Virus record (IMG/VR): IMGVR_UViG_3300009545_000018
Coordinates: 372,001 to 436,000 of that record
Length of the DNA: 64,000 bases
Direction: 5' to 3' (one strand)
The notes beneath the pieces are model-generated. The model made no database searches. It worked only from the letters and a program-made list of their open reading frames with translations, and was not told the origin of the DNA. This document shows, one piece after another, positions 1 through 64,000 of this stretch (positions within the stretch are counted from its first letter, which is position 1; each line of letters opens with the position of its first letter). The position numbers were made by a program, and so were the translations under genes.

Positions 1-699
1 GTTAGTTATTTAAATTCATTAAATGATGACAAGATAAAATGTATTGCTTATAAAAATAATTTGCAAAATTTTGCAACTGGTATGAACTATTTGTTTGCTG
101 AAGCTGCTCCGAATGATGAAGACTTAATAGTGTTACTTAATAATGATGTTATTTTTAATGATAGTAATTCATTAAAATACATGATGTCAATCATTAATAA
201 TGATCCAAATGTTGGTGTAGTGGGCGCCCGTCTGTTATATACTGGTACAAAAAAAATACAACATGCTGGAGTAGTAATTGATAATAAGCATAAGATGCCA
301 ATGCATTATCGAGCACATCAGGAAATAGATAAAGATTCTGAAAAGAATAGAGAATTTCAGTCCGTAACAGCTGCAGTTGTATTAACTAAAGCTAAATATT
401 TTAAAAACATATGTACTACTAATAAGTCTGGAATTAATGGAATGGATGAAAACTTTCATTGGGCATTTGAAGATGTCTCTATGTGTTTATCTATCAAATA
501 TAATATGAATAAGAAAATTGTATATTGTGGTAATACTAATATTTATCATGAGGAAAGCGCTTCATTAAAAAAAGTACCATCGAATAAATTGTTTATGCCA
601 CATAACACCAATTATTTTCTTAAATTATGGGCTGATAGATATACTTTAGATCATGATGCTTATAAGAATAATAGTAAGTATCAATTGTATGAGAAATAA
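1..699 (+). CDS. Glycosyltransferase family 2 protein, C-terminal part (frame is open to the window edge)
   Basis: LLNNDV (DxD-like), VGVVGARLLY, VTAAVVL and FEDVSMCL segments typical of GT2; no stop in frame from position 1. Confidence 0.75.
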   Translation, partial: VSYLNSLNDDKIKCIAYKNNLQNFATGMNYLFAEAAPNDEDLIVLLNNDVIFNDSNSLKYMMSIINNDPNVGVVGARLLYTGTKKIQHAGVVIDNKHKMPMHYRAHQEIDKDSEKNREFQSVTAAVVLTKAKYFKNICTTNKSGINGMDENFHWAFEDVSMCLSIKYNMNKKIVYCGNTNIYHEESASLKKVPSNKLFMPHNTNYFLKLWADRYTLDHDAYKNNSKYQLYEK

Positions 700-702
700 A
701 AT

Positions 703-1665
703 ATGAAGAAGAAATTACTAGTTACTGGAAGTTGTGGATTTATTTTTGGTAATTTTATCAGAAAAGTAATTTATAATTATAAAGAAAAATATGATGTAGT
801 TAGCGTTGATAAGGTACAAAATAATGCTATCAATTCTATTTATAATAATAAAAATCATGTGTTTCATATCGCTGATATTACCGATCAACATGTTATGGAT
901 GTTATCTTTCAATTTGAAAGACCAGATATTGTAATTCATGGCGCCGCAGAGAGTCACGTTGATACTTCATTAAAAACCCCTAATGCTTTTGTGAATTCTA
1001 ATGTATTAGGAACGCAAAATATTATTAATTCTTGCGTTAAACATAATGTAGAAAAATTAATTTATATATCAACTGATGAGGTATATGGATCTTTAACATC
1101 GGAAAATGATGTAGCTTGGGATGAAACTGCTCCCCTAAACCCTAAAAACCCTTATGCCGCCACTAAAGCTGCCGGAGAACTCTTAGTAAAAGCCGCTCAC
1201 CAAGCTCATGGGTTAATTTATAATATTACCAGAAGCTCTAATAACTATGGACCCCGCCAATTCCCCGAAAAGCTTATCCCAAAGGCGATAAAATGCATTT
1301 TGGAAAATAAAAAAATACCTATTTATGGTCAGGGATTACAAATTAGAGATTGGACCCACGTCTTTGATAATTGTCAAGCTTTAATAAATATTTTAGAGAA
1401 TGGTAAAGATAATGAGGTTTATAATATTTCTGCTAATCAAGAGTTTACCAATATTGAAGTGATACAAAAAATTTGTAATACTTTAAATAAAGGACATGAG
1501 TTAGTCGAATTTATTAAAGACCCTCGTGGAAACTCTCATGATTTTAGATATTCTGTTAACTCAAGTAAATTAAGAAGTCTAGGGTGGAAACCATCTTACA
1601 AATTTAAGGATGGAATTGTTGATACCATCGAATGGTATACCACCAATAGTTGGTTTTTAAAATGA
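703..1665 (+). CDS. rmlB: dTDP-glucose 4,6-dehydratase (extended SDR)
   Basis: VTGSCGFIFG NAD-binding loop, AAESHVD, STDEVYG, YAATK (YxxxK), SNNYGPRQFPEKLIP. Confidence 0.9.
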   Translation: MKKKLLVTGSCGFIFGNFIRKVIYNYKEKYDVVSVDKVQNNAINSIYNNKNHVFHIADITDQHVMDVIFQFERPDIVIHGAAESHVDTSLKTPNAFVNSNVLGTQNIINSCVKHNVEKLIYISTDEVYGSLTSENDVAWDETAPLNPKNPYAATKAAGELLVKAAHQAHGLIYNITRSSNNYGPRQFPEKLIPKAIKCILENKKIPIYGQGLQIRDWTHVFDNCQALINILENGKDNEVYNISANQEFTNIEVIQKICNTLNKGHELVEFIKDPRGNSHDFRYSVNSSKLRSLGWKPSYKFKDGIVDTIEWYTTNSWFLK

Positions 1666-1868
1666 CTTTATCAGAAGCTGCTTCTGCATTAAATATACAA
1701 TATAAAAATTTATTTACATCTAATTATCATAATACTATGATGGTTGGTATTGATGAATTTAATATAATAGTTTATCTGAATAATAAAAATAATATAAATG
1801 AACTACCGACCGAGTTTGAAGGCTATCCAGTGGATATAAAAGTTATCGGTGAAATTGTTCCAGCGTAA
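1662..1868 (+). CDS. Small hypothetical protein
   Basis: ATGA overlap with the rmlB stop suggests start 1662; ends LPTEFEGYPVDIKVIGEIVPA. Confidence 0.55.
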   Translation: MTLSEAASALNIQYKNLFTSNYHNTMMVGIDEFNIIVYLNNKNNINELPTEFEGYPVDIKVIGEIVPA

Positions 1869-3226
1869 TGGAGAAAAGTATGTCAGCTACATCAATAACA
1901 GAAGAAGACAAAAAAGAAGAAATTGTAGATAATATTTCAAATGAAGAAGCTGTTGATATGAACAAGTTAGCAGCTCTCAAAGCAAAAAATCAAGCCAAAC
2001 AAGAGGAAAAGAAAATGGCATCCAAAATTGTTGCAAAAAAAGAAAGAAGTTTAGTATTAGGTGTTTTAGGCTCTGGTCAAGCAGGATCTAGAATTGCTGA
2101 ATCATTTTATAAATTAGGTTATGACGCTGTAGTTGTTAATACTGCTGCACAAGATTTAAAATTTATCGAGGTTCCAGATTCTTGTAAATTATTATTAGAG
2201 TACGGAGTAGGCGGGGCTTCTAAAGAATTATCAATTGGTGCTGCCGCTGCGGAAGCTCATAAAGAAGAAATTGCTGAGTTAGTCCACAATAAGTTAGGTC
2301 ATACTCAAGTTAATTTATTAACTTTATCATTAGGTGGTGGTTCTGGTGCCGGCTCTTGTGAAACATTAGTTGAATTAATGGCAGCTACTGGTAAACCATT
2401 AGTTGTTATGACCGTTTTACCAATGGATACAGAAGATGCTCAAACAAAAGCTAACGCATTAGAAACATTATCTAAATTAACAGAGTATGCTAAGAGCAAG
2501 AAGATTGCCAATTTACTAGTAGTTGATAATGCCAAGATTGAAGCTATTTATCACAATGTAAGTCAAATGGAATTCTTTGGTGTGGCAAATAAAGCCATCG
2601 TAGAAACTATTGAAGCATTTAACGTATTTTCTTCAATGCCATCATCTACTAAAGCTTTAGATCCAATGGAATTTACTAAAATATTTATTGATGGTGAAGG
2701 CTTAAGCGTTTATGGAGAGTTAACAGTTGAAAATTATTCTGAAGATACTGCTATAGCTGAAGCTGTAGTAAATAATTTAGATGGTAACTTATTATCTGGC
2801 GGGTTTGATTTAAAGCAATCAAAATATGTTGGTTTCATTGTTGCCGCTAATAAAGAAGTTTGGTCTAAGATTCCTGCAGCTAGTGTTAATTATGCTTCAG
2901 CCATGATTAACGATTTGTGTGGAAGTCCTAAGGGTGTATTTAAGGGAATGTATGTTACTGAATCTACAGATGATGTAGTTAAAGTATATTCTATGTTTAG
3001 TGGACTTGGATTACCATCTAGTAGAGTTGATCAGTTAAAGAAAGATACTAAAGAGTTACAATCTAAGGTGAAAGAAAAAGATGAACAACGTAATCTTAGT
3101 TTAAATTTAGATACTGGTACAAATGAGACAGTATCTGCCGCACAAAAGATTAAGGCACAAATTGCAGCTAAGAATTCAACTTTTGGAAAATTTGTGGGTG
3201 GTACAGTTGATCGTAGAAATAAATAA
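1868..3226 (+). CDS. Tubulin/FtsZ-family GTPase (PhuZ/TubZ-like)
   Basis: GSGQAGSRIA loop, VVNTAAQDL, LGGGSGAG tubulin signature variant, LVVDN, LDPMEF; extended N- and C-terminal tails. Confidence 0.88.
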   Translation: MEKSMSATSITEEDKKEEIVDNISNEEAVDMNKLAALKAKNQAKQEEKKMASKIVAKKERSLVLGVLGSGQAGSRIAESFYKLGYDAVVVNTAAQDLKFIEVPDSCKLLLEYGVGGASKELSIGAAAAEAHKEEIAELVHNKLGHTQVNLLTLSLGGGSGAGSCETLVELMAATGKPLVVMTVLPMDTEDAQTKANALETLSKLTEYAKSKKIANLLVVDNAKIEAIYHNVSQMEFFGVANKAIVETIEAFNVFSSMPSSTKALDPMEFTKIFIDGEGLSVYGELTVENYSEDTAIAEAVVNNLDGNLLSGGFDLKQSKYVGFIVAANKEVWSKIPAASVNYASAMINDLCGSPKGVFKGMYVTESTDDVVKVYSMFSGLGLPSSRVDQLKKDTKELQSKVKEKDEQRNLSLNLDTGTNETVSAAQKIKAQIAAKNSTFGKFVGGTVDRRNK

Positions 3227-3233
3227 TATTTAA

Positions 3234-3473
3234 ATGAATATTAGAGACTTTTATGAAAATTACCGAAAAATAAATGAAATAAAGTCTTTTCTAGCCTTAT
3301 TACAAAATACTGCAGATGATATTGATCTTATGAAAAGTTTTGTAGAAGCTCTTGATTTAAGAATTCAAGAATGTGAAGCGCTTGGTACTGAAAAAGCTAT
3401 CGAACGCGCTCAAATTTTAAGACAAATCTCTAATGTCTTGCAAAAACGATTAGATTTAGAGATTTTTTCTTAA
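3234..3473 (+). CDS. Hypothetical helical protein
   Basis: 79-aa ORF, co-oriented and tightly packed. Confidence 0.55.
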   Translation: MNIRDFYENYRKINEIKSFLALLQNTADDIDLMKSFVEALDLRIQECEALGTEKAIERAQILRQISNVLQKRLDLEIFS

Positions 3474-3490
3474 TTATATTTATTAATAAA

Positions 3491-3530
3491 TTACACCTAG
3501 TTATATTATAAGTTGTATAACTAGGTGTAA
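3491..3530. promoter_or_regulatory. Perfect 15-bp inverted repeat ending 2 nt before the helicase ATG
   Basis: TTACACCTAGTTATA-ttataagttg-TATAACTAGGTGTAA; the 3' arm contains the RBS-like AGGTG. Confidence 0.7.
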
Positions 3531-3532
3531 CT

Positions 3533-5038
3533 ATGGCAAAAATCATAATTAAAAATACTACTGCACAACTTCATAATGAAACTGATCTAGATCATATCTT
3601 GGCGCTTGATAAACATTTATCTTTTTATGTGATTGGAGCTGAGCACACACCTCAATTTCGCGGATACTTTAATAAAGACGGAGACTTTATTAAATGGGAT
3701 GGCTTCAGAAAACTATTAACTCCTACTCTACAGTTTCCTATTGGATTAGTAGATAGAGTAAAAGATTTTTATGCTGGTGCTAATAAACAATTAGATATTG
3801 AAGATAAACGACCACCAAAATCAACAGGCATACCTAAAGACATTTTGGTTAATTTACAGAAATTAAATAAAAATCCTTATCCATATCAATTAGAAATATT
3901 AGATGTCATTGACAAAAATGATCGTGGAATTATTAAAGTAGCTACTGGGGGTGGTAAAAGTTTAATTGCGGCATTAATTGCTGCAAAATTAGGAAAGAAA
4001 ACAATTATCTATGTTATTGGCAAAGACTTACTTTACCAATTTCATGATTTTTTTTCGCAAGCTTTTGATGAAAAAATAGGAATTGTTGGTGATGGTAAAT
4101 GTGAAATTCATGATATTAATATAGTGAGCATCTGGACGGTAGGACAAGCTTTAGGTATAGAAAAGAAAAACATTTTACTAGAAAGTGATAATGACGAAGA
4201 AGATGTTTCCAAAAATAAATATACTGACATTCTAAATATGTTACATGACACTAAAGTTCATATTATTGATGAGTGTCATATGTCTGCTTGTGAAACAATT
4301 CAACAAGTATTTAAGAAAACTAAAGCTGAACACTTATACGGATTGAGCGGCAGTCCGTGGAGGGACGATGGCGCTGATTTATTAATTGAATCTGTTCTTG
4401 GGCGCTATATAGTTAATATTCCAGCGTCTTATTTAATTAAGAATGACTTTTTAGCACAACCTTTAATTAGATTTAGGGTAGTTCCATCATATCCATATGA
4501 GCTGGAAAAACAGTATCAATCTATTTATAAAAAATATGTAGTAGAAAATGATGTTCGGAATGGATTAGTTCTAGATGCTACTAAGGCTTTAGTTAGTAAA
4601 GGATACCAAACCTTAGTATTGTTTAGTAGTTTAAAACATGGAAAATTGTTATATAATGTTTTTAAACAACATATGAAATGTGCTTTGCTAGACGGAAGCA
4701 ATTCTAAAGAAGAACGAGAGCAAGTTAAGAAGGATTTATTAGATCATAAAATAGACTGTATTTTAGCCTCCAAGATATTTGACATTGGTATAGATATCCC
4801 ATCTCTTTCTGGACTAGTATTAGCTTGTGGCGGAAAATCAACTGTTAAAGCTTTGCAAAGGGTGGGTAGAGTAATTAGAAAATATAAAGGTAAAAAATAT
4901 GCAGTAGTTATAGACTTTATAGATCAGGCTACTTACTTAAAGGAGCACTCTAAAATAAGATATAAAATATATTGCTCAGAAGATGGTTTTGATGTAAATG
5001 TACCTAAATCCATAAAGTGGAAAAGAAAAGGGCTTTAG
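3533..5038 (+). CDS. Superfamily 2 helicase (UvsW/XPB-like)
   Basis: VATGGGKS (I), IIDECH (II), SGSP (III), LQRVGRVIR (VI). Confidence 0.9.
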   Translation: MAKIIIKNTTAQLHNETDLDHILALDKHLSFYVIGAEHTPQFRGYFNKDGDFIKWDGFRKLLTPTLQFPIGLVDRVKDFYAGANKQLDIEDKRPPKSTGIPKDILVNLQKLNKNPYPYQLEILDVIDKNDRGIIKVATGGGKSLIAALIAAKLGKKTIIYVIGKDLLYQFHDFFSQAFDEKIGIVGDGKCEIHDINIVSIWTVGQALGIEKKNILLESDNDEEDVSKNKYTDILNMLHDTKVHIIDECHMSACETIQQVFKKTKAEHLYGLSGSPWRDDGADLLIESVLGRYIVNIPASYLIKNDFLAQPLIRFRVVPSYPYELEKQYQSIYKKYVVENDVRNGLVLDATKALVSKGYQTLVLFSSLKHGKLLYNVFKQHMKCALLDGSNSKEEREQVKKDLLDHKIDCILASKIFDIGIDIPSLSGLVLACGGKSTVKALQRVGRVIRKYKGKKYAVVIDFIDQATYLKEHSKIRYKIYCSEDGFDVNVPKSIKWKRKGL

Positions 5039-5093
5039 CTAAATTTTTTAATGTTTCTAGATCTGTAATTAATAGTATAAAAAGAGGAATCAC

Positions 5094-5441
5094 TTGGAAG
5101 CAACAAAAGAAGAGCTAAGAAATTTTTCTGAATTATCAGATGATATTTATAAGGTTCTTGAAAAACATAATATTACTGGTAAGAATGTTAAAGAGTTTTT
5201 GTTTGAAGTTGCTAAATTTCTAGGAAAAGAGCCCAACTACCAAAGTGAAAGTGGTGCTCATTTTGCAATACCAATATATGTTAAGAGATTACGAGAACAT
5301 ATAGGGAATAAGCCAGGCACTATTATAGTGCTTCCATCAGCTTATGGAAGATCCATAACTGGATTGGCACATCATGTTAGCTATATAAATTTGCTTCCGT
5401 CAGAAATAGAGCGTGTACTTAAATTAAAGTCATTTATGTAA
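5094..5441 (+). CDS. Hypothetical protein with the shared C-terminal tail
   Basis: ends EIERVLKLKSFM. Confidence 0.65.
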   Translation: MEATKEELRNFSELSDDIYKVLEKHNITGKNVKEFLFEVAKFLGKEPNYQSESGAHFAIPIYVKRLREHIGNKPGTIIVLPSAYGRSITGLAHHVSYINLLPSEIERVLKLKSFM

Positions 5442-5452
5442 ATAGGAAAGAA

Positions 5453-6046
5453 ATGAAAGACGATTTGAATATTTCCTTATCAGGCGCCCCAAATACAAAG
5501 TATGAAAAGTTTTTTGAAAAGTTTTCAGAAATAAATACATTAGATGTTAATAGCTGGAATGTTACACATCTCTTAGGATATTTTTGCAAAAAGTATCAAG
5601 AGACATATAAAACTCCGTATAAATTTAAATTCAATAGTCCCTCTCCAACTAAGTGTTTTGAGGTTTTTCAAATGAAAAAACTTGCTAGTTTATTAACTAG
5701 TCAACCCAAATTACTTAGAGATTATATTGATTGGGTTTATGAAACTAAAGTAGTAAAAGCCAAGAAAAAATTAACTTCTATTTCTTTTATGACACATGAA
5801 GGTTTAATTTTAGAATATCGGGACTCAGTTTTAATGGCTGGTCAAAAGGGAGAAGCTTTAGATCGTTCCAAGAACTTGCCAGATAATTATAAAGCTATTT
5901 TTGCTAAAGCAGGCGTTACATTATCTACTTATGGTGAATTGGCATTCTTATCACAAATGACAGAACAGTCCAATGAAATAGTTAATGCATTTAATGAATT
6001 AGTTGGTGCCGGCTTTAACAAAGATATTTTAAGTAAAATTGTATGA
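5453..6046 (+). CDS. Hypothetical protein in the replication cluster
   Basis: 197-aa ORF with AGGAAAG RBS. Confidence 0.7.
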   Translation: MKDDLNISLSGAPNTKYEKFFEKFSEINTLDVNSWNVTHLLGYFCKKYQETYKTPYKFKFNSPSPTKCFEVFQMKKLASLLTSQPKLLRDYIDWVYETKVVKAKKKLTSISFMTHEGLILEYRDSVLMAGQKGEALDRSKNLPDNYKAIFAKAGVTLSTYGELAFLSQMTEQSNEIVNAFNELVGAGFNKDILSKIV

Positions 6047-6357
6047 AAATAATATCTTCTTCAGATTTTGAAAAAGAATTTGGAATTAAAGTTTCTGAAG
6101 CAAAATCTTTAAATATTTTTAAAGAAATAGTTGGCAATCATTTTGTTGCCGGGCATAATACTTTTGTTAAAAAGTCTTCATATGAAATAGAATTGCAGGA
6201 ATTATCTAGACAAATTAATTTACCAATTATCATTTATCATGATTTAAATAAAAAGCATGACAAATATTCATATTATTATATTTTAGGATTTACTTCAGAG
6301 GATCCTGTAAAAATTAAAAAAATAATTAAAGCTAGCAAATTAAAGGCGTTTTTATGA
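6043..6357 (+). CDS. Hypothetical protein with the shared C-terminal tail
   Basis: ends KKIIKASKLKAFL; ATGA overlaps. Confidence 0.7.
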   Translation: MKIISSSDFEKEFGIKVSEAKSLNIFKEIVGNHFVAGHNTFVKKSSYEIELQELSRQINLPIIIYHDLNKKHDKYSYYYILGFTSEDPVKIKKIIKASKLKAFL

Positions 6358-6674
6358 CACAATTATTTTCATCAGAAGAAATATTTTCTAATAAAAATGG
6401 TTTAAAAAATAATTTAAATCATTATAATAATATGGCTAACGACGCTCAATTAAGTTTTGAAATTGAAAATAATATTATATTAACTGGAGGTAGCCATATT
6501 TCTTTAAATAAAGAAGATGAGTGTAGATATCTTAGAAAAGTTTCTATGGGAATGTCATTTGTAATTTATGATAGAGATAACTCTAAAAACTTTATATTAA
6601 TTCGACTAGATCAAGTTCAGATTAACAATTTATATAAAATACTTAAATTAGAAAAGTTAAAGGCATTCTTATGA
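6354..6674 (+). CDS. Hypothetical protein with the shared C-terminal tail
   Basis: ends YKILKLEKLKAFL; ATGA overlaps. Confidence 0.7.
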   Translation: MTQLFSSEEIFSNKNGLKNNLNHYNNMANDAQLSFEIENNIILTGGSHISLNKEDECRYLRKVSMGMSFVIYDRDNSKNFILIRLDQVQINNLYKILKLEKLKAFL

Positions 6675-7084
6675 TTGAAGTTCCAACTGGATCTCAAGTA
6701 ACAATAAGTCTAAGTAATGGTCAACTGCTCACTGGAAAAGTAGAAAATTGGTCCTCCGAAAATATTTCATTACGAACTTCACCCGAAGCTGGTATAACGA
6801 TCATAACACATCCAGAACGCGATATTGTTTTTGTTTATTATAAAGAAAATATCGAAAAAAATATTCAGCCTGTTGAGAAAATTTTAGACCAATCTAATCA
6901 AGAGTTTGAAAAAGTACTTAATGAACCCTTTTCTGAAATAAAAACTAAAAAGTTAGCTGAACTTAGAATATTAAAATCTAAAGCAGAAAAAGAAATTGTT
7001 GCTAGTCAACTTAAGAGTCATACAATTTCAGATGTAAAGAAAGTGAATTATGGAATCCCAAATATCAAGAAGCCGGGCACTTAA
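6671..7084 (+). CDS. Hypothetical protein (beta-rich N-terminus, possibly Sm-like)
   Basis: GSQVTISLSNGQLLTGKV pattern; fold is a guess. Confidence 0.5.
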   Translation: MIEVPTGSQVTISLSNGQLLTGKVENWSSENISLRTSPEAGITIITHPERDIVFVYYKENIEKNIQPVEKILDQSNQEFEKVLNEPFSEIKTKKLAELRILKSKAEKEIVASQLKSHTISDVKKVNYGIPNIKKPGT

Positions 7085-7754
7085 TAATATTCCAAATCAA
7101 AAGATCCAAGATTACTTAGATAATATTAATAAATCTACTGATACAGATCAAGCTAAATCTCTTAAAGTAATAGTAGCCAATAGATACGCTGAAAGCAACA
7201 TTCCAATAGAATATTGGTCTTTAAAAATGGACAAAGACTTTTATGGAGATCCTAGGCTATTGGAAAAATATAATAATTATGTGTCTGATTTAAAATCAGC
7301 TTATATGAGCGGAACGTCGCTATGTTTTGCTGGCAACCATGGTTTAGGTAAAACTATGACTATGGCATGTATTTTAAAGAAGACTTGTCAGAAAGGTTAT
7401 ACGGCATTGTATACTACTCTTTCAGATGTGGTTGTAGCTTTGACTCAAAGTGATGATAAATATAATGCAAAAAAAGAATTATTAATGGTAGATTTTTTAG
7501 TTATTGACGAGTTTGATAATAGATTCATGCCTTCAGATAATGCTGCAGATTTATATGCAAGAACATTAGAAAGTGTTTTTAGAACCAGAAGCCAAAATAA
7601 ATTACCAACACTAATGGCAACAAATAGCCCTAATGTTGTTGAGAGTTTTAATGGTCCCCTAAAACAAAGTATTAGTTCTTTGATGAGTGGATATATTAAA
7701 ACATTTGCAGTCTTCGGCAATGATTTTAGAAAAAGAGTTGGAGATAGTAAATGA
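7050..7754 (+). CDS. DnaC/IstB-like AAA+ ATPase (helicase loader-like)
   Basis: GNHGLGKT Walker A, DFLVIDE Walker B, LMATN; directly upstream of dnaB. Confidence 0.82.
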   Translation: MESQISRSRALNNIPNQKIQDYLDNINKSTDTDQAKSLKVIVANRYAESNIPIEYWSLKMDKDFYGDPRLLEKYNNYVSDLKSAYMSGTSLCFAGNHGLGKTMTMACILKKTCQKGYTALYTTLSDVVVALTQSDDKYNAKKELLMVDFLVIDEFDNRFMPSDNAADLYARTLESVFRTRSQNKLPTLMATNSPNVVESFNGPLKQSISSLMSGYIKTFAVFGNDFRKRVGDSK

Positions 7755-9172
7755 ATTTTGAAACATTAGATTTAAATATACTAAAAACCTTGGTTTCAAA
7801 TAAGAAAAATGCATTAGATTTTGCTAATGAATATGATACTTCTTTATTTTCTCCCGAAGTATGGAATTTTTCCAATATTCTACTTACACATTTAAAAACC
7901 TACAAAGAGATTCCGACGCTTAGAGTTATTACTGAAAAAATATCTAAAGGAAATAATCAAGCATTGGTTGCTAATGTTAAGCAAATATGGGGAGAACTTG
8001 ATAGGCATGTTTACGACGATAAAGAGTATAAACATGATTTAGAAAAAATCAAGAAGCGTTTTGCCGAAAAACAGCTTGTTGCTATGCGCGACAATTTAGC
8101 CAAAATAAATCCTGGAACTATGGATGTTAATAAAGCTGTATTGGATATGCAAAAGACCGTTCAAAGCATTAAAAACCTTAATCAGGCAAAAGCTTATGAA
8201 CGTCGTACTCTAAAAGAAGCAGTACCTATCTTTAGAGAAGAATACAATGCAAAAATGGAAGATCCTACTTTTGATGCTGGAATCAAAACAGGATATTCAG
8301 TTTTAGATTTCGCTACTGACGGCTTTAGACCTGGCGAATTAATCTTGATAGGTGCCGAATCAGGTGGTGGCAAATCTATGTTACTAATGAATATGGCAAT
8401 TCAAATGTGGCTAGGAGCCAATCAAGTAAATGGAAACGCCACTGAGTTTACACCAGGAAACAATATTTTGTATTTTTCTTTGGAGATGCCATTTAAACCA
8501 TGTTTAAATAGAGTATTATCCAGATTATCTGGATGCCCCTCTAAATCAATTAGAAATGCTAGTTTAAATAATGATGATGCTGTAAAATTAAAAAATGTAT
8601 TAAAGTTTATTAATAAGTACCCAAATCAATTTGAAATTGTAGATTTGCCACGTAATGCTACAATGGAAAGTATGGAACTTATTTTTGAAGATGCTAAAGC
8701 AAATTATGATCCAAAGATAGTTGTAATTGATTATTTGGGTCTAATGGATTATGATGGAGCCGATATGGATGATTGGCTTAAATTAGGTAAGATTGCAGAA
8801 AAAATTCATGAGTTTGCCCGCGTGCATGGATTAATCGTATTAAGTGCAGTACAATTAAATAGAGCTAAAGGTGGCAAAGACGTTGAAGAAAAAATAGGTT
8901 TACATCGTATTGGTCGTTCAGCTTTAATTTTACAAAATGCAAACATTGCTATTCAAATTGAAACAAGAGCTAAAGAAAAAAGTTATCCAGATATGATTTA
9001 TCATTTGATCAAGAATAGAGATGGTGAATTATGTCATGGTAGAATTATTAAAAATCTTGCTTGTGGTACATTAATTGATGATCCTATGGAAATGCAAGAA
9101 AGTGATGCACAATTCGAGATGAGGGATCCAGATGACTTATCTCATAAGATTGAAGCATTAGATTTAGAATAA
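7751..9172 (+). CDS. dnaB: DnaB-like replicative helicase
   Basis: GAESGGGKS, FSLEM, VVIDYLGLM, AVQLNR, KNRDG. Confidence 0.9.
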   Translation: MNFETLDLNILKTLVSNKKNALDFANEYDTSLFSPEVWNFSNILLTHLKTYKEIPTLRVITEKISKGNNQALVANVKQIWGELDRHVYDDKEYKHDLEKIKKRFAEKQLVAMRDNLAKINPGTMDVNKAVLDMQKTVQSIKNLNQAKAYERRTLKEAVPIFREEYNAKMEDPTFDAGIKTGYSVLDFATDGFRPGELILIGAESGGGKSMLLMNMAIQMWLGANQVNGNATEFTPGNNILYFSLEMPFKPCLNRVLSRLSGCPSKSIRNASLNNDDAVKLKNVLKFINKYPNQFEIVDLPRNATMESMELIFEDAKANYDPKIVVIDYLGLMDYDGADMDDWLKLGKIAEKIHEFARVHGLIVLSAVQLNRAKGGKDVEEKIGLHRIGRSALILQNANIAIQIETRAKEKSYPDMIYHLIKNRDGELCHGRIIKNLACGTLIDDPMEMQESDAQFEMRDPDDLSHKIEALDLE

Positions 9173-9182
9173 GTAGGTAGTT

Positions 9183-9359
9183 ATGTTAGATGAGGTAATT
9201 GCAGAAGCTATCAGAATAGAAGTCGACGAAGATACTGGTAGAATGTTTATAGTATTTGAAGTTAAAAGTGAAAAACATAAAAGGGACATTAGAAAAAACT
9301 GGGCAGACGATATCGAATATCGTTTAGTTGGAAAGAATTTAGTACTGGATGAAAGATAA
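9183..9359 (+). CDS. Small hypothetical protein (58 aa, below ORF-track cutoff)
   Basis: MLDEVIAEAIRIEVDEDTGRMFIVFEV...; AGGTAG RBS. Confidence 0.6.
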   Translation: MLDEVIAEAIRIEVDEDTGRMFIVFEVKSEKHKRDIRKNWADDIEYRLVGKNLVLDER

Positions 9360-9415
9360 TTTATCAGAAATAATATTTGTTTTATTAGATTATAAAATAT
9401 CAGATATAAGAATTA

Positions 9416-9682
9416 TTGGTAATGTCTAATTATATGAAAAATATTATATATGGTTTAGTATATGATAAATTTGGAATTAGACATTATGTTGAAAATACTA
9501 TATTATATAATGTAAATGATAAAATTTATTATCAAGATGGTTCGCTTGTAAAAGAAAATCTTGTTACAGGATTGTTTGAGCCGCAAAATGGTGGTAAAGT
9601 TTGGTATATAGATGGTATCTTAACAGATGCCACAAGTCAAGAAGAATTTGAAAAGCTTTTAAAATTAAAAGCTTTCTGGTAA
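9416..9682 (+). CDS. Hypothetical protein with the shared C-terminal tail
   Basis: KVWYIDG...SQEEFEKLLKLKAFW; same ending as 36282..36569. Confidence 0.7.
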   Translation: MVMSNYMKNIIYGLVYDKFGIRHYVENTILYNVNDKIYYQDGSLVKENLVTGLFEPQNGGKVWYIDGILTDATSQEEFEKLLKLKAFW

Positions 9683-9691
9683 AGGAAAGTC

Positions 9692-9997
9692 ATGCCAACT
9701 TATGAATATTTTTGCGAGATCCATGGTGAGTTTGAGGAATCACACTCTATTACAATTAAATTAGAATACTGTCCCAAATGTGGGGCAGAAGGTAAAGAGC
9801 AACCAATTAAAAGATTAATATCTTTAGGAGCTAAAGGTGTTGTTGAATTGTCTGGACAAGAGCTTATAGATCAAGTTAAGTCTGATGCTAAAAAATTACA
9901 AAAAGACGCTGCTAAATCTGAAAAAATTTACTCCAATCTTTTGGGCGAGAGTAAATATGAAAAATTACAACAACAAATGGATGCCAGAAAGCGCTAA
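9692..9997 (+). CDS. FmdB-family zinc-ribbon protein
   Basis: MPTYEYFCEIH...CPKC. Confidence 0.75.
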   Translation: MPTYEYFCEIHGEFEESHSITIKLEYCPKCGAEGKEQPIKRLISLGAKGVVELSGQELIDQVKSDAKKLQKDAAKSEKIYSNLLGESKYEKLQQQMDARKR

Positions 9998-10083
9998 TCA
10001 TATATAATATGTAACGTTATGATAATCAAGATCTTTTGAAAAATAAAAGATTGTGTAGAAAAATGAAAAACTTGCTGAACAAA

Positions 10084-10111
10084 TTGACAGCATAAAAAAA
10101 GTAATTATACT
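10084..10111 (+). promoter_or_regulatory. sigma70-type promoter
   Basis: TTGACA-N16-TATACT upstream of 10147. Confidence 0.6.
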
Positions 10112-10146
10112 GTCACTGAAATACGACAGAATTTAAGGATCAACAA

Positions 10147-10341
10147 ATGCCAATTTATCTTTATAAGTGCCCAATTCATAATGAATTTGAAATAGAACAT
10201 TCTGTACATGATCGTTTGGAAGAATGTCCAAAGTGTAAAGAAGAAGGAAAAGAGCATCCAGAAAAAGTCACAAGGCTAATTGCAGGTGGAACACAGTTTA
10301 CTTTAATTGGTGGGTGCTGGTCCAGTGATAATTATAAGTGA
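10147..10341 (+). CDS. FmdB-family zinc-ribbon protein (second copy)
   Basis: MPIYLYKCPIH...CPKC...GGCWSSDNY. Confidence 0.75.
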   Translation: MPIYLYKCPIHNEFEIEHSVHDRLEECPKCKEEGKEHPEKVTRLIAGGTQFTLIGGCWSSDNYK

Positions 10342-10345
10342 TATC

Positions 10346-10486
10346 ATGTCAAACAAAGGTAGCAACAAACAAAAACTTCAACAGGTAATTGATTTGTTAA
10401 AGTTTGTTCTAACTTTAGATGATGAAGAGATTACTAAATCAACAATTGAGTCAGTTGTAGAAATTCTAGAAGAAATCAACAAGTAA
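10346..10486 (+). CDS. Small hypothetical protein (46 aa)
   Basis: MSNKGSNKQKLQQVIDLLKFVL...; fills the gap in the operon. Confidence 0.5.
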   Translation: MSNKGSNKQKLQQVIDLLKFVLTLDDEEITKSTIESVVEILEEINK

Positions 10487-10572
10487 ATTCAGGCATTTAT
10501 AAAAATTTGATTCTTTTTATTTTGTAGTATCAATATTTGTGTATAACATTACTTTAAAATCAAGAGAGAAAT

Positions 10573-11202
10573 ATGATAACAGAACAAGACGCACAAGATT
10601 TGATGATTAGGTTAATTGAGCTTAGAGAACAAGCAAAAAAAAGCGAAGATGTAAAGATAAAAAGTGCTCTAAAAAAGCATGAAGCACAATGTATTGAAAA
10701 ATTTAAATATTTAGTAACCATGAAAACTGGTCGATACAAAATTTTTAGTAATTATGAAGACTTAAATCAAGAGGGATTTGAAGCTTTAATTAAAGCAATG
10801 AATAATTATAATCCAAATAAAGGTTCTTTCTTTTGGTGGGCACATAAATATATTGATACTCGTATTTCACGTAGTGCTAATTTACATACTACTATAAGAT
10901 ATCCACTTAAGGTAGCTAAAGAATCAACACCTCATAAAGAATCTATAATGCCAGTTTTGATTGAAGAAAGATATTGTCCTGACAAAGAATTAGAGTTGGC
11001 TCAAACCTATACTGCCATGGAAAAGGCTTTTGATAAATTATCAAACGAACAAAAAGATATTGTTAATCTTGCTTTTGGTTTTGATAGCGATAAACCAATG
11101 TCTATCAATAAAATTTGTAAGAAATTAAATATTTCAAGATTAAATTGTATTAAAACAATTAATGGTGCTTTATCTATTATGAAGGAGAGCATCAAAGTAT
11201 AA
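10573..11202 (+). CDS. Phage sigma70-family sigma factor
   Basis: Region 2 (EDLNQEGFEALIKAMNNYNPNKG-FFWWA) and region 4 HTH (LSNEQKDIV...MSINKICKKLNIS). Confidence 0.85.
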   Translation: MITEQDAQDLMIRLIELREQAKKSEDVKIKSALKKHEAQCIEKFKYLVTMKTGRYKIFSNYEDLNQEGFEALIKAMNNYNPNKGSFFWWAHKYIDTRISRSANLHTTIRYPLKVAKESTPHKESIMPVLIEERYCPDKELELAQTYTAMEKAFDKLSNEQKDIVNLAFGFDSDKPMSINKICKKLNISRLNCIKTINGALSIMKESIKV

Positions 11203-11267
11203 ACAAGTCTTATAATATAGTTTATTGCTTTAAACTATATTGGTATACTTTTATCTAAAAGGTCTTA

Positions 11268-12230
11268 ATGAGCGTATTAACAAATAAAAATAATGATAGG
11301 TTTGTGTTATTTCCTATAAAACAACACGCTTTATGGAAAGCCTATAAAGATGCAGAAGCCAGTTTTTGGACAGCAGAAGAAATTGATCTTTCTGGCGACT
11401 TAAGTGATTGGGCAAAATTAAACGATAATGAAAGACATTTTATTAGCTATGTGCTTGCATTTTTTGCAGCATCTGATGGTATTGTTGGAGAAAATTTAGC
11501 ATTACGTTTTTATGGTGATGTTGGTTATCCTGAAGCAAGAGTTTTTTATGGCTTTCAATTAATGATGGAAGGTATTCATTCAGAAACTTATTCATTACTA
11601 ATAGACACTTATATAAAAGATGAAGAAGAAAAAACAAAATTATTTAAAGCAATCAATACAATTCCTGTAATTCAAAAAAAGGCTAACTGGGCTTTAAAAT
11701 GGATTGAGTCAGGAGCTTCTTTTGAAGAAAGATTAATTGCCTTTGCAATTGTAGAGGGCATTTTCTTTTCGTCTTCTTTTTGTTCTATTTATTGGCTCAA
11801 AAAACGCGGACTAATGCCTGGACTTGGATTCTCCAATGAACTAATTTCTAGAGATGAAGGTATGCATACTGATTTTGCTTGCTTATTATACTCTTCATCC
11901 GATAACAAATTATCAATTGAACGTATTTATGAAATTCTAACTGAAGCTGTCAATATTGAATGTGAATTTGCAACTGAATCTTTACCTGTAGAATTAATTG
12001 GGATGAATAGTAAGCTTATGTCGCAATATATAAAATTTGTTGCAGATAGATTATTAATATCTCTTGGGTATAATAAGCTCTACAACAGTGCAAATCCATT
12101 TGATTTTATGGAAATGATTTCTTTACAAAATAAAGCTAATTTTTTCGAAAAGCGAGTGGCAGAATATCGTAAGTCTGGTGTGGGCAATTCGGCAACCCAA
12201 AATACAATTTCATTTGATGCAGATTTTTAA
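11268..12230 (+). CDS. nrdB: Ribonucleotide reductase class Ia beta subunit
   Basis: [42 protein letters not shown]. Confidence 0.95.
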
Positions 12231-12239
12231 TGAGGAACG

Positions 12240-14639
12240 ATGTTTGTAGTAAAAAGAGATGGAAGAAAAGAACAAGTAAAGTTAGATAAAATTTCAAAAA
12301 GATTATCTACTGCGTGTAAAGGTTTAAAAAACACAGATCCACTTATTGTTGCACAAAAAGTTATTAATGGATTATATGATGGAGTTTCTACAGAAGAACT
12401 GGATAAGTTAGCTTGTGAAACAGCCTATGCTATGTCTGTAAAACATCCTGAATATGATACGCTTGCAACCAGACTAGTTATATCAAATTTACATAAACAA
12501 ACGCCATCTACTTTTGTTGAAGTAATTGAAAAACTTAATTCTACAATTGATGTATGGGGAAATTCAAAATCTCTAATATCAGATAAGGTTTATAAATTTG
12601 TAAAAAAATATGGTCATGTATTAGATTCTACCATTGATTATAGTAGAGATTATTTATTTGATTATTTCGGTTATAAAACATTAGAAAGGTCATATCTATT
12701 AAAAATCTATGATAAAAATGATTCTGGAAAAATTACTAAAAGGATCATTGAGCGTCCCCAACATATGTGGATGCGTGTAGCAATTGGAATTCACTCAGAT
12801 GATGTCGAAGCTGCAATTAATACTTATCACTTACTTTCTACTAAAAAAGCAACACATGCTACTCCAACATTATTTAACTCAGGCTTAGTTAAGAACCAAT
12901 TAAGTTCTTGCTTCTTGATTGCAATGAAAGATGATAGTATTAGTGGAATTTATGATACACTAACAGAATGCGCTTTAATTTCTCAATCTTCTGGTGGAAT
13001 TGGAGTTCATTTTCATGATATTAGATCTAAAGGATCGCCAATTTATGGGACAGGTGGTGTAAGTAATGGCATTGTGCCCATGTTAAGAAATTTTAATGAA
13101 ACTGCCCGCTACGTTGACCAAGGTGGCGGACGTCGAAAAGGTTCTTTTGCCATGTATTTAGAGCCATGGCATGCTGATGTTTTTGATTTTTTAGATTTAC
13201 GTAAAAATACTGGCAAAGAAGAATTACGTTGTAGAGATTTAAATTTGGCTTTGTGGGTACCAGATCTTTTTTTTAAAAGAGTAGAAGAAGATGGAAATTG
13301 GACCTTAATGGATCCTAATAAATGCAAAGGATTATCAGATTTATATGGAATAGCATTTGAAGATCAATATTTAAAATATGAAGCATCTAATTTTGGAGAA
13401 CGAACAATCAAAGCAAGAGAATTGTGGTCTGCTATTGTGGAGTCTCAAATTGAAACTGGACAACCTTATATTTTAGCCAAAGATGCATGCAATAATAAAT
13501 CTAATCAAAAAAATCTAGGAACTATTAAATCAAGCAATTTGTGTGCAGAAATTATTGAACATACAGATAAAGATCATACAGCTGTATGTAATTTGGCTAG
13601 CATCTCTCTTCCATCTTGTGTTGAAGGTAAAAAATATAAAAAGACATTTAATTTTGATAAGTTATATGAGATTACTAAAACATTAACGGAAAATCTTAAC
13701 AAAATTATTGATACAGAATATTATCCAGTTGAAACAGCTAAAAGATCTAATTTAAAAGACAGACCTATTGGAATTGGTATTCAAGGATTAGCAGATGTAT
13801 TTGCATTAATGAGATATTCGTGGGAAAGCGAATCTGCAACAAATTTAAATAAACAAATTGCGGAAACTATTTACTATGCTTTTTTAGAAACATCATGTGA
13901 CCTTGCAAAAGCAGAAAAACCATATTCTTCTTATGAAAATTCCCCAGTAAGTAAAGGAATTTTACAATTTGAAGAATGGAATGTTAAACCGTCTGATTTA
14001 TGGGACTGGGCATCTCTTAAGAAAAAAATTAAAAAATATGGTGTTAGAAATTCTTTAGGTATTGCATTGATGCCTACAGCCTCAACTTCCCAGATTCTTG
14101 GAAACACAGAATGCTTTGAGCCCATTACTAGTAATATATATAAAAGATCCACTTTATCTGGAGAGTTCATTCAAGTTAACAAATATTTAGTTGATGATTT
14201 AATTGAACAAGGTTTATGGACAGAAGATTTAAGGCAAAAAATTATCTCTAATAATGGTTCTATTCAAAATATTGATGAGATACCAAATGAAATTAAAAAT
14301 TTATATAAAACTGTTTGGGAACTATCGCAAAAGATTATTATAAATATGGCAGCTGATCGTGGACCATATGTTTGTCAGTCGCAAAGTATGAATCTTTATA
14401 TTAAGGATCCCAATGCCGCCAAATTAACTAGTGCTATTTTTCTTGCCTGGAAGAGGGGCTTGAAAACTTTGGTATATTACATGAGAACTAATGCGGCTAA
14501 AGATGCTATTAAAATAACTGTTGAAAAAGAAATTGAAAATAATTCAATTTCTATTACTAATGAAGAGGTGTTAAATAATGAGGAAAGAATTGCTTGTTCT
14601 TTGGATAATCCAGAGGCTTGTGAGATGTGTGGAAGCTAA
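12240..14639 (+). CDS. nrdA: Ribonucleotide reductase class Ia alpha subunit with ATP cone
   Basis: VVKRDG ATP cone, ATPTLFNSG, QLSSC, SNLCAE, MPTASTSQ, C-terminal CEMC. Confidence 0.96.
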   Translation: MFVVKRDGRKEQVKLDKISKRLSTACKGLKNTDPLIVAQKVINGLYDGVSTEELDKLACETAYAMSVKHPEYDTLATRLVISNLHKQTPSTFVEVIEKLNSTIDVWGNSKSLISDKVYKFVKKYGHVLDSTIDYSRDYLFDYFGYKTLERSYLLKIYDKNDSGKITKRIIERPQHMWMRVAIGIHSDDVEAAINTYHLLSTKKATHATPTLFNSGLVKNQLSSCFLIAMKDDSISGIYDTLTECALISQSSGGIGVHFHDIRSKGSPIYGTGGVSNGIVPMLRNFNETARYVDQGGGRRKGSFAMYLEPWHADVFDFLDLRKNTGKEELRCRDLNLALWVPDLFFKRVEEDGNWTLMDPNKCKGLSDLYGIAFEDQYLKYEASNFGERTIKARELWSAIVESQIETGQPYILAKDACNNKSNQKNLGTIKSSNLCAEIIEHTDKDHTAVCNLASISLPSCVEGKKYKKTFNFDKLYEITKTLTENLNKIIDTEYYPVETAKRSNLKDRPIGIGIQGLADVFALMRYSWESESATNLNKQIAETIYYAFLETSCDLAKAEKPYSSYENSPVSKGILQFEEWNVKPSDLWDWASLKKKIKKYGVRNSLGIALMPTASTSQILGNTECFEPITSNIYKRSTLSGEFIQVNKYLVDDLIEQGLWTEDLRQKIISNNGSIQNIDEIPNEIKNLYKTVWELSQKIIINMAADRGPYVCQSQSMNLYIKDPNAAKLTSAIFLAWKRGLKTLVYYMRTNAAKDAIKITVEKEIENNSISITNEEVLNNEERIACSLDNPEACEMCGS

Positions 14640-14680
14640 ATATATTTATATCAATTAACTGATATTGTAATTGAAAGGTT

Positions 14681-15046
14681 ATGAAAGGTACAATACTGCT
14701 TAATTATGACGCCAATGTCAAACAAGTAGAAGAAGAAGAGCAAATGCGTTTTCTTTATAGCTTACTTGAATCGATGGGCGTTCCTATCCAAGATTTTTGG
14801 ATGGGTGAAAATTCATTATCCGTAATTCAGAAAATTAAACTTAGAAACCTTCTGCATTTATACAATATCAAATTAGTTGATGATCGTGATGGTCACCTAG
14901 AAGTATACTGTGAAAATGAGAAAATTGCAGAGTGGCATAAGTGTACCTATAAGATCAAAAAGGATCTACAAGAATTAGATCCAAGAAAACAATTATATTT
15001 AGAAATGTCTGTAGATTGTTTTAGTGTATTTGATGAAAATGAGTAA
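14681..15046 (+). CDS. Hypothetical protein
   Basis: 121-aa ORF with GAAAGG RBS. Confidence 0.65.
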   Translation: MKGTILLNYDANVKQVEEEEQMRFLYSLLESMGVPIQDFWMGENSLSVIQKIKLRNLLHLYNIKLVDDRDGHLEVYCENEKIAEWHKCTYKIKKDLQELDPRKQLYLEMSVDCFSVFDENE

Positions 15047-15152
15047 TAAAATAACTACAAAAATTTTTATTGAAAGAGAAAATTTTCTTAAATCTTCTGG
15101 ATTTAATTTTGTAAGTATCTGGGAAGATGATTACAAAAAAGGTAATGAATGA
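15039..15152 (+). pseudogene. Possible remnant of a Vsr/DUF559-like endonuclease C-terminus (37 aa)
   Basis: MSNKITTKIFIERENFLKSSGFNFVSIWEDDYKKGNE; overlaps both neighbours. Confidence 0.4.
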
Positions 15153-16456
15153 AAAAATATATACTAGATACTTCAACGTTAATTTCTGATCCACAAAGCT
15201 TTAAATTTTATCAAGATAGTGAAGTTATCATTCCAATTACTGTGCTTAATGAATTAGATAAATTAAAAAAACAACCAGGAGAAGCTGGAAGAAATGCTAG
15301 AGTTTCCATTAAACTTATTGATGAAATAAGTTTATTAGGGGATATAAGTACGGGTGTGTTAATTGATAATAATATTTTAATTAAAGTAGATGCTACCTAT
15401 TATGATATAAAAAATGATCCAAAATTTTTGGGGTTTGGTGACCCGACATATGGTGATACTCAGATTTTAGCATCTCTTTATACTCATTTTCTTGAGTTTA
15501 TAAATGATGATGTTATTCTAATTAGTAATGATATTAATTTAAGAATTAAAGCAAAAGCCCGAGGCATTGATGCATGTGGTTATGAAGGAAATAAATTTTC
15601 CATTTCTGACTTATATTCTGGTAATCAATCATTTGTAGATGAAGGAACTGGTAATTTTTTATTAAAAAATGGATTTATTGATCCTGAAGTTTTTGGTTTA
15701 GAATTAAATCAAAATGAGTTTGTAAGTTTCGAAACTAAAAATAATGATTTAATTTCTTTTGGTAGAAAAATTGATGTTAATAGAGTAGAATTAGTTAAAA
15801 AAGTTTATCCCTGGGGAATTACTCCTAAAAATAAAGAACAAGCCTATTCTATAGATTTAATTATGGATCCAAATATAGATCTTGTAACTTTAATTGGTAA
15901 AGCTGGTACTGGTAAAAGTTTAATGGTGCTGGCAAGTGCTTTGCAATTAGTTTTAAGTAAAAAATATTATGAAAAATTTGTTATCTATCGACCAATACAA
16001 CCAGTAGGTAATGATATTGGATTTTTGCCTGGAACTTTAGAAGAAAAATTAAGTCCTTGGTTTCAAGCAATTATGGATAACTTTGAGTTTTTATTAGGTG
16101 CCAAAAATCGTGAATGGAAAAAAGATTTTGAAATGTGGCAAAAAAAGGGATTAATAGAAATGGAAGCTATAACTTACATTCGAGGTAGAAGTATTCCTAA
16201 TTCTATTATTCTTGTAGATGAATGTCAAAATTTATCAAAAGAAGAAGTTAAAACTATTCTCACTAGAGCTGGAGAAAACACTAAAATAATATTAACAGGC
16301 GATCTTGATCAAATTGATAGATCTGATTTAGATGCAACTAACAATGGATTAATATATGTTATAGAAAAACTAAAAAACTCTGGTATTTCTGGGCATGTAA
16401 CCCTAACAAAAGGTGAACGTAGTAAATTAGCTACAATAGCATCAGAATTATTATGA
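15149..16456 (+). CDS. phoH: PIN-domain plus PhoH-family ATPase
   Basis: YILDTS PIN start, ISNDINLRIKA, GKAGTGKS, YIRGRS, VDECQN, GDLDQID. Confidence 0.9.
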   Translation: MKKYILDTSTLISDPQSFKFYQDSEVIIPITVLNELDKLKKQPGEAGRNARVSIKLIDEISLLGDISTGVLIDNNILIKVDATYYDIKNDPKFLGFGDPTYGDTQILASLYTHFLEFINDDVILISNDINLRIKAKARGIDACGYEGNKFSISDLYSGNQSFVDEGTGNFLLKNGFIDPEVFGLELNQNEFVSFETKNNDLISFGRKIDVNRVELVKKVYPWGITPKNKEQAYSIDLIMDPNIDLVTLIGKAGTGKSLMVLASALQLVLSKKYYEKFVIYRPIQPVGNDIGFLPGTLEEKLSPWFQAIMDNFEFLLGAKNREWKKDFEMWQKKGLIEMEAITYIRGRSIPNSIILVDECQNLSKEEVKTILTRAGENTKIILTGDLDQIDRSDLDATNNGLIYVIEKLKNSGISGHVTLTKGERSKLATIASELL

Positions 16457-16617
16457 TAATATCAATACCTAATTCTCTTTTACAAACCGAACAAAATATT
16501 GAAAAATTTAAAGCTGCCCGTGAATTTGTTAAAATGTCTGATATAGATGAATTTGTTATTATAACGGAAAATCATTTAAATAATGATATGTTAAATATAT
16601 TTTGTAAGGCGTTATGA
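16453..16617 (+). pseudogene. Possible remnant of a TnsA/T4 gp4-like endonuclease C-terminus (54 aa)
   Basis: EKFKAAREFV...FVIITENHL; ATGA overlaps at both ends. Confidence 0.35.
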
Positions 16618-16967
16618 GCATTCAAATAGGGCTTGGCACACAAATAGGACCTAACGTACAAATAGGGACTTATTCTCAAAAGTCTAGTATTATTGATAAT
16701 AAAGGTGTTGAAATGAGTGAAGAAAATAAAAAGACAAAATTAGATGAAGTAGATCGTTTAGTTCTTGAGTTGGCAAAATCCCAAAGACAAGTTTCTTTAG
16801 CGGATGCTAAGACAGCTCTAGCCAATAATGAAAAATCAGAATTACAATATAAATATGTTGTACTTCAAATTTATATGAAATATAATTTAACTGAAAATGA
16901 TTCCATAACTGAATCTGGTGATATTAATTATGGTGGAGCTATAACTCAACAAGAAAATAAGGCGTAA
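16614..16967 (+). CDS. Hypothetical protein
   Basis: N-terminal QIG repeats followed by a coiled-coil-like part; may start at the internal Met. Confidence 0.55.
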   Translation: MSIQIGLGTQIGPNVQIGTYSQKSSIIDNKGVEMSEENKKTKLDEVDRLVLELAKSQRQVSLADAKTALANNEKSELQYKYVVLQIYMKYNLTENDSITESGDINYGGAITQQENKA

Positions 16968-16971
16968 TTAT

Positions 16972-17148
16972 ATGACCGCCGAATTGTCCAGTGAGATATC
17001 TAATTTAATTGTTATTCGCAATTATATTGATACTAATATAAATAGCGATACCATTTCTAGAGAAGAAGTAAATCAATTATATATTATAATGAAGAAAATA
17101 GATCGTAAAATAATTGATTTACTTCTATCTAAAGATCTGAAAATATAA
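16972..17148 (+). CDS. Small hypothetical protein (58 aa)
   Basis: MTAELSSEISNLIVIRNYI...; fills the intergenic gap. Confidence 0.5.
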   Translation: MTAELSSEISNLIVIRNYIDTNINSDTISREEVNQLYIIMKKIDRKIIDLLLSKDLKI

Positions 17149-17170
17149 TTCTACATTAAGGTAAGTTACA

Positions 17171-17980
17171 ATGAGAATTCAAACTAAAAATACTTTTAGT
17201 GATAATTGTATTATTAATTTAAAAAATGATGACTGGTTACATAAACAAAGAGTGGCTGGTAAAGTTGTAGCAAAAACTCTAACATTTCTTAAAAACGAGG
17301 TTGCTAATAAAACAACCTCTACAATGTTAGATCTAAATGCTTTAGCGGAAGAAATAATTATTTCTTCCGGATGTACTCCAACCTTTAAAAATTATAAAGG
17401 ATTTCCATCTGGCGTTTGTATTTCCATTAATAAACAATTAGTCCATGGAATTCCAACTGATTATAAATTACAAGAAGGTGATGTAGTAAGTTTTGATCTA
17501 GGGGCAACTTACCAAGGTGCTATAGCAGATAGTGCAATAACTTGTATTTATGGTGAACCTAAGTCATTAGATCATGTTCGTTTAATTGAAGCAACTGAAG
17601 AATCTCTAATGAAAGGCATAGAGTCTATTAAAGTAGGCAATAGATTGGGTTGTATTGGTAGCGCCATTTCTAAATGTGCTAAATATCATGGATTTGGTTT
17701 AGTATCTAATTATGGTGGTCATGGATTAGATTGGGATGTTCCTCATGCTGCGCCCTTTGTTGCTAATAAATCTGAAATAAATGAAGGTATTAGAATAGCA
17801 GCAGGATTATCAATTGCTATTGAACCTATGTTAACAATTGGTAGCCCAACAACTAAGGTGTTAGATGATGGTTGGACTGTAGTTACTGATAATATTGGAT
17901 CTCATTTTGAACACTCTGTTTATGTTCATGAAGATTATGTAGAAATTATTACAGACAGAACACAATACAAGATGGCTTAA
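17171..17980 (+). CDS. map: Type I methionine aminopeptidase
   Basis: CISIN..LVHGIP, DLG..YQGAIADSA, GHG, IEPM, HFEHSV metal ligands. Confidence 0.93.
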   Translation: MRIQTKNTFSDNCIINLKNDDWLHKQRVAGKVVAKTLTFLKNEVANKTTSTMLDLNALAEEIIISSGCTPTFKNYKGFPSGVCISINKQLVHGIPTDYKLQEGDVVSFDLGATYQGAIADSAITCIYGEPKSLDHVRLIEATEESLMKGIESIKVGNRLGCIGSAISKCAKYHGFGLVSNYGGHGLDWDVPHAAPFVANKSEINEGIRIAAGLSIAIEPMLTIGSPTTKVLDDGWTVVTDNIGSHFEHSVYVHEDYVEIITDRTQYKMA

Positions 17981-17983
17981 ATT

Positions 17984-18235
17984 ATGACATTACATGCCAC
18001 TGAATATGAAAAACAAAAAATTAATAAAATGGTTACAGAAATAGCCAAAATGTCTTTGTCTGAATGGCAATCTTTTAAAAAACTTTTTAAATACAAAGGA
18101 TTGCGTGCAGTTGAAATACATATTAATACTAGTATTAAATATTCAAGTCATTATGTTGAATTTTTTTCTTATGATACAGTTGATAAATTTTGGGCAGATT
18201 TATACAAATTTAGGCATTTAAAAGCTTTCTTATAA
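17984..18235 (+). CDS. Hypothetical protein with the shared C-terminal tail
   Basis: ends LYKFRHLKAFL. Confidence 0.7.
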   Translation: MTLHATEYEKQKINKMVTEIAKMSLSEWQSFKKLFKYKGLRAVEIHINTSIKYSSHYVEFFSYDTVDKFWADLYKFRHLKAFL

Positions 18236-18245
18236 TAAGGTTTAC

Positions 18246-18413
18246 ATGAAAATAGAATTTGAGGATAAATCTTACATTGAATGTAAAAAATCTTCTGACG
18301 GGAAGATAATTATAATTATTTCAGCAAAAGATCATAATAATGCTCTAAAAAAAATTACAAATGCTGTTGAGATATCTATTGATGATTTTAAAAGACTAAT
18401 TGAAGATGTTTAA
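18246..18413 (+). CDS. Small hypothetical protein (55 aa)
   Basis: MKIEFEDKSYIECKKS...; AAGG RBS. Confidence 0.55.
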   Translation: MKIEFEDKSYIECKKSSDGKIIIIISAKDHNNALKKITNAVEISIDDFKRLIEDV

Positions 18414-18780
18414 CGTTGAAGAATTTAATGATTATATAAAAAAGAATTATAATAAAAATATTATATTTATATATAATGAACAAATACAAAATATAATAAA
18501 TAATAATACAGTTTGTAATTGTGAAAATATTGAAAAGTTGATAATTAATGTTATGAAAAATGAGTTTTTTGTAGAAAACTTAGTTAATATTCCGGATTAT
18601 AAACAGAGTTATGATGATTTTTTAAAAACTTTTACCCAATATAGTTATAATAGATTTAATTATTTTTATTGTACACTAGCATCAACAAATAGTAGAGTAG
18701 TTGTTATTTTTCCACTTAAATATAGATCAGAATTTCATAAAAGATTGTCTAAAATAAATAATTTGAAAGTATTTTTATAA
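18406..18780 (+). CDS. Hypothetical protein with the shared C-terminal tail
   Basis: ends RLSKINNLKVFL; probable ATG at 18406. Confidence 0.65.
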   Translation: MFNVEEFNDYIKKNYNKNIIFIYNEQIQNIINNNTVCNCENIEKLIINVMKNEFFVENLVNIPDYKQSYDDFLKTFTQYSYNRFNYFYCTLASTNSRVVVIFPLKYRSEFHKRLSKINNLKVFL

Positions 18781-18792
18781 TAAAGGATTAAT

Positions 18793-19344
18793 ATGAAAGT
18801 TTATTTTGTAGGATCACATTCAACGGGTAAAACAACTTGTGCTCGTTATATTTCTGAAACATATCAGCTCCCAATGATTACTGAGGTTGCCAGAATGATT
18901 TTATCAGAAAAAGAGCTACAAATTGACTCTATGAGACATGATTTAAATTTAGTTGACGAATATCAACAACAGATATTTTCTAGACAATTAGAAGAAGAAT
19001 CTAAATATGTTTCATTTGTGTCTGATAGGAGCTTTGATCACTTAGCCTATGCTGCTCAACATACAAGAATCCTATCTAAATTAATAAATTCTTCCGAGCT
19101 TCGGGACTACCTGACCACCTTGCAGGCGCCGGATTCTTTTATTTTCTTTGTACGTCCCTCTAAAGCCACCCTTAAAGATGATGGTGTAAGAGAAAGTTTG
19201 AGTTGGGATGGCGTAATTGCTATTGACTCTAAAATTCATTTATTATTAGAAATGTTTTCTTTAAGATATTTTCAAATTAATACTGATAATATGCAAGAAA
19301 GAGTTAGACTTATGGATTCTGTTTTAAGTCTTTCTAATGAATAA
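18793..19344 (+). CDS. P-loop nucleotide kinase-like ATPase (AAA_28/NadR-type)
   Basis: GSHSTGKTT, EVAR, SDRSFDHLAY. Confidence 0.75.
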   Translation: MKVYFVGSHSTGKTTCARYISETYQLPMITEVARMILSEKELQIDSMRHDLNLVDEYQQQIFSRQLEEESKYVSFVSDRSFDHLAYAAQHTRILSKLINSSELRDYLTTLQAPDSFIFFVRPSKATLKDDGVRESLSWDGVIAIDSKIHLLLEMFSLRYFQINTDNMQERVRLMDSVLSLSNE

Positions 19345-19359
19345 TTTATTATATTAAAT

Positions 19360-19524
19360 ATGAGCAAATCTATATTTATAACCGGATATCTCAAATGGGA
19401 TGGCAAAAAATATATTATTAGAAATAATACTGAAAATATAGATGGAGAAATTACTGTTACATTAGATGATGAAAAAGTTGTATATTTTGTAAATGGAAAA
19501 TGTAAAATTGTAAATAAAAATTAA
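19360..19524 (+). CDS. Small hypothetical protein (54 aa)
   Basis: MSKSIFITGYLKWDGKKYII... Confidence 0.45.
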   Translation: MSKSIFITGYLKWDGKKYIIRNNTENIDGEITVTLDDEKVVYFVNGKCKIVNKN

Positions 19525-19628
19525 AATATACGTCTTTTTACTATAAATCCTGATTATTTAAAATATATGTAAGCTGCCTGCTAAAATTATCATATAATAT
19601 TAGTACTTAATGTTATGGTGGGTAATTA

Positions 19629-21236
19629 ATGGCAGATTGTTCAGACGCAATTAACGCACTAGTAGAAGCTGTAGAAGCTATTGAATTTGAATTGGGAGTT
19701 ACCCCAAGTACAGTCTATGCAAATGTTAGAGCTAGATTAGATATTCTAGAGGCTCGTATAAATAATCCATTTGCTCCAGCTCCAGATGTGGAAAATCCAT
19801 TTTTTATTGGAAATACTGGTGTTACCATTAGAGTTGGAGATGGTTATCCTGGACCTGCTGATGCGCCTGGTTCTTTATACTTAAGAACTGATGGATATGG
19901 TGGGCTTGGTGGTCTTTTCACCAGAGGAGCTGATAATTTATGGTGGGAAATAGGAGCTGGAGGTGGAGGTGGTGGAGGTGGGGGCGCGCCTTCAGGTCCT
20001 GCTGGAGGTGATTTAACTGGCACTTACCCTAATCCTACTATTCAGCTGAATACTATAACATTTGCTAAAATGCAAACTATAGCTACTGATAGCTTATTAG
20101 GCAGAGATACTACAGGTACTGGCAACATTGAGAATATTTTATTAAATACCACATTATCAATGGATGGATCTGGTAATTTACAGAGATCTGCATTAACTGG
20201 CGATGTAACTGCTTCTGCAGGATCAAATACTACTACAATTGTTAGTGATGCAATTACCACTTCGAAAATTTTAAATTCAAATGTAACATTTGCTAAAATG
20301 CAAACTATAGCTACTGATAGCTTATTAGGTAGAGATACTGCAGGTACTGGTAACGTTGAGAATATATTGTTGAATACTACTTTAAGTATGGATGGGTCCG
20401 GCAATCTACAACGTTCTGCTATTTCTGGAGATATTACTATTGCAGCAGGATCTAATACTGCAGACATTTCTTCTAATGTTATTGTAAATGCTGATATTAA
20501 TTCTTCTGCCGCCATTGATTTTAGCAAATTAGCCAATATAGCTACTGATAGTTTATTGGGTAGAGATACTGCAGGTACTGGAGTTTTAGAGACCATTGGT
20601 ATTAATAGTACTTTAATTATGAATGGTTCACAAGTTTTGGGTAGAGCAGCTATTAGTGGTGATGTAACTATTGCTACAGGATCTAATTCTGCCACAGTAA
20701 CAGATTTAACTATTACCTCAGAACAACAAGGTTCCATATTATATAACAATGGAAGTAATTGGGTACAATTATCACCAGCAACTGATGGTTATGTATTAAC
20801 TACACACTCAACTGGAAATAATCCTACTTGGGCTACTCCATATGCAACAATAACAACTTTACCAACTGGCTCTCAAAATGTAGAAGTAGATTTTTTGCCC
20901 TCTACAATTGCTAGCGGAACTGTTAATACAGGAGGTAACGTTACATATGATGTAGCTTTGACTAGTGGTAAACGTTATATTATATCTTCTGATGTTTATG
21001 TAGATAACGGCTCTGGCGGATGTGCATATCAAAAGGGTTTAAGAATTACGGCACATAATACAAGTGGAACAGCTACCATTGACATAAATGCAACATTGGG
21101 AGACAATGGAGGTTCTGGATTTACCTTTACAGCAGCTATTTCTACTACAAATGTTAGATTTACTCTGGCTAACACATCTGGTTCAAATAGAAATTATAAT
21201 ATAATTATTTCTAGAGTAATATTGGATAGACCATGA
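19629..21236 (+). CDS. Virion fibre-like protein with three ~76-aa repeats
   Basis: AIEFELG N-terminal segment shared with 27307; poly-Gly; [11 protein letters not shown]; 3x [12 protein letters not shown] modules. Confidence 0.75.
   Translation: MADCSDAINALVEAVEAIEFELGVTPSTVYANVRARLDILEARINNPFAPAPDVENPFFIGNTGVTIRVGDGYPGPADAPGSLYLRTDGYGGLGGLFTRGADNLWWEIGAGGGGGGGGGAPSGPAGGDLTGTYPNPTIQLNTITFAKMQTIATDSLLGRDTTGTGNIENILLNTTLSMDGSGNLQRSALTGDVTASAGSNTTTIVSDAITTSKILNSNVTFAKMQTIATDSLLGRDTAGTGNVENILLNTTLSMDGSGNLQRSAISGDITIAAGSNTADISSNVIVNADINSSAAIDFSKLANIATDSLLGRDTAGTGVLETIGINSTLIMNGSQVLGRAAISGDVTIATGSNSATVTDLTITSEQQGSILYNNGSNWVQLSPATDGYVLTTHSTGNNPTWATPYATITTLPTGSQNVEVDFLPSTIASGTVNTGGNVTYDVALTSGKRYIISSDVYVDNGSGGCAYQKGLRITAHNTSGTATIDINATLGDNGGSGFTFTAAISTTNVRFTLANTSGSNRNYNIIISRVILDRP
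20282..20350 (+). repeat. 69-bp perfect inverted repeat, left arm (partner 25436-25504)
   Basis: TGTAACATTTGCTAAAATGCAAAC...GCAGGTACTGG; a near-identical direct copy lies 228 bp upstream. Confidence 0.9.
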
Positions 21237-22003
21237 TAACTGGACCTATGGGGATACGTGCAGTTGGTAATATTACATTTAATCCATTTTTAATTGGAGG
21301 CTTAGTAGGTTGGTTTGATATGCAAGACACCACTAAGTTTACTCAAAGTGGAGGCTTTGTTCAAAGTATTACTAACAAGGCAACATCAGTCACTTGGAAT
21401 ACAGCCAATACTGTTTTACCAACCTATAATGCTACTGGTATTAATTCTTTTCCAGCAATGTCTTTTAATGGATCTAGTCAAGGAATAAAATCAACAACCG
21501 ATACTACTTTATTAAATGCTATTGGTGGAGATTTTGGCTATACTTTATTAGCTGTTATCAATATGTCAAACATCTCCAATAGAATGTTTTTTGGAGTTGC
21601 TAATAGTGCATCAGCAAACGGATTTAAATGTTGGGGAGCTAATACTAATGGAAGTGTAAAGTGGTCTATTAATGGAAATACTACTGGTGGCACACAGGCA
21701 AATGTTTTCTCAACTGCCAATGCAGATTCCAATAATAATGTTTATGCTGCTTGGGCACCATCTACTACCACAGCTTCTCTAAGAATAAATAATGGCTCCG
21801 AAGATCCTAGTGGAACTGCCGAATCAGTTGGAACTTTAACTTGTAATAATTTATGCATTGGATGTAGACCACGTTCTACAAATGATCTTAAATGGCAAGG
21901 CTTTGTAGGAGAAATTATTATATATAATAATTCTTTATCTACAGCCGATATTACTGTATTAACTAGATATTTAGGTAATAAGTGGAATATTTCTGTTTCA
22001 TAA
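21233..22003 (+). CDS. LamG/concanavalin A-like domain protein (probably structural)
   Basis: LVGWFD, FNGSSQG, GEIIIYNNSLSTADI...YLGNKW. Confidence 0.7.
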   Translation: MITGPMGIRAVGNITFNPFLIGGLVGWFDMQDTTKFTQSGGFVQSITNKATSVTWNTANTVLPTYNATGINSFPAMSFNGSSQGIKSTTDTTLLNAIGGDFGYTLLAVINMSNISNRMFFGVANSASANGFKCWGANTNGSVKWSINGNTTGGTQANVFSTANADSNNNVYAAWAPSTTTASLRINNGSEDPSGTAESVGTLTCNNLCIGCRPRSTNDLKWQGFVGEIIIYNNSLSTADITVLTRYLGNKWNISVS

Positions 22004-23116
22004 ATATTTTTTACATAATAACATTTTACTAAAAATATCTTCTCTTTCTTCTTTATTAACATTATAGTTATTCAATATAAATTTAAACATATCATATGAT
22101 TCTTGAAATTTATTAGTACAAAATGCCGCTAAAGCTAATTCATATTTTATTAACCATAAATAACAATTTGTATATATAAATAAACCATCTTCTGGTAATT
22201 GTAAATTAATACCTAATTTAGCATAAAAATAACTTAATTGAAACAATTTTTTTCTTCTAAAAAAAATTGATAAAGCTAATAAAGATTCTGCTCTATGTGG
22301 CAAAAGATTATAAGCCATAGTATAGGCATTTATGATACTGTTAGTATCATTAGGAGACATTTCTTCTAATACGTTTCCTAATCTATAAGCTGCAAAAAAT
22401 TTTTCTTCAATCCATCCATTTTCCATTAAAGCTCTTTTTTGATATGCTTCTGCAGATTTAGTAAAATACTCTGCAGATTTTAATATATTTTTTTGTTCTT
22501 TATAAATATAAGCAGAATCATAACAACTCTGTGCATAATAAAAAACATTTCTAGGATTAGATGGATTTTTTTCTATTTCTTTTTGTAAAATATTAGAATC
22601 CTTTACATATTTTAGTGGATCTTGAGATCTAGCACCATCTCCACCAAAAATAATATAGCAACCCTGTAATAATTTGGCTGTTATATTATTAACATCAATA
22701 TATTCATGCAAAACTCCTATATATTGAGACTGTATTGTGCTAGATATTAAAGCAATTCTTGGATATATTGCACCACTATGATGAATGTTTAAATTATATA
22801 CTGGATAATCTAAATTATTAAAACATAAATTATCATCAATTTGTAAGTAATCATCGGCATCAATAAATAGTAGGTAATCTGCTTTGGGTTTAGCTAAATC
22901 TAAAGAAATATTTCTATTGGTAGAAAAATCTACCCACTCATTTTTATGAAATTCTCCCGGTACATCTTTTAAAACTTCTTTAATAATTTGCTCAGTGTTA
23001 TCTGTGGATCCTGTATCACAAATAATCCAATAATCAATGTAATTTTTAACTGACTCTAAGCACCGAGCAATACAATGGGCTTCATTTTTTACAATCATAG
23101 ATAAACATATTGTCAT
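21998..23116 (-). CDS. GT2 glycosyltransferase with TPR-like C-terminus
   Basis: ICLSMIVKNEA, DTGSTD, FIDAD, LHEY; helical YYAQ/YRLG repeats. Confidence 0.88.
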   Translation of the reverse strand: MTICLSMIVKNEAHCIARCLESVKNYIDYWIICDTGSTDNTEQIIKEVLKDVPGEFHKNEWVDFSTNRNISLDLAKPKADYLLFIDADDYLQIDDNLCFNNLDYPVYNLNIHHSGAIYPRIALISSTIQSQYIGVLHEYIDVNNITAKLLQGCYIIFGGDGARSQDPLKYVKDSNILQKEIEKNPSNPRNVFYYAQSCYDSAYIYKEQKNILKSAEYFTKSAEAYQKRALMENGWIEEKFFAAYRLGNVLEEMSPNDTNSIINAYTMAYNLLPHRAESLLALSIFFRRKKLFQLSYFYAKLGINLQLPEDGLFIYTNCYLWLIKYELALAAFCTNKFQESYDMFKFILNNYNVNKEEREDIFSKMLLCKKYL

Positions 23117-23169
23117 AATAGTCTTTATAACCTATAATCGTTTTTATTAAATTATAATATTAACTAAAA

Positions 23170-23559
23170 TTAAAAAGTGCTAGTACGAATGTCGAGCCAA
23201 CCATTCCAAGCAATAGTGGTGGCAGCCACTCCATTAGCTCTAATTCTAATAATATTAGAAGAAGTATCTAAAGTAATAGTTGACGATGTTAAAGCGGCTG
23301 ATCCTTCTGACGCCACAATTGAAGTTTGAGATCCTAGCAAAGAAACAGTTCCTGAACTAATTAAAAAAGTAGCAGAGGCTTTAATACTAACTCCATTACT
23401 TGATTGTTTTCCAATAAGGGTACCTTCCACTACAACTATACAATTATCAACAACTGGAGTGTGCGAACCTGGTGTCCATGTATGAATGGTTGTCGCCGTA
23501 GTAGCATCAGTAGTATTAACAGTTGCAGAATTAACGGTAAAGTGATTAATTAAAGTCAT
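23170..23559 (-). CDS. Small Thr/Ser-rich beta protein, probably a virion component
   Basis: Composition and position downstream of a fibre gene. Confidence 0.55.
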   Translation of the reverse strand: MTLINHFTVNSATVNTTDATTATTIHTWTPGSHTPVVDNCIVVVEGTLIGKQSSNGVSIKASATFLISSGTVSLLGSQTSIVASEGSAALTSSTITLDTSSNIIRIRANGVAATTIAWNGWLDIRTSTF

Positions 23560-23562
23560 GAT

Positions 23563-26500
23563 TTAACCTATTGTAGTAATGACATCTGAAGTATTTCTTG
23601 CATAAAGCTGTCCGCCACTAGCATAGACAATAACACCACTAACAGGAGATGCTGATGGTGCTGTCGTTGCATTTCCGATATAAACAACTCCATCTCCAGA
23701 GTTTGTTGGCATTTGAGTGGAAGTTACTGCAGTGGTGCGAGCTAAGCCTATAACCATTCCGCTACTTGGATTAACTATTTGAATGCCAATATTAGATCCT
23801 CTTTGTATTTTAACATCACCATCAGCACTGGTTCCAACTCCAGATTTAATAATAATATTGCCACCAGTTCTTGTTCCGCTGGCACCACTAGATGCACCAG
23901 CAGCAAGGGTAAGAATGCCACCAGTACCACCAGCTAATGTGGTAGCCTGTGCTGTAATTGACATTGCAGCACCATCAGCCGCTGGTTGGTTAGCTTGATT
24001 TATAACTGCAGATGTTTGTGAGGCGTCCCATTGAAATGTGCTTGTTAGTATTGTAATTTGAGATCCAATTCTAAATACATCAGATCCATTTGATAAACAT
24101 CTAATTGAATTAGCTCCTGAAGGACCTGAAATAACAGTGTTAATAGTGCTATTACCTACAATAACAGCATCGCCATTATTAAGTTCTATCATTTTGGCAT
24201 CAGCCCCTACTGTAGTTCTACCATAAATGCCTTGTGCATTTGATAATCTAATTGCACCAGTAGTTGCTGGAGAAGATCCAAAAGTAATATAATCTGCTGT
24301 GCCAGTAGTCCATTGCGCCACAATAGTGTTACCTTTTTGAATAGTAACATAACCATCAGCACTAGCACCAGTACCAGAACGTATGGTGATATTACCACCA
24401 GTACGAGTTCCTGATCCTCCTGTAGCGTCACCTCCACGAAAAGTTGCTGCACCACCAACAACTGTTGTTGTTCCGCTACCATCTTGAGCCGCAAATAATG
24501 TGGACTGACAAGTGACTGTATTAGAAGCATCGGTTTCTTGCTGATATCTTGGGCTAGCAACACTTGATTTGTGTTGTATTTTTGGAGCATAAGATGTTAC
24601 ATCTGTACCAACAGTAAATTTTAAAGTACCACTTGCAAGAATTGAAATTGTAGATAATCCATGTATAGATGTTGAAAAAGAATCATCACCTATATTTAAG
24701 GTATCTGTAGTGGTATTTCCCCAATCAATAATTAAAGAATTATTACTATTAGTACTATTTCTTCCATAAATAGTAGTTCCATGAGCTAAACGAATAGTTC
24801 CAGTATTAGATGGATTAGTGCCAACTTTAAGACCTATTGAGTTTGTAGTAACAATAGTTTGTGAGCCAAAATCTGGATTTATTTTTGTACCAGCAATAGC
24901 AGCAGCGGCATCAACGTTAATATCTTTAATAAAATCAGTAGTTAGTGATGTGCCAGTTCTTAAGAAAACATATCCATCAGTACCCGCAACAATGTCAACA
25001 ACATTTGCAGTTGCATTAGTTGGATTACCAACAACTGATAATGCTGCAGATTGTCTAAATTTAGATCCGCTAACAACATTAGATGCAATTGTTGTTGCAT
25101 TACTTCCAGCAGGAGCGGTTACATCACCAGTTAATGCAGATCTCTGTAACCCTCCAGCTCCAGTAAATTCTATTCCACCACCAATAGTTATTTCTTCAAT
25201 TGGACCAGTTCCAGCAGTATCTCTACCTAATATTCTATCTGTAGTAATATCAGCAAGCTTACTAATAGCAATAGCAGCCGAAGCATTAATGTCAGAATTT
25301 ATAATTACACCCGCGGCAATAGCTGTTGTATTAGAGCCTGCAGAAGCAGTAATGTCTCCAGTTAAAGCTGCCCTCTGTAAAGAGCCCGAACCAGTCATAC
25401 TTAAAGTTGCATTTAATGTAATATTTTCTATATTGCCAGTACCTGCAGTATCTCTACCTAATAAGCTATCAGTAGCTATAGTTTGCATTTTAGCAAATGT
25501 TACAACATTATTAGCTATAGTGGGATTAGGATAAGTACCAGTTAAATCTCCTCCGGCTGCTCCACCAGGTATAGCTACATCCCAAGTAGGATTATTTCCA
25601 GTAGAATGTGTAGTTAACACATAACCATCAGTATTTGCGGCTAATCTAACCCAATTACTTCCATTAAAATATAGTATATCACCCTGTTGTTGTCCAGAAA
25701 TAGTTAAATCTGTTACTGTGGGGTTTGGATAAGTTCCTGAAAGATTACCACCAGCTGGACCAATAGGTACAGCCCCACCATTGACTAATCCCCAAGTAGG
25801 ATTATTTCCAGTAGAATGTGTAATTAAAGCATAACCATCAGTACCAGGAGGTAATTGTACCCAATTAGTGCCATTAAAATATAGTACAGATCCTTGAGTT
25901 TCTCCAGTAATAGTTAAATCTGTTACAATAGATGTAGTTGATCCTGCTGTTATAGTTACATCACCACTAATAGCTGATCTTTGTAGTCCACCAGAACCTG
26001 TAAATTCTAATCCTCCAGATACGGAAATTGTCTCTAAAGTTCCAGTACCCGCAGTATCTCTACCCAATAAACTATCAGTAGTTATAGTGGCTAATTTAGT
26101 AAAACTAATATTAGCATTACTATCAATGTATCCATCTACAATTTTAGAAAAGAAATTGGAATAACCATCACTTACATATGCTGTATTAACTAATCCTGTT
26201 GGTATGCTTCCAGAACCACCCATTGGTATCCATGATGAAGTACCCACTCCATCTTTACTTAAAACATATCCATTTGGAACACTGCTTAAATTGCCAATCA
26301 TGTTGGCGCCATACACATTTAAAGTAGATATTAAATTAGTTTGTGTAGTATTAAAATAAGCAGCTTGACCACCAATATGAATATTAACAACCACACCAGC
26401 AATATTTAATACATCGTTTTCAATAATACTTAAATCATTTAAATAAAAATTAAAATTACCACCAGCCACGTTTTCAAATGGAGCATATCCAAGACTTTTT

Positions 26501-27234
26501 TCTATTCTAGCATATCCATCCATAGTAATATTGCCAGAAGGAGAACTAATTAATGGTGCTGTAGCAGAGTTTAATGTTCTAAATATAGCATTGTTTAACT
26601 TAATATCTGTTGAAACAAATGGCAAACTAGCTATTATATTTGGAGTAGATGTTGCAGCTCCCAATACTCTTAGATTTCTAAATTCATAAGAGTTTCTTAA
26701 AACTGCACCTTCTGGTAATTGCATAGAAGGTAATATAGATGTATCTCCAGCATAACCTTGAATAATAGTATTTTTACTTAAATTCCATGTGCCAGCTGGA
26801 ATACTAGCTGGTGAAGATAATGAATCATCAATAACAATAGTGGCTAATCCATTTACAGCATTTCTTGCAGCCATTAATAATGACCAAGAGGTATAAATAT
26901 TTCCAGTAGCAACACCTGCTGGTTTATAAATAAAAACTTGTCCACCTTGAGGACCAGTTGGACCAGTAGGTCCGGTTGGACCAGTAGGTCCAGCAGGTCC
27001 TGTTAGTCCTGCAGGTCCTGTAGGTCCTGTTGGACCTGTTGGTCCTGTAATTCCATTTGCTCCATTAGTACCATTAGTTCCAGGTGTGCCTGGAGCCCCA
27101 GGAGGTCCAACAGGACCTGTTGGTCCCGTTGGTCCAGTGGGTCCAACACCACCTCCACCACCACCACCACATCCTCCTGGATCTACTGTTGGTAAAGAAT
27201 CTGGATCATCATATGCATTAGGATATTTAGTCAT
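23563..27234 (-). CDS. Large fibre-like protein with collagen-like and repeated modules
   Basis: (GPT)n collagen tract; [24 protein letters not shown] and [10 protein letters not shown] modules shared with 19629. Confidence 0.8.
25436..25504 (-). repeat. 69-bp perfect inverted repeat, right arm
   Basis: Reverse complement identical to 20282-20350, same codon phase ([23 protein letters not shown]). Confidence 0.9.
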
Positions 27235-27306
27235 ATTTAGTACCTACACGTTATACTTTAGTATACTAAATTTTTAGTATATAATAATATTAGAGGTATA
27301 AAACTT

Positions 27307-30300
27307 ATGACTAAATATCCCGCTCAATTAGACAACTCTTCAAGTCTACCTATTATTTTAGATGATTCTCTTATTAATGGAAGCATTTATAATACATTGA
27401 GAGGGGCTGTTATTGCAATAGAACAAGAATTAGGGGTTAAACCAAGTGGAGTTTATTCTACTTTAAGAAATAGAATTGAAGTTTTAGAAGCAAGTATAGG
27501 GCAATCTTCAGGAGTTCAATTAAATAAGGATTTAGGTGGTACTCTTGAACTTCCGACAGTAATAGGATTACAAGGAAGACCCATAAGCGAAACAGATCCT
27601 TCAATAAATGATATTTTAACTTGGAATGGAGTTGCTTGGATACCTCAAGCTGGAACTGGAGGTCCTACAGGACCAACAGGACCTGCTGGCGCAGATGGAG
27701 CAATAGGACCTACAGGTCCCACAGGTCCTGCTGGAGCAAATGGAATTACAGGACCTACTGGACCTACAGGACCTATAGGTCCTACAGGACCCGCTGGTGT
27801 AAATGGAGATCCAGGACCAATTGGTGCTACAGGACCCGCCGGACCAATTGGTCCCATTGGTCCCGTTGGTCCAGGAGGACCAGGTGTTGATGAAAGATCT
27901 CCAAGAACTAGTGTTAGAGTTAAAGCAACAACTAATTTAAATATAGCTGGTTTGGTTAGTAGAACGCAAGATGGTGTTACTTGTACTGAAAATCAAACTA
28001 TTTTATTAGGATCACAAACAAATCAAAGTGAAAATGGTATTTATATATTTGGAACAGCTTCTGCTGGCAATGCTCCTCTTATAAGAATTGATAGTCCATT
28101 TTCTAGTTGTTATGCTACTGGTTCTGGTTTTAGAATTATGGTAAGAGAAGGTACCGTTAATGCAAATACTCAATGGACAATAAATAGTAGTAAACTCGTA
28201 TCTAGTGCAACTCCAGTTGGATTATCAGCTACTGACGTAGATATTGAAGATTTTTATATTACAACTGATGGAAATGATTATTCGCCTGCCTGGCATAGAA
28301 TGCAAGGAGCAATGCGTTGTAATAATGCTATAGGTACATGTTTTATAAGAAGAAAATCTTCTTATAGATTTGCGACACCATTATTATTAACACAAGCTAT
28401 TGCCATAAAGAGTAATGGTGGTACATTAAAGAACGGACCTCAATTAAATTTTGCTAAATCTGGTATTTGGGTAATTGGTGGAAATAGAGAAAGTGATGGC
28501 GGATTAACTAATGCTGGCGGCACTGTAATGGATGAATTGCTTTTGCTTGGTCCAGGCTATAATACAGCAAATTTTTGGTGTGGTATTAATGCCACTTGTC
28601 AAATTTTTGCAAACAATGTATCAGTGCAAAGTTTTCCTGGACGAGGGGTTAATTTATATGGATCAACAAGTCATGATTATGACAGTATAAATACAACTAC
28701 ATCAGCTAATTTTACTGTTCCAAGTGCTGGAACTACAGTATCCATTTCTTTTACAAATGGTGCTTCCATAAATACTGGAACAACTTTAAAAATTGCTGGT
28801 GCTGGATATTATTATGTTGAAGCCGTTTTAGGTGGCGGAACATTTACGTGTCAAAATATTGGATTTGCTAGCGATACAGCATATGCAGTTGCTAATGCTG
28901 TAGCTGGAACCGTAATATCATCAGGGGCAGTTACACGTGGCGTATTCGGAAATGTTGATATCTCAAGTATAACTGGTGGAGCTATGTTACAAAATGGATT
29001 ATCTGGATTATACATATCTGGTGATAATTCTAATGCCAGCTATTTTCTTGGTGTAAATATTACAGATAATGGGAAAAGACAGATAAAAGATGATAATCAT
29101 GGTGCAGTTGATGCATCATTTTTAGGTAACACCTGGATTATGATGCAAGCAGCCTCAAATACTGATCATGTTCCTTTAGGAATTCAAACTGCAGCTAATT
29201 TTAATTTGCCAGCAGAATCATATGGTACTACTGATTATGATAACACAAACTCACTTGGGGCGGCGGGATTACCAACTGTTACCTTAACTTTAACTAGTGT
29301 TGCTGGAATATCAGTTGGTGATAGAATAGCTATTGCTGCTGCAGGAACCATAGCAGTAGTTGCTACCCCGAGCACAAACGTACATCTTGCATCTAATCAA
29401 ATTAAAGCTAATTTTTTGAGACATACATTGGCAGATGGTTATTTAATCACTAGCGGTAAAGATTTATTATGGCCAGCATATGCTTACTTATGTGAAGGAT
29501 CTGGAGCTGACTCTGCTTATGTGGGATGTTATTCAGAATCTTCCGATGTTAGTAAAATTGATTTACCTTCTCAAGTTTTAAGCGGAAGAGTCGGAAATAT
29601 AGGAACTGCTGGTCGAATAACTTCTACTACTGCAGCTACTGAACCTAATACTATGTTTTGGAGAACTAGGGGCAAACAACAACCATATTTTGGAACTGGT
29701 TTATTAGGATCTAATCAAGTCTTTTCATTTGGTTGTGATGCTGGAAGTGATGGAGGTAATGGATATACATTTGAGTGGGATGAAACAAATAAGTTTTATA
29801 ACTTTTTATATGCTGGCAAAATAGCATCTTATTTTACAGGCAATAGTTTTGCTCCTAGTGGAAAAGCTTATGGAGCTGGTTTTACTAGTTTTCCTAGAGG
29901 TCACCTATTCGGATCACATCGCTTTCATTCTTCAACTGTTGCTAACGTACCAACAGTAAGTTCAGCATCTGATAATTGGGAAGTTGGAGATGTTATTATT
30001 AATAGAGATGCTACAGGACCATGGATGTATCGTTGTACATCTAAAGTTTCTAATAATTTAACATTTGCTTCTGATAGAATATCTTTAAAAAATCAAACTT
30101 GTAATTTAGGATCTTCTGTTGCAGCATCTACAGCTGGAACCACAGTTACTAAAACTTTAACTGGAGCGGAAGTTGGAGATAATGTTATTTGGAATTTAAG
30201 AGGAGCCCCTATAGCTGGAGTAACTTTTTATGTTCGTATTTCAACTACAGATACTGTAGAAATTATTGCATGGAATGGAACAAGCTCACCTCAGGACTTA

Positions 30301-30339
30301 TCAGCCACCATTTTTGATTTTACTGTTATAAAAACATAA
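27307..30339 (+). CDS. Fibre/tailspike-like protein with collagen tract
   Basis: MTKYP..LD N-terminus, AIEQELGV, Gly-X-Y repeats, Gly/Asn/Ser-rich beta-helix-like body. Confidence 0.75.
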
Positions 30340-30460
30340 TACATTAAATTTGTAATAATATCATTGCAAGTCATGTTAAATCTATTAAAACTAATTTTAT
30401 TGATTTAAGTTTGATTTTAATTGATATAATATTCGATGCTAACTAAATATTAGGAAAAGC

Positions 30461-31672
30461 ATGAATAATTTTGATGTTGGAATCATAGGTGCCGGAGTAG
30501 CAGGAGCATTTGCGGCTTTAAAAATTTCTAAAGATTATAAAGATGTAAAAACTATTTTATTTGATTTAGGTCGCCCCCCAATGAAACGTCGACGCCAGCT
30601 TGAAGGTTGGTTAGGTTGTCTTCCAAATAGTGATGGAAAATTTTATCAAACAGATGTAGATAAAGTTGCCACCTTAGTTGGAAATAAAAAAATTAAATCT
30701 GCCAAAACCTTTGTTAACAAAGCACTATTGGATGTAAATGACTTTAACCTTTATAAAGATAAAGGTCCAACACAATCAGCTATTAAAAAAATTAATAAAA
30801 ATGGCTTTAATGTTATTTTAAATGATTATATTCAATTATATCCAAAAGATATTCATTTGTTATCTAAATTAATGGCTGAATTTATTGAAAGTAATTCTAA
30901 TATATCATTTAGTTTTGATAATGAAGTTAGAAGAATACATAAACAAAAAAATATGTTCGTTATTACTACAGATGAGCAAGAATATCGCTGTAAAAAGATT
31001 ATTTTTGCTGTAGGTAGAAGTGGATGGCGCTGGGCGCATGATGTTTATTCTAATTTTGGAATTATTGATGATAACAATACCGCTCGATTTGGAGTAAGAG
31101 TAGAGGTCAATGCGGCTAATTTAAAAGATTTTAATAAATCTAATTGTACTATATTAAAAGATGATGATTTAGAAATTGGACCATTATCTTGGAATGGTAC
31201 AATTATTCCGGAAGATCATGTAGACTTAGCAATATCTGCATTTAGATCAAATGAAAATAGATGGAAAAGTGATAAAGTAAGTTTTCAATTAATTAAAAAT
31301 ATTAATTTTCCCAATGAAGGATTTCAGCAAACAGATCGAATTGGAAAATTAACATTTGTTTTATCAAATGATAGAATTATTAAAGAAAAAGTTTCTACTA
31401 TTTTATCAGATAAAAGTAAAATATCTATTATTCCTGAATATGATTGGTTAAAAGATAGTTTTAATCAATTAGAAACAATTATGCCAGATATTTCAAACAA
31501 ATCATACTTTCATGTTCCTACTATTGTGCCAATGGCGCCTAAAATATTATTAGGTCAAAATTTAGAAAGTGAAATAGAAGGAATGTTTGTTGCAGGTGAG
31601 AGTGCAGGAATAACAGGAATATTATCTGCCGCTTTAATGGGAGTTATAGCAGGAGAATCTGCTTGTAAATAA
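30461..31672 (+). CDS. FAD/NAD(P)-dependent oxidoreductase
   Basis: IIGAGVAG Rossmann motif, FAVGRSG, AGESAGITGILSAA. Confidence 0.75.
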   Translation: MNNFDVGIIGAGVAGAFAALKISKDYKDVKTILFDLGRPPMKRRRQLEGWLGCLPNSDGKFYQTDVDKVATLVGNKKIKSAKTFVNKALLDVNDFNLYKDKGPTQSAIKKINKNGFNVILNDYIQLYPKDIHLLSKLMAEFIESNSNISFSFDNEVRRIHKQKNMFVITTDEQEYRCKKIIFAVGRSGWRWAHDVYSNFGIIDDNNTARFGVRVEVNAANLKDFNKSNCTILKDDDLEIGPLSWNGTIIPEDHVDLAISAFRSNENRWKSDKVSFQLIKNINFPNEGFQQTDRIGKLTFVLSNDRIIKEKVSTILSDKSKISIIPEYDWLKDSFNQLETIMPDISNKSYFHVPTIVPMAPKILLGQNLESEIEGMFVAGESAGITGILSAALMGVIAGESACK

Positions 31673-31682
31673 TGAGGATAAC

Positions 31683-32030
31683 ATGTCAGACAAAGGTAGT
31701 GATTCTAATCAAACAATATCTGAGGAATTTAAGGATCAATCATCTAAACATACGTTAAATAAATTTGAATATGATTTATATCATGAAGAAGATGATGTTG
31801 CTTTCAAAGTAATTAGAGTTAAACATATAGGTCTTCCTAATAAAGGTGATAAATGGAAGATTATGGAAGATAATAAAAGTATTTTTATAATTGAAGGAAA
31901 CAAATTAACAAAAAAAGAAAAAGATTTTTTAAAAACAGTTGATGGCATGAACTTTCTTATTTCACAATATAAGACTGGATTAAAATCTCTCAATTATTTA
32001 AAAAATGAAATGAAGAAAATTTTAAAATAA
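31683..32030 (+). CDS. Hypothetical protein
   Basis: 115-aa ORF with GAGGA RBS. Confidence 0.65.
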   Translation: MSDKGSDSNQTISEEFKDQSSKHTLNKFEYDLYHEEDDVAFKVIRVKHIGLPNKGDKWKIMEDNKSIFIIEGNKLTKKEKDFLKTVDGMNFLISQYKTGLKSLNYLKNEMKKILK

Positions 32031-32036
32031 TAAAGC

Positions 32037-32064
32037 TTGACATAAATATTTTCATGTTTAAACT
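32037..32064 (+). promoter_or_regulatory. sigma70-type promoter
   Basis: TTGACA-N16-TAAACT, then AGGAGG RBS before 32088. Confidence 0.55.
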
Positions 32065-32087
32065 AAAGCAGCTAAAATTTAGGAGGC

Positions 32088-32708
32088 ATGATGAATAATT
32101 ACGTTATTTACGTAGCAGATACTGAAACTACTGGTCTTGATGATAGAGTTTATGATATTATTGAGTTATCTCTTTATCGATTATCTGATGAAACTCAAAA
32201 AACTTGGTTTCTTAAGCCAACAAATGTAGATCATATTGATGATGGCGCATTAAGAATTAATGGTCATAAAAAAGAAGATCTATTACATCAAACTAAATAT
32301 GGGAGAGATACTTATTTAGATTCTAGTAAAGTTATTGTGGATATTGAAAATTGGATGATGGAAGATGGCGTTCCACACACTAATAGAATTTTAGTTGGTC
32401 ATAATGTTTCATTTGATCGTTCTTTTATGGAACAATTATGGATTAAATGTCAATCAAAAGATTCTTTTCCATTTGGTAGAAGATTTTTAGACACTATGAC
32501 CGTTGAACTATTTTTAGACTTTTGCAAAGGAGAAATGGCAGAAGGTTATAGCTTAAATAATTTAACTAAAAAATATGGTGTAAAAAATGAAAAAGCACAT
32601 AGTGCAGCAGCAGATACTAAAGCAACTAGAGAAACTTTTGGTAAACAAGTAGATTATTTTAAAAAGATTTTAAATGTACATAATAAAAATTTAAGTTTAG
32701 ATGTATAA
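32088..32708 (+). CDS. DEDDh 3'-5' exonuclease (DnaQ-like)
   Basis: ADTETTGL, GHNVSFD, HSAAADT. Confidence 0.88.
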   Translation: MMNNYVIYVADTETTGLDDRVYDIIELSLYRLSDETQKTWFLKPTNVDHIDDGALRINGHKKEDLLHQTKYGRDTYLDSSKVIVDIENWMMEDGVPHTNRILVGHNVSFDRSFMEQLWIKCQSKDSFPFGRRFLDTMTVELFLDFCKGEMAEGYSLNNLTKKYGVKNEKAHSAAADTKATRETFGKQVDYFKKILNVHNKNLSLDV

Positions 32709-33675
32709 AATATTATATGCTGCTAATAATACGCTTAATTCTATAATTCAATTAAATAGATTTTTAAAGGCTATTGAAAATAAACCATTTACTATAAAAA
32801 TAGCAGCATATAAAAACTCTATTAAATCATCTAATGTGGATTGGACATTAAATTGTTTGCATAATTACTTTGATAAAGATAAATTAAGTTTAGATAATGA
32901 ATATTTTATAAATTATTACAATAGCATTAAATCATTTAATCCAGATTTAATTATTAGTGATTTAGAATATTTTACATCTTTTGCTGCCACCGATTTAGGA
33001 ATACCACTTTGGCAGTGTAGCTCATCTTTATTGAACTATGCTTTGCCATGGAGAGAAAAATATAGTTTAAATGTATTTTCTAATTATTCATATTTATTAT
33101 ATAGAAGATCTAATCAAAAATATGTAAACATAATAAATAATTCAGATCTAAATTTAGTTTATTCTCATTTTGGTGATACAAAAGATCCTCCAAAGCTCAA
33201 ACAAAATTTTGAATGGATTAGACCATATGCTTATATTGGTAACAAATCTGTTCCCTGTAAACATAATATTGTAGGGGCACTTTTATCTAATAATAAAAAA
33301 ATATTTAAAAATTTAAATAATATTTATGATACTATTGCCTTTACGCCCCATATAAATGAAAAATATTCAAATTTAAAATTAAAAGATATAGATGATAATG
33401 AAGAATATCAGTGTAACGTGAAAAATTGTAATTTATTTTTGTGTGAAGGACAAACTAGTTTTTTAGCGGATGCATTTTATAATAATAAATTTGCTTTAGT
33501 TGTACCGAATTTGCATGATACTGAATGTATTGTAAATAGTATGTATTCTGAAAAAATCGGATTAAGTAAAAATATCTATAATGATATAAATCTATCTAAA
33601 ATAGATTATCAAGAAATTAATTATTCTTTAAATGATAAAGTTTATTACCTTCATGAAAGGTTAGATCAAATATGA
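32701..33675 (+). CDS. Divergent GT-B glycosyltransferase-like protein
   Basis: FNPDLIISDLE, EGQTSFLADA, ALVVP. Confidence 0.5.
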   Translation: MYKILYAANNTLNSIIQLNRFLKAIENKPFTIKIAAYKNSIKSSNVDWTLNCLHNYFDKDKLSLDNEYFINYYNSIKSFNPDLIISDLEYFTSFAATDLGIPLWQCSSSLLNYALPWREKYSLNVFSNYSYLLYRRSNQKYVNIINNSDLNLVYSHFGDTKDPPKLKQNFEWIRPYAYIGNKSVPCKHNIVGALLSNNKKIFKNLNNIYDTIAFTPHINEKYSNLKLKDIDDNEEYQCNVKNCNLFLCEGQTSFLADAFYNNKFALVVPNLHDTECIVNSMYSEKIGLSKNIYNDINLSKIDYQEINYSLNDKVYYLHERLDQI

Positions 33676-34361
33676 AATATGTAGCGTTTGATATTGGTGA
33701 CGTTTTATGTCATTGTTTCGAAGACAAATTTTTAAATGCAGTTTCAGAAAGCGCCAATATATCTATTGATGATGCTTTGAGATTTTTTAAAAGATTTTGG
33801 GAGCATCATGACTTAGGATTTACAACTATTGAAGATGAACTCAAAGACAAATTGAATATCAAATCAGAAATAACTATTAAAAAACTTACTGATATTTGGA
33901 TGGATACCTTAGTTCCTAATAGGGAGATGTTTCAATTTTTAATACAAAAAATGTATACATATAAATCTATTTCTTGTAGTAAAAGAACTGATTTACAAGT
34001 AGCTTTATTATCTAATATTGGTAAGGAACATGCCGCTACTCTAAAAGAAAAGTTTGATAATCAAACGTATACTTGTAGTTTTGGGTTATTTGATGATTGT
34101 ATAAAGCATTTAAGTTTTGAGGTAGGGGCTAGAAAACCATCTTTAATATATTATCAAAGTTTCTTATCTCTACATCCAGAATTTACTGGGTGTGTATATG
34201 TAGATGATAGAGAAGAAAACCTTATAACTGCTGAAAAACTAGGATTTCATCCATTTAAATTTAGCTTAAAAAATTATACAAAAGATAATTATGTTAATTT
34301 TAATGATGAAAATAAAATGAAGGCAAAATTACTTGAACTCGATAAACTTATTTCAGCTTGA
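33672..34361 (+). CDS. HAD-superfamily hydrolase
   Basis: AFDIGDVL, LLSN, RKP, YVDDREEN. Confidence 0.8.
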   Translation: MKYVAFDIGDVLCHCFEDKFLNAVSESANISIDDALRFFKRFWEHHDLGFTTIEDELKDKLNIKSEITIKKLTDIWMDTLVPNREMFQFLIQKMYTYKSISCSKRTDLQVALLSNIGKEHAATLKEKFDNQTYTCSFGLFDDCIKHLSFEVGARKPSLIYYQSFLSLHPEFTGCVYVDDREENLITAEKLGFHPFKFSLKNYTKDNYVNFNDENKMKAKLLELDKLISA

Positions 34362-34399
34362 TATATAATCGTTTGTACTTCACATAACTAGGAAAATAG

Positions 34400-34876
34400 A
34401 TGGAAACCACAAACAAATTTCAAGCTCACGGGAATATAAAAGTAATTAATGGATCTATTTTAAATCCACATAATGCCGGATTAAGATTTGTATTATCTTT
34501 CAATAATCTAGCTGGCAAGCCTGAAGGAAACCCACTCTTACCTGTTTTTGATAAAAAATGGAAAAAAGTTAGAGAAGAAAGTCGTGGCTGGTTTACCAAT
34601 AAAACTGGCGCTTATAAGTTAGGCGCTATTAATACTACAGCTGTACAGTCAGACGTTTGGGTAGTTCATTTGCTTTGTCAAGATGATGCGCTTAAAGTAG
34701 ATTTAAGGGGATTAAAAAACGCCTTAAAAGCCACAGCTAAATTAGCTAAATATGAAAAAGCTACAATTCATGTTTCTGATATTTTAATTAAAACTGTTCC
34801 AGAATTATCTCAATTATTAGAAAGTACTGTTATATCAAATGGTATTTCTGTATCTTTTTATCAAGAGCCAGTGTAA
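34400..34876 (+). CDS. Macrodomain-like protein
   Basis: IKVINGSIL, G-x-N, LGAINTT..VWVVHLLCQ topology; motifs degenerate. Confidence 0.5.
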   Translation: METTNKFQAHGNIKVINGSILNPHNAGLRFVLSFNNLAGKPEGNPLLPVFDKKWKKVREESRGWFTNKTGAYKLGAINTTAVQSDVWVVHLLCQDDALKVDLRGLKNALKATAKLAKYEKATIHVSDILIKTVPELSQLLESTVISNGISVSFYQEPV

Positions 34877-34893
34877 TAATCTAGTATTATTGA

Positions 34894-35277
34894 ATGGCAA
34901 GACTGAAAGCTGGAGATCGTGTAAGCTGTAAGTTGAAAGAATCTAAAATCACAAGTCCATATGCTGACTTTGATGATATTAAAACATTTGAAATTATAGG
35001 TATTGATGAACATCTAAATGGATATTATTTATATATTCCATCTTATATTTTTGTTAAAGACTGTTTAAAAGTTGATAATTATAATTATAAAAAATTTAAT
35101 GTAGCCGCCAAATATATTGGTGATGACTATGTTTTTATCGAAGAAAAATTAGTACATCAGGTTGTTTTTATTCTCGAAGGTACCTGTTGTTTCCGTTGCA
35201 AAGAATTTTTTGATTATGTACAAAACACTGATGAAAAGTGGCTTTGTTATTCTTGCAATAAAGACCCTTATAGATAA
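34894..35277 (+). CDS. Hypothetical protein with C-terminal Cys cluster
   Basis: CCFRC...CYSC. Confidence 0.6.
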   Translation: MARLKAGDRVSCKLKESKITSPYADFDDIKTFEIIGIDEHLNGYYLYIPSYIFVKDCLKVDNYNYKKFNVAAKYIGDDYVFIEEKLVHQVVFILEGTCCFRCKEFFDYVQNTDEKWLCYSCNKDPYR

Positions 35278-35294
35278 TAATTTGTCATAATTAC

Positions 35295-35972
35295 ATGGCA
35301 TACTCTAACGATATGGATTTGCAAGGTTTGTTGCATGAAATGGTTGATCTTATTAAAGGAAATAAGAGTCAATCAGTTACATCAATAAATCCAGCTTCTC
35401 CAGTTATTGGATTTCAATCACCTATTAAAGGTAACTATTATAATTCTGGTAATTTTTCACCAAATACAGCCACTGATGCTAGACATGCGGGCGGGCACCA
35501 AGGCATAGATTTGAGAGCTAGTGGTGGTACACCAATTTATTCTATTGGACCAGGCATCGTTACATCTGTTGGTACCGACCCCAAAGGTGGTAATGTTATA
35601 AATATTTCTCATCCCCAGGGCATCAAATCATACTATGCTCACTTAGGAACGGTTAAAGTTCATAAAGGAGATAGAGTTGGGATGGATACTCAAATTGCTA
35701 CTATTGGAAATTCTGGAAATGCTAAAGGCACTTTTCCTCATTTACATATTCAAGTGTGGAAAGACGGTCAATTAATTGACCCTGGCACATTATTTCATGT
35801 TCCAAAGTATTCTAAAGTTGATTCAACTAAAGAAAAAGTATGGTTATCGGATCAAGCAAAAATACAAGCTGCTAATTTTGATATGAAATCTCATAAAGAA
35901 CAAAAGCTTGCATATCATCAACATGGTGAACTGATGGCTCTAGCTGATATGTTTGAAAATTTAACTAAATAA
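35295..35972 (+). CDS. M23-family (LytM) peptidase
   Basis: HQGID (HxxxD), YYAHL, PHLH (HxH). Confidence 0.9.
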   Translation: MAYSNDMDLQGLLHEMVDLIKGNKSQSVTSINPASPVIGFQSPIKGNYYNSGNFSPNTATDARHAGGHQGIDLRASGGTPIYSIGPGIVTSVGTDPKGGNVINISHPQGIKSYYAHLGTVKVHKGDRVGMDTQIATIGNSGNAKGTFPHLHIQVWKDGQLIDPGTLFHVPKYSKVDSTKEKVWLSDQAKIQAANFDMKSHKEQKLAYHQHGELMALADMFENLTK

Positions 35973-36288
35973 AAGATAATAATTTTATTTTTCTTTTAAA
36001 TTCTTCAGTATTTTTACATTCTATCTTCTTGCCTTCATACCAGTATTCATAAATACTATTTTGTCTATTAAGATAGAATTCATCAATGACAGCTGGACCA
36101 TCTATTCTGTGTCTTTTGCCATTTGAATAAAATTCAACTCTACCACTATTCCAAATAACTGCAGGAGCATCATCTCTATGAATTTTACCTTTATATAAAT
36201 AAATGTATTTAAAGTCTAAATCTTCTCTTGAAGTATACCACCATTTCTTTATAATACTAAAAAGAGTATAAATTTTCATAGTTACCAA
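35965..36288 (-). CDS. HRxDGPA-repeat protein with the shared tail
   Basis: HRDDAPAV, HRIDGPAV; ends EEFKRKIKLLSFI. Confidence 0.7.
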   Translation of the reverse strand: MVTMKIYTLFSIIKKWWYTSREDLDFKYIYLYKGKIHRDDAPAVIWNSGRVEFYSNGKRHRIDGPAVIDEFYLNRQNSIYEYWYEGKKIECKNTEEFKRKIKLLSFI

Positions 36289-36569
36289 AATGCTTTTAAT
36301 TTTAAAAGTTTTTCAAACTCTTCTTGAGAAGAACAATTTAATTTATTTCCTTCAATCCACCATTCTTTTTTATAACTATAACTAACGGCAGGACCAACCA
36401 AACTATGTTTGTAAGAGTCCTTAATGCCATTCTCATATGTTATGATTTTTGCACAAATAAAATCACCATTTGAATACTCAAACTTTTGAGTATCATCGTC
36501 ATAATTAATTAGTACAAATCCATTACCATTTGGATTAGTATAATCTCTTACATCAGAAATCTGTTTCAT
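36282..36569 (-). CDS. HRxDGPA-type protein with the shared tail
   Basis: HSLVGPAV, EWWIEG; ends SQEEFEKLLKLKAFW. Confidence 0.7.
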   Translation of the reverse strand: MKQISDVRDYTNPNGNGFVLINYDDDTQKFEYSNGDFICAKIITYENGIKDSYKHSLVGPAVSYSYKKEWWIEGNKLNCSSQEEFEKLLKLKAFW

Positions 36570-36572
36570 TTA

Positions 36573-37040
36573 TTATATTCTTTTATATATACAATATTTT
36601 AATGTAGGAGCATCATAAAGATATTCCCAAGAATCTAACTTAAAAACTGTTGGATCTATCCATGGAAACTTGACTGAATTAGAATTTTTTTCTTCATCTG
36701 GAGTAATAGTTAAATGAATCTCTTGTGCATATTTCATGCCTTCTTGATATATCTGAGCTCCACCAATTAACCAAATTTCTGCACTATGATTTAAATTATC
36801 TAATGCTGTAAATAAAGATGGATATACTTCTATATTTTCAATAGGTGTCGAACTAACAACTATATTTCTTCTTTTAGGCAGAGGCTTTCCTATACTCTCA
36901 AAAGTTTTTCTACCCATAACTACTATAGAATTAATAGTAAGACTTTTAAAAAGTTTCATGTCAGCAGGATAATTGAAGGGAATTTTACCATCCACACCAA
37001 TTACTCCATTACTAGTTACAGCAGCAATCATTTTAATCAT
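36573..37040 (-). CDS. folA: Dihydrofolate reductase
   Basis: IAAV..NGVIG...IP, DMKLFK, VVMGRKTFESIGKPLPKRRNIV, IGGAQIY. Confidence 0.95.
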   Translation of the reverse strand: MIKMIAAVTSNGVIGVDGKIPFNYPADMKLFKSLTINSIVVMGRKTFESIGKPLPKRRNIVVSSTPIENIEVYPSLFTALDNLNHSAEIWLIGGAQIYQEGMKYAQEIHLTITPDEEKNSNSVKFPWIDPTVFKLDSWEYLYDAPTLKYCIYKRI

Positions 37041-37046
37041 ATTAGC

Positions 37047-37376
37047 TCACATAAATATTAAAAGTTTTCTATATTTTTCTACTTTTTCTTGAAATTCATC
37101 CCACCATTCAGGGCATTCACTTCTACATTTTACAGTATAGTTTTTTAAATTTAAAACAAGGTTATTATAAATAATTACTTCAGGATTTATATTATGTCTT
37201 GCTTTATTGGCGGATTCACTTAAAAAGAAATATTTAAATAACAGTTCAACAAAGTTTTGAACTGTGCCTTTACATATAATTATTTTATCTTTATAAACAT
37301 TCACTTCAGCAGATTCATCAGAAGAAAGTATAGTAAGATATTCATTATGTGCTGAATATAATATAACTGACTTCAT
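37047..37376 (-). CDS. Hypothetical protein with the shared tail, between thyA and folA
   Basis: ends KVEKYRKLLIFM. Confidence 0.7.
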   Translation of the reverse strand: MKSVILYSAHNEYLTILSSDESAEVNVYKDKIIICKGTVQNFVELLFKYFFLSESANKARHNINPEVIIYNNLVLNLKNYTVKCRSECPEWWDEFQEKVEKYRKLLIFM

Positions 37377-38278
37377 ATTGCCATAACTGCTTTAATGGCT
37401 GGATGGCTTATATATCCGTTTATTTTAAAATCTTCAAAAGACAATAATTCAATATCTGCTACTGAATTTAAATCTTTATTAATTTCTAACATAGGAAACG
37501 CATAAGGCTCCCTAGATATTTGTTCATTTACTTGTTCTTGATGGTTTAAATAAATATGAGTATCACCGCCACTAAATATTAATTCTTTAGATATTAAGCC
37601 TACTGTTTTGGCTATAATATGATTCATTATAGCATAGCTCATAATATTAAATGGTAAACCTAAAAAGGTATCAACTGAACGCATATAAAAATGAGATGAT
37701 AGTTGTCCATTATCTACATAGTATTGAGCGAGGATATGACATGGCGGAAGTGCCATTTGTTCTAATTGGTTTGGATTCCAAGCAGAGATAATGTGACGCC
37801 GTCCGTTTGGATCTTTTTTAAGACCATCTATTAGATTAGCTAATTGATCAGTTCCATCAAAAGACACAGCTGTGTAATGTTTGTTGCCTTCAAAACATAC
37901 TTTGTGGGCGCCTCCATCAAAATTACGCCATTGATATCCATAACCTTTACCCATATCACCTTCTGGTAAGTGAGTTAGCCCACGCTTATCTAAAAATTCT
38001 CTGGTAGTATTACCTTTCCAAATATTAACTCCCTTAGCCTCTAATTGCTTGGTGTCTGTATCGCCCCGTAAGAAAAATAATAGTTCCTCAATAACTCCCT
38101 TAGAAAACATTTTCTTGGTAGTTAACATTGGAATTTTATTATTTTTTAAAGAGAAGCGCAATTGAGTTCCAAAGATAGAACGAGTTCCAATGCCCGTTCT
38201 ATCTTTTCTCTCAGAACCATTCTCAACAATATTTTTTAATAATTTTAAATATTCTTTTTCTTCAAAGCAATCTTGCAT
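37373..38278 (-). CDS. thyA: Thymidylate synthase
   Basis: DRTGIGT, YGYQWR, ALPPCH, RSVD..LGLPFN, DTHIYLNH. Confidence 0.96.
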   Translation of the reverse strand: MQDCFEEKEYLKLLKNIVENGSERKDRTGIGTRSIFGTQLRFSLKNNKIPMLTTKKMFSKGVIEELLFFLRGDTDTKQLEAKGVNIWKGNTTREFLDKRGLTHLPEGDMGKGYGYQWRNFDGGAHKVCFEGNKHYTAVSFDGTDQLANLIDGLKKDPNGRRHIISAWNPNQLEQMALPPCHILAQYYVDNGQLSSHFYMRSVDTFLGLPFNIMSYAIMNHIIAKTVGLISKELIFSGGDTHIYLNHQEQVNEQISREPYAFPMLEINKDLNSVADIELLSFEDFKINGYISHPAIKAVMAI

Positions 38279-38484
38279 TATCTTTCTCTTTCTTTACTCA
38301 AAGAATCTGAATAAACAGAAGCAAAGGAAATTAAAGCCGTAGCAAAAGCACAAATAATTAATGTTACAATCCAATCAGCCCCAAATGATCTAGCGGCACC
38401 TGCAACTATTACATTAATACCAGCATGATATGCAAAAATTATTAAAAATAATATTAAGTATTTAGTTAACTTACTCTTTATCAT
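38278..38484 (-). CDS. Small membrane protein (2 TM)
   Basis: Two hydrophobic stretches; probable ATG at 38484. Confidence 0.55.
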   Translation of the reverse strand: MIKSKLTKYLILFLIIFAYHAGINVIVAGAARSFGADWIVTLIICAFATALISFASVYSDSLSKERER

Positions 38485-38668
38485 TATTTTTACCGAAAAA
38501 ATACAAAAAATCTTTGTAAACAAAAACACTAGTTCCTAGTGCAATCATAAAACAAACCAAAACCATAATTGGAATTTTAACTACTATTCCCCAGACAAAA
38601 CCAGCTACTAGGGCAAGAAAAGTGATAAGTGTCAATATAGCTAATACTACTCTAAAATATGTATTCAT
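38471..38668 (-). CDS. Small membrane protein (2 TM)
   Basis: Hydrophobic 65-aa ORF. Confidence 0.55.
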   Translation of the reverse strand: MNTYFRVVLAILTLITFLALVAGFVWGIVVKIPIMVLVCFMIALGTSVFVYKDFLYFFGKNNDKE

Positions 38669-38677
38669 TTTTATACC

Positions 38678-39745
38678 TCATAATTTAACATCGTGTGGAA
38701 GAGATTCTCTCAAACCAGCATTCGTAATTCTAACAAACTGTGGATCTTCTTTTAATTGTGTCAAGTTGGAAGATCCTTGATAAGAGCATCCGGAACGAAC
38801 ACCCTCTAACAACTTATTTAAAACATCTTTAAATTTACCCTTACAATCAACAAAAGCCGCCACCCCCTCTATATGGTTGGCTTTGTGAGTTGAGCTTCCC
38901 ACATATTGTTTGTGTGGAGTTCCATTAACCAATATAATTTCTCCTGGAGTTTCTTCACAGCCTGCAAAAAGATTCCCAGACATTACCATATCTGCAAAAC
39001 ATAATGCTTTGGTGAGATCTCCGGAATTTTTAATTCCACCATCAGCAATAAAAGGAAAATCTCTATTTAATCCAGCAGCCCTAGCACGAACAATCATTTG
39101 TTTTTTAACTTCAGCCACTTCCATAATAGCTGTTAATTGAGGCACACCATTACCTGTTTCAATTCTTGTAGTACAAAGTGAACCTGGACCCACCCCAATT
39201 TTTATTACATCAGCTCCAGCTTCCCATAAATTTCTAGCCCCAGAACCAGTAGCAACATTTCCTGCAATTACAATAGTATCGGAATATTTATTTTTAATCC
39301 AAGAAATCATTTCCACACAATGAGAAGAATCTCCATGAGCAATATCAATGCAAATGATCTTAACTCCAACCTCACTAAACATATCAACAATCTCTCTGTC
39401 ATTACTTTTAACGCCAACCGAAACTCCGATATATTGCGGTCCATAACGATGGATTAAATCTTTTGTTATTCTTATTTGATCTTCTAACGGCATGAATCTA
39501 TGAAGAATGGCTAATCCTTTAGTTTCAGCAATTTGTGCTGCCATTTCCATTCCAGTGATGGTTTTCATATTAGCTGGAATAATTGGATGTTCGTAAGTAT
39601 AATTACCAATTTTAACTGATATGTCTACCTGTGAACGACTTTTTAATGTTGAATGTTTAGGGACCATTAAAACATCATCAAATACAAGACCGTCTTTAAT
39701 CATTAAACTCTCCGAATTGTGACACCAGGAAAGATATATCATCAT
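38678..39745 (-). CDS. IMP dehydrogenase / GMP reductase family, without CBS pair
   Basis: [36 protein letters not shown]; IMPDH versus GMPR not resolvable by eye. Confidence 0.88.
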
Positions 39746-39834
39746 CTTATTTTTGCAATAGATTCAATATATTATAAAATATCTAACTATAATTTAAAAT
39801 AATTAATTAACAAAAATTAATTATATGGCTTTCA

Positions 39835-40185
39835 TTGCATTTTTATGAGGTTATTATGATAAAAGGAACCATTATATTATTATCTTTATTTGCTCTGCAT
39901 GATTGTACTCCAACAATTGGATCAGATCCTGTACCGCCTAAACCAACTCCAATTCCTACAGATACCGGAATGTGTCAATCAGCAGAAGATCATTTAACAC
40001 AAATGTGTAAATCTGACCCACAAACAAATTCATATTGTTGTGCAGTAGTTGCTCCAACTAAAAAGGGTAAATCTTTTAGTCAATTTTGTCAAGATAAACA
40101 AAATGATGGCGTATCATTAAATCCAAAATGTTTATCTGAAGTTAAATCTTGTGGGGAAATAGATTCTTGTACTGGATCAAAGTGA
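39835..40185 (+). CDS. Cys-rich secreted/lipoprotein-like protein
   Basis: Signal-like MIKGTIILLSLFALHDC, Pro-rich linker, 8 further Cys. Confidence 0.6.
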   Translation: MHFYEVIMIKGTIILLSLFALHDCTPTIGSDPVPPKPTPIPTDTGMCQSAEDHLTQMCKSDPQTNSYCCAVVAPTKKGKSFSQFCQDKQNDGVSLNPKCLSEVKSCGEIDSCTGSK

Positions 40186-40192
40186 GGATAAC

Positions 40193-41014
40193 ATGATGAA
40201 ATTAAATGGCTGCATATTTGTAAAAGACCACACTAACCCACATCACCCTCTAGCTGTTCAAAGAGATGCTAAAATAGAGACTTTTGTACCCAGTGATACT
40301 TTAAAGAAATTAGGGGCAAGTAATACATCAGATTTATATATGATTCCCGAGTATACTCCAATTAGTGATCAAGGACCCCTTAGCTCTTGTGTTGCCAATG
40401 CTACCGCAGATGCTTTTGAAATTATCAAAGGTTTAGAAAATCCAAATAAAGTAAAACAATTAAGCAGATTGTTTATCTATTGGAATGCTCGCTTATATAG
40501 CAAAGATACAGATAAAGATGAAGGCACATACGTTATGTATGCCATGGATTCTTTATCTCAATATGGTGTTTGCGAAGAAACAACTTGGGGATATGATCCT
40601 AACAAAGTATTTGCTCAACCTAATATTGTGTCTTATAAAGAAGCAGATGATAATACATTAAAGATCGATAATTATTATAAAATAAGAACCTTAGATCAAT
40701 ACAGATTAAATGATATTGAAACTGCTTTACGAGCAAATCATCCAGTTATTTTTGGAACTAAAGTAAATCAAGATTTTGCTAACTTTGGTGGCGGCGACGA
40801 TGCTTTTCCTGAACCTACCAATTATGTAGGTGGGCACGCAATGGTTATCGTAGGAGTTAGAACCAAGAACAATAATAAAGAGTTTTGTATTAGAAATTCT
40901 TGGAGCAGTAGCTGGGGAAATAGTGGTCATGCATGGTTAAGTAGCAATTATATTACTTCTAATTATACAGATGACCTTTATGTTCCTACAATAATGCCAG
41001 ATTTGTTAAAGTGA
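40193..41014 (+). CDS. Papain-like (C1A) cysteine peptidase
   Basis: DQGPLSSCVANA (Q, C), GGHAM (H), RNSWSSSWG (N). Confidence 0.9.
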   Translation: MMKLNGCIFVKDHTNPHHPLAVQRDAKIETFVPSDTLKKLGASNTSDLYMIPEYTPISDQGPLSSCVANATADAFEIIKGLENPNKVKQLSRLFIYWNARLYSKDTDKDEGTYVMYAMDSLSQYGVCEETTWGYDPNKVFAQPNIVSYKEADDNTLKIDNYYKIRTLDQYRLNDIETALRANHPVIFGTKVNQDFANFGGGDDAFPEPTNYVGGHAMVIVGVRTKNNNKEFCIRNSWSSSWGNSGHAWLSSNYITSNYTDDLYVPTIMPDLLK

Positions 41015-41021
41015 GATAATT

Positions 41022-41780
41022 ATGGGTCACTTAATACCAGATAGAGATATCAACTGTGTTGGCGGTAAACAATTTATCACTGATAACATTAATGATAATG
41101 GACAAAATAGAGAAGATAATATTATAAAAGAGGCATTGAAAGGAAATATACCTTCCTTTTTAAGAAATTTTGTTAGCATATCTATTGTTGAAAATACTGA
41201 TAATATAACTTATTTGGTTATGCCTGATGTCTTTTCTATTGGTAGTGATGATGATTTTGTTAGAATGCCAATGAACCCATTAACTGCTAAAAAAATATGT
41301 GATAAATATAATTGTATTTTGCCAACTAAGAAAATGTGTGATCAGATTTGGAAGGCAGCCACTATTAAAATAGAGCCACAACCAAAAGGTCCACCTTATG
41401 ATATGAGTATGTTAGCCAGCCAAACTTATTTAGATCATAATAATAAAATTGAAAAACAATTAATTGGCAAACCACGTGGCGAATTAGTATCTGGACATAA
41501 AAAAGACGTTATCTTTGATAAAATTTTATTGACAAAAAAAGATAATGTTGTTATTTATGGATGGTTTCATCTTAATGGAACCCCCATTCAAGGACCATTA
41601 CCTAATAGTTCGAGTCATAATGTACACTACCGCGACTATTCTCATGGAATAAGATTAATTGCTCAAGATGTAATTGTTAATGGTCAGGTTAAAAATATTT
41701 ATGATGTGCTAAATGATCCTAGTTTATGTCATTTAATCAGTCATGAAGGCTCTTATGATGCGAAAGGGTTTTATCAATAA
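41022..41780 (+). CDS. Hypothetical enzyme-like protein
   Basis: LPTKKMCDQIW, SGHKKD, IYGW, YRDYSHGIRL look like conserved catalytic segments; function unknown. Confidence 0.6.
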   Translation: MGHLIPDRDINCVGGKQFITDNINDNGQNREDNIIKEALKGNIPSFLRNFVSISIVENTDNITYLVMPDVFSIGSDDDFVRMPMNPLTAKKICDKYNCILPTKKMCDQIWKAATIKIEPQPKGPPYDMSMLASQTYLDHNNKIEKQLIGKPRGELVSGHKKDVIFDKILLTKKDNVVIYGWFHLNGTPIQGPLPNSSSHNVHYRDYSHGIRLIAQDVIVNGQVKNIYDVLNDPSLCHLISHEGSYDAKGFYQ

Positions 41781-42172
41781 TGTCTAATGAAAATGTTATT
41801 ATGGGTAATCCTTATTTACCATCGGATAACCAAATTGGTCCTGGACCTAATGGTGCTCCTAAAGGTCCACCAGCAGGATTTAAGCCTTTAACAGCCCCTT
41901 CAGCTGAAGTTGCAAGAATAGCCAAATCATTATTAGGAAATGATTTTGGAACGCTTATCCCTTTTAGCATAGAAGGTATTAAGTATATGGCTAGGTTAGA
42001 GCCACACTATCATCCACCAGGATTTAAAGGTGGACCAAATGGATGGCATAAGGGAGTTACTGTTTATCAGATCAATGATTCTATAAAAGAACCAAATAAT
42101 AAAAAAGTTGATCGTCAAAAGCTTTACGATAGAATTGATGCTTTTTTAAATGAATTTGGTGATTTTACGTAA
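41780..42172 (+). CDS. Hypothetical protein
   Basis: Pro/Gly-rich start; EPHYHPPG...GWHKGVTVY. Confidence 0.6.
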   Translation: MSNENVIMGNPYLPSDNQIGPGPNGAPKGPPAGFKPLTAPSAEVARIAKSLLGNDFGTLIPFSIEGIKYMARLEPHYHPPGFKGGPNGWHKGVTVYQINDSIKEPNNKKVDRQKLYDRIDAFLNEFGDFT

Positions 42173-42452
42173 ACACTAGTAGTTTGGCGTATTTTTTAAT
42201 TATCCTTCCCATATCTGATACATTAAAATCAGGAACTTTAATATAGTTATTTGAGCTATCTAACGTAGAAAATATACAAGAATTCGATGAAGTCTTCATT
42301 AAGCAAAATTTTTGGTTTTTAGAATACAAATAAAGAGTATGTTCTTGGGAAGATTTAAATCTCTCAATAACAAAACAATGATGCTTATCCTTACATATAA
42401 ATCCCTCAAAATACTTTATAGTAAGTTCATTATTACAATATGGGCAATTCAT
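42165..42452 (-). CDS. CxxC Zn-finger-like protein with the shared tail
   Basis: MNCPYC start (ATGA overlap), C..KHH; ends IIKKYAKLLVFT. Confidence 0.7.
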   Translation of the reverse strand: MNCPYCNNELTIKYFEGFICKDKHHCFVIERFKSSQEHTLYLYSKNQKFCLMKTSSNSCIFSTLDSSNNYIKVPDFNVSDMGRIIKKYAKLLVFT

Positions 42453-42751
42453 GTAAATGCTAAAAGCTTTAAATATTTTTCCATATTTCTTTTGCATATT
42501 AAAAACGAATCACTAACCTCAAATTTTTCTAATTTCATTTCCAAGATGGGTAGATTTTTCTCCCATATAGTAAAATAATTATAACGCCCACTAGTTTCTA
42601 CAGAAAATTCTAAATTTTTACAAAATAAACTTAATACATAATCATTTTTTTTAGCATATAGAAAATTATGATTGCTATTTTTACATTCAAGACATTCTAT
42701 GTTGCTATACATCACTGGTTTCATTTCCGATCCACATACCACACAAATCAC
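42449..42751 (-). CDS. CxxC Zn-finger-like protein with the shared tail
   Basis: MICVVC...C..C..SNH; ends MEKYLKLLAFT. Confidence 0.7.
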   Translation of the reverse strand: MICVVCGSEMKPVMYSNIECLECKNSNHNFLYAKKNDYVLSLFCKNLEFSVETSGRYNYFTIWEKNLPILEMKLEKFEVSDSFLICKRNMEKYLKLLAFT

Positions 42752-42753
42752 TA

Positions 42754-42978
42754 TTAATTGCCTTTTATTCTATAAACAATACGACCCATAGTCATATCAT
42801 ACTCAGAAACCTCAATTTTAACAGAGTCTCCTACTAAAATTCTAACTGAATTTTGTCTTATTTTACCAGATAAGGTACAAAGCACAATATTATTATCTCC
42901 AACATCTACTTTGAATCTGCCTTTATTTGAATCAACAACAACACCTTCAAGCTCAAGACGTTCTCTTTCAATATTCAT
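42754..42978 (-). CDS. infA: Translation initiation factor IF-1
   Basis: LEGVVV...FKV...LCTLSGKIRQNSVRILVGDSVKIEVSEYD...GRIVYR. Confidence 0.93.
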   Translation of the reverse strand: MNIERERLELEGVVVDSNKGRFKVDVGDNNIVLCTLSGKIRQNSVRILVGDSVKIEVSEYDMTMGRIVYRIKGN

Positions 42979-43598
42979 ATTACTTCCTTATATGTTTGTT
43001 TTTTAATAATTCTTCTAATAACTTCCGTCCGTTTAATCTTAAATTTCATAGCCAATTCTTTATAAGATAATCCTAGATTAAAGTCAATTCTTATTTGTCT
43101 TATTTCATCATTTGATAATAGCGCCCGTGGATTATCCTCTCCTTGATGTGATAATTTTGCGATATTAGACATTTTAATTTTCGCTTCATCTGAGTGATTT
43201 TTTCCAAACATTACATTTCCGCTGCCTGATCTCTGTTCTGACATTTTTATTTTTGCTTCAGGTGTATGTGTTTTTCCATACATTGGATTTTTATTTCCAC
43301 TTAATGCTCCTCTACCACCAAAATCTTCATTATATCCTTCAATTTTCGAACGGAAAAATTCTATCCAAAACATTTCAGCTTCAATCATATCATTTTCTTC
43401 AGAAAATGACTCTATTACCATAAATTTGAAATTTTCAATACCATACTTATTTATAGCGGCATGAATACTACTATAATTTTTAGATTTTGTATTTTTAACA
43501 ATTGACCTATGATCACTCCATCGTCTGGCGGAGTCATTAGTTCTTCCTACATATAATTTATAATTAATTAAATTTTGAATGATATATACATAAAACAT
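42975..43598 (-). mobile_element. Free-standing GIY-YIG homing endonuclease with NUMOD3 repeats
   Basis: VYIIQNLINYKLYVGRT, RRWSDH, GYN, NPMYGKTHTPEAKIKMS x2. Confidence 0.88.
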
Positions 43599-44255
43599 TT
43601 ATTTAAAAACACTTGATAAATTAGGATAATCCTTTTTTATCAGATCAATACAAGTTTGGTTTGGTGGTAGTAATGTTAGCCATTGGCTGGCTCGAAGACA
43701 AGGGAATGGTATATTTTTTAAATTGTCTAAACTTAAAAAATATTTAATGTCTGTTTTTGCTGCTATAAACTTTAAATTATTAATACCTAAATGAAGAGTA
43801 GAAATTTGATTCCATTCTCCGTCAAAAAAATAAGTTCTAAAATAATTATCTATTCCTAATAAACAAATATAATTTCTCTCTTCCAAAGTATCATCATCAA
43901 ATCCGGCACACAAATAGGCTAATTTACTTATCTTTATCATATTTGATAAAGATAAACCATAGTATAAGTCTGTACAATTAATCTTATCTCTATCCAAAGA
44001 TAGATCATTATAAATGATTTTGATTTTTTTATTCTTTGTAATAATGAATGAATTACCAAATTCATCTATCCAATGTCTTTTTAAAACTATTTTTGGATTC
44101 CGGTCTTTTAGATAATCAATAGGTACTAATCTACAAGATTTAATAATAAATGACAAACCTTTACATTCTGTATAAGATTCAGCGAGTAGTATTTGTTTTT
44201 GTATATTATGGTGAATTGATTCCAGACTTAAGCTTTTCATTAAATTTATCTTCAT
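43599..44255 (-). CDS. Hypothetical protein
   Basis: 218-aa ORF. Confidence 0.6.
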   Translation of the reverse strand: MKINLMKSLSLESIHHNIQKQILLAESYTECKGLSFIIKSCRLVPIDYLKDRNPKIVLKRHWIDEFGNSFIITKNKKIKIIYNDLSLDRDKINCTDLYYGLSLSNMIKISKLAYLCAGFDDDTLEERNYICLLGIDNYFRTYFFDGEWNQISTLHLGINNLKFIAAKTDIKYFLSLDNLKNIPFPCLRASQWLTLLPPNQTCIDLIKKDYPNLSSVFK

Positions 44256-44589
44256 TTACTAAATAGTAAACTAGGAATGCTAAAAAGTGTGCCCAACCAA
44301 AAGATAATAAAATTGAAAACACTACCCTTCTAGTTATGGTAAAATATGGAGATGAAGATAAACCAGCTGTTATAAACCATACCACTATAGCAACTAATAA
44401 TCCTATTATAAAAAATCCAAAAGGATTTATAAAAGTTGCCTTCATTATAATAAATAATATTATTGCGCCCAGCAAAAAATATGGTAAATTATGAATTGAT
44501 AATTTATTACCAATTACTTGGTTTCCTTGAATGATAGTGTTTACTAAAATTAATGAACTTATGACGTGTAATAATAGAAGATAGTGCAT
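44206..44589 (-). CDS. Multi-TM membrane protein
   Basis: 3-4 hydrophobic segments. Confidence 0.55.
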   Translation of the reverse strand: MHYLLLLHVISSLILVNTIIQGNQVIGNKLSIHNLPYFLLGAIILFIIMKATFINPFGFFIIGLLVAIVVWFITAGLSSSPYFTITRRVVFSILLSFGWAHFLAFLVYYLVNEDKFNEKLKSGINSP

Positions 44590-44590
44590 G

Positions 44591-45229
44591 TTACTCTAAT
44601 AAAGAAAGATCTAAACCTTCTTCATCAGTTGAAGAGTCTAAGTTAATTGTATGAATTGCTGTTTTAATAAATGGTAAGTAATCTACCTTTTTATTTTCAA
44701 CTAAATCTTTGTGTAATAGATATGTATTCCTACTGTCCACTTTTGCGTTATGGGCGTCCGAAAACTTTTTTATCCCCGCAATTTCACAACTTGCATGTAA
44801 ATTTACTTTGGGTTTAACTAAACCAATTTTTTTAGCATATTCTCTAGTCAAAGACATAGTGTCTAACCAAAGATCTGCTGGAAATCTTTTTCCCATTTGT
44901 TCCCATAAAGCATGAAGGAATTTTCTGTCGAATGGCGCATTATGAGCTATAATAATGCGATGCGCCGAAGTCAAGCCATCTTCATTAAAAAATTTTTCAC
45001 ATTCTTCTACTACTTCTCCTTTTGTATGTCCCTTTTCTAAATCAGCTAATGTTTTCTTCGTTATGGCTAAAGCATCAAAATTGGCTCGTTCAGGATATTC
45101 TGCTTTAATCTGTCTCCATAATTGTACACGATCAGTACATCTAATAATACCAATTTCAGTCATTTCGTGATAACCAGATTTTAGCCCTGTTGTTTCCGTA
45201 TCGATCACATAATATTGTAAATTACTCAT
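44591..45229 (-). CDS. DEDDh 3'-5' exonuclease (second paralogue)
   Basis: IDTETTGL, AHNAPFD, HNAKVD. Confidence 0.88.
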   Translation of the reverse strand: MSNLQYYVIDTETTGLKSGYHEMTEIGIIRCTDRVQLWRQIKAEYPERANFDALAITKKTLADLEKGHTKGEVVEECEKFFNEDGLTSAHRIIIAHNAPFDRKFLHALWEQMGKRFPADLWLDTMSLTREYAKKIGLVKPKVNLHASCEIAGIKKFSDAHNAKVDSRNTYLLHKDLVENKKVDYLPFIKTAIHTINLDSSTDEEGLDLSLLE

Positions 45230-45251
45230 ATTTAATTCCTTATTACTTTTT

Positions 45252-45539
45252 CTATTTTATTCTTCTAATGGTGGAAAAACTTAAATTACCTTCACTATAA
45301 ATAAATGTGATAGTATCTTTATATTTAGATAAATGTGAGGAAATATAATTTTTAACTTCTTCTAAACTTTCTTTATCTGCTAAAGAAACAAAATCTGTAG
45401 GTAACACATCAGTAATTATAGTCCATTTGCAAGTATACCAGCAATATGTCTCCCAATTTATTTCATTTTTATTATTCCAATATTCTTTAGGAATGAGAGA
45501 TCCGTTTCTTACACCAATAAATGTGGTCATATTTACCAA
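45252..45539 (-). CDS. Hypothetical protein
   Basis: 95-aa ORF. Confidence 0.55.
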   Translation of the reverse strand: MVNMTTFIGVRNGSLIPKEYWNNKNEINWETYCWYTCKWTIITDVLPTDFVSLADKESLEEVKNYISSHLSKYKDTITFIYSEGNLSFSTIRRIK

Positions 45540-45796
45540 AATACTTTATTTTTACAAGCTCTTTTCATCTCTTCTTCCGAAAAAAATCTTTGTCCATAAG
45601 CCCAAAATTGCACTTCATTAATTTTATCTAAACAAATAACTAATTCATATCCTGCATAAATGACATTGTCAAGCCTGCAGATTTGATATCCATCCTCATA
45701 TATATCTAATATATAAGCTTTCCAGTGTGGATAATAAGAGGAATGATCGGGATAAAAATAAGTACCTATTTTAATTAAATTAATTATTTCATTCAT
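45533..45796 (-). CDS. Hypothetical protein with the shared tail
   Basis: ends FSEEEMKRACKNKVFW. Confidence 0.65.
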   Translation of the reverse strand: MNEIINLIKIGTYFYPDHSSYYPHWKAYILDIYEDGYQICRLDNVIYAGYELVICLDKINEVQFWAYGQRFFSEEEMKRACKNKVFW

Positions 45797-46182
45797 AAAA
45801 ATGCTTTTAATTTAAATTTCTTATATTCAATTGAATTTAATAGTTCTTCATTAGATTCAACGAGCACCCTATTTCCATCAATATACCATAATTTATTATA
45901 TGGTTCTATTGTAAATTCCACTGCCGGACCATTCTCATTATGCAGCTTTGTGTCTCTATACCACTCAACGTAATGTGCATATTTTACACAATAATTTCTA
46001 ATTATTTTTTCTTTATAGGGAGGATGATATCTCATCTGACGGCTCCCACAACCTAAACAAATATAATGAAAATTATCATATAGGCAAATACATTTATATT
46101 GTATTTTACAACTATGACATTCAATTATCTTAGGAAAATAATATTCAATTAAATAGGCTTCTTTATTTAAATCTACACTCAT
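45793..46182 (-). CDS. Zn-finger plus HRxDGPA-type protein with the shared tail
   Basis: CHSC...CLGC, LHNENGPAVEF, LWYIDG; ends YKKFKLKAFL. Confidence 0.7.
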   Translation of the reverse strand: MSVDLNKEAYLIEYYFPKIIECHSCKIQYKCICLYDNFHYICLGCGSRQMRYHPPYKEKIIRNYCVKYAHYVEWYRDTKLHNENGPAVEFTIEPYNKLWYIDGNRVLVESNEELLNSIEYKKFKLKAFL

Positions 46183-46658
46183 TTTTTCATAAAAATATTT
46201 GTTATCATAAAAAGCGGAATAATGCCCTTTTGTTTATATTCCTCTTGTAGTAGAGGGTCTAGATATTGTAAGCCACTAATAACTTTTCTACAATTAAATG
46301 AACCACAATTGCATTGCATGGTCCAACTATCTAACGTATCAGTAGAACTAGTGGAATAATCAAATGTGATTTCTGTATTTGGCTCAATAACATATGTTGA
46401 ATATAAAAAGGCTCGTTTGCCTACTATATGTAGATAGCAATTGGGGTTACAATTATGTCTAACAGCATCTCCAATATTTCCTGAAGGAGATAAATAATAA
46501 TTTGGACCTATTTGTAATACTTCTGGTTGAGGTATTTTTTTATTATCATGTAAGTCGCCACCAAACTCTAAAACAATTGAATTTGCAGGAATTTTAATAT
46601 TAGTAAAAACTCCAACACCAGTTTTGGTAAGAACTAAAGATAAATTTTGATTATACAT
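46179..46658 (-). CDS. SET-domain protein with post-SET motif
   Basis: GVGVFT, RHNCNPN, EITFDY, CNCGSFNCR. Confidence 0.9.
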   Translation of the reverse strand: MYNQNLSLVLTKTGVGVFTNIKIPANSIVLEFGGDLHDNKKIPQPEVLQIGPNYYLSPSGNIGDAVRHNCNPNCYLHIVGKRAFLYSTYVIEPNTEITFDYSTSSTDTLDSWTMQCNCGSFNCRKVISGLQYLDPLLQEEYKQKGIIPLFMITNIFMKK

Positions 46659-46898
46659 TTAAAATAGTTTCCTAATGAATTTAATTAAATTACTACCTGC
46701 TGAGTAAACAGCTAATTTTAATTCTTTTTTTCCAGCTAATTTGTGTTTAACTCCTACTGGGGAGTGATGTTTATATAATTCAGCTGCTTGCTCTGGTGTT
46801 TCTGCTAAAACTCTATAAGTAACAGTGGCTGGTAGCATACATTCAACTTTTACATCAAAATAGAACTTTTGGGGAGGTTGTAATTTATCTTGTTTCAT
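46659..46898 (-). CDS. Hypothetical protein
   Basis: 79-aa ORF. Confidence 0.6.
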   Translation of the reverse strand: MKQDKLQPPQKFYFDVKVECMLPATVTYRVLAETPEQAAELYKHHSPVGVKHKLAGKKELKLAVYSAGSNLIKFIRKLF

Positions 46899-48460
46899 CT
46901 ATTATTTATATCATTATACTCATACTTTAAATAATGATTATAATAAGTCTCGGGTGTACCCGTTAATTCGTAAAATCTCTTCATAAATAGATCTTTTGCT
47001 TGTTGAGGAGGCAATGGATCTATTATAAATGGGTAGGCTTCTTTTTTTATTTCCCAATCTGAACGAAGAGTTTTAAATAAATCTCTAGCTTCAGTGTATA
47101 ACATTTTTGTATCGGCAAATTTAACGCTTTGTGGTTCATTTTGTGATAAACCAAATTTCTTATAAATAGTTTCTTGTAAAGAGTTTTCATATTCTTTAAA
47201 TATATTAAACTTACCAGATCTTTTTAATGGGCTCGGTAAATCTATTAAATATGCTTCAGAAGCATCATGCAACAAACCGTGTAATGCATGTGCACTATCA
47301 CATAAATGACTGACTAAAACAGAATGTTGAGCTACAGAGTTATGTGCACCGTAACCTTCAGCAAAATATGTTTTAGAGCTTGTTTCTAAAGCTACTACTT
47401 CTTGAACACCAAGATCTTCTATTTTTAGAATCTCGGACATATTAATGCTATCAAATTCTTTACGCCAATCACCATTTTTTAAACTATTTTTAAAGTTATT
47501 TATTAATCTTTTACTTTTAATTTTTCCAAGAGATTGTAATTTAGTAAACCATTTACCAGTTAAAGTAATATTTTTACAATTTTTATTTGTTTTATATTGT
47601 GAATTGGGCACTTTATTATTATCTAATAATTTTTTTATTTTGTTTAAAATTTCTCCCTCATTTTGAGCAATTGAAATAACAAAACCTTTCTTTTTTGCTG
47701 AAATAGTTGCTTCACCATCAAATATTCCTTCTAAATAAGCTAACTCATAATTTAGGGGATCTTCTTTCCACACATCAATAAATTTAAGCATAAATCTTTG
47801 TTTGCCTGACTTTACTGCTTTTACAATTCCTTCGGTTGTTTCCCAAAATTGATTTCTAGATTTTTTAGAACAAATAAGCCAAGGATGTTCAGCAGATGAT
47901 TTTAAAATAGTTCCATCTGATAAATGAAGGGCAAATACATGTCTTTTTATTATGCCTGTATGTAGAACATATGAGTTATCTAATTTTCTACGACTCTCCC
48001 TATTATTTTTTTTTAAACCATCAACTCCAGTATTTTCATCAAATCCAATTAATTGTTCAAAATTTTTAAGTTCGCCCGCCGGCTTCCAAGTTAAATCTGC
48101 CGTTAAAACTTTTGTATCTGGAGTAACACAATAAAATTTTTTAATATGACCAGAAAATCGACATGTCATGGCAAGAGCATGAGCTATATCTTGAATTACA
48201 ATTGTATCAGGATTTGGATTCAAAGGTGTAAATCTTAAACCCGTATAAGTTTGAATCCAAGGCTCAGATGGATCATAGTTGAAAGGATCTTGTTCTTTAT
48301 TTTTTAAATCTGTATTATCATTATAAAACTGTTTAATTACATCTAATTCTTCTGGTTGAACCAACGGAGAATTTAAATCTTGTGATGCTGTTGATTCCCA
48401 TTTTATTTTAACTTCGTCAAATTGGGATGGATTATTAATTATATCTTGTTTATCTTTCAT
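46895..48460 (-). CDS. HD-domain phosphohydrolase (YfbR-like) interrupted by an intein
   Basis: DIAHALA..CRFSGH..FY|intein|SVAQHS...LLHDASEAY..D; start MKDKQ 1 nt after the dut stop. Confidence 0.85.
   Translation of the reverse strand: MKDKQDIINNPSQFDEVKIKWESTASQDLNSPLVQPEELDVIKQFYNDNTDLKNKEQDPFNYDPSEPWIQTYTGLRFTPLNPNPDTIVIQDIAHALAMTCRFSGHIKKFYCVTPDTKVLTADLTWKPAGELKNFEQLIGFDENTGVDGLKKNNRESRRKLDNSYVLHTGIIKRHVFALHLSDGTILKSSAEHPWLICSKKSRNQFWETTEGIVKAVKSGKQRFMLKFIDVWKEDPLNYELAYLEGIFDGEATISAKKKGFVISIAQNEGEILNKIKKLLDNNKVPNSQYKTNKNCKNITLTGKWFTKLQSLGKIKSKRLINNFKNSLKNGDWRKEFDSINMSEILKIEDLGVQEVVALETSSKTYFAEGYGAHNSVAQHSVLVSHLCDSAHALHGLLHDASEAYLIDLPSPLKRSGKFNIFKEYENSLQETIYKKFGLSQNEPQSVKFADTKMLYTEARDLFKTLRSDWEIKKEAYPFIIDPLPPQQAKDLFMKRFYELTGTPETYYNHYLKYEYNDINNR
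47339..48130 (-). mobile_element. Intein (264 aa) with LAGLIDADG-type endonuclease motif
   Basis: Starts CVTPDTKVLTAD, block B SAEHPW, LAYLEGIFDGEA, ends TYFAEGYGAHN, +1 Ser. Confidence 0.9.
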
Positions 48461-48461
48461 T

Positions 48462-48974
48462 TTACTTTCCTGTACTACCAAATCCACTAGCTCCACGACT
48501 AGCATTCCTATTTTTACACAAGACATCATATTCTTCATTTGATATTTCTTCAACAATCATTTCTTTTCTTTTGACAGGAATAATTTGCCCCAAGGCATCC
48601 CCAAAATTAATTTCTAACTTTTTACTATTACTAAATGAAGTTTCATTATTAGTACAAATAATAGCTTCAGGTATATATTGGCAAGCTAATAATAATTCTC
48701 CTTCATAGGTTTCATCGATTGTACCATATAAACAGTGCAATCGTTTTTTACCAAATGTTGAAGATCTTGGCTTTAATTCAAACCACCAACCCTCTGGGCA
48801 AAAAGTTCTAAAACCTAATGGAATAATAGCTTTCTCAAAAGGAGAAAGCGATAAACTTGTGGCTGCTCTTACATCCCATCCTGTGGCATGTGGCTCTGCT
48901 TTTGTTGGTAAAAACTCTTTATTATTTTTTAGATCTTCTCTTAATGCAAACTTAAAATTTGGAATTTCTGACAT
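48462..48974 (-). CDS. dut: Trimeric dUTPase
   Basis: ATGWDV, PRSS, GTIDETYEGE, LGQII, RGASGFGSTG. Confidence 0.92.
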   Translation of the reverse strand: MSEIPNFKFALREDLKNNKEFLPTKAEPHATGWDVRAATSLSLSPFEKAIIPLGFRTFCPEGWWFELKPRSSTFGKKRLHCLYGTIDETYEGELLLACQYIPEAIICTNNETSFSNSKKLEINFGDALGQIIPVKRKEMIVEEISNEEYDVLCKNRNASRGASGFGSTGK

Positions 48975-49034
48975 TAATACTTTCCTGTTAATTTGATTCG
49001 ATCGTCTATATCCTATGAAATTTTTAATTAATTA

Positions 49035-49310
49035 TTACCAAAATGCTTTTAATTCCAAAGGTTTAAACATATTTTGTACAATTATTTGAAAATCATTCAA
49101 AGAATTAACATCTATTAAATATCCTTTATAATAGAATTTAATTTCATCATCTAATTCAATTGCAGGACCATTTATTCTATGTTTTTTGCCTTTTACCCAA
49201 TATTCTTTTCCACCATCTTTATATTCTACTGCTGGACCATCTAAACGATGTAATAAGTCATTCTCATAATAATAATCTCCATATTCATCTGTAACTATTC
49301 CATTTTTCAT
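49035..49310 (-). CDS. HRxDGPA-repeat protein with the shared tail
   Basis: HRLDGPAVE, HRINGPAIE; ends KPLELKAFW. Confidence 0.72.
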   Translation of the reverse strand: MKNGIVTDEYGDYYYENDLLHRLDGPAVEYKDGGKEYWVKGKKHRINGPAIELDDEIKFYYKGYLIDVNSLNDFQIIVQNMFKPLELKAFW

Positions 49311-49338
49311 AATTATCCTAATATTTACACATTAATTT

Positions 49339-49872
49339 ATGCAATTGCCACCTGCCATCATATTTATAAATTCTGATTTAAATGACACCTCTAAGGCGAC
49401 ATTACGCTCACAACTTTATATTAATCAAATAATTACTGGAAAACAATTTGATGATGTAGTAGCAATTGATCCTACTTTTCCAGATCAAATTCATTTAAAT
49501 GGTGCCAGGGTTCTAGTCATCCGAGATGAATTCTACCCTTATCCTAACTATAACCTTGCTGACGTGGTTGTATTTTTAAAACAAAGGCTAGCTACTGTTG
49601 AAAAAAATAATTTAGGTCCTCCCAAATTAACTTTATCATTAGATAGATTAAATATTTATGCTCTTTTACGTGGAGCTAATTCTCAATATGTTACTATTTT
49701 GCCACAATTACCTTGCGGTCCAAGATTAAATTGTGGATGTTTTTGCCATCAACATTGTAATGGATTTAGAGGAATTATTGGTATTGAATGGTATGCTAAT
49801 GATACTACTGGCGTACATTGTAAAAATCCTGACAATATTTTTAATAATCAAGCCTTTATAAATAGAAAATAA
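49339..49872 (+). CDS. Hypothetical protein with Cys/His-rich C-terminus
   Basis: CGPRLNCGCFCHQHC. Confidence 0.6.
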   Translation: MQLPPAIIFINSDLNDTSKATLRSQLYINQIITGKQFDDVVAIDPTFPDQIHLNGARVLVIRDEFYPYPNYNLADVVVFLKQRLATVEKNNLGPPKLTLSLDRLNIYALLRGANSQYVTILPQLPCGPRLNCGCFCHQHCNGFRGIIGIEWYANDTTGVHCKNPDNIFNNQAFINRK

Positions 49873-49928
49873 AATTTATTTATGGCATAATAAAGTATGT
49901 TTTATAAGTTTCATCATAAAGGTGTTTT

Positions 49929-50771
49929 ATGTCAAAGTTTGATGCATTGTTTAGTAAAGTAGACGTTTATGAAAAATTGTCTATCTATGGAGATAGATTA
50001 GACTTTTTACAATCTTTATCTCAAGATTATCAATCTGTTTCAGATAAGGATTTAACTGCTAATATCAATTCTGTTAAAAATGCAGTACAAAATTGGATTA
50101 ATAATGATGCTGAAAAACAAGAAGATCTTCCGGGTGGTCAAATTCGTGGATTACCTCCAGGGCTACGAAGTCCTTATCAAGTAATTAGATCTATTAATAC
50201 TTTTGATGCAGATACTTTACCACAAGTATATCAAGCTTTGCTTCAATTATCAACTGTAAATAATTTAGGTAATATGGGAGGTGATGCTAAATCTGCTTGG
50301 TTACAATCAGTATTCCCAGTACTTGGAACAGCTATGAAAGTTGTAAAACAACAAATAGATTATATAAAAGCTTGGTCAAATAAATTTCCAGTAGATGATG
50401 CACCAACAGAAAATGCAAATTATCATACTAACTCAGAGCCTACTCCAGTAGCTAATACAAAACATATGGTAAAATCAAAAAATGAAGAAGCAAAGTCATT
50501 ATCTAAAATATTGAATAATAAAATAGAAAAATTACCAAATAGTCCAAATAGAGCTGCTGAACTAAAAAATATTAATGAATATGTAAAATCATTGCAAAAT
50601 CATTTTAAAGCATTACAACACAACAATGATTTACAAAGTTATTTCGCCAGAATGGAAATTGCAAAATCATTACAAAATGCCTACAATACACTCGATTATA
50701 ATGATCTAGACTTAGTAAGTGCTCTTAATTCTGGACGTGGAGTTCCAGAAAATCCTGACTCAAAAATATAA
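49929..50771 (+). CDS. Hypothetical helical protein
   Basis: 280-aa ORF with AAGGTG RBS. Confidence 0.65.
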   Translation: MSKFDALFSKVDVYEKLSIYGDRLDFLQSLSQDYQSVSDKDLTANINSVKNAVQNWINNDAEKQEDLPGGQIRGLPPGLRSPYQVIRSINTFDADTLPQVYQALLQLSTVNNLGNMGGDAKSAWLQSVFPVLGTAMKVVKQQIDYIKAWSNKFPVDDAPTENANYHTNSEPTPVANTKHMVKSKNEEAKSLSKILNNKIEKLPNSPNRAAELKNINEYVKSLQNHFKALQHNNDLQSYFARMEIAKSLQNAYNTLDYNDLDLVSALNSGRGVPENPDSKI

Positions 50772-50843
50772 AAACATAGAGAATTAGGTTAGTCTCACTA
50801 TCATATTAGGTTTGATGATAGTTGTTTAATAAATACTTATCTT

Positions 50844-50878
50844 AAAGGCGTTATTTAATCATAGCGCCTTTTTCTTTT
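50844..50878 (+). terminator. Intrinsic terminator
   Basis: AAAGGCGTTAT-ttaatc-ATAGCGCCTTT followed by a T-run. Confidence 0.75.
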
Positions 50879-50984
50879 AATTAAACGAACTTTTTCTCGA
50901 CATGTGTTGAGGGGATCTATAGGGGAGTAGACATTGATACTGATCATAATAATTTATAAATTATTAATAACCTAGTATCTATTT

Positions 50985-51632
50985 ATGAATTCAAAGAAAC
51001 TTCTAAGATTTGCTATAGCATTCTATTCAATAGCAATGAAAGAAAAACTACCAGAAAATTCTAAAGATACTTCTAAAATACTTAAAAACTTAGAGGCATT
51101 AGAATCATTTAATGCTCGCAAAAGATATGCCAACGCCAATTTAAAAAATTTATCTTCCGGCTCATCCAGGATTGTGTACTTGACACCTGATAAAACTATC
51201 CTTAAGTTAGCAAAAAATGAAAAAGGATTGGCTCAAAATGAAGCAGAGTCTAATCCTAAAATGAAATCTAAGTATATTAATAAAGTACTTAAACGAGCTA
51301 AAAATGATGCTTGGATAGAGGTTCCATATTTAGATAAGATTACTGAAAGAGATTTTAAAAAGATGACAACATTATCTTTTAATGATTTTAGTAATTGTAT
51401 TAGGTATGGTTTAAAATCAGTATCAGGAAATACTGATAAAGATAAACCTGACTGTTTTGATAAGGTGTCCAAACATCCTTTGTATGTAGAAATGTTAGAA
51501 ATAGGTAAAAAATTTAAATTAATGCCCGGTGATTTATCCAAAATATCATCTTGGGGATCTAAAGATAATAAACCTATTCTTATAGATGCTGGATTGACAC
51601 AAAAAGTATATGAAGAATTTTATGAATCATGA
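50985..51632 (+). CDS. Protein-kinase-like fold protein
   Basis: SSGSSRIVY loop, ILKLAK, AQNEAE, GDL...SWG, LIDAG in kinase order. Confidence 0.55.
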   Translation: MNSKKLLRFAIAFYSIAMKEKLPENSKDTSKILKNLEALESFNARKRYANANLKNLSSGSSRIVYLTPDKTILKLAKNEKGLAQNEAESNPKMKSKYINKVLKRAKNDAWIEVPYLDKITERDFKKMTTLSFNDFSNCIRYGLKSVSGNTDKDKPDCFDKVSKHPLYVEMLEIGKKFKLMPGDLSKISSWGSKDNKPILIDAGLTQKVYEEFYES

Positions 51633-52177
51633 TATTTAATAAAATCTTGGATGGATTATATTATTACGGAACATGTATTTTATGTGATGGTAATATGTCT
51701 ATAAATAATGATGGATTTAATTACCAACCAGCTTATAATAATTGTGGTTTCAATTTAGTATTTAATCTTGACAAGATGGATAGACTTGTTGTAGATCCAA
51801 TTTCAGAGTCTGTATATATAAATTATGAACCGGAAGAGTTACTTTTTTATAATAATGATGTTGATGATTTTAAAAATATATATGGATATAATGATTGTTT
51901 TACAACTATAATAAAATGTAAGAATTGTGATAAGTTTGCGTACTCTATAGATATTCATATTGATTTATATGATCAAAAAATATTACATAGTAATTTAAAT
52001 GATATTACTTGTAATTATAAAGAAAAATATTGGATAATGAATAATTATTATCAAAATACAACAACATTATTAAATGATGTTAATGATGAATTGATTAAAG
52101 TGCCATTAATTACACTAGAAAAACAAAATATTAATTATATTTTTAATCGTTTACAAAAATTAATTATTTTCTCCTAA
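51629..52177 (+). CDS. Array member: CxxC protein with the shared tail
   Basis: CILC, CKNC; ends FNRLQKLIIFS. Confidence 0.7.
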   Translation: MIFNKILDGLYYYGTCILCDGNMSINNDGFNYQPAYNNCGFNLVFNLDKMDRLVVDPISESVYINYEPEELLFYNNDVDDFKNIYGYNDCFTTIIKCKNCDKFAYSIDIHIDLYDQKILHSNLNDITCNYKEKYWIMNNYYQNTTTLLNDVNDELIKVPLITLEKQNINYIFNRLQKLIIFS

Positions 52178-52193
52178 TGCTATATGTAGTGGC

Positions 52194-52868
52194 ATGTTAT
52201 CTTCAAATTTTTTAGAGCATGGTAAAACGTGCCCAATTTGTAATAAAAAATTGTCTTTATATGCAATAGTAGGTGAAATAGGAACTTTTAAATGCAATAA
52301 CAATTATGTTGCAAATAAAAAAAGAAAACTTAATTTTTATCCATTAAGAGATAAAATGTTTTTATTACACTCAAGTGTGAATAAAACTGACAATTTTGTA
52401 ATTAAATTAATGGATGATAATAAATTTGATTTTACTTTCTCTTCTGAGAATTTATTTAAAACTATAATTAAATCTAATATAAGTTTTTTTTATATTTGTA
52501 ATCTATCTTCATTTTATAATGAAACAAGCTATTCTATTAATAGCTATAATGTTGACGGGTTTAATGCATGTTATTATAAATTATCCAGTATTCTTTCTTT
52601 TAATTATAAAGACGATAATTTAACCCTAACAAATTATAATTCAAGTTCATGTCATTTAGAAATGTTCTCTCTATTAGAAGATAATAATAAATATTCTTTG
52701 ATTTATAATTATGGAACTCAAAAAACTCTATTTTATTTTAATGACTCTAAAGAAAACAATATAGAACCATCCTTCTTTAAAGAATTTGATATTTTAGAAT
52801 ATTATCCTGATTTTACTAATCATTCTAAAGTTTTGAATAAATTTAAATCTTGGGTTCTATTATCATAA
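52194..52868 (+). CDS. Array member: CxxC protein, variant tail
   Basis: CPIC; ends VLNKFKSWVLLS. Confidence 0.7.
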   Translation: MLSSNFLEHGKTCPICNKKLSLYAIVGEIGTFKCNNNYVANKKRKLNFYPLRDKMFLLHSSVNKTDNFVIKLMDDNKFDFTFSSENLFKTIIKSNISFFYICNLSSFYNETSYSINSYNVDGFNACYYKLSSILSFNYKDDNLTLTNYNSSSCHLEMFSLLEDNNKYSLIYNYGTQKTLFYFNDSKENNIEPSFFKEFDILEYYPDFTNHSKVLNKFKSWVLLS

Positions 52869-53363
52869 ATGATTACTATTAATGATTTTATAAATAGCCG
52901 AAATCATTGTTTCTGTTGTGGTTCAAATTTAGAAATCTGTATAGAAAGTTTTTCTTTACAAAAAACACCTTCTTTATTATTAAAAAACAATATATTATTA
53001 ATTAATTCATCTTACTTTGATATACATATAGATTTATTAAATAATTATGTAATAAAAGGTTGCGATAAATCACATTGGGAATTTAAACTGGTATTATTTT
53101 GTCCTTTACATAAAGAGTTGCCAAAAGATATATATAAGTATGAACTTATTTTTGATATTTATTGTGGAAAAATAGCCAATGAAACGCCTATAGAATACCT
53201 AATGACTGATAATTTTATTTTACAGTCATTTCCATCTCTAGATGAGATGGAATATGTTAGTTTAAAATCCAACAAAAAAATTACATTTCCTTACTTTGAT
53301 TATAGTCAGATGTCACTACCAAAGTTAAAGAGTAAACTAAAGACATATTTGTTAATGCAATGA
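52869..53363 (+). CDS. Array member: CxxC protein, variant tail
   Basis: CFCCGS; ends LKSKLKTYLLMQ. Confidence 0.7.
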   Translation: MITINDFINSRNHCFCCGSNLEICIESFSLQKTPSLLLKNNILLINSSYFDIHIDLLNNYVIKGCDKSHWEFKLVLFCPLHKELPKDIYKYELIFDIYCGKIANETPIEYLMTDNFILQSFPSLDEMEYVSLKSNKKITFPYFDYSQMSLPKLKSKLKTYLLMQ

Positions 53364-54439
53364 ATACATATCAAAAAATAATGGCTTGTGAAGATAAATT
53401 TCAAGCTATCCAAAAAATTATCTCAATAGATGAATTTACAAGAAGACTTTCAGAAATTGATCATATTTGTAACGATCCTACTACATGGAATGATCATAAA
53501 GCTGCCGCACGTATCATGAAAGAACGGCAAAAAATATCTGATGTAATAAGTAAATATACTTACTTTAAAAATTGGGTTCTCTTTTTTAAAGAGATAGTAA
53601 ATGAACTTCCAGAAGAAATACAATCGTTTAGCCAAGAATCTTCTACTCTGCTATCAGAATTGTCTGCATTTGAGATTAGTCAGATTTTTAAAGAAGAGTC
53701 TGATGATTTGCCTGCTATCCTCTCTATCAATGCCGGGGCTGGTGGTTTAGAGGCAGCAAATTGGGTTACTATGCTCTTACGTATGTATGCTAGATATGCC
53801 AGTAATAATAATTTCAAAGTAGAAATTTTAGACACCAAACCATCTGAAGAGCATAGTTCTATTTGTACTGATTCAGTATCTATTAGAATAGAAGGTACTT
53901 ATGCTTATGGTTTTTTTAAAAGTGAGTCTGGTGTACATAGGTTAATACGTAACTCTCCATTTAGTTCAAATGATACTAGACATACATCCTTTGCTGCCGT
54001 GTCTGTTATGCCAGATATAGAAGACACTATTGATATTAATATTTTAGATAAGGATTTAGAAATAACTGCAATGCGGGCGGGCGGTAGTGGAGGACAACAT
54101 CAAAATAAAACTAATAGTGCCGTTAGATTAAAACACTTGCCAACAGGGATTAATATTGCTGTTAGAGGTGAGAGAGATTATCATCAAAATAAAAGAACAG
54201 CTATGAAGATGTTGAAAGCTAAATTATATGAAATTGAGTTAAAGAAGCAACAAGAAGAAAAGAATAAACATTTAGATGCTATGCAAGATGTAGCTTTTGG
54301 TTCTCAAATAAGAACTTATACTATGAGTCCCACTCAAATAGTAAAAGATCATAGAACAGATTTTGAATGTAATAATACTAATAATGTTTTAGATGGAGAA
54401 ATTGATGATTTTATTAGTGCCTATTTGCATATGATGTAA
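53360..54439 (+). CDS. prfB: Peptide chain release factor 2, single uninterrupted ORF
   Basis: GAGGLEAANW, ESGVHRLIRNSPF (SPF = RF2 specificity), RHTSFA, GGSGGQHQNKT (GGQ), GSQIRTY. Confidence 0.95.
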   Translation: MNTYQKIMACEDKFQAIQKIISIDEFTRRLSEIDHICNDPTTWNDHKAAARIMKERQKISDVISKYTYFKNWVLFFKEIVNELPEEIQSFSQESSTLLSELSAFEISQIFKEESDDLPAILSINAGAGGLEAANWVTMLLRMYARYASNNNFKVEILDTKPSEEHSSICTDSVSIRIEGTYAYGFFKSESGVHRLIRNSPFSSNDTRHTSFAAVSVMPDIEDTIDINILDKDLEITAMRAGGSGGQHQNKTNSAVRLKHLPTGINIAVRGERDYHQNKRTAMKMLKAKLYEIELKKQQEEKNKHLDAMQDVAFGSQIRTYTMSPTQIVKDHRTDFECNNTNNVLDGEIDDFISAYLHMM

Positions 54440-54440
54440 T

Positions 54441-55013
54441 ATGAATAAGCTTTTATTAAAAGATTTTATAAAATATAATAGTCCTTGTTTTGTCTGCAAT
54501 AGTAATATTGAATTAATTGTTAATAATTATGATAATTTAACTCAACATAACTCTAGACTACATTGTCATGTTTCATCTAAACAAACTGTTATACCAATTA
54601 AAATTAAGTATAGTAATTCTCTAGAGTTAATCATTCATCATAAAGATAATAGATTTAGCACTAACAATATAGATGAGTTACTAAAGTATTTTCAAACAAA
54701 CATTTTGTGGTTAACTAGCCAATGTTCAAATTTAAAATGTAATTCTGTTATTGTATCCTCTCAAATTGTATTAAATACTAAATTTTTTAGACTTGATCCT
54801 CTAACCATACAATATGAACATTTTTACTTAAAAAATTCTAATAAAATATCAGCTATAGTAATGACTGATTATAGAAATAATAGTACAGTCATATCTTTAG
54901 CTGATGAATTTAATATTATTCTTAATCTATCACTAACCGCAATGAGTTTGAAAAAATATAAAACTAAAGAACAATTCTTTAAAAAAATGAAAACGTATAT
55001 TACATTTTCATAA
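54441..55013 (+). CDS. Array member: CxxC protein with the shared tail
   Basis: FIKYNSPCFVC (parallels FINSRNHCFCC in 52869); ends FKKMKTYITFS. Confidence 0.7.
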   Translation: MNKLLLKDFIKYNSPCFVCNSNIELIVNNYDNLTQHNSRLHCHVSSKQTVIPIKIKYSNSLELIIHHKDNRFSTNNIDELLKYFQTNILWLTSQCSNLKCNSVIVSSQIVLNTKFFRLDPLTIQYEHFYLKNSNKISAIVMTDYRNNSTVISLADEFNIILNLSLTAMSLKKYKTKEQFFKKMKTYITFS

Positions 55014-55466
55014 AAAAATCTTAAGATTATTAAGCCTTTTACAGTATAGAATGGTTTCTACTAAATCACGTATCTTTAATTGATGTTCATTGTTGTCTTT
55101 AATCCATTTTTGTTTTTTAAATCTGTAATCTGTTTTAATATTTATCTCTTTACCTAATTCAAATAATCTAATTTGAAAATGACTAAACTCTCTAAGTTTT
55201 TTAGGTTTACAATCGTAAGCGTCGTCAAGAACTAATTGTATATTATAATCGCCTACCTTAATAAAGTTATCAAAAATAATCCTTTTATTCTTATTGTAGT
55301 AGGTATATAATATAATGTTGTCTCTTAGAGATTCTTTTATTTTATTTTTAGTAACTTTATTACTAAAATCTAAAATTACGGTTGTTTGTCTAGTTGCTTT
55401 AATTAAACTCATAATGTATGTTTGTAATGCAGGTATATTAATATGTTTGATGTAAATGATCCACAT
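55008..55466 (-). CDS. Inverted unrelated gene inside the array, also with the shared tail
   Basis: No CxxC start; ends CKRLNNLKIFL. Confidence 0.65.
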   Translation of the reverse strand: MWIIYIKHINIPALQTYIMSLIKATRQTTVILDFSNKVTKNKIKESLRDNIILYTYYNKNKRIIFDNFIKVGDYNIQLVLDDAYDCKPKKLREFSHFQIRLFELGKEINIKTDYRFKKQKWIKDNNEHQLKIRDLVETILYCKRLNNLKIFL

Positions 55467-55763
55467 TGCTTAATTTGTAATAGACAATGTCGTGCTTTTA
55501 TAGAAAACTTTTACTCCTGTGATCTTATGCCAGCTCATTATTTTTCAATAATGATCAAAGATAATGTAATTAAACATATTCAAATTAGATTGGAAAATTT
55601 TTGCGCAACTTCCAATTATTCTTTGAATAAAACTTTTATTTGGAAGCATTGTGATAATAATTTAAATTGTTCCAAAATTATTATGTCTCCGGCAATGGAA
55701 TTTGATTTTAATAATTATATTAAGATGTTAAATAAATTGAAAACCATAATTAATTTTAGTTGA
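55443..55763 (+). CDS. Array member
   Basis: CLIC..C....H; ends LNKLKTIINFS. Confidence 0.7.
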   Translation: MFDVNDPHCLICNRQCRAFIENFYSCDLMPAHYFSIMIKDNVIKHIQIRLENFCATSNYSLNKTFIWKHCDNNLNCSKIIMSPAMEFDFNNYIKMLNKLKTIINFS

Positions 55764-56158
55764 TAATGTTACATATAAAAGTGATATTAAAACAAATGCC
55801 AATTAATTGTCCAATATGTAATGGACCCTTAGTCAATAACTTTAAAGAATATCCCAAAGGTAATACATATGCAATGGATAAAAATTGTTTTCAAGCCAGC
55901 CATTACTTTTATTGTGCTTCTACAAAAGGTAAGGAAGATGAAGTTGCTTTTATTTGTATCGGACTTGATCCATATAAAAAAGTAACGGCAAATTGGTTAG
56001 TCTTAGAAAAGAAATTATATATTTATGGTAATGAGTCTACCAATAATCGAAAAAATATCTCAGAAGTAAAAACGACATATATTCCATATGTTGAACCAGA
56101 TTTTTCGGATCCTTTTAAATTAATTGACAAAATAAGATTATATTGTAAATTAATATAA
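55760..56158 (+). CDS. Array member, variant tail
   Basis: NCPIC...C...SH; ends IDKIRLYCKLI. Confidence 0.7.
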   Translation: MIMLHIKVILKQMPINCPICNGPLVNNFKEYPKGNTYAMDKNCFQASHYFYCASTKGKEDEVAFICIGLDPYKKVTANWLVLEKKLYIYGNESTNNRKNISEVKTTYIPYVEPDFSDPFKLIDKIRLYCKLI

Positions 56159-56160
56159 TC

Positions 56161-56544
56161 GTGTTATATGTCCATCATATGGATGATACTTTGCTGTGTC
56201 CTATCTGTGGCAGCAAGATGAGAAACCTTATTATGAATGATAAGTTTTGTTATCAAATTGGTAAAGTTCTCTCTTACATAGAGAGATCTTGTCATAATAA
56301 AGTAAATCATTATGTTCAAATGATTGTAGACAAGAGTTCTAAAAAAGTTTTTTGTGTAAAACTTCCTTTGAATCCACAATATTCTAAAACAATAGAAATA
56401 AATTTCTATAAAAGTGAATGTATTTTAAATCTTCTTAAAGATAAAATAAGTTATACTTTAAATATTCCTAAAATAATTGTGCCTGACTTTCCAAATCTAA
56501 TTAAATTGAAACAACAAGTTAACTTATATTCTCTATTTTCATGA
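56161..56544 (+). CDS. Array member
   Basis: CPICGS...CH...NH; ends LKQQVNLYSLFS. Confidence 0.7.
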   Translation: MLYVHHMDDTLLCPICGSKMRNLIMNDKFCYQIGKVLSYIERSCHNKVNHYVQMIVDKSSKKVFCVKLPLNPQYSKTIEINFYKSECILNLLKDKISYTLNIPKIIVPDFPNLIKLKQQVNLYSLFS

Positions 56545-56561
56545 GGTGATATATATAAAGT

Positions 56562-56942
56562 ATGATAAATTGTCAAGTCTGCGGACAAAATCTAGTGAGA
56601 TCAGGCAATGCAGAAATATATACTTGTATGTCTTCTTTCCATTGGATTGAAACTTATAATAAATATATAGAATATAAACACTTTGCTTGTCATTTTAAAG
56701 ATAGTAAAATATTATATAAGGTTGTAACAATCTATCCATATTGTTTCAAAATGTTTTATGAAGATAATAAAACTAGAATATCTAAATCCATTGTCAGGTC
56801 TGAAATTAAGAAAAATGGTAAAGAGACCGCTTACTCTTCTGAAGAAGTTAATATTTTAGAAATTGATTCTATCATAGAATTTCCTTGGTCTAATAAAGAT
56901 CAAGTGCTTGATAAATTAAAATTATATTCTATCTTTTCATGA
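56562..56942 (+). CDS. Array member
   Basis: CQVCG...C; ends LDKLKLYSIFS. Confidence 0.7.
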   Translation: MINCQVCGQNLVRSGNAEIYTCMSSFHWIETYNKYIEYKHFACHFKDSKILYKVVTIYPYCFKMFYEDNKTRISKSIVRSEIKKNGKETAYSSEEVNILEIDSIIEFPWSNKDQVLDKLKLYSIFS

Positions 56943-57259
56943 ACTATCAATGTCATTATTGTAATAAAAATTTAGAAAGAACCTCAACTGTTACATTGTC
57001 TTGTATTGGAACAGGAAATTACATTATTAAATGTTTAAATTGTTTTAAAACTAAAATAAAATTTAAGGATTATAATATTTTTGATGTAATTCTAGTTGGT
57101 AATAATTATAGTTGTCTAAAATTTTCTAATAGTTTTGATAGTAATAAAAGTTGTATAGAGGTAAATTCTTCCGAACATTTATATTTAAATAAGTGTTTAT
57201 CTTATGAAGATTGTATATTAATCTTTAAAAAATTTAACAAAATATCTGCTTTCTTATGA
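56939..57259 (+). CDS. Array member
   Basis: CHYC...C...CLNC; ends KKFNKISAFL. Confidence 0.7.
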   Translation: MNYQCHYCNKNLERTSTVTLSCIGTGNYIIKCLNCFKTKIKFKDYNIFDVILVGNNYSCLKFSNSFDSNKSCIEVNSSEHLYLNKCLSYEDCILIFKKFNKISAFL

Positions 57260-57558
57260 TTTGTCCTATTTGTAACTATAATTTATCTAAAAGTGACCTT
57301 CATGAAGGCGTCTTTATTTGTCAACAAGAAAAGAAAGTAAAACATATTTTTATGTGTTATTTTTCTTTATCTGAACCAGATATTCTAGAAGATTATTATA
57401 TAGAAGTTTCTTCTCTTAATTTAAATATTGATGGTTACCCCACTGACAATGAAACTCATATAACTTTTAATAAGAATACAATAATTTTCTCATATATAGA
57501 TTATTGTGACGCCTTAGAACTCTTTAATAAAATAAAGAAAATGTATATATTTACTTAA
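57256..57558 (+). CDS. Array member
   Basis: MICPIC...C...KH; ends NKIKKMYIFT. Confidence 0.72.
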   Translation: MICPICNYNLSKSDLHEGVFICQQEKKVKHIFMCYFSLSEPDILEDYYIEVSSLNLNIDGYPTDNETHITFNKNTIIFSYIDYCDALELFNKIKKMYIFT

Positions 57559-57560
57559 TT

Positions 57561-57881
57561 ATGTTATGTCCCATCTGTAATAATCCATGTTCTCCTAAAT
57601 TAACTACTAAAAATAATATTATTGGTGTATCTTGTGAAATAATTACAATTAGTAATTATTATCATATATTTATTTATGCTTCTGAAGACAATTTTATGCT
57701 GGCAATATATTACACTACCCTTGAAGAAGAACAATTTATAATTGTTGGCTGTTACAATGATAGTAATTCTGTAAATTTTATTTTTTCTATAAAAAATAAA
57801 ACCTTTTTAATACCACAATTTAATCCCTGTTCTTCTTTAGAAGTAATAGATAAATATTTAAATATGAAGGCATTTATATAA
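57561..57881 (+). CDS. Array member
   Basis: MLCPIC; ends IDKYLNMKAFI. Confidence 0.72.
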   Translation: MLCPICNNPCSPKLTTKNNIIGVSCEIITISNYYHIFIYASEDNFMLAIYYTTLEEEQFIIVGCYNDSNSVNFIFSIKNKTFLIPQFNPCSSLEVIDKYLNMKAFI

Positions 57882-58150
57882 TGTGTCCTATTTGTTTTGA
57901 ACCTCATCCTTCTCATAAAGTTAGATTTAATCATAGGTTTGTTTATATAAATGACTTTCATTGGTCTCTTTCTATACATTATAAAAATACTACTATAGAA
58001 ATTAGCAGAGAATGTCCTAGTAATGGTTTTAATTATAATTATTATGTTTATTTACAGATCGGCTCAAACGAATACCAATTACCAGAATTTGAATTGTGTA
58101 ATACTTTAGAAGTATTAAATAAATTTATGAAAATTAAATCATTTGCATAA
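57881..58150 (+). CDS. Array member
   Basis: MCPIC; ends LNKFMKIKSFA. Confidence 0.7.
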   Translation: MCPICFEPHPSHKVRFNHRFVYINDFHWSLSIHYKNTTIEISRECPSNGFNYNYYVYLQIGSNEYQLPEFELCNTLEVLNKFMKIKSFA

Positions 58151-58209
58151 TTATTTTTAATTGCTTTATCGATTATCATGATTATAGTAGTGCTGATATA
58201 AAATTTTCA

Positions 58210-58488
58210 ATGCATTGTCCAATTTGTAATAAATTTATAACGCCTGACGCCGATGCCATCAGAGTATGTCGAGGTAATAATCCAGAGGGATTTCATCATT
58301 TTTATTTTGAAAACCCAACTAATTTTAGTTTATTTTTTGAAAATGTAGAACTCCATGCCCTTAATAATAAATATACTTTTATAGTCGAAGAGCCCCGCCA
58401 AATAATAAAAATTAATTTAGATAAAATTGAATATTGTGAAATTATGGAAATTATAGATAGATATATGAAAATGTTGGTTTTTTCATGA
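58210..58488 (+). CDS. Array member
   Basis: MHCPIC...C...HH; ends IDRYMKMLVFS. Confidence 0.72.
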   Translation: MHCPICNKFITPDADAIRVCRGNNPEGFHHFYFENPTNFSLFFENVELHALNNKYTFIVEEPRQIIKINLDKIEYCEIMEIIDRYMKMLVFS

Positions 58489-58766
58489 ATTGTCCCATTT
58501 GTCAGCTATCTATGACACTTATTAAAATAAATAATAAAGATGAAAGATTTCGCTGTGAATCAAATAAGCAACATTATTGTGTTTATTATTTAAATGGACT
58601 TACTTGGTGGGTGCAACATAATAACATGGAAATTGAATATGATCATCTATTTGGTTGTAGTTTAATTGTAAATGATGAATCAGGTATAGAACACTATTAC
58701 AGAATAGATTATAATGTGTCTTTTCAAGATGCACCAAAACTTTTAAAATTGAAAGCTTTTTTATGA
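58485..58766 (+). CDS. Array member
   Basis: MNCPIC...C...QH; ends APKLLKLKAFL. Confidence 0.72.
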   Translation: MNCPICQLSMTLIKINNKDERFRCESNKQHYCVYYLNGLTWWVQHNNMEIEYDHLFGCSLIVNDESGIEHYYRIDYNVSFQDAPKLLKLKAFL

Positions 58767-59071
58767 ATTGTCCAGTTTGTAATCAACCTATGATTTATGT
58801 AAAAGAAGATGAAGGTGGTCCGCAAACCTTTAATAGAAATAAATGTAACTATCGTCCTGACCATGATACTAGGCATTATGATGATGGTGCCTGGTTTACA
58901 AAATTAAATAATATTCAAATAGGACATAATCTAGATGATCCTAATCTTTCCAACTTCTATGTAAGAATAATTGGCGAACATGAAACCTCCTTTTTAAATA
59001 TTGATGCAATATCTTTTGAAGATAGTTATAATTATCTTATTAAATTTTCGAAATTGAAAGCCTTTCTATGA
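58763..59071 (+). CDS. Array member
   Basis: MNCPVC...C...DH; ends LIKFSKLKAFL. Confidence 0.72.
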   Translation: MNCPVCNQPMIYVKEDEGGPQTFNRNKCNYRPDHDTRHYDDGAWFTKLNNIQIGHNLDDPNLSNFYVRIIGEHETSFLNIDAISFEDSYNYLIKFSKLKAFL

Positions 59072-59352
59072 ATTGCCCCATCTGTAACCATCAAATGGAA
59101 GAAAGATATAAATATTTAGCTCCCACAGGAATTTTCTTTAGATGTATCCAATTCTCACAACAGCATGATACCGTTTTTATTAACGAAAAAGAATGGACCG
59201 TTAGATATAACAGTATCATTTTGTTTACAATAAATAGTTTGTTTTATTTAAAATTTTCCACCAATAGTCAAAGCATTAATATTCCCAATATTCCTTTTAA
59301 TGAATCTTTTAAATGTATACAAAAATATCTTAAATTACAAAGCTTTACATGA
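59068..59352 (+). CDS. Array member
   Basis: MNCPIC...C...QH; ends IQKYLKLQSFT. Confidence 0.72.
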   Translation: MNCPICNHQMEERYKYLAPTGIFFRCIQFSQQHDTVFINEKEWTVRYNSIILFTINSLFYLKFSTNSQSINIPNIPFNESFKCIQKYLKLQSFT

Positions 59353-59405
59353 TCTGCCCCTTTAATATTCTGCAACGTTATATTAATTTATCAGCTTTCT
59401 TATGA
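59349..59405 (+). CDS. 18-aa tail-only mini-ORF MICPFNILQRYINLSAFL
   Basis: Family start (MICP) fused in frame to the tail; ATGA overlaps on both sides. Confidence 0.6.
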   Translation: MICPFNILQRYINLSAFL

Positions 59406-59772
59406 TTATTCTTTATACTTTTCTCTTGTCTTTAATATTAGCAGCTTGGCTTACAGCTACCCCCAAATTACAGCTAATCCCAACTAAACATCTTCTTATA
59501 TGTCCATTTTGTCTAAAACAATTGGATAAGTATGCTGTTATGTTTAGAGACTGTAATAATTTCCCTCCCCTGGAAAAATTAATCATGCTTTCTCTATGTT
59601 TGCAGAAAATTTCTATCTGATTGTTTATGCTGATGTTACTATTAAATTAGAAAAATATTATAATTCATATTTTATCACAATCAATGATAAAATATTTACA
59701 ATCCCTCCCTTCCAAGTGTGTAATAGTTTAGAGGTAATGCATAAATATTTAAAATTATTGCCCTTTTCTTAA
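59402..59772 (+). pseudogene. Frameshifted array member
   Basis: ICPFC...C in one frame; from the C-rich run near 59561-59570 the -1 frame continues NHAF...MHKYLKLLPFS stop. Confidence 0.6.
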
Positions 59773-59816
59773 CAACATACAATATCTCGATCGCAACTTC
59801 CCTCGCGCATAAAATT

Positions 59817-60071
59817 ATGAAATGTCCCCTCTGTTATGATAGCTGTCAAACTCTCTATTCTAATGAATTTAGATGTACTAAGTTTGATCATAGTTTCGTT
59901 TTTTCTCATCATGATTGGGCTCTCTATCATATACCATCGGATATAATTACTACAACTTATGGGCTATCGTATTATACCAGTAATAATATTATCTCCTTTG
60001 AAACGCTAAAATCCCCTGATGCTGCTATTAAAATTTTGTTAAAATTCTTAAAAATATCCGCCTTTGCCTAA
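59817..60071 (+). CDS. Array member
   Basis: MKCPLC...C..FDH; ends LLKFLKISAFA. Confidence 0.72.
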   Translation: MKCPLCYDSCQTLYSNEFRCTKFDHSFVFSHHDWALYHIPSDIITTTYGLSYYTSNNIISFETLKSPDAAIKILLKFLKISAFA

Positions 60072-60072
60072 A

Positions 60073-60218
60073 ATGAATTGTCCCATTTGTCAAGCTAAAC
60101 TTATAAAATATCTAAGAATCCATTAGAAGAATTGTCTTGCTATAAAATGAAAATTATCCCGTTTTCAGAGTGTTATCAAACGTTACAACGCTATATCAAG
60201 ATGTCTGCCTTCCTATGA
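60073..60218 (+). pseudogene. Frameshifted and shortened array member
   Basis: MNCPICQAKLIK, then the -1 frame at an A-run gives ISKNPLEE...LQRYIKMSAFL stop; internal 23-aa ORF 60147-60218. Confidence 0.6.
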
Positions 60219-60514
60219 AAATTTGTCCCGTTTGTCATCAGCCACTAATAAAAGAAAAATTAGGTAGTCCCATATTTACTTCTTATTATTGTACCGAATT
60301 TGGTCATGTTGCTTCTTGGTCTTCTTCTAACAGTTGGTCATTATACTGCTATGTTAATGATTATTTATATGCTATTATCGGCTCGGAAGATAAATGTAGT
60401 TTTATCACCTTTACTGATAATACAACAAAAGTAACAACAACGAATATTTATACTTCTTTTGAAGAGTCTTATCTGTCTATCCAACGAATGGTTAAATTAT
60501 TAACTTTTATTTAA
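60215..60514 (+). CDS. Array member
   Basis: MKICPVC start via ATGA overlap; ends IQRMVKLLTFI. Confidence 0.72.
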   Translation: MKICPVCHQPLIKEKLGSPIFTSYYCTEFGHVASWSSSNSWSLYCYVNDYLYAIIGSEDKCSFITFTDNTTKVTTTNIYTSFEESYLSIQRMVKLLTFI

Positions 60515-60515
60515 A

Positions 60516-60821
60516 ATGAATTGCCCCCACTGTAATATAATGTGTTCTAAATCTGATCATACTTATGATTGTTTTAAAGATTTTAAACATACTTTTATCT
60601 TTTCTAACAAAAACTCTTGGTGGCTTATTATTAAATATGATAGTCTAATAGAATATCGTTTGGAAATTCATAATTCTCTTCCTACTTTTTATGTCTTTGC
60701 TAATCCTCCCTTTTCTATAGTCTTTGAATATGTAATACATGAACCCGTAATAGCAGCAAATGCTAAATCTATAATAGAAAAATATATTAATCATTATAAT
60801 AAAATGAAAGCCTTTATATGA
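60516..60821 (+). CDS. Array member
   Basis: MNCPHC...C...KH; ends HYNKMKAFI. Confidence 0.72.
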   Translation: MNCPHCNIMCSKSDHTYDCFKDFKHTFIFSNKNSWWLIIKYDSLIEYRLEIHNSLPTFYVFANPPFSIVFEYVIHEPVIAANAKSIIEKYINHYNKMKAFI

Positions 60822-61054
60822 AAGAATTACCTGTTAAAAATGATAGTTATTTCTATAATGATAATAATTGGTCTGTTTATTATGTTTTCTGTAATAAATA
60901 TAAGGTAAGAATTTGCTGCATCTTAGAAAAATGTTATGTCCATATGTTGAATGAACAATACGTAACGGTAAAATGTATGCCAATTAATTCTTTAAAGTTT
61001 GATGATGCAGATTCTTTTGTTAATAGATATTTTAATTTAATGGCTTTTTATTAA
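60818..61054 (+). CDS. Last array member (N-terminal CxxC missing)
   Basis: ends VNRYFNLMAFY. Confidence 0.65.
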   Translation: MKELPVKNDSYFYNDNNWSVYYVFCNKYKVRICCILEKCYVHMLNEQYVTVKCMPINSLKFDDADSFVNRYFNLMAFY

Positions 61055-61361
61055 AATATAATGTCATAGGATGCTGTCAAAGGGAGCAAAGTGTTAGAAA
61101 GTGGGAGGGTGTGGGAAGATAGCTGAATTAATGTCTTTTAATGTTTTGGCTGTCATTTGGGGTGGAATAGGATAGAAAGAGAAGATAAGTTATACTTTGA
61201 TTTAGAAGGTTTAAGGAGGAAAGTAAGATTTTGGATTGGTTTGAACTGTATTATAGAGCTTATAGATGGTTTGATGTGTTTAAAATAGCTGTAGACCGGG
61301 TCCCCAGCCGCCTCGGACCGTCAAACTCCCCACCTTTTCACTGCTGCTACAATACAGGGTT

Positions 61362-61396
61362 TGGCATACTCTCTGCATTATTCAATTAACATACCA
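61362..61396. promoter_or_regulatory. Head-to-head sigma54-type element pair 1 (right half degenerate)
   Basis: TGGCATACTCTCTGCA ... reverse TGGTATGTTAATTGA. Confidence 0.55.
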
Positions 61397-61470
61397 ATTA
61401 TTCTTTTATAAGTCTTATTAATTAATTATACTTACATTACAATCATTTAATAAACATTATTAATCATTTA

Positions 61471-61504
61471 TGGCATCTTTCTTGCTTTCGCTGTTATTTT
61501 GCCT
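61471..61504. promoter_or_regulatory. Head-to-head sigma54-type pair 2
   Basis: TGGCATCTTTCTTGCT; reverse AGGCAAAATAACAGC; 4-nt centre. Confidence 0.55.
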
Positions 61505-61537
61505 CACTGAACAGCTTTTCAGCCCTTTTAGTAGTCT

Positions 61538-61572
61538 TGGTACAGTAACTGCAAGATGCAAAGCCTATACCA
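61538..61572. promoter_or_regulatory. Head-to-head sigma54-type pair 3
   Basis: GG-N10-GC-N5-GC-N10-CC; reverse TGGTATAGGCTTTGCA. Confidence 0.65.
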
Positions 61573-61667
61573 TGCCATAGCAGTCATTCCAGTTACACTG
61601 CACTTACCCATCTTTTAACGGTTAGTACCTGATTAATGTAGCGGGTAGCTGAGATAAGGAGATTACT

Positions 61668-61859
61668 ATGGCACAATTCAAGATTTTGTCTCAAGTCAAT
61701 GGTTCTTGGTTGGAGCAGGGGAAAGATCTCGGCGGTACTACTGTTATGAATCAAGCTGCTCAATTGGAAAAGCAGGGATTGAATGTTCGAGTTTTCCGAA
61801 CTGATATTCCCAAGTTCATTTATGAAACGGGAGCAGGATACCACGGAATCTGGTACTGA
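61668..61859 (+). CDS. Small hypothetical (putative early) protein
   Basis: AAGGAG RBS; followed by a terminator. Confidence 0.7.
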   Translation: MAQFKILSQVNGSWLEQGKDLGGTTVMNQAAQLEKQGLNVRVFRTDIPKFIYETGAGYHGIWY

Positions 61860-61865
61860 AAGAAT

Positions 61866-61893
61866 AAAGGAGCCTAAGGCTCCTTTTCTTTTT
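61866..61893 (+). terminator. Intrinsic terminator
   Basis: AAAGGAGCC-taa-GGCTCCTTT plus T-run. Confidence 0.8.
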
Positions 61894-61900
61894 ATCTTTG

Positions 61901-61935
61901 TGGTATAGGATTTGCTTATTGCAATTAATATACCA
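61901..61935. promoter_or_regulatory. Head-to-head sigma54-type pair 4
   Basis: TGGTATAGGATTTGCT-TAT-TGCAATTAATATACCA. Confidence 0.72.
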
Positions 61936-62007
61936 AGACTTTTTAGATAAAAGAGCTCTACCCATCCTATAACGGAATCAAAGCAGCTATTGTAAGGTAG
62001 GTATCAT

Positions 62008-62379
62008 ATGGAATTCACCTATGAGAATGATGAAGGGGAAGACATTACAGTCACCTTCCCTAGTGTTAAGGTAGTTTGCCCAAGGTGTAAAGGGCACGGA
62101 ACCCACCTTCACAATGATATTGGTAGCTATGCTTACAGCGTAGAAGAATTCCAAGATTCCTTTGATGAAGAAGAACAGGCAGAGTATTTTCGCCATGGTG
62201 GAAGATATGACGTTCTCTGCGAACGCTGTCACGGTAAAAACGTGGTGGATGAGATTGACGAAGAGAAGTGTCAGCAGGATCCGGCTTTGACAGAAGCCTG
62301 GCAAGCTTTTTGTCAGAAAGAAAAGGATGATGCTGATTATGAAAGACTCTGTGAATCAGAGCGGCGCTTTGGTTGCTGA
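62008..62379 (+). CDS. Hypothetical protein with DnaJ-type CxxCxGxG Zn motifs
   Basis: CPRCKGHG, CERCHGKN. Confidence 0.72.
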   Translation: MEFTYENDEGEDITVTFPSVKVVCPRCKGHGTHLHNDIGSYAYSVEEFQDSFDEEEQAEYFRHGGRYDVLCERCHGKNVVDEIDEEKCQQDPALTEAWQAFCQKEKDDADYERLCESERRFGC

Positions 62380-62416
62380 TTGAGATCCCATCCTATAACG
62401 GATTACTGCTAATAGT

Positions 62417-62629
62417 ATGACAACCCTGCAGAATCTCAAGAAGCGTGACTTGTCTTTTGCTTACCAGATTGCAGTGGCAGACTGGAAAAAACTTTCTGCT
62501 ATGTGTTCTGGGCAGTCAGCTGACGATCTGGCTAATGGCTTTCATGGTAAGTCATTGGCTGGAGTGCTGTTTGATTCGGAATTGGCAGTGGATCAGATTG
62601 CAGCTAAGCTGGATCGGTTGAATCCTTAA
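62417..62629 (+). CDS. Small hypothetical protein
   Basis: ATG 14 nt after a box. Confidence 0.65.
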   Translation: MTTLQNLKKRDLSFAYQIAVADWKKLSAMCSGQSADDLANGFHGKSLAGVLFDSELAVDQIAAKLDRLNP

Positions 62630-62635
62630 GGGATT

Positions 62636-62665
62636 GAAAGGGAGGTTTACCTCCCTTTCTTTTTA
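62636..62665 (+). terminator. Intrinsic terminator
   Basis: GAAAGGGAGG-ttta-CCTCCCTTTC plus T-run. Confidence 0.85.
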
Positions 62666-62673
62666 ATTGATGC

Positions 62674-62708
62674 TGGTATGCCGTTTGCATATTGCAATGT
62701 TCGAGCCA
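62674..62708. promoter_or_regulatory. Head-to-head sigma54-type pair 5
   Basis: TGGTATGCCGTTTGCA-TAT-TGCAATGTTCGAGCCA. Confidence 0.72.
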
Positions 62709-62871
62709 ACCGTCATAAAGTTTGCTTTAAACTTGTTCCCATCTGATAACGGATAGATCCTAATAGTATAGTTTTTCTGAGGGTTCTGACTAAAAGTAAA
62801 ACCCTCCCCCTTTACGTTGCAAACAGTAACTGTAGTAGGCAATAAGCTTCCAGTTATATTGTAACAAAGTT

Positions 62872-62902
62872 TGGCGGTATCTTAAAACCGCCACATTTTT
62901 TA
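62872..62902 (+). terminator. Intrinsic terminator
   Basis: TGGCGGT-atcttaaa-ACCGCCA plus T-run. Confidence 0.7.
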
Positions 62903-62934
62903 ATCCCATCATTTAACGGAAAGGTCTAAGTAAT

Positions 62935-63129
62935 ATGAATACTCTTTTTAAGTTGGTTGTTGTGATGTTGGCATTGTTTGCCGTGACTTTCTTGATTCAA
63001 ACCTATGCCAATTCTTGGTTTCATCAAGTGGCATTCACGGCTCCTATCATTGGAACCATGAGCTATGCAGCTTGTACCATTGTGGCAGTAGGTTGTGTGT
63101 TGCTGTCAAAGCTGCATTGGGGCAAGTAA
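62935..63129 (+). CDS. Small membrane protein (2 TM)
   Basis: Hydrophobic; ATG 14 nt after a box. Confidence 0.65.
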   Translation: MNTLFKLVVVMLALFAVTFLIQTYANSWFHQVAFTAPIIGTMSYAACTIVAVGCVLLSKLHWGK

Positions 63130-63227
63130 TGTTAGGTTTCGTGGTGTTTTGCCTGGTAGGTTTTTTTACTGGGCATTGGGTAGTGGGTGGTATTATTGGA
63201 ATTGTAGTATACGCCCTAAATAAGTAA
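63129..63227 (+). CDS. 32-aa hydrophobic peptide
   Basis: TAATG overlap; MLGFVVFCLVGFFTGHWVVGGIIGIVVYALNK. Confidence 0.55.
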   Translation: MLGFVVFCLVGFFTGHWVVGGIIGIVVYALNK

Positions 63228-63259
63228 CTCCCATCAATAAACGGTTGAATGTTATTGAT

Positions 63260-63436
63260 ATGACATATCATCCCAGTTACCGAGCAGTAGATTCTGTTGG
63301 TACTGAATGTGAAACTTTTGAACATGAGTATCAAGCGGTAGACTATTGGACTGGTGCTCCTACTGGAATTGATATTCAATATTGGAATGGTTCTGAATGG
63401 GAAGAATATAATCCTAGGACTTTCACTAAAGATTAA
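63260..63436 (+). CDS. Small acidic hypothetical protein
   Basis: ATG 14 nt after a box; stop 2 nt before the next box. Confidence 0.65.
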   Translation: MTYHPSYRAVDSVGTECETFEHEYQAVDYWTGAPTGIDIQYWNGSEWEEYNPRTFTKD

Positions 63437-63472
63437 TTCCCATCAATTAACGGATTGTACCTAGTTATTGAG

Positions 63473-63652
63473 ATGCAAAACCTAAAAGACCGATTGGAAA
63501 AGTTAGCAGATTCTTTTAAGGGTACTACCAATTCTTTTGGTAGGTTTACCGTCACCAATGTAGGTTGCGGGATTCTGAGAGTTGATGGTGAAGGTGTGCA
63601 GTATACTCCCGATGTAATATTGGGTTTTCTCAATCGACACGGCATTAAGTAA
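63473..63652 (+). CDS. Small hypothetical protein
   Basis: MQNLKDRLEKLAD...; stop 2 nt before the next box. Confidence 0.62.
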   Translation: MQNLKDRLEKLADSFKGTTNSFGRFTVTNVGCGILRVDGEGVQYTPDVILGFLNRHGIK

Positions 63653-63697
63653 TTCCCATCAATAAACGGATTAGATCTATTAGAAAGGATAAAAAAG

Positions 63698-63802
63698 ATG
63701 AAAGCATTCAATTGTTATATTGTCAAGCGCAAGGGCAAAGTCATCAAGGGTGAGAGTCGCAAGCTGCGCAATGCAGCCAAGCGACAACGTCAAGGTCGCT
63801 AA
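63698..63802 (+). CDS. 34-aa basic peptide resembling ribosomal protein bL36
   Basis: MKAFNCYIVKRKGKVIKGESRKLRNAAKRQRQGR; AAAGGA RBS; terminator follows. Confidence 0.55.
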   Translation: MKAFNCYIVKRKGKVIKGESRKLRNAAKRQRQGR

Positions 63803-63805
63803 ACC

Positions 63806-63841
63806 AAAAGAATGAGAGCTTAATTGTTCTCATTCTTTTTT
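63806..63841 (+). terminator. Intrinsic, possibly bidirectional terminator
   Basis: AAAAGAATGAGAGC-ttaatt-GTTCTCATTCTTTT. Confidence 0.85.
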
Positions 63842-63850
63842 AATTGGTCT

Positions 63851-63885
63851 TGGCATATGCTTTGCAACTTGCAATAAGCTTGCCA
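63851..63885. promoter_or_regulatory. Head-to-head sigma54-type pair 6
   Basis: TGGCATATGCTTTGCA-ACT-TGCAATAAGCTTGCCA. Confidence 0.78.
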
Positions 63886-63944
63886 GGCGTTATATTTTTA
63901 TATCCCATCTATTAACGGAAAGACATACTAAGTGGAGGCTGGTA

Positions 63945-64000
63945 ATGTTCATTAAGATTAAAGCTTTGTTCAAGCTGTATGATCTGGGAATCATTAGCAG
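63945..64000 (+). CDS. Start of a gene truncated by the window edge
   Basis: GGAGG RBS; MFIKIKALFKLYDLGIIS... Confidence 0.5.
   Translation, partial: MFIKIKALFKLYDLGIIS

What the first reader, a model, noticed from the sequence alone, without database searches (positions are those of the whole stretch)
5094..61054. One C-terminal peptide tail (helix + K-[LMI]-x-x-F-x-stop) on about 35 unrelated small proteins: candidate phage-wide addressing tag
Seen: 32 ORF-track proteins plus 3 mini-ORFs end with Phe at -2 after a basic amphipathic helix (KLKAFL, KLKAFW, KLLAFT, KMKAFI, KLYSIFS...); three more carry variant tails. The tail is fused to at least three unrelated bodies: CxxC Zn-finger-like proteins, HRxDGPA-repeat proteins and singletons (5094, 6043, 6354, 17984, 18406, 37047, 55008). 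It occurs on both strands across 56 kb. It is conserved as protein, not DNA: KLKAFL is encoded with all four Ala codons (GCG in the 6043 ORF, GCA in 6354, GCT in 58485, GCC in 58763). None of the recognisable enzymes or fibres has it. Known precedents for short terminal addressing motifs: T4 internal-protein capsid-targeting sequences, C-terminal clamp-binding motifs of T4 gp33/gp55/gp43, and ClpX C-terminal degrons such as MuA RRKKAI. Inference: a modular cargo-plus-tag system that docks a variable payload library on one shared receptor, for virion loading/ejection, compartment import, a hub protein, or protease targeting/saturation.
Basis: partly seen in the sequence, partly recalled or inferred. 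Interest (0 to 1): 0.92.

Follow-up and report, generated by a model that had tools for sequence, protein, structure and literature searches.

The report
One shared tail on phage proteins
A 448-kb uncultured bacteriophage ends about a third of its small proteins, which have unrelated bodies, with the same roughly 12-residue C-terminal peptide (K..KLKAF + one residue + stop); the motif is real, virus-specific, widespread and apparently undescribed, and it looks like a docking handle whose partner is still unknown.

Summary
In the phage part of the window (1-61100), 36 of 98 ORFs of at least 50 aa have Phe at -2, against 4.5 expected. In 79 other viral loci the strict motif occurs in 0.8% of ORFs, against about 30% here. 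Selection acts on the protein, because synonymous codons vary freely. The consensus is phi(-11) x [KR](-9) phi x K(-6) L K A F(-2) x-COOH. It sits on a Zn-ribbon/beta-meander family (about 27 copies), on HRxDGPA hairpin-repeat proteins and on ORFan bodies, and profile comparison aligns only the last 13-18 residues between these groups.

The same tail occurs in dozens of uncultured phage contigs (37-480 kb, GC 26-49%). There it is found on about 70 BLAST-unrelated bodies and once as an extension on a dNMP kinase. None of 120 sampled pattern hits in cellular genomes was a tail gene. Tail genes are accessory and patchy among close relatives.

AlphaFold places the helix confidently on the body, with the last 2-3 residues free. 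On a helical wheel K-9, K-6, A-3 and F-2 form one stripe opposite the packing face.

Best reading (about 0.45): a rigid C-terminal docking motif that ties a diversifying library of small binding domains to one conserved, probably host, partner. No partner was found, so the "addressing tag" reading is only partly supported.

The parts
5094..5441 (+). 115-aa ORFan with tail ...KLKSFM, just after the UvsW-like helicase
   Evidence: Its only match among 5.8e9 proteins is itself.
6043..6357 (+). 104-aa protein, tail KLKAFL (Ala codon GCG)
   Evidence: Positional counterparts with the tail occur in L088 and L095 and are absent in L110 and L160.
6354..6674 (+). 106-aa protein, tail KLKAFL (Ala codon GCA). 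It overlaps the previous gene by ATGA.
9416..9682 (+). 88-aa hairpin-repeat-like protein ending EEFEKLLKLKAFW, in the slot downstream of DnaB
   Evidence: Relatives have a 115-125-aa tail gene with a different body in the same slot.
17984..18235 (+). 83-aa singleton, tail HLKAFL, directly after the MetAP gene
   Evidence: L149 also has two tail genes between MetAP and the AAA_28 gene.
18400..18780 (+). 126-aa singleton, tail NLKVFL
35965..36288 (-). 107-aa HRxDGPA-repeat protein, tail KLLSFI
36282..36569 (-). 95-aa hairpin-repeat protein ending SSQEEFEKLLKLKAFW. This was the query for the homologue search and for the second structure model.
37047..37376 (-). 109-aa singleton, tail KLLIFM, between the DHFR and ThyA genes
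42165..42497 (-). Zn-ribbon (CxxC) family member, tail KLLVFT. The likely true start is MNCPYC at 42452.
   Evidence: P0025
42449..42751 (-). Zn-ribbon family member, tail KLLAFT
45533..45796 (-). 87-aa protein with the divergent tail KNKVFW. Its last 24 residues align with the hairpin-repeat family tail.
45793..46182 (-). 129-aa hybrid with CxxC pairs, an HNENGPA hairpin and the tail KLKAFL
49035..49310 (-). 91-aa HRxDGPA-repeat protein, tail P-L-ELKAFW, with a Pro inside the tail helix region
51629..52177 (+). 182-aa long member of the CxxC family, tail KLIIFS. It is the first gene of the tandem array.
52194..53363 (+). Two CxxC paralogues (52194-52868 and 52869-53363) that keep the terminal helix length but have lost Phe at -2
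54441..55013 (+). 190-aa CxxC member, tail KTYITFS, just after the phage RF2 gene
55008..55466 (-). 152-aa non-CxxC protein, tail NLKIFL, on the opposite strand inside the array. Similar C-terminal regions occur in L309, L329 and L150.
55443..59352 (+). Thirteen consecutive CxxC-head/beta-meander genes of 89-132 aa. Twelve end with F at -2; 55760-56158 ends CKLI. Many are joined by ATGA overlaps.
   Evidence: The structure model of 58763-59071 has pLDDT 91.
59349..59772 (+). Decayed copies: an 18-aa head-plus-tail mini-ORF (59349-59405), and a gene split into a head piece (59402-59620) and a tail piece (59596-59772) in different frames
   Evidence: The pieces were examined separately and not joined.
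59817..60071 (+). 84-aa CxxC member, tail KISAFA
60073..60218 (+). Another decayed copy: a 17-aa head fragment (60073-60126) and a 28-aa tail mini-ORF (60132-60218, KMSAFL)
60170..61054 (+). The last three array genes: 60170-60514, 60516-60821 and 60818-61054. The last has no CxxC head.
3234..3473 (+). Doubtful case: a 79-aa helical protein ending LEIFS. I do not count it as a member.
   Evidence: No tail alignment to any family profile.

Best explanation
The tail is a short, rigidly displayed C-terminal docking motif.

What was shown:
- Each protein is a small, fast-diverging body. The bodies are a Zn-ribbon plus beta-meander, HRxDGPA hairpin repeats, ORFan folds and, in one relative, a dNMP kinase.
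- Every body ends in a helix of about 12-15 residues followed by 2-3 non-helical residues.

What I infer:
- One face of the helix (-11, -8, -4, -1) packs on the protein's own body and differs between families. For example, -1 is Trp in the hairpin-repeat family and Leu or Ser in the Zn-ribbon family.
- The opposite face carries the universal residues K/R(-9), K(-6), A(-3) and F(-2), and it ends at the free carboxylate.
- This stripe plus the chain end is read by one common, highly conserved partner.
- That partner is more likely a host hub, such as an AAA+ protease or unfoldase or another conserved machine, than a phage protein.
- The bodies would then act as a library of binding or inhibitor modules that are all brought to, or act at, the same place.

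The genes behave like accessory host-interaction genes. They sit in variable slots between core replication and nucleotide-metabolism genes, and in a birth-and-death tandem array.
For: - The motif is strongly non-random and acts at the protein level.
- Positions outside my search pattern are also shared by all classes: K/R at -9 in 65-92% and an aliphatic residue at -11.
- Similarity between family profiles is confined to the last 13-18 columns.
- The Zn-ribbon family has 122 cluster representatives among 1.84e9 proteins, and 118 of them have F exactly at -2.
- Hairpin-repeat homologues from ENA, JGI, Logan and NCBI keep ...QEEFEKLLKLKAFW almost unchanged while their bodies vary.
- Among hairpin-repeat bodies picked by their body motif, 65 of 67 tails stop exactly one residue after the F or L. 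Only two carry one extra residue. This points to selection on the chain end.
- The tail appears as an extension on a dNMP kinase. The Pfam DNMK profile ends at residue 181 of 213, and 96 cultured-phage kinases align no further than residue 198.
- On a helical wheel K-9, K-6, A-3 and F-2 lie 108-168 degrees away from the hydrophobic moment.
- AlphaFold models put the last 2-3 residues outside the helix.
- The same motif occurs in phages of 37-480 kb with GC of 26-49%.
- None of 120 sampled pattern hits in bacterial and archaeal genomes was a tail gene.
- Tail genes are missing from several relatives that share 63-69% DnaB identity and the same synteny.
- Body pI values range from 4.3 to 9.6, which means the surfaces are diverse.
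Against: - No partner was identified, and none can be with these tools.
- The helix is modelled with high confidence as part of each domain (pLDDT about 90), so part of its conservation is structural.
- An N-cap Ser/Thr, acidic residues in the first turn and basic residues in the last turn are also what any stable helix would show.
- Tail subtypes track body families, so the tail is mostly inherited with the body rather than shuffled.
- I had no atomic coordinates, so exposure of F(-2) is inferred from a helical wheel.
- Most outside loci were found through the motif itself, which biases positions -6 to -1.
- The host is unknown.
Confidence: 0.45

Rival explanations
1. Purely structural element. 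The tail is a stabilising last helix that covers a small beta-sheet or otherwise caps the domain, and it has no external partner. On this view the similarity between families reflects general rules for a stable terminal helix, possibly plus old 3'-end exchange between genes.
For: - The helix has high model confidence and follows the last strand directly with no linker.
- The best remote fold resemblance is a sheet-plus-C-terminal-helix domain, the polo box, at probability 0.66.
- Paralogues that lost the Phe keep the helix length.
- Tail subtypes follow body families.
Against: - Different bodies should not need the same L-K-A-F-x end.
- Conserved lysines lie on the face predicted to be exposed.
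- A dNMP kinase fold that is complete in 96 homologues gains the tail as an extra.
- The distance to the stop codon is strictly kept.
- Control phage ORFs show no such ends.
Confidence: 0.2
2. Degron or timer. The tail marks the tagged proteins themselves for a host or phage protease of the ClpXP or Lon type. This would give rapid turnover of early proteins, or it would flood the protease with substrate.
For: - The motif is C-terminal and needs the free chain end.
- It is a basic stretch followed by hydrophobic residues. From memory of ClpX C-terminal signal classes and of the SulA end recognised by Lon, this resembles known degrons.
- It sits on small accessory proteins of early-type regions.
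Against: - The tail is part of a well-packed helix rather than a floppy end.
- A metabolic enzyme carries it.
- There is no match to the ssrA-type LAA ending.
- Nothing here tests stability.
Confidence: 0.1
3. Mutual association. The tails bind each other, so tagged proteins form mixed oligomers, and the motif is frozen because dozens of partners must stay compatible.
For: - There are many copies per genome: at least 36 in the window and at least 20 more elsewhere on the contig.
- The sequence is helical with a heptad-like hydrophobic spacing.
Against: - Some mid-size phage contigs show only one or two tail genes in the fetched stretch.
- The mean hydrophobic moment is ordinary, 0.30-0.35.
- A helix of 12-15 residues is short for a coiled coil.
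Confidence: 0.08
4. Virion loading signal. The tail docks small cargo proteins inside the procapsid so that they are ejected into the host, as terminal peptides do for T4 internal proteins and encapsulin cargo.
For: - One terminal peptide sits on many unrelated small proteins, and the phage has a large capsid.
- Precedents exist in the HK97-fold world (from memory).
Against: - The identical peptide occurs in phages with very different genome sizes.
- Tail genes lie in replication and nucleotide-metabolism regions, not the structural region, and are dispensable in close relatives.
- Body pI is not uniformly basic.
- There is no linker and no protease-site pattern.
- A dNMP kinase is an odd cargo.
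Confidence: 0.07
5. Membrane anchor. The tail is an amphipathic C-terminal membrane-targeting helix of the MinD or FtsA kind.
For: - The motif is C-terminal, has a net charge of +1 to +2 and ends in Phe or Trp.
- The lipid-binding discrimination factor falls in the 'possible' zone for 43-80% of tails.
Against: - The hydrophobic moment (0.30-0.35) equals that of non-tail C-termini in the same phage (0.31).
- Lipid-binding helices are conserved in character, not residue by residue.
- The fixed single residue after the Phe is not explained.
- The model packs the hydrophobic face on the body.
Confidence: 0.05
6. Nascent-chain effect at termination. The last residues act inside the ribosome at the stop codon, for example to pause termination or to couple translation of the next overlapping gene.
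For: - The motif is always directly before the stop codon.
- Many genes are joined by ATGA overlaps.
- The phage encodes its own RF2 inside the array.
Against: - Stop-codon use is the same as in other genes.
- Tails also occur before intergenic gaps and on the last genes of runs.
- The helical, two-faced pattern is typical of folded protein.
- No known arrest-peptide signature is present.
Confidence: 0.02

Closest known systems
Capsid-targeting sequence of T4-type internal proteins (from memory: a short shared peptide on polymorphic small proteins of T4-like phages)
   Same: One short terminal peptide is shared by many unrelated, fast-evolving small phage proteins in variable loci.
   Different: The T4 signal is N-terminal and is cut off by the prohead protease. 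This motif is C-terminal, helical and needs the free end. No cleavage pattern is seen, the genes lie outside structural regions, and the motif occurs across very different phages.
Encapsulin cargo-loading peptides and microcompartment encapsulation peptides (from memory)
   Same: A terminal peptide or short amphipathic helix sits on unrelated cargo enzymes and docks them to one shell protein.
   Different: Those peptides hang on flexible linkers, and the cargo genes sit beside shell genes. Here the helix follows the last strand directly, and no shell-like partner is in sight.
C-terminal clamp-binding tails (bacterial beta-clamp motif; T4 gp43, gp33 and gp55 tails; from memory)
   Same: They are short hydrophobic motifs, often at the extreme C-terminus, on diverse proteins that share one hub. 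Here the tail genes sit among replication genes and one is a dNMP kinase.
   Different: The bacterial consensus (Gln first, Leu at position 4) is not matched, because this motif has K or N and Ala at those positions. No clamp or polymerase gene is available to test.
ClpX and Lon C-terminal recognition signals and the ClpX-binding tail of the adaptor SspB (from memory)
   Same: They are basic-plus-hydrophobic peptides that work only at the free C-terminus. The SspB tail tethers a variable substrate-binding body to a protease.
   Different: There is no sequence match to the ssrA-type ending. Those tails are unstructured, whereas this one is a packed helix. No stability or binding data exist.
Poxvirus ankyrin-PRANC and other viral F-box adaptor families (from memory)
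   Same: The logic is the same: large, rapidly diversifying paralogue families consisting of a variable binding domain plus a constant C-terminal motif that plugs into a host hub.
   Different: Those are eukaryotic viruses and work through the ubiquitin system. There is no homology, and no such family is known in phages.
Lineage-specific expansion of about 35 zinc ribbons in Bacillus phage G (PMC7824862)
   Same: A jumbo phage with a tandem expansion of small Zn-ribbon proteins of unknown role.
   Different: The paper mentions no shared C-terminal motif. Two of my queries found nothing in GenBank phages, so homology is not shown.

Membership tests
Bacterial beta-clamp-binding motif (QL[SD]LF / QLxLxL, from memory) | Gln at position 1 and Leu at position 4 of the penta- or hexapeptide | tested here: not met
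   The aligned positions are K/N/R (60-94%) and Ala/Ser/Val in all three classes. Only the Leu at position 2 and the Phe at position 5 agree.
T4-type clamp-binding C-terminal tails | Presence on the polymerase or on late-transcription factors, together with a gp45-like clamp in the genome | not testable with these tools
   No polymerase or clamp gene lies in the window. The rest of the 448-kb contig could not be read.
ssrA-like ClpX degron | Terminal small aliphatic residues (LAA-type end) | tested here: not met
   The tails end A-F-[W/L/S/T/I].
MuA-like ClpX signal / SspB-type ClpX-binding tail | A basic run followed by hydrophobic residues at the free C-terminus, on an unstructured end | tested here: inconclusive
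   The basic-plus-hydrophobic character and the strict terminal position are met. The segment is modelled as a packed helix, not a floppy end.
T4 internal-protein capsid-targeting sequence | An N-terminal peptide removed by the prohead protease | tested here: not met
   The motif is at the C-terminus, and the N-termini are Zn-ribbon heads or are unrelated to one another.
Encapsulin / microcompartment targeting peptides | A terminal peptide on unrelated cargo | tested here: met
   143 distinct tail proteins fall into 72 BLAST components, and one dNMP kinase carries the tail.
Encapsulin / microcompartment targeting peptides | A flexible linker before the peptide and a shell gene nearby | tested here: not met
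   The helix starts 3-5 residues after the last strand and has pLDDT of about 90. No shell-like gene appears among the annotated neighbours.
MinD/FtsA-type membrane-targeting helix | A strongly amphipathic helix conserved in character rather than in sequence | tested here: not met
   Mean hydrophobic moment is 0.30-0.35, against 0.31 for non-tail C-termini. Conservation is residue-specific.
MORN / MORN-variant repeat family (bodies of class B) | A match to the Pfam MORN models or to solved MORN folds | tested here: not met
   There is no Pfam hit at E of 0.1 or better, no PDB sequence hit and no fold hit. Only the recurring HRxDGPA hairpin motif resembles the 'MORN variant' repeat, and that resemblance is from memory.
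Any curated protein family (Pfam, PHROGs, PADLOC) for the tail-bearing proteins | A significant profile match | tested here: not met
   Nothing above noise was found for 37 window proteins or for 34 proteins from other contigs. The sole exception is the dNMP kinase.

The most novel reading that the evidence does not exclude
The tagged proteins are a phage-encoded library of adaptors. Each small variable body would seize a different host protein, such as a defence or housekeeping factor. The constant C-terminal hook would plug the complex into a conserved host AAA+ protease or unfoldase, or into a comparable hub, so that the phage redirects host machinery against host proteins. This would be a bacterial-virus counterpart of the ankyrin-PRANC and F-box adaptor families of eukaryotic viruses.
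Probability: 0.12. Interest if true: 0.95.

Novelty: new variant of a known kind. Interest (0 to 1): 0.78.

Why it matters
Phage small proteins are mostly of unknown function. A single portable peptide shared by dozens of unrelated ones would give a handle on all of them at once.

Finding the partner of one synthetic 16-residue peptide could place 50 or more proteins per genome in a single pathway. That count comes from at least 36 tail genes in the window and at least 20 more in six other stretches of the same contig. It could also reveal a hub that many uncultured phages target.

The motif is a simple search key for a whole class of accessory genes in metagenomes. If it proves transplantable, it could also serve as a compact targeting tag. 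No curated family or paper that I could find describes it.

Tried and rejected
- Chance or low-GC composition. Rejected by shuffles and by 79 control loci.
- A DNA-level signal. Rejected because codon choice at the tail broadly follows the genome's synonymous usage.
- An alternative genetic code. Freeing any one stop codon does not merge genes meaningfully.
- A giant eukaryotic virus. Many RNR relatives are giant-virus bins, but the window encodes DnaB, PhoH, a sigma-70 factor, bacterial RF2, IF-1 and a TubZ/PhuZ-like tubulin, so it is a phage.
- Cultured relatives. A 26-residue tail query and a Zn-ribbon member found nothing in GenBank phages. The PA5oct-type hits are internal repeats without the tail.
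- Host proteins with the tail.
- Homologue searches for 5094 and for the tail region of 6354 returned only themselves.
- The Zn-ribbon alignment was too divergent for a locus scan.
- The papain-like peptidase as a candidate partner found only self hits in IMG/VR.
- Fold searches against PDB and BFVD, and profile searches against PDB, gave nothing significant except two uncharacterised uncultured-phage proteins.
- A first KLKAFL pattern had too few fixed bases. The TTA-codon version worked.
- Literature searches for the motif strings and for related concepts found no description.

Full report
What the window is. The window has 30.5% GC and comes from IMG/VR contig IMGVR_UViG_3300009545_000018, which is 447,763 bp long. 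The window corresponds to roughly positions 372,001-436,000 of that contig. It is a tailed bacteriophage of jumbo size. It encodes a TubZ/PhuZ-like tubulin, a UvsW-like helicase, a helicase loader and DnaB. It also encodes a sigma-70-type factor, both RNR subunits, PhoH, type I MetAP, DHFR, dUTPase, IF-1 and a full-length RF2. Collagen-like fibre proteins are present too. Thymidylate synthase, IMPDH and a SET-domain protein are assigned by synteny with L002. The standard code fits. No close relative exists among GenBank phages; the nearest RNRs, at about 53% identity, are from Flavobacteriia phages.

Check of the observation. Mechanical ORF calling gives 98 ORFs of at least 50 aa before position 61100, and 36 of them have Phe at -2. 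Phe makes up 4.6% of residues, so the binomial p is 3e-23. The feature is confined to proteins of 230 aa or fewer (36/75, against 0/23 for larger ones) and is rare in shadow ORFs (10/124). A 10-residue stop-anchored pattern gives 41 six-frame hits, against a mean of 6.65 and a maximum of 15 in shuffles. In 79 other viral loci, many equally AT-rich, the strict motif is found in 0.8% of ORFs.

Anatomy of the motif. The position counts give phi(-12/-11), [KR](-9), phi(-8), K(-6), L(-5), K/L(-4), A(-3), F(-2) and a variable last residue. Three groups of bodies carry the motif:
- Group A has about 27 proteins with an N-terminal C-x2-C...C...H zinc ribbon. Two are at 42.2-42.8 kb, and the rest form a tandem array at 51.6-61.05 kb. 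The array includes three paralogues that lost the Phe and several decayed or split copies.
- Group B has six HRxDGPA hairpin-repeat proteins.
- Group C has seven proteins with no detectable relatives inside the window. Two of them were searched against 5.8e9 proteins and matched only themselves.
No Pfam, PHROGs or PADLOC family matches any of them.

Are the bodies one fold? With the tail removed, BLAST links only members within groups A and B. Profile-profile comparison between families aligns only the last 13-18 columns, at the very C-terminus of both partners. AlphaFold models of one group A member (pLDDT 91) and one group B member (pLDDT 75-93 over the C-terminal 35 residues) both show beta hairpins followed by a terminal helix whose last 2-3 residues are not helical. 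A shared sheet-plus-helix architecture therefore cannot be excluded for these two groups. Neither model has a significant solved or annotated structural relative.

The clearest evidence against an 'always part of the fold' reading comes from a related contig. L098:2002-2643 is a dNMP kinase. The Pfam profile ends at residue 181 of 213, and the remaining residues end ...SADEFRRILKLKSFL. The dNMP kinases of 96 cultured phages align no further than residue 198.

Distribution. Homologues of the 36282 protein from four public sources keep ...SSQEEFEKLLKLKAFW nearly invariant while the repeats in front of it vary. A degenerate DNA pattern for KLKAFW-stop found 84 stretches in IMG/VR, and a KLKAFL-stop pattern found 95. 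About half of the former, and 26 ORFs among the latter, are real gene ends. Together with the window they give 143 distinct tail proteins in 72 BLAST components. A profile of group A found 122 cluster representatives among 1.84e9 proteins. Nearly all align end to end, and 118 have F at -2.

Carriers include contigs of 340-480 kb that are syntenic with window positions 3.5-19 kb. They also include mid-size tailed-phage contigs of 37-40 kb that have a large terminase and a primase-helicase but no cultured relatives. One lineage uses KLKALW instead. Six other stretches of the same contig hold at least 20 more tail genes of further body types.

Evolutionary behaviour. When relatives are chosen by DnaB similarity rather than by the motif, tail genes are patchy. 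They are present in some contigs with 62-72% DnaB identity and absent from six others with 63-69% identity and the same gene order. In those six, the slots after DnaB and before the helicase loader simply lack the gene. Where a slot is filled, the body can differ. The window has an 88-aa hairpin-like protein where relatives have a 115-125-aa protein, yet the tail is the same. The array shows birth-and-death dynamics. This is how accessory host-interaction genes behave, not core assembly or replication genes.

Mechanistic inference. On a helical wheel the family-specific hydrophobic residues (-11, -8, -4, -1) cluster on one face. The universal residues K/R(-9), K(-6), A(-3) and F(-2) lie on the opposite face. 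The last residue, which is on the packing face, is Trp in group B and Leu or Ser in group A. Among hairpin-repeat proteins chosen by body motif, 65 of 67 tails end exactly one residue after the F or L, although a stop-codon shift would be an easy mutation. I infer a two-faced helix in which one side holds the tail to its own body and the other side, together with the chain end, is read from outside.

The partner is unknown. Because the motif is nearly identical in very different phages and the genes are dispensable, I favour a conserved host hub over a capsid or other phage-specific receptor. Compartment import is unlikely, because DnaB, the helicases and RNR lack the tail. The membrane-anchor idea is weak: the hydrophobic moment is no higher than in ordinary C-termini. 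Charge is heterogeneous, with body pI from 4.3 to 9.6.

Comparison with known systems and novelty. The logic resembles several known systems: terminal targeting peptides (T4 internal proteins, encapsulin and microcompartment cargo), hub-docking tails (clamp binders, the SspB tail) and viral adaptor families (ankyrin-PRANC). These comparisons rest on my memory of those systems. The features I could test do not make the tail a member of any of them (see the membership table). The literature library returned nothing on the motif. The nearest published item is an expansion of about 35 zinc ribbons in Bacillus phage G (PMC7824862). I therefore rate the finding as a new variant of a known kind, namely a shared terminal docking peptide. 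There is a modest chance that it is something categorically new, a phage adaptor library.

Limits. ORF starts are approximate. Most outside loci were found through the motif itself. No coordinates, complex models, host identity or expression data were available. Split genes were analysed as separate pieces and not joined.

Noticed in passing
window 61607-63918 (+): Nine same-strand copies of CCCATCnnnTAACGG (two of them with one mismatch; 0.03 expected by chance) are spaced 167-534 nt apart. They lie in the stretch just past the array, where GC rises to 0.41 and only short ORFs occur. No tRNA or Rfam match was found. This could be a promoter- or operator-like element or a repeated non-coding unit.
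   Followed up: partly
window 53360-54439 (+): A full-length release factor 2 (prfB model, 398 bits against a cut-off of 370; PCRF and RF-1 domains) sits inside the tail-gene array. The phage also encodes IF-1 (42754-42978, minus strand) and type I methionine aminopeptidase (17171-17980). TAG is a rare stop codon, used in 3 of 98 ORFs.
   Followed up: partly
window 1868-3226 (+): A tubulin/FtsZ-family protein with a TubZ-like C-terminal domain, which also hits the PhuZ PHROG.
   Followed up: no
window 40193-41014 (+): A papain-family (Peptidase_C1) cysteine protease, which is unusual for a phage. IMG/VR holds only this copy and a near-identical 48.6-kb contig.
   Followed up: partly
window 46895-48556 (-) and 42975-43598 (-): The first is a 553-aa protein that matches the dNMP-phosphatase PHROG at both ends and a LAGLIDADG domain in the middle, so it probably carries an intein or homing-endonuclease insert. 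The second is a free-standing GIY-YIG plus NUMOD3 endonuclease. The IMPDH of relative L002 carries an intein that the window copy lacks.
   Followed up: no
window 59349-59772 and 60073-60218 (+): Decayed Zn-ribbon paralogues: an 18-aa head-plus-tail remnant, a gene split into head and tail pieces in two frames, and a 17-aa head fragment followed by a 28-aa tail ORF.
   Followed up: yes
L098:2002-2643: A dNMP kinase in a 92.7-kb related contig carries the tail as a C-terminal extension. It is the only recognisable enzyme found with the tail.
   Followed up: yes
L122, L132, L140: A separate phage lineage has tandem hairpin-repeat genes that end ...VVKLKALW, with Leu in place of the Phe at the same distance from the stop codon.
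   Followed up: partly
window 19629-30339: Large fibre-like proteins with collagen triple-helix repeats and DUF5907 repeats lie on both strands, and GC is locally raised to 0.35-0.38.
   Followed up: no
L144, L345, L384 (IMGVR_UViG_3300025914_000017, 48.6 kb): A contig from another sample encodes proteins identical to several window proteins, including tail genes. The same phage, or a very close one, was therefore sampled twice.
   Followed up: no

What the first reader, a model, noticed from the sequence alone, without database searches (positions are those of the whole stretch)
20282..25504. Perfect 69-bp inverted repeat shared in frame by two convergent fibre genes: possible C-terminus swapping inversion
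Seen: 20282-20350 (+ gene 19629) is the exact reverse complement of 25436-25504 (- gene 23563-27234), in the same codon phase, while the flanks diverge at synonymous sites. Recombination here would invert about 5.1 kb and exchange the two C-terminal halves, moving the LamG, GT2-TPR and 129-aa genes with them. A second near-identical copy 228 bp upstream and shared [10 protein letters not shown]-coding patches offer more crossover points. Known: Mu Gin/P1 Cin switch fibre tips with this geometry, but no invertase is visible here. Inference: homologous inversion or recent gene conversion between fibre genes.
Basis: partly seen in the sequence, partly recalled or inferred. Interest (0 to 1): 0.6.

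Follow-up and report, generated by a model that had tools for sequence, protein, structure and literature searches.

The report
Gene-conversion patch between two phage fibre genes
Two facing tail-fibre-like genes of a 448-kb soil phage share a perfect, in-frame 69-base stretch that marks recent copying between their repeat modules; it could in principle let the phage flip 5 kb and swap fibre ends, but no flipped form and no flipping enzyme were found.

Summary
Window 20282-20350 is the exact reverse complement of 25436-25504, in the same codon phase. It is the longest exact repeat in the whole 447,763-bp genome.

The two genes (g1, 535 aa; g2, 1223 aa) are convergent paralogous fibre-like proteins built from DUF5907 repeat units. 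The patch is the first 23 codons of one unit. Around it, only 48% of codons for identical residues match; inside it 21 of 21 match (P about 2e-7). A third copy in g1 is 97% identical. This is a recent, probably repeated, gene-conversion tract.

The genome has a RecA/UvsX-like gene but no serine or tyrosine recombinase and no reverse transcriptase.

Crossover in the patch would give two open chimeras of 864 and 894 aa. No such form was found: all three long public contigs have the parental order, and no chimera appears among public gene calls. The only available run is kept as k=31 contigs, which cannot resolve a 69-bp repeat.

Related fibre loci carry similar exact in-frame patches in direct orientation, so the inverted geometry looks incidental.

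Verdict: real, but an ordinary case of concerted evolution in a fast-changing fibre island. Inversion is possible but unproven.

The parts
20282..20350 (+). Arm 1 of the perfect 69-bp inverted repeat. It is the head (codons 219-241, [23 protein letters not shown]) of DUF5907 unit 2 of g1.
   Evidence: Exact reverse complement of 25436-25504. Longest exact repeat in the genome.
25436..25504 (-). Arm 2 of the perfect 69-bp inverted repeat. It is the head (codons 578-600) of DUF5907 unit 2 of g2.
   Evidence: Same codon phase as arm 1.
20056..20122 (+). Third, 97%-identical copy of the patch: the head of DUF5907 unit 1 of g1. Of it, 46 nt are exact to both other copies.
   Evidence: Same-codon counts are 18/20 and 19/20, against about 50% in the unit bodies.
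19629..21236 (+). g1, a 535-aa fibre-like protein. Order of parts: N-terminal anchor helix shared with g3, poly-Gly linker, three DUF5907 units, one ...[10 protein letters not shown] module, then a unique tip (aa 403-535) with a weak CBM_4_9 match.
21233..22003 (+). 256-aa LamG-like (concanavalin-type) protein. Its start overlaps the g1 stop (ATGA).
   Evidence: phrog_10356, virion structural protein, E 1e-13. Atlas feature score 0.99 and TM 0.82 to viral Laminin_G_3 clusters.
21998..23116 (-). 372-aa family-2 glycosyltransferase. Its stop overlaps the stop of the LamG-like gene.
   Evidence: PF00535, E 6e-13. Homologues lie in the fibre islands of L130 and L137.
23170..23559 (-). 129-aa protein that starts 4 nt after g2's stop codon. 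Likely a tip accessory or adhesin linked to the g2-type C-terminus.
   Evidence: In L037, a 48% homologue directly follows a 55% homologue of g2 aa 1108-1223. It belongs to a viral family of unknown function.
23563..27234 (-). g2, a 1223-aa fibre-like protein. Order of parts: MTKYP start, collagen-like Gly-X-Y run, 275-aa domain, DUF5907 unit 1, two GNNPTW modules, DUF5907 units 2 and 3, then a 490-aa C-terminal part.
20542..20572 (+). A further exact 31-nt inverted match, head of g1 unit 3 against head of g2 unit 1 at 26051-26081. This is a second possible crossover register.
   Evidence: Same-codon count is 18/19 in the heads of these two units.
27307..30339 (+). g3, a 1010-aa third fibre-like gene, divergent from g2. 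It shares the MTKYP start with g2 and the anchor helix with g1. It is context, not part of the invertible span.

Best explanation
The window belongs to a 447,763-bp tailed phage from a rhizosphere metagenome. Between two conserved genes (an AAA_28 gene and a GidA-like gene) lies a fast-changing island of host-recognition genes. It holds three fibre-like genes (g1, g2, g3), a LamG-like protein, a family-2 glycosyltransferase and a 129-aa accessory gene.

g1 and g2 are paralogues built from the same modules: 76-aa DUF5907 units and ...GNNPTW modules. The perfect 69 bp is a short tract of non-reciprocal homologous recombination, that is, gene conversion. It has homogenised the most conserved part (the first 23 codons) of three DUF5907 units: two in g1 and one in g2.

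The repeat is inverted only because the two genes happen to converge. The phage encodes its own RecA/UvsX-type strand-exchange protein, so such exchange needs no dedicated enzyme.

A reciprocal crossover in the same tract would invert about 5.2 kb and re-pair the N- and C-terminal halves. It would give open frames of 864 and 894 aa. I expect this only as a rare by-product, not a programmed switch.

What is shown: the identity and its statistics, the module architecture, the absence of invertase and reverse-transcriptase genes, the presence of a RecA-like gene, and the parental order in all long assemblies.

What is inferred: the conversion mechanism, and the low frequency of inversion.
For: - Exactness and phase of the repeat.
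- 21/21 identical codons in the patch against 26/54 in the flanks, P about 2e-7.
- The heads of units g1u1, g1u2 and g2u2 are homogenised (18/20, 19/20 and 21/22 same codons). Their bodies stay near 50% (Fisher p 0.003 to 0.0004).
- It is the longest exact repeat in the genome.
- A RecA family match lies in a 407-aa ORF (E 4e-22).
- No PF00239, PF00589 or PF00078 anywhere in the genome.
- Related fibre loci show the same kind of exact in-frame patch between paralogous fibre genes, but direct. L037 has 51 nt between two tandem fibre genes, L042 has 49 nt between two N-terminal anchors, and L047 has 83 and 68 nt inside one 3568-aa protein.
- The exact g1 protein and the parental gene order are found in all three long contigs that carry the locus.
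- No near-identical chimera among 878 homologues.
- Both the JGI and the ENA assemblers ran straight through both arms. That argues against a large inverted subpopulation.
Against: - No reads could be examined. The only run is kept as k=31 contigs, which break at the repeats, so a minority inverted isomer is not excluded.
- The three long contigs may come from related samples or one study, so they may not be independent.
- Conversion and crossover share intermediates, so a conversion tract is itself a sign that the two arms pair. That makes some inversion likely.
- The in-frame position, and the accessory genes that travel with each C-terminus, fit a useful swap as well as they fit an accident.
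Confidence: 0.7

Rival explanations
1. Homology-driven flip-flop. The phage's own recombination machinery inverts the 5.2-kb segment often enough that every lysate holds both isomers. This puts each receptor-binding end on either a short stalk (g1) or a long collagen-bearing stalk (g2). The perfect patch is kept by selection as the crossover site.
For: - The arms are in frame and both chimeras are open.
- Each C-terminal half carries its own downstream accessory gene. The LamG-like gene is coupled to g1. The 129-aa gene follows g2, and that pairing is conserved in L037.
- A RecA-like gene is present.
- There are three homogenised copies plus a 31-nt register.
- There is a precedent: lytic cyanophages hold both isomers of an IR-flanked 30-kb segment with no known invertase (bioRxiv 10.64898/2026.02.14.705889).
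Against: - 69 bp is far shorter than the 400-700-nt repeats of that precedent.
- All three long assemblies are parental and run unbroken through the arms.
- No chimera appears in public gene calls.
- Relatives lack the convergent arrangement altogether. Their equivalent patches are direct repeats, where crossover would delete rather than switch.
- Both tips are expressed in either orientation, so the gain from switching is unclear.
Confidence: 0.2
2. A Gin/Cin/Hin-type or shufflon-type site-specific inversion system, with the 69-bp arms as crossover sites.
For: Only the geometry: inverted in-frame sites inside fibre genes, with accessory genes inside the segment.
Against: - No serine or tyrosine recombinase in the 447,763-bp genome, with positive controls.
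- The arms are ordinary copies of a repeated coding module found six times in the two genes, not a special site.
- Both genes have their own N-termini.
Confidence: 0.03
3. The identity reflects a constraint on the nucleotide sequence itself (an RNA structure or a protein-binding site), or is an assembly artefact.
For: None specific. It is the default worry for a perfect repeat in a metagenome assembly.
Against: - No Rfam family, and no promoter or terminator signal above chance.
- The other three units encode a similar motif with different codons (6/13 to 8/17 same codons for g2u3).
- Relatives are only about 70-75% identical there.
- A second assembler's contig encodes exactly the same 535-aa g1 protein, LamG-like protein and 129-aa protein.
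- The Logan contigs of the run lie on the stretch with no differences.
Confidence: 0.04

Closest known systems
Recombination between conserved motifs in T-even distal tail-fibre genes (gp37/gp38). Source: Tetart et al. 1998, 'Genome plasticity in the distal tail fiber locus of the T-even bacteriophage: recombination between conserved motifs swaps adhesin specificity'. I found this title only in reference lists; its content is from my own knowledge.
   Same: Short conserved coding motifs inside modular fibre genes serve as homology patches. General recombination exchanges receptor-binding parts there, and no dedicated enzyme is needed.
   Different: There the exchange is mainly between co-infecting phages, at motifs that lie in the same orientation. 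Here the patch links two paralogues in one genome, in inverted orientation, and what is documented is conversion, not a swap.
Invertible fibre segments: Mu G (Gin), P1 C (Cin), p15B Min.
   Same: Inverted sites lie in frame inside a fibre gene. The segment carries the C-terminal parts together with their accessory genes.
   Different: Those systems have an adjacent serine invertase and short specific crossover sites. They have one constant N-terminus with two alternative C-termini, only one of which is expressed. Here no invertase exists in the genome, the site is a generic repeat-unit head, and both genes have their own starts.
IR-flanked genomic isomerism in Anabaena cyanophages A-1(L), N-1 and Elbi (bioRxiv 10.64898/2026.02.14.705889).
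   Same: A lytic tailed phage with a segment bounded by inverted repeats and no known invertase. Homologous recombination during replication was proposed as the cause.
   Different: There the repeats are 400-700 nt, the segment is about 30 kb, and both isomers were shown by PCR and reads. Here the repeat is 69 nt, the segment is 5.2 kb, and no second isomer has been seen.
Concerted evolution and gene conversion between repeated surface-protein cassettes, for example Neisseria pilE/pilS (from my own knowledge).
   Same: RecA-dependent, non-reciprocal transfer seeded in short conserved blocks that are flanked by divergent sequence.
   Different: There is no silent-cassette archive here. Both partners are full expressed genes, and the tract homogenises a conserved part rather than importing variation.

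Membership tests
Gin/Cin/Hin-type invertible fibre segment | A serine invertase gene (Resolvase family) next to or near the segment. | tested here: not met
   PF00239 six-frame search of the whole 447,763-bp genome gave 0 matches at E<=0.1. The controls rang in 13 of 14 genomes.
Gin/Cin/Hin-type invertible fibre segment | One constant N-terminal gene part joined alternately to two C-terminal parts, with only one expressed. | tested here: not met
   Both g1 and g2 have their own start codons and N-terminal parts. Inversion would give two complete chimeras.
Gin/Cin/Hin-type invertible fibre segment | Both orientations are found in a population. | tested here: inconclusive
   Three long contigs are all parental. 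Contigs built at k=31 cannot resolve a 69-bp repeat.
Shufflon (Rci tyrosine recombinase) | A tyrosine recombinase gene and multiple short sfx-like repeats. | tested here: not met
   PF00589 gave 0 matches in the genome. The controls rang in 14 of 14 genomes.
Diversity-generating retroelement | A reverse transcriptase, plus a template/variable repeat pair that differs at adenines. | tested here: not met
   PF00078 gave 0 matches. The repeat copies are identical rather than adenine-mutated.
Gene-conversion tract between paralogous repeat units (concerted evolution) | A run of identity, synonymous sites included, that significantly exceeds the divergence of the flanking homologous sequence. | tested here: met
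   21/21 against 26/54 same codons, P about 2e-7. Heads against bodies in three units gave Fisher p 0.003 to 0.0004.
Gene-conversion tract between paralogous repeat units (concerted evolution) | A homologous-recombination function is available. | tested here: met
   A RecA family match, E 4e-22, lies in a 407-aa open frame at genome position 253 kb.
Homology-driven IR isomerism (cyanophage type) | Long inverted repeats (hundreds of nt) and co-existing isomers. | tested here: inconclusive
   The exact arms are only 69 nt, or 300 nt at 78%. The isomers cannot be tested with the data on hand.
Phage tail fibre / receptor-binding protein | Fibre-type modules, and homologues annotated as tail fibres. 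| tested here: met
   Collagen repeats and PHROG tail-fibre families are present, though those hits are driven by the collagen part. DUF5907 homologues number 878, and one carries a Collar domain and is named tail fiber protein. No solved structure is related outside the collagen part. Presence in the virion was not tested.

The most novel reading that the evidence does not exclude
A recombinase-free fibre re-pairing switch. The perfect in-frame patch would be maintained by repeated conversion and used by the phage's own RecA/UvsX machinery to flip 5.2 kb. Each burst would then contain virions carrying either tip, with its own accessory gene, on either the short stalk or the long collagen-bearing stalk. 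That would be a bet-hedging device in a lytic huge phage with no dedicated invertase.
Probability: 0.12. Interest if true: 0.65.

Novelty: new member of a known kind. Interest (0 to 1): 0.3.

Why it matters
Fibre genes decide which bacteria a phage can infect, and little is known about how huge soil phages vary them. This locus gives a clean, statistically solid example of recent exchange between two fibre paralogues within a single genome. It lies in an island that differs in every relative examined. If the inversion were real and frequent, it would show host-range-related switching without an invertase. As it stands, it documents ordinary concerted evolution, and it marks a site where a simple PCR or read count would settle the question.

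Tried and rejected
- **Reads.** The only public run holding the sequence is kept as Logan contigs and is probably the source sample. The contigs break at every repeat head and show no joints. This says nothing for or against inversion.
- **Junction patterns.** Exact 32-nt left-junction patterns of both arms were scanned in IMG/VR and gave no hits, because the own record is hidden.
- **Orientation in relatives.** The AAA_28 to GidA island is rebuilt in every relative, and none has g1/g2 orthologues in a convergent pair.
- **Inverted block in some relatives.** The GidA..o229 block is inverted in L114/L136 and L130, but no inverted repeats flank it. It does not bear on this mechanism.
- **Site-specific recombinases and a DGR.** Rejected after whole-genome family searches.
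- **RNA element, promoter or terminator in the patch.** Nothing found.
- **TPR in the glycosyltransferase.** Not confirmed.
- **Giant virus of eukaryotes.** Considered because of the size, the 30% G+C and the collagen repeats. The NCLDV capsid search was blank, but its control was also blank. The phage reading rests on DnaB, PhoH and PhuZ-like genes, RNR, RecA, and weak sheath and terminase matches.
- **Not done.** No structure prediction was run. The tips have no homologues from which to build an alignment, and the result would not bear on the inversion question.
Full report
**1. Observation**

Window 20282-20350 is the exact reverse complement of 25436-25504, 69 of 69 bases. The first arm lies in a + strand ORF at 19629-21236 (g1, 535 aa). 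The second lies in a - strand ORF at 23563-27234 (g2, 1223 aa). Both arms start at the third base of a codon.

The homology continues for 300 nt, but at only 78%. A third copy at 20056-20122 is 97% identical.

A scan of the whole genome for exact repeats of 30 nt or more found 15 pairs. This pair is the longest, direct or inverted.

**2. More than chance**

The right null here is the divergence of the two paralogous genes, not random sequence.

- In the ungapped codon alignment around the patch, 26 of 54 degenerate codons for identical residues use the same codon. Inside the patch it is 21 of 21.
- That gives P about 2e-7 from the local background and about 6e-7 from the genes' codon usage.
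- Allowing for 15 unit pairs and some tens of possible windows still leaves about 1e-4.

The two genes hold six DUF5907-type units, three each. In units g1u1, g1u2 and g2u2 the first 23 codons share 18/20, 19/20 and 21/22 codons. The rest of the same units share about half (Fisher p 0.003 to 0.0004). g2u3 encodes a similar motif with different codons. The identity is therefore not forced by the protein or by codon bias.

g1u3 and g2u1 form a second pair with a 31-nt exact inverted match.

**3. What the genome is**

The window is bases 372001-436000 of a 447,763-bp IMG/VR virus record from a rhizosphere metagenome. G+C is 30%.

Several genes mark it as a huge tailed phage. In the window:
- DnaB-like and other helicases.
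- Both ribonucleotide reductase subunits.
- PhoH.
- A PhuZ-like tubulin.

Elsewhere in the genome:
- A RecA/UvsX-like gene.
- Weak tail-sheath and terminase matches.

**4. What the genes are**

- **g2 and g3** (27307-30339) carry collagen-like Gly-X-Y runs and match PHROG tail-fibre families through them.
- **g1 and g2** carry DUF5907 repeats.
- **Homologues.** A word-based search of 5.8 billion proteins gave 878 homologues at E<=1e-10, nearly all with DUF5907. One has a phage Collar domain and is named tail fiber protein.
- **The g1 tip.** Homology of relatives to g1 stops again and again at residues 401-403, just after [10 protein letters not shown]. Residues 403-535 are therefore a unique tip, with a weak CBM_4_9 match (E 8e-4, below the cut-off).
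- **The LamG-like gene.** The 256-aa gene that overlaps the g1 stop is LamG-like.
- **The glycosyltransferase.** The 372-aa gene is a family-2 glycosyltransferase.
- **The 129-aa gene.** It follows g2 and belongs to a viral family of unknown function. In the relative L037, a 48% homologue again directly follows a 55% homologue of the g2 C-terminal end. That tip and this small gene therefore travel together.

**5. Could it invert, and does it?**

An in-silico inversion leaves two open frames. One is g1(1-241)+g2(601-1223), 864 aa. The other is g2(1-600)+g1(242-535), 894 aa. The 46-nt register gives 788 and 970 aa. The geometry claim is therefore right.

I found no sign that the inversion happens.

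- The exact 535-aa g1, the 129-aa gene and the LamG-like gene lie in the parental order in all three long contigs that carry them: JGI 447,763 bp, ENA 399,192 bp, and one more that the tool reports only as a similar place.
- No chimera of the predicted kind is among the homologues. The best non-self hit is 51% identical.
- Two assemblers ran through both arms without a break, which argues against a large minority isomer.
- The single public run is kept as k=31 contigs, which end at each repeat head. The inner 4,923-nt contig spans 20543-25465. New junctions would create no new 31-mers, so this test is blind.

**6. Enzymes**

The genome has no Resolvase-family recombinase, no tyrosine recombinase and no reverse transcriptase. 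The Resolvase and tyrosine-recombinase searches had strong positive controls (13 and 14 of 14 genomes); the reverse-transcriptase control rang in 3 of 14. A Mu/P1-type invertase, a shufflon and a DGR are therefore out. The phage's own RecA-like protein is enough for conversion and, rarely, for crossover.

**7. Relatives**

Searches with the flanking M24 peptidase and GidA-like genes found a family of 100-470-kb phage contigs. They share the backbone PhoH - M24 - AAA_28 - [island] - GidA-like - four further genes.

- The island ranges from about 2 kb to 11 kb, and its content differs in every relative.
- Only the roughly 110-aa N-terminal anchors of g1 and g3 are conserved, and the glycosyltransferase recurs in two relatives.
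- No relative has the convergent g1/g2 pair.

Other fibre loci show the same kind of exact in-frame patch between paralogous fibre genes, but in direct orientation:
- 51 nt between two tandem fibre genes in L037.
- 49 nt between two N-terminal anchors in L042.
- 83 and 68 nt inside a 3568-aa protein in L047.

Conversion between fibre paralogues thus looks common in such phages. The inverted case here follows from gene orientation.

**8. Comparison with what is known**

In mechanism this is closest to recombination at conserved motifs in T-even fibre genes, and to concerted evolution of repeated surface-protein genes (own knowledge; the title was seen). In shape it resembles the Mu G and P1 C segments, but it fails their defining features. 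A recent preprint shows that lytic cyanophages can hold both isomers of an IR-flanked segment with no known invertase. There the repeats are 400-700 nt and both isomers were demonstrated.

**9. Verdict**

This is a real feature, correctly described. It is best read as a recent, probably repeated, gene-conversion tract between modular fibre paralogues in a fast-changing island of a huge soil phage. The inversion is possible but unproven, and it is unlikely to be a dedicated switch. Counting reads across the arms would settle it.

Noticed in passing
window 19345-30460; loci L114-L146: The stretch between the AAA_28 gene and the GidA-like gene is a hypervariable fibre island. It is about 2 kb in some relatives (L129, L134, L138, L146) and 11 kb here. 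Its content differs in every relative, while the flanking backbone is 60-75% identical at the protein level.
   Followed up: partly
L114, L115, L136, L145 and L130: In these relatives the block GidA-like..o229 is inverted relative to PhoH-M24-AAA_28, with fibre genes on both sides. No inverted repeats of 40 nt or more flank the block.
   Followed up: partly
window about 27135-27153 (collagen-coding N-terminus of g2): Two other assemblies of the same phage break here. L126 (48,634 bp, 100% identical over 14.5 kb) starts at 27135. The 399,192-bp ENA contig ends with g2 cut to 1196 aa. Together they add up to the 447,763-bp record. The cause is probably the 9-nt-period collagen repeat, but this was not examined.
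   Followed up: no
window 26950-27135 and 27645-27790: g2 and g3 are divergent, 72 nt apart, and both start with MTKYP. Their collagen-coding parts form inverted repeats of 85-130 nt at 74-75% identity. g1 has only the second motif of the canonical N-terminus (the ELGV helix), and g2 has only the first.
   Followed up: no
window 23170-23559; L037 593-961: The 129-aa gene and the g2-type C-terminal end are adjacent in a distant relative too. The Atlas model of the 129-aa protein aligns (TM 0.70) with the C-terminal part of proteins that carry the Mtd_N domain. That hints at a small receptor-binding or lectin-like partner rather than a chaperone.
   Followed up: partly
window 21998-22003: The LamG-like gene (+) and the glycosyltransferase gene (-) converge, and their ends overlap by 6 nt (21998-22003), leaving no intergenic space. 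No terminator-like site lies there.
   Followed up: no
genome 296,816-302,369 (outside the window): A cluster of exact direct repeats of 30-66 nt suggests another family of paralogous genes under homogenisation.
   Followed up: no
genome 66,125-66,175 and 218,686-218,736 (outside the window): A 51-nt exact inverted repeat whose arms lie 152 kb apart. Not identified.
   Followed up: no
genome 319,122-321,548 (outside the window): A second group of fibre-like genes. One is a 402-aa ORF with a DUF5907 match, and two have g3-like N-termini. They lie about 10 kb upstream of the weak tail-sheath match.
   Followed up: no
L117 5678-8200; L118 5621-8131; L124 6945-9440: In three relatives the PhoH homologue is split by about 1.0-1.2 kb between residues 295 and 296. 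In L124 the two hits overlap. This suggests an inserted element such as an intron, an intein or a homing-endonuclease gene.
   Followed up: no

Follow-up and report, generated by a model that had tools for sequence, protein, structure and literature searches.

A tandem array of hyper-diverged zinc-ribbon genes in an uncultured jumbo phage shares its C-terminal helix with small proteins across the genome

Jumbo phages carry hundreds of small unreadable genes. One block of such genes, in the 447,763-bp genome of an uncultured jumbo phage from IMG/VR, has conserved gene ends and highly diverged middles. What are these genes, and what does their shared ending do? The window analysed is a 64,000-nt stretch of this genome (IMGVR_UViG_3300009545_000018, positions 372,001 to 436,000).

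Array layout

The array (51629-61054) contains 21 co-directional member genes, of which four are long (164-224 aa), four mid-sized (106-126 aa), twelve short (78-106 aa, from 56939 to 61054) and one frameshifted (Table 1). The ORFs and the ATGA and TAATG junctions between members were present as an earlier note on this DNA had described them, as were two additional members (found to lie on the minus strand) and the AT-richness of the region (GC of 0.24-0.25 in the array versus 0.31 in the genome). The description of consecutive CxxC genes needs correction: two body-less relics, a peptide chain release factor 2 (RF2)-like gene and one opposite-strand gene lie among the members, and the N-terminal CxxC is absent from the last array gene. 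At each of the three loci compared, those of this phage and of its relatives L098 and G001, the RF2 gene occupies the same position within the array. A conserved gene at the head of the block overlaps the first array member by 4 nt, has 82 % amino acid identity to its L098 counterpart and co-occurs with tail-bearing genomes. Terminator-like hairpins at 50844-50871 and 61866-61886 flank the block on both sides, and apart from these the promoter and terminator scan returned nothing above shuffles.

Table 1. Genes of the array block and other tail-bearing genes, by position in the window
Position	Strand	Feature	Remarks
50985-51632	+	Conserved gene at head of block, 215 aa, non-member	phrog_4301 (unknown function)
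51629-52177	+	Long member 1, 182 aa	Tail ...RLQKLIIFS
52194-52868	+	Long member 2, 224 aa	Tail ...KFKSWVLLS
52869-53363	+	Long member 3, 164 aa	Tail ...KLKTYLLMQ
53360-54439	+	RF2-like gene, embedded non-member	PCRF and RF-1 domains
54441-55013	+	Long member 4, 190 aa	Model: two beta-meander modules, helix after each
55008-55466	-	Opposite-strand gene, 152 aa, without CxxC	Tail ...NNLKIFL; kept in L098 and G001
55443-55763	+	Mid-sized member, 106 aa	Tail ...KLKTIINFS
55796-56158	+	Mid-sized member, start MPINCPIC	ORF opens at 55760
56179-56544	+	Mid-sized member, 121 aa counted from ATG	ORF opens at 56161
56562-56942	+	Mid-sized member, 126 aa	Final gene with 1:1 L098 orthologue
56939-59352	+	Eight short members, 89-106 aa	Hypervariable cassette zone
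56939-57259, 57256-57558, 57561-57881, 57881-58150	+	Short members 1-4 of the eight	
58210-58488, 58485-58766, 58763-59071, 59068-59352	+	Short members 5-8 of the eight	
59349-59405	+	Relic minigene MICPFNILQRYINLSAFL, then stop	Body deleted, N-terminal motif fused straight to tail
59402-59772	+	Frameshifted member	...LICPFCLKQLDKY... in frame 59402-59620; C-terminal half and tail ...KYLKLLPFS in other frame (59596-59772)
59817-60071	+	Short member, 84 aa	
60073-60218	+	Relic	MNCPICQAKLIKYLRIH, then stop; then ...QTLQRYIKMSAFL and stop in another frame
60215-60514, 60516-60821, 60818-61054	+	Three short members (in 60215-61054)	60818-61054 is the last array gene
42449-42751, 42165-42452	-	Two more short members	ATGA overlap between them
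45793-46182	-	Tail protein, 129 aa	Cys-rich N-terminus and MORN-like repeat; end ...KFKLKAFL
49035-49310	-	MORN-like repeat protein, 91 aa	End ...LELKAFW
6043-6357, 6354-6674	+	Two tail genes without CxxC (6043-6674)	
9422-9682	+	Tail gene without CxxC	End SQEEFEKLLKLKAFW
18406-18780	+	Tail gene without CxxC	End ...NNLKVFL
35965-36279, 36282-36569	-	Two MORN-like tail genes (35965-36569)	

A zinc-ribbon family with a hypervariable middle

Members combine an invariant C-x2-C...C-x5-H zinc ribbon, a seven-strand beta-meander and a C-terminal helix. The N-terminal C2CH pattern reads M-x-C-P-x-C ... C-x5-H-x-F, and across 148 family members M1, C3, P4, C6, C28, H34, F36 and F(-2) are 94-100 % conserved, with the remaining columns between ribbon and tail mostly near maximal entropy (3.4-4.0 bits). 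Counted over external and own members, the predicted ligands (C3 in 143/143, C6 in 144/144, C28 in 143/145 and H34 in 143/148) are those of a two-knuckle, four-ligand zinc ribbon throughout the family. The paralogues are hyper-diverged, as had been proposed, with a median pairwise identity of ~31 % and a maximum of 48 %. Their pI spans 4.5-9.4, many being acidic, which indicates that their surfaces differ. Conserved hydrophobic residues occupy alternating strand positions (F36, Y38, W44, L46, I53, Y66, I80 and F83), which suggests a single sheet face packed beneath the helix; the near-random positions between them would, from this periodicity, make up the exposed face.

Confident AlphaFold2 models were obtained for a short member (58763-59068; pLDDT 92, pTM 0.80) and for long member 4 (pLDDT 87, pTM 0.81). 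The expected fold with fixed termini and a variable middle was seen in both of these members as a beta-meander plus helix, and the long form is modelled as two beta modules with one helix per module. Neither modelled fold was matched in PDB or AFDB. Searches with PDB Foldseek, VIA wide, AFDB clusters, BFVD and the ESM atlas gave essentially noise-level matches, the exceptions being unnamed uncultured-phage proteins in BFVD (TM 0.5-0.6) and a weak TumE-like shape; weak structural matches to MORN and RHS meanders were also found. TumE is a toxin that targets translation, and its fold has seven strands plus helices (PMC10584680). The members resemble TumE/DUF6516 (PF20126) in having a seven-strand antiparallel sheet packed by helix (TM 0.57 by query, 88 residues), but the comparison is weak (TM 0.57/0.47 and 0.57/0.43 over ~88-90 residues), PDB and AFDB gave it no support, TumE has neither zinc ribbon nor KLKAF tail, and the array has no antitoxin-like neighbour. 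Scanning the complete genome with the TumE HMM gave no match up to an E-value of 1. The structural similarity is within the chance range for small alpha+beta proteins.

Pfam, PHROGs and PDB sequence profiles yielded nothing significant for members, and their homologues have no known function: the family comprises ~180-200 metagenomic cluster representatives, none of them named. The array was unmatched by megablast and tblastn among 50,697 phage records, and its motif strings were absent from the relevant literature. The array encodes a phage protein family not described before. Several candidate identities were rejected. The Lar restriction alleviation protein (PF14354) scored 13.3 bits against a gathering cut-off of 28.6, with the zinc knuckle alone aligning, and neither zf_C2H2_ZHX (19.7 bits) nor the RlmA zinc ribbon (E 0.1) was significant. 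No MORN/DUF6745 match to Pfam was found among the array members tested, the HR.DGPA repeat motif being confined to other tail-bearing genes, and no Pfam match indicated an F-box/PRANC adaptor, to which the likeness is a functional analogy only.

Turnover among related phages

The close relative L098 has the same locus, and its proximal members are 1:1 orthologues of those described here. These orthologues evolve 2-6 times faster than the flanks, with dN of 0.38-0.65 and dN/dS of 0.28-0.86 for syntenic members versus 0.11-0.27 and 0.06-0.17 in flanking genes. In the distal zone there are 14 genes here and 28 in L098, with no orthology between the two sets, and at the nucleotide level the distal arrays match in one 54-nt junction only. 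Array size varies from ~9 members in G001 to ~21 here and ~37 in L098. These differences, together with the decayed relics still in place, indicate birth-and-death or cassette turnover and bear out the variation among relatives that the earlier note had anticipated. Tail copies number 16 in G001, 24 in G002 and 12 in G004, genomes that differ in GC content, and G003 is a relative without tails. The cultured relative checked, Atu_ph07, has MORN-like repeats alone in common and no tail.

A C-terminal module on unrelated proteins

The helix ends in [KR]-Phi-x-K-L-K-A-F-Phi-COOH, with Phe always penultimate. The tail is neither a free peptide nor private to the array. It is predicted, with high model confidence, to form the last two turns of a 14-residue helix, and it recurs genome-wide and clade-wide on unrelated bodies. 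Among 648 non-overlapping ORFs with a length of 70 aa or more, 81 end in the pattern, compared with 0.7 expected from random internal positions, and the strict DNA pattern K-[LIM]-K-A-F-x-stop occurs 38 times versus none in the reversed control. As a portable module it ends ~80-110 small proteins (13-17 % of the phage's ORFs) with at least three unrelated body types; 85 tail-bearing proteins fall into 66 BLAST clusters. No Pfam domain was found in any of ten larger tail-bearing proteins, and the 6043-6354 product matched no Pfam family. Proteins of the MORN-like body family carry either this tail or other C-terminal modules, which indicates modularity.

Generic docking or sorting peptides are characterized by a short motif that recurs on unrelated proteins and keeps a constant distance to the carboxylate, and the tail has both properties. 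The distribution of the tail across genome and clade strengthens the idea of a common partner and makes the array merely one user of the module. The conserved tail on ~80 other small proteins suggests a common address or docking tag.

Possible roles of the shared helix

Our preferred reading, held tentatively and at somewhat less than an even chance, is that the members are diversified binders, built on a constant scaffold and provided with the same docking or sorting helix. The variable face of each member would bind a different target, the host's or a competitor's. All tail proteins would offer one basic-aromatic C-terminal epitope (K-9, K-6, F-2 and the free carboxylate), read by a putative common partner or place as a docking or sorting signal. 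The distal array would be a cassette zone of fast gene gain, loss and replacement, and the proximal members would be retained as fast-evolving orthologues. An anti-defence role for the members is a guess.

A broader proposal, possible if on the unlikely side, makes the helix a proteome-wide address tag of this jumbo-phage clade, with one putative receptor gathering more than 80 small fast-evolving effectors. The effectors could be gathered inside the capsid, to be injected together with the DNA, at a protease that would remove them at a set time, in a phage-built compartment or at the membrane, and the zinc-ribbon array would be the cargo set that diversifies most actively. The phage has a tandem pair of ClpP-like genes, two genes for AAA+ proteins and one for a tubulin; ClpP/ClpR and tubulin occur also in the tail-less G003. 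A PDZ-like match was weak and under the curated cut-off, the beta-clamp search of the phage found none, and phyletic profiling over five genomes left 27 unspecific candidates with no telling domain. No receptor candidate thus came from the ClpP, AAA+, PDZ, tubulin and beta-clamp searches or from the profiling.

This empty result fits a simpler alternative, which we consider rather unlikely: that the helix only closes a 'beta-meander plus cap helix' scaffold and that the proteins are lone stoichiometric binders or inhibitors with no common partner. In the short member the tail helix is modelled straight after the last strand at pLDDT 83-96, with a clear hydrophobic packing face (positions 91, 92, 95, 98 and 102). 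Since the helix is confidently predicted as part of the domain, much of the tail conservation may be structural. MORN-like bodies are beta-hairpin sheets too, so this architecture could be common to unrelated-looking bodies, but the same body is also found with other C-terminal modules. Against a purely structural role, K or R at -9 (134/146) and K or N at -6 (125/146) in the family alignment are conserved well beyond what is usual for exposed residues of a helix; on an ideal helix K-9, K-6 and F-2 would point away from the packing face, an exposure read from helix periodicity only. The C-terminus is also fixed to the residue, with the core motif exactly one residue ahead of the stop in 58 of 67 cases and none 0 or 2-11 residues ahead. 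Moreover, the internal helix of the long form does an equal structural job without the KLKAF motif, which indicates that the fold alone does not require it.

Membrane targeting in the manner of MinD or FtsA, which would place ~100 small proteins on the inner side of the host membrane, is improbable. The tail is an amphipathic basic C-terminal helix with a clear helical hydrophobic moment, lysines at -9, -6 and -4 and a Phe close to the end, and it resembles the K-x-K-x-F-F end of MinD, a lead only. However, helices that target membranes are usually attached through a flexible linker and can bear additional residues at the C-terminus. The tail helix is not detached in the models: it stands close behind the last strand, within the fold and with a fixed end, and its hydrophobic face would be required to shield the conserved sheet face.

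It is quite improbable that the members are nucleic-acid or translation factors linked to RF2, in which ribbon and basic helix bind RNA, DNA or the ribosome. The constant place of RF2 at the three loci and the co-occurrence of the RF2-containing block with tail-bearing genomes speak for such a role, as do the zinc-ribbon similarity to the rRNA methyltransferase RlmA and the TumE-like shape. Neither of these two similarities is strong or significant, the TumE HMM drew a blank, many members are acidic and hypervariable surfaces are at odds with a conserved nucleic-acid target.

A DNA-level role of the shared ends, as promoter, translational-coupling signal or recombination site, with amino acid conservation a by-product or the ORFs non-coding, is highly improbable and was rejected. 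In its favour, the tail is often joined to the following start codon in a single conserved junction, such a junction is the sole nucleotide match of the distal arrays, and the body-less relics suggest recombination between gene ends, but tail codons are fixed at first and second positions and vary freely at the third, with six Leu codons, four Ala codons and both Ser families used, which indicates selection at the protein level, and the tail precedes unrelated downstream sequence in genomes of 31-39 % GC, the models are confident and ~180 external homologues have the same protein motifs.

Comparison with known systems

The preferred picture of variable binders with a common docking helix can be compared with known systems. 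In eukaryotic DNA viruses, the poxvirus ankyrin/PRANC F-box-like and ASFV MGF multigene families join a variable binding part to a conserved C-terminal docking module. The phage array is similar in its tandem, fast-evolving paralogues, in copy numbers that vary between close relatives and in a conserved C-terminal element on variable bodies. It differs in its bacterial host and has no sequence or fold relation to these families; unlike the PRANC F-box, its element is one 14-residue helix with a fixed end residue, present also on unrelated body types.

C-terminal address or docking peptides include PTS1, encapsulin cargo-loading peptides, the P22 scaffolding coat-binding helix, HbYX, HslU tails and the SspB XB tail. 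The tail is likewise a short conserved element common to unrelated proteins, fixed in position relative to the free carboxylate and with an aromatic penultimate residue, but its motif is a different one, and the models predict a helix that packs in part against its own domain.

By language-model features the nearest proteins are haloarchaeal CPxCG-type zinc-finger proteins (DUF7568; score 0.87, below significance), which are also small one-domain zinc-ribbon proteins with many copies per genome, and the RlmA N-domain has similar C-P-x-C ... C ... H-x-F spacing. Unlike both, which come from different taxa, the phage members have the beta-meander and tail. The MORN-like/DUF6745 (PF20530) phage repeat proteins share the beta-hairpin sheet body, and a subset has the identical tail SQEEFEKLLKLKAFW, but the zinc-ribbon members lack MORN repeats and most MORN-like homologues end otherwise.

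Significance

Even the plainest reading yields a new family with two modelled folds that have no PDB or AFDB counterpart. Roughly every seventh ORF of 70 aa or more in this 448-kb phage carries the same C-terminal module, and one of the families that use it has grown into a hypervariable cassette array built on a new zinc-ribbon scaffold. If the address-tag reading is true, this would be, to our knowledge, the first such C-terminal sorting signal described in a bacteriophage. As a docking or sorting signal, the tail would mean that a single receptor organizes a large share of the accessory proteome, and the tail peptide would be a handle for retrieving it. If the variable faces bind host proteins, the family would amount to a naturally occurring collection of small binders, and its sequences would record the arms race between phage and host.

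Composition of the zinc-ribbon array

The phage that carries the array (G000) is represented by a single contig of 447,763 bp with a GC content of 0.31, of which the window covers positions 372001–436000, and is rated 100 % complete in IMG/VR. As this contig encodes a large terminase, a tail sheath and very large structural genes, the phage is an uncultured jumbo myovirus. No close record was present among 50,697 phage genomes (megablast, no match), and its terminase was at most 25 % identical to any in that set. Within IMG/VR, 225 terminase loci of the relatives' clade were confirmed; the terminases of the 80 loci kept were 70–89 % identical, with several located on contigs of 340–447 kb. The related genomes G001 to G004 are labelled 'provirus' by IMG/VR. 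The array was present in only one public DNA run, a rhizosphere metagenome that is itself probably the source of this DNA.

ORFs found at 51629–61054 matched those described in an earlier note, which had reported about 20 diverged CxxC paralogues in very AT-rich DNA. Most array genes are joined by the ATGA or TAATG overlaps that it described, the GC content of the array is 0.24–0.25 vs 0.31 for the whole genome, and the two outlying members are real. Every member gene of the array lies on the plus strand, and the co-directional block is bracketed by terminator-like hairpins. The TGA of the ATGA overlap is the stop codon of many array genes. Intergenic 8-mers (TTCCCATC/GATGGGAA and TAACGGAT/ATCCGTTA; example at 53230–53252) were 5–7 times enriched genome-wide; these appear to form hairpins and are perhaps a terminator or other regulatory repeat family.

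Features of the array, its surroundings and other loci discussed (window positions unless stated)
Feature	Position	Strand	Details
Long members		+	n=4, 164–224 aa
Mid-sized members		+	n=4, 106–126 aa
Short members		+	n=12, 78–106 aa
Frameshifted member	59402–59772	+	n=1
Relic, N-terminal motif joined almost straight to tail, body lost	59349–59405		MICPFNILQRYINLSAFL (stop)
Relic, N-terminal motif joined almost straight to tail, body lost	60073–60218		MNCPICQAKLIKYLRIH (stop) plus ...QRYIKMSAFL (stop)
Embedded RF2-type release factor gene, bacterial-type	53360–54439	+	PCRF and RF-1 domains; motifs SPF and GGQ (by eye)
Embedded gene without CxxC, with tail	55008–55466	-	
Two outlying members	42165–42751		
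Terminator-like hairpins	50844–50871, 61866–61886		
Head gene, non-member	50985–51632	+	215 aa
Papain-family cysteine protease	40193–41014	+	PF00112
IF-1 homologue	42754–42978	-	PF01176, E 8e-16
GIY-YIG/NUMOD3 homing-endonuclease gene	42975–43598	-	
RNase T-type exonuclease	44591–45229	-	PF00929
SET-domain protein	46179–46658	-	PF00856
HD-domain-like gene (HD by eye)	46895–48556	-	LAGLIDADG-type intein-like insert (PF14528, E 2e-7)
Tubulin/FtsZ homologue	1868–3226	+	PF00091, E 3e-16
Two tandem ClpP-like genes	G000:C1:221835–222978 (L008 855–2034)		E 6e-46 and 1e-50
HMM-found member clusters	G000, near 18–21, 41–42, 51–52, 62–68, 121, 414 and 427–433 kb		

Family conservation and predicted fold

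In an alignment of 21 short members of G000, M1, C3, C6, C28, H34 and K97 were at least 90 % conserved and F101 was invariant. An HMM of the body only, with the tail removed, detected 28 members across this genome at E <1e-3. Searching 1.84 billion representatives with a profile produced 201 matches at E ≤1e-3; 130 of the best 150 were external, and nearly all of these start with M-x-C-P-x-C and end with [KR]-[YF]-x-K-L-K-A-F-[LIS]. No cluster member that was looked up carried a label beyond 'hypothetical protein'. Across 148 sequences, the tail, the zinc ligands and a set of hydrophobic residues at alternate strand positions are conserved, with an entropy of 3.4–4.0 bits in most remaining columns, and the pI of members spans 4.5 to 9.4.

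AlphaFold2 models were obtained for the short member at 58763–59068 (pLDDT 92, pTM 0.80; 21-sequence alignment) and the long member at 54441–55010 (pLDDT 87, pTM 0.81; 12-sequence alignment). The former is a seven-strand meander with a C-terminal helix at residues 88–101, while the latter has two beta modules with a helix after each, the last helix being the tail and the internal one lacking the tail motif. The modelled short member and the modelled long member thus have a beta-meander-plus-helix scaffold in common, which speaks against the lack of a shared fold that the earlier note had named as refuting its reading. Neither model had a significant match in the PDB (Foldseek E ≥0.45; VIA Z ≤5.7) or among AFDB clusters. 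In BFVD, TM scores of 0.5–0.6 were obtained for several unnamed proteins, all from one uncultured phage set, and the ESM atlas yielded an unnamed archaeal cluster (TM 0.66) and TumE (TM 0.57), a toxin of seven-strand alpha+beta architecture that acts on translation (PMC10584680). As the TumE HMM matched nothing in G000, this likeness may serve only as a weak lead.

The tail as a genome-wide module

In G000, the tail pattern closes 85 ATG-ORFs with 50 aa or more, where 1.2 would be expected. In the set of 648 non-overlapping ORFs with 70 aa or more, the count is 81, against an expected 0.7. When the definition is relaxed, 95 ORFs match (3.4 expected), and the two definitions together cover 112. 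Tails occur on 30 % of ORFs of 90–110 aa and on none of at least 400 aa. Only 24 of the 81 tail-bearing ORFs have an N-terminal CxxC, and the 85 proteins, once the tail was removed, fell into 66 BLAST clusters, one of them made up of MORN-like repeat proteins that end in SQEEFEKLLKLKAFW. Conservation extends outside the search pattern: position -9 from the C-terminus is K/R in 69 of 85 tails, positions -8 and -11 are hydrophobic, and -15 and -12 carry a Ser/Glu helix-capping box. All six Leu codons, all four Ala codons and both TCN and AGY codons for Ser are used, and third positions are free while the first and second are fixed; the tail is thus conserved at the protein level. Of 67 occurrences of the core [KN][LIM][KLIQ][AS]F, 58 are separated from the stop by exactly one residue and none by 0 or 2–11 residues; for the external zinc-ribbon family, 64 of 65 show the one-residue spacing. 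The shared tail of the earlier note is better regarded as a conserved helix module at the C-terminus than as a free peptide.

Tails were also found on other bodies in relatives of differing GC content (16 ORFs in G001, 24 in G002 and 12 in G004), with essentially none in G003. Among 120 metagenomic homologues of a MORN-like member, 17 fit the tail pattern, a few more are near variants and the remainder end in different conserved modules, which indicates that the tail is a portable unit. This MORN-like (PF20530-related) phage family has at least four alternative C-terminal modules (...KLKAFW, ...CLFSEDFLNG, ...VEVDGVKYKLVKA and ...KFGVDVSKVKIKK, read from homologues P0153–P0272 of L005:9453–9788), a hint that small phage proteins may belong to a broader system in which C-terminal modules are exchanged.

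Turnover among relatives

The orthologous locus of a relative (L098, identical to L099) came from another rhizosphere-type sample, which also yielded a contig with an 89 %-identical terminase. From the head gene to the fourth mid-sized member, the two loci are collinear, with 65–77 % nucleotide identity and 1:1 reciprocal best hits. At the protein level the members are only 32–56 % identical, against 82 % for the head gene and 66 % for RF2. Values of dN (NG86) were 0.38–0.65 for members vs 0.11–0.27 for flanking genes, and dN/dS ratios, which are rough because dS is near saturation, were 0.28–0.86 vs 0.06–0.17.

Past 56939, collinear orthology with L098 is absent and nucleotide similarity is limited to one 54-nt tail-plus-start junction until it returns at 62737; this distal zone holds 14 genes in G000 vs 28 in L098. 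Short members have a median identity of approximately 31–33 % (maximum 48 %), with equal distances within and between genomes, and no recent duplicates were visible in these pairwise comparisons. This pattern fits either very fast divergence or an old repertoire that has been shuffled and differentially lost. At the same locus in the more distant G001 there are only nine members, arranged around RF2, and a 6.4-kb contig from another sample carries 21 tandem genes of 86–148 aa around one family member. The differing member counts in G001 and in the distal zone support the birth-and-death evolution proposed earlier.

Genes neighbouring the array

The embedded RF2 gene occupies the same position in L098 and G001, whereas the tail-less relative G003 lacks both this gene and the entire block around it. 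This RF2 could serve UGA termination at the overlapping array genes, or reflect a host in which UGA is read differently. The IF-1 homologue adjoins the homing-endonuclease gene directly beside the two outlying members, and the G001 array carries an inserted GIY-YIG-like gene (assigned from its N-terminal sequence). The HD-domain-like gene is broken by its intein-like insert, and its tblastn match in G001 is split in two pieces. The papain-family, RNase T-type and SET-domain genes belong to the accessory block shared with the array. Straight after the array (61100–64000), GC climbs from approximately 0.25 to 0.41 and the ORFs are of a different character; positions 62737–62919 are 82 % identical to 16175–16371 of L098. 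The G001 array likewise abuts a stretch with GC-rich-looking ORFs (120–126 kb, by eye). Such sequence beside the array may be foreign, may derive from a host or may mark the end of a genome.

Candidate partners and proposed working

Of the two ClpP-like genes, only the second has the catalytic Ser and His by eye, the first being ClpR-like in lacking them; immediately upstream is a gene for a DksA/TraR-type zinc finger. The two ClpP-like genes are conserved in G001 and G003, and the tubulin homologue is 72–76 % identical in both, so that ClpP and tubulin also occur in a tail-less genome. G000 has two AAA+ genes and a PDZ-like match under the cut-off; neither ClpX nor a beta-clamp was found in it. 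Phyletic profiling gave 27 candidate genes, none with a telling domain; among them is the entire block that surrounds the array, with the SET-domain gene, the intein-bearing HD gene, dUTPase, the head gene of 215 aa and RF2. These searches (ClpP, AAA+, tubulin, PDZ, beta-clamp and phyletic profiling) identified no partner for the tail. We take its resemblance to the MinD membrane-targeting end, the FtsZ C-terminal peptide, the HbYX and HslU tails and ClpX C-motif 2 to provide leads, not tests.

Most plausibly, the conserved alternate hydrophobic residues would form one face of the sheet beneath the helix, whose hydrophobic face comprises positions 91, 92, 95, 98 and 102, and the near-random positions between them would lie on the other, exposed face, as might be expected of a diversified binding surface. 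Placed on an ideal helix, K/R-9, K-6 and F-2, all near-invariant, point off the packing face. This, together with a C-terminus fixed to the residue and an internal long-form helix that lacks the motif, argues that the tail has a function beyond fold closure, and the most economical such function would be to bring every tail-bearing protein to a single common partner or destination. The idea of an adaptor library docking through the tail, with hypothetical targets and partner, is strengthened by the genome-wide occurrence of the tail and is plausible.

What the first reader, a model, noticed from the sequence alone, without database searches (positions are those of the whole stretch)
59349..60218. 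Tail-only mini-ORFs and frameshifted members show the tail survives when the body is lost
Seen: 59349-59405 encodes MICPFNILQRYINLSAFL, the family start fused in frame to the tail, with ATGA overlaps on both sides. 60147-60218 (MKIIPFSECYQTLQRYIKMSAFL) and 59596-59772 (...HKYLKLLPFS) are in-frame tail-bearing halves of frameshifted genes, broken at an A-run and a C-rich run. Inference: either decay snapshots that keep translational coupling intact, or free tail peptides acting as competitors. They delimit a minimal tag of about 14 aa. Assembly error at homopolymers is possible for the two frameshifts but not for the in-frame deletion.
Basis: partly seen in the sequence, partly recalled or inferred. 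Interest (0 to 1): 0.6.

Follow-up and report, generated by a model that had tools for sequence, protein, structure and literature searches.

The report
Decayed gene copies in phage array
Three broken or shrunken copies of a small zinc-ribbon gene sit inside a tandem array of about 20 such genes in a 448-kb uncultured phage; they are real in the DNA and look like ordinary gene decay, not a purpose-built set of free tail peptides.

Summary
Window 59349-59405 encodes MICPFNILQRYINLSAFL, with ATGA overlaps on both sides. 59402-59772 is one gene split by a single frameshift. 60073-60218 is a 48-codon remnant with an internal deletion and a frameshift. All three align to the surrounding family: an MxCPxC zinc ribbon, a beta sheet and a C-terminal helix ending K-L-K-A-F-x. 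A second assembly and a Logan contig at depth 21 carry the same sequence without a gap, so assembly error is unlikely.

Relatives show the same kinds of wreckage. One has an intact 125-aa orthologue of the frameshifted gene, and a start+tail remnant with a stop codon before the tail. A 394-kb relative has two frameshifted members, an 8-aa tail-only ORF and an N-terminal-only remnant. I found no slippery heptamer and no downstream RNA structure.

Best reading: turnover of paralogues in a polycistronic array. The "competitor peptide" half has no support. The tag is about 9-11 residues, not 14.

The more interesting feature is the tail itself. It sits on about 110 proteins, is conserved at peptide level, and occurs in a phage clade that encodes its own ClpP pair.

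The parts
59068..59352 (+). Intact family member (94 aa, MNCPICN...KYLKLQSFT). Its TGA overlaps the mini-ORF's ATG.
   Evidence: It is an ORFan by word search but a member of the profile family.
59349..59405 (+). Mini-ORF of 18 codons, MICPFNILQRYINLSAFL. The family start (MICPF) is joined in frame to a complete tail. ATGA overlaps on both sides.
   Evidence: Tail score 18.5. Identical in the second assembly.
59402..59620 (+). 5' part of the frameshifted gene 'A': a hydrophobic N-terminal extension (MIILYTFLLSLILAAW...), the CPFC knuckle and DCN, then out-of-frame residues up to the TGA.
   Evidence: 42% identity to residues 1-53 of the intact 125-aa orthologue L004:287-664.
59557..59580 (+). 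Stretch in which gene A's reading frame breaks. The downstream frame is -1 relative to the upstream frame. It contains a C-rich run and an A5 run.
   Evidence: Three-frame reading. No X_XXY_YYZ heptamer seen. The downstream RNA fold is no better than shuffles (z +1.13).
59560..59772 (+). 3' part of gene A in the second frame, open stop to stop with its first ATG at 59596. It carries the beta-sheet body and the tail ...HKYLKLLPFS.
   Evidence: 46% identity to residues 61-125 of L004:287-664. Tail score 16.3.
59817..60071 (+). Intact family member (84 aa, ...KFLKISAFA) lying between the two broken genes.
   Evidence: P0010.
60073..60126 (+). 5' piece of remnant 'B': MNCPICQAKLIKYLRIH, ending at a TAG.
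60100..60123 (+). Stretch in which remnant B's frame breaks (downstream frame -1). It contains a short A4 run.
   Evidence: The downstream RNA fold has z +0.12.
60147..60218 (+). 3' piece of remnant B: MKIIPFSECYQTLQRYIKMSAFL (frame open from 60099). Its TGA overlaps the ATG of the next intact member at 60215.
   Evidence: Tail score 19.6. The whole remnant is about 48 codons, so an internal deletion occurred as well.
60215..60514 (+). Intact downstream member (99 aa, MKICPVCH...MVKLLTFI).
   Evidence: P0007.
55443..61054 (+). The enclosing tandem array: about 16 intact members and 3 decayed ones. Members are mostly joined by ATGA or 1-nt junctions. There is no terminator-like site, and promoter-like sites occur at chance level.
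   Evidence: The array is syntenic, downstream of a release-factor gene, in relatives.

Best explanation
The three features are decayed copies (pseudogene remnants) of a lineage-expanded family of about 90-125-aa proteins, lying in a tightly packed, probably polycistronic array of a 448-kb uncultured jumbo phage. Family members have an N-terminal CPxC...C...H zinc ribbon, a small beta sheet and a C-terminal helix ending in [KR]-hydrophobic-x-[KN]-[LMI]-[KL]-[AVS]-F-hydrophobic.

- The mini-ORF is what an in-frame internal deletion left of one member: its first 5-6 codons and its last 12-13.
- Gene A (59402-59772) is a full-length member with one recent frameshift.
- Remnant B (60073-60218) lost its middle and also carries a frameshift.

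Shown: the homology, the breaks, their presence in independent assemblies, and the same kinds of wreckage in relatives.

Inferred: the tails still look perfect because the lesions are young. Gene A's second frame has 70 codons without a stop in DNA of about 28% GC. In addition, each gene's ends are shared with its neighbours' stop and start codons, so only lesions that spare the ends leave the neighbours untouched. Ribosomes may well still run through the mini-ORF as a passive relay in the ATGA chain, but I see no evidence that the peptide itself has a function.
For: - Alignment of the three pieces (X at each break) with 12 intact neighbours places start, zinc ligands, body and tail in register.
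- The profile of the family finds 81 proteins, 67 of them from other metagenomes, all with the same start and tail.
- Gene A's two halves match an intact 125-aa orthologue at 42% and 46% identity, E 5e-18.
- The sequence is identical in IMGVR_UViG_3300025914_000017 (0 gaps, 2 SNPs elsewhere) and in a Logan contig at depth 21.
- Relatives carry independent wreckage. L004 has a start+tail remnant, MICPYCQSKNRNDDP*LKAFI*, with ATGA overlaps on both sides. G001 has two frameshifted members, one at a C7 run and one at an (ATGAAAT)x3 repeat, an 8-aa tail-only ORF MIKLQIFL*, and a 37-aa N-terminal-only remnant beside an insertion.
- A 6.4-kb array contig of another relative has 21 members and no gaps, so remnants are not a fixed feature of the array.
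- The mini-ORF's tail and remnant B's tail share LQRYIxxSAFL but differ at 6 synonymous sites in 9 shared codons. Both were therefore long-lived coding genes before they decayed, not recent copies of each other.
- All other high-scoring short tails in the genome are alternate-frame chance hits inside genes, or one truncated MORN-type copy.
Against: - The mini-ORF's tail is as good as that of intact genes (score 18.5), and both of its ATGA junctions are intact. This is also what selection for a translated relay or peptide would give.
- Three decayed copies within 870 bp is a tight cluster.
- Start+tail or tail-only remnants abutting the next gene's ATG recur in three phages, which hints at some constraint on that DNA.
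- No RNA or ribosome data exist for this phage, so translation of the pieces is untested.
- No relative of intermediate distance was found, so the age of the lesions is only inferred.
Confidence: 0.75

Rival explanations
1. The mini-ORF is a remnant, but it is kept by selection as a cis-acting relay. It lets ribosomes that finish gene 59068-59352 restart and terminate exactly on the ATG of gene A. More generally, the last codons of each tail double as the initiation region of the next gene. On this reading the DNA matters and the peptide does not.
For: - ATGA overlaps on both sides.
- An unbroken run of -4 overlaps from 58485 to 59402.
- Tail-bearing genes overlap the next start by ATGA twice as often as other genes, 25% against 12%.
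- Remnants in L004 and G001 also end on the next gene's ATG, and in L004 the tail DNA persists behind a stop codon.
- No Shine-Dalgarno motif lies ahead of array genes.
Against: - Array genes that follow spacers (58210, 59817) also lack a Shine-Dalgarno motif, so coupling is not obligatory.
- ATGA junctions are the norm in these arrays, so remnants showing them is no enrichment.
- Half of all tail genes are not adjacent to a downstream start.
- The gene served by the relay, gene A, is itself broken.
Confidence: 0.12
2. The short ORFs are functional free tail peptides that compete with, or titrate, whatever recognises the shared C-terminal tail.
For: - The complete 9-11-residue motif is present in both short ORFs.
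- The tail is under peptide-level selection genome-wide.
- The phage encodes a ClpP pair that could belong to a tail-reading proteolytic system.
Against: - No conserved orthologue was found.
- The L004 remnant has a stop before its tail, and the G001 remnant is 8 aa with a weak motif, score 6.1.
- One or two peptides against about 110 tail-bearing proteins gives little leverage.
- The 23-aa ORF at 60147 has no coupled start and sits behind a premature stop.
- The tail receptor is unknown.
Confidence: 0.05
3. The two frameshifts are bypassed on purpose, by programmed -1 ribosomal frameshifting or by phase variation through slipped-strand changes, so that full-length or truncated products are regulated.
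For: - Both breaks need a -1 shift.
- The windows hold short A runs.
- In G001 the breaks sit at a C7 run and at a 7-nt x3 repeat, which are typical slippage sites.
Against: - No X_XXY_YYZ heptamer in either window.
- No downstream structure: z +1.13 and +0.12.
- The orthologue of gene A in a relative is one unbroken ORF.
- The runs here are only 4-5 nt long.
- One G001 break needs the opposite shift.
- The contigs show no length variants, although contigs hide rare ones.
Confidence: 0.05
4. The frameshifts are sequencing or assembly errors, and the genes are intact in the real phage.
For: Both breaks lie near short homopolymers. Only contig-level data were available, not raw reads.
Against: - Two assemblies that differ by 2 SNPs elsewhere agree base for base with no gap.
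- A Logan contig at word depth 21 agrees.
- Runs of 4-5 nt are not error-prone in short-read data.
- Long genes elsewhere in the genome are unbroken.
- Remnant B is also missing about 150 nt, which no homopolymer slip explains.
Confidence: 0.03

Closest known systems
Birth-and-death turnover of lineage-expanded paralogue arrays in large viruses; for jumbo phages, the roughly 35-copy zinc-ribbon expansion of Bacillus phage G described in PMC7824862
   Same: A jumbo phage of about 30% GC with some 35 small zinc-ribbon paralogues, many in tandem. Copies are gained, lost, truncated and frameshifted between relatives.
   Different: No sequence similarity to any cultured phage, phage G included (tblastn gave no match at E 1). 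This family carries a C-terminal tail that it shares with unrelated proteins. Pseudogene remnants in the phage G expansion are not described in the passage I read.
Translationally coupled genes with ATGA stop/start overlaps (termination-reinitiation)
   Same: The mini-ORF is linked to both neighbours by ATGA, and array genes lack Shine-Dalgarno motifs.
   Different: Coupling has not been shown here. Members that follow spacers start without it.
Programmed -1 ribosomal frameshift sites (dnaX-type, phage tail chaperone G/GT-type); compared from general knowledge
   Same: Two overlapping ORFs related by a -1 shift.
   Different: No slippery heptamer, no stimulatory structure, and the orthologue is unbroken.
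C-terminal degradation tags read by Clp unfoldases (ssrA LAA-type and MuA RRKKAI-type ClpX motifs); compared from general knowledge, and only for the tail
   Same: A short motif at the very C-terminus, with basic residues followed by small and hydrophobic residues, on many unrelated proteins. The phage encodes two ClpP paralogues.
   Different: The invariant penultimate Phe is not part of known ClpX motifs. No phage ClpX or ClpA was found. No binding or degradation was tested.

Membership tests
Pseudogene remnant of the local zinc-ribbon + tail family | Detectable homology to intact paralogues or orthologues across the pieces | tested here: met
   Alignment with X at each break. Gene A halves match the intact orthologue at 42% and 46% identity, E 5e-18.
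Pseudogene remnant of the local zinc-ribbon + tail family | Reading frame broken, or body missing, relative to intact members | tested here: met
   Three-frame reading. Lengths are 18 and about 48 codons, against 84-126 for intact members.
Pseudogene remnant of the local zinc-ribbon + tail family | The lesion is real in the DNA and not an assembly artefact | tested here: met
   Second assembly and Logan contig are identical with 0 gaps. Raw reads were not available.
Pseudogene remnant of the local zinc-ribbon + tail family | The lesion is not conserved in relatives | tested here: met
   The gene A orthologue is intact in L004. Another relative's 21-gene array has no gaps. Remnants in relatives sit at other positions. 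Only distant relatives were available.
Programmed -1 ribosomal frameshift | Slippery heptamer X_XXY_YYZ in the shift window | tested here: not met
   None in 59557-59580 or in 60100-60123; only A5 and A4 runs.
Programmed -1 ribosomal frameshift | Stimulatory RNA structure downstream | tested here: not met
   Fold z-scores +1.13 and +0.12 against shuffles.
Programmed -1 ribosomal frameshift | The frameshift is conserved in orthologues | tested here: not met
   L004:287-664 is a single ORF.
Functional micro-peptide or decoy | The peptide is conserved at an orthologous position in relatives | tested here: inconclusive
   Analogous but non-orthologous remnants were found, one with a stop before its tail. 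No close relatives exist in the databases searched.
Functional micro-peptide or decoy | The peptide is expressed and binds a receptor | not testable with these tools
   No RNA run holds this sequence. The receptor is unknown.
Clp-type C-terminal degron (for the tail only) | Motif at the extreme C-terminus, conserved as peptide on unrelated proteins | tested here: met
   About 110 ORF ends against 0-4 in shuffles. Third codon positions are free. The motif sits on both zinc-ribbon and non-zinc-ribbon proteins.
Clp-type C-terminal degron (for the tail only) | A cognate unfoldase/protease recognises the tail | not testable with these tools
   A ClpP pair is present. No ClpX-like gene was found; there is only a generic AAA protein.

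The most novel reading that the evidence does not exclude
The 18-aa ORF is a translated, selected element: a free copy of the shared C-terminal tail. It would act as a relay that hands ribosomes on through the ATGA chain, or as a decoy for the still unknown reader of the tail. If so, tail-only remnants in three related phages would be recurrent recruits rather than debris.
Probability: 0.07. Interest if true: 0.6.

Novelty: new member of a known kind. Interest (0 to 1): 0.3.

Why it matters
On their own these pieces are ordinary: gene decay in a fast-turning paralogue array. They are still useful in three ways.

1. They show that the array evolves by birth and death. About 1 in 7-10 copies is visibly broken in each of two genomes.
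2. Together with the genome-wide profile, they bound the shared C-terminal motif at about 9-11 residues.

The open question worth pursuing is the tail itself. More than 100 unrelated small proteins in a clade of uncultured 400-450-kb phages end in K-L-K-A-F-x, and it is not known why.

Tried and rejected
- Pfam and PHROGs scans of ten tail-bearing proteins gave only sub-threshold noise.
- megablast and tblastn against cultured phages found nothing for the array, a family member, the MORN-type protein or the tubulin.
- Word-based protein searches with the 59068 protein and with gene A's 5' part found only themselves.
- The metagenome scan with P0013 confirmed no relative.
- The two JGI contigs of the nearest relative could be seen only as gene tables, without DNA. 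A 68-nt gap there could therefore not be inspected.
- The Foldseek PDB search with the confident model (pLDDT 91.9) gave no match at E <= 0.001.
- Only Logan contigs, not raw reads, were available, and there was no RNA run. Minor variants and expression are therefore untested.
- I first read 'LICPFC' in gene A as a lost start codon. I dropped this once the orthologue showed that the upstream extension is conserved.
- I considered that the tail is a DNA or RNA signal such as a promoter, ribosome-binding site or terminator. I rejected this because conservation follows codon periodicity with free third positions, and promoter and terminator scans are at chance level.
- I considered a microhomology (CCNTTT) origin for the in-frame deletion. 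It cannot be decided from one sequence.
- A literature search for a phage ClpP/degron link found nothing.

Full report
**Setting**

The window is bases 372001-436000 of a 447,763-bp IMG/VR virus record with about 30% GC. It encodes a DnaB-type helicase, a sigma factor, ribonucleotide reductase, thymidylate synthase, collagen-like fibre proteins, a TubZ-like tubulin and a class-I release factor. It is therefore a jumbo phage. The only public run that holds the sequence is a rhizosphere metagenome. No cultured phage is similar.

**The array and the family**

From about 55443 to 61054 on the + strand lies a tandem array of genes of about 84-132 codons. Most are joined by ATGA or 1-nt junctions. 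The region has no terminator-like site, and promoter-like sites occur at chance level (62 found, 52 +/- 7 expected).

- Members begin M-x-C-P-x-C, have a further Cys and His, and end in a shared tail.
- A profile of 11 members finds 81 proteins among 1.84 billion representatives. Fourteen are from this genome and 67 from other metagenomes, all with the same start and end.
- An AlphaFold2 model of the 58763 member (74-sequence alignment, pLDDT 91.9, pTM 0.81) shows a zinc-ribbon-like N-terminus, seven strands and a C-terminal helix at residues 85-99. The last three residues (A-F-L) lie outside the helix.
- No solved structure matches at E <= 0.001, and Pfam and PHROGs are silent.

**The tail**

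A position matrix from the last ten residues scores 114 ORF ends at 10 or more in this genome, against 1-4 in block shuffles. Of 747 selected ORFs, 146 have Phe as the penultimate residue.

- Conservation is at peptide level. Ala is encoded by GCA 26, GCT 21, GCC 11 and GCG 4. Leu at position -5 uses five codons. Information content shows a three-base periodicity.
- Information is confined to positions -9 to -1, plus a weak hydrophobic position at -11. This holds both for the zinc-ribbon family and for 71 other proteins.
- The motif is [KR]-hydrophobic-x-[KN]-[LMI]-[KL]-[AVS]-F-hydrophobic, about 9-11 residues rather than 14.
- The 394-kb relative G001 (IMGVR_UViG_3300047994_000374, release factor 48% identical) has 60 such ends, against 0-1 in shuffles.

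**The three features**

1. *Mini-ORF, 59349-59405.* It encodes MICPFNILQRYINLSAFL. Its ATG overlaps the TGA of 59068-59352, and its TGA overlaps the ATG at 59402. It aligns to the family start and the family tail with nothing in between.
2. *Gene A, 59402-59772.*
   - The first frame gives 72 residues: a hydrophobic extension, the CPFC knuckle and DCN, then out-of-frame residues.
   - The second frame is open from 59560 (first ATG at 59596) and gives the body and the tail HKYLKLLPFS.
   - The two halves match residues 1-53 and 61-125 of an unbroken 125-aa protein in a relative (L004:287-664) at 42% and 46% identity, including the N-terminal MILLYTF extension.
   - The gene therefore starts at 59402, and its single break lies in 59557-59580.
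3. *Remnant B, 60073-60218.*
   - It reads MNCPICQAKLIKYLRIH-stop, followed in the -1 frame by ...MKIIPFSECYQTLQRYIKMSAFL.
   - The frame break lies in 60100-60123.
   - The whole remnant is 146 nt, so about half of a normal member is missing as well.
   - Its TGA overlaps the ATG of the intact member at 60215.

**Are the lesions real?**

L003 and L006 come from IMGVR_UViG_3300025914_000017, a 48.6-kb contig. They match the genome over 20.3 kb with two SNPs (window 55089 and 63076) and no gap. A 48,630-bp Logan contig of the rhizosphere run, at word depth 21, covers 58700-60900 with no difference. That run may be the source of the 48.6-kb contig, so I count two assemblies, not three.

Raw reads were not available, so rare variants cannot be excluded. 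Runs of 4-5 bases are not error-prone in short-read data (general knowledge).

**Are the frameshifts programmed?**

- Neither window holds an X_XXY_YYZ heptamer.
- The 80 nt downstream fold no better than shuffles, with z +1.13 and +0.12.
- The orthologue is unbroken.

Programmed frameshifting is therefore not supported.

**What relatives show**

- *L004* (Logan contig; the gene order is repeated in a JGI contig). A 58-nt gap after P0013 reads MICPYCQSKNRNDDP-stop-LKAFI-stop. Both of its ends are linked to the neighbours by ATGA. This is a start+tail remnant whose tail lies behind a stop codon.
- *G001.* Its array of about 30 members (minus strand, 92-104 kb) holds several kinds of wreckage:
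  - two frameshifted members, broken at a C7 run and at an (ATGAAAT)x3 repeat, each with a tail-bearing second piece;
  - an 8-codon tail-only ORF, MIKLQIFL, that ends on the next gene's ATG;
  - a 37-aa N-terminal-only remnant next to an opposite-strand insertion.
- *A third relative.* Its 6.4-kb contig has 21 members with no gap.

Wreckage of every kind therefore recurs at different positions, at roughly one in seven to ten copies per genome. Both gene ends can survive, not only the tail.

**Age and history**

The tails of the mini-ORF and of remnant B share LQRYIxxSAFL. They differ at six synonymous sites among nine shared codons (read). No DNA-level duplicate of any piece exists in the genome. 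Both were therefore long-standing coding genes, not recent copies of each other.

Gene A's second frame runs for 70 codons without a stop in DNA of about 28% GC, which argues that its break is young (inference).

The other high-scoring short tails in the genome are alternate-frame chance hits inside larger genes, plus one truncated MORN-type copy at G000:47228-47329.

**Cis constraint**

Tail-bearing genes overlap the next start by ATGA in 25% of cases, against 12% for other genes. Half are not adjacent to a start at all. Array genes lack Shine-Dalgarno motifs whether or not they are overlapped.

Sharing of stop and start codons with neighbours can explain why lesions that spare the gene ends are the ones seen. 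A requirement for the mini-ORF as a relay is not shown.

**Verdict**

The 'decay snapshot' reading is supported. The 'competitor peptide' reading has no support. The minimal tag is about 9-11 residues.

The finding is a new example of a known kind of thing: pseudogene remnants in a viral paralogue array. The nearest literature parallel is the roughly 35-copy zinc-ribbon expansion of Bacillus phage G (PMC7824862), to which no sequence similarity was detected.

All translations used table 11. Broken genes were read with X at the break.

Noticed in passing
Whole genome G000 (for example window 6043-6357, 9416-9682, 17984-18235, 36282-36569 minus strand, 45793-46182 minus strand) and relative G001: About 110 of about 750 ORFs end in [KR]-hydrophobic-x-[KN]-[LMI]-[KL]-[AVS]-F-hydrophobic. 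These are mostly small proteins (median 92 aa) of unrelated N-terminal folds. The motif is conserved as peptide, with free third codon positions. There are 60 such ends in the 394-kb relative, and the motif is on 67 metagenomic homologues. Its reader and function are unknown. This is the most interesting feature of the genome.
   Followed up: partly
G000:C1:221835-222374 and 222448-222978 (outside the window; loci L028, L029); G001:327785-328946: Two tandem ClpP paralogues (Pfam CLP_protease, E 2e-45 and 1e-49), preceded by a DksA-like zinc-finger ORF. By eye the first copy lacks the catalytic Ser and His (ClpR-like). The pair is conserved at 55% identity in the other tail-rich phage. No S41 peptidase and no clear ClpX were found. 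A link to the C-terminal tail is speculation.
   Followed up: partly
window 53360-54439 (+): Phage-encoded class-I release factor (PCRF + RF-1 domains) with an SPF motif, i.e. RF2 type. It lies directly upstream of the array, and the same gene order is seen in two relatives. It may bear on TGA use in the host. TGA ends 73 of 289 long ORFs here.
   Followed up: partly
window 59402-59494 (+); L004:287-380: Gene A's subfamily carries a roughly 30-residue hydrophobic N-terminal extension (MIILYTFLLSLILAAW... / MILLYTFIAIIAFISWW...). It looks like a membrane anchor or signal peptide placed ahead of the zinc ribbon.
   Followed up: no
window about 61100-64000, and the first roughly 20 kb of G000: GC rises from about 28% to about 40% at the end of the array and stays high to the end of the record. 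The junction is also present in the independent 48.6-kb contig. The genes there look different in kind, for example a CxxC-rich 123-aa protein at 62008-62379. This could be a foreign module or the other arm of a permuted genome.
   Followed up: no
window 1868-3226 (+): TubZ-like tubulin (Pfam Tubulin 5e-15, TubZ-like_C 3e-9). No similar gene in cultured phages by tblastn.
   Followed up: partly
window 46895-48556 (-): A 553-aa ORF with a LAGLIDADG-like domain in its middle (Pfam 2e-7). This suggests an intein or homing-endonuclease insertion in an HD-type protein.
   Followed up: no
G001:96150-96300 and 97840-98010 (minus strand): The relative's two frameshifted array members break at an (ATGAAAT)x3 tandem repeat and at a C7 run. 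Both are classic slipped-strand sites. This could be true phase variation or, for the C7 run, an assembly slip.
   Followed up: no
G001:99605-100451 (minus-strand view): A 37-aa N-terminal-only family remnant is followed by about 800 bp that carry an ORF on the opposite strand. This looks like an insertion that cut an array member.
   Followed up: no
G000:C1:47228-47329; window 36282-36569 (-), 49035-49310 (-), 9416-9682 (+): A second expanded family has MORN-like GPA repeats and ends in ...SSQEEFEKLLKLKAFW. One truncated copy retains only the last repeats and the tail.
   Followed up: no
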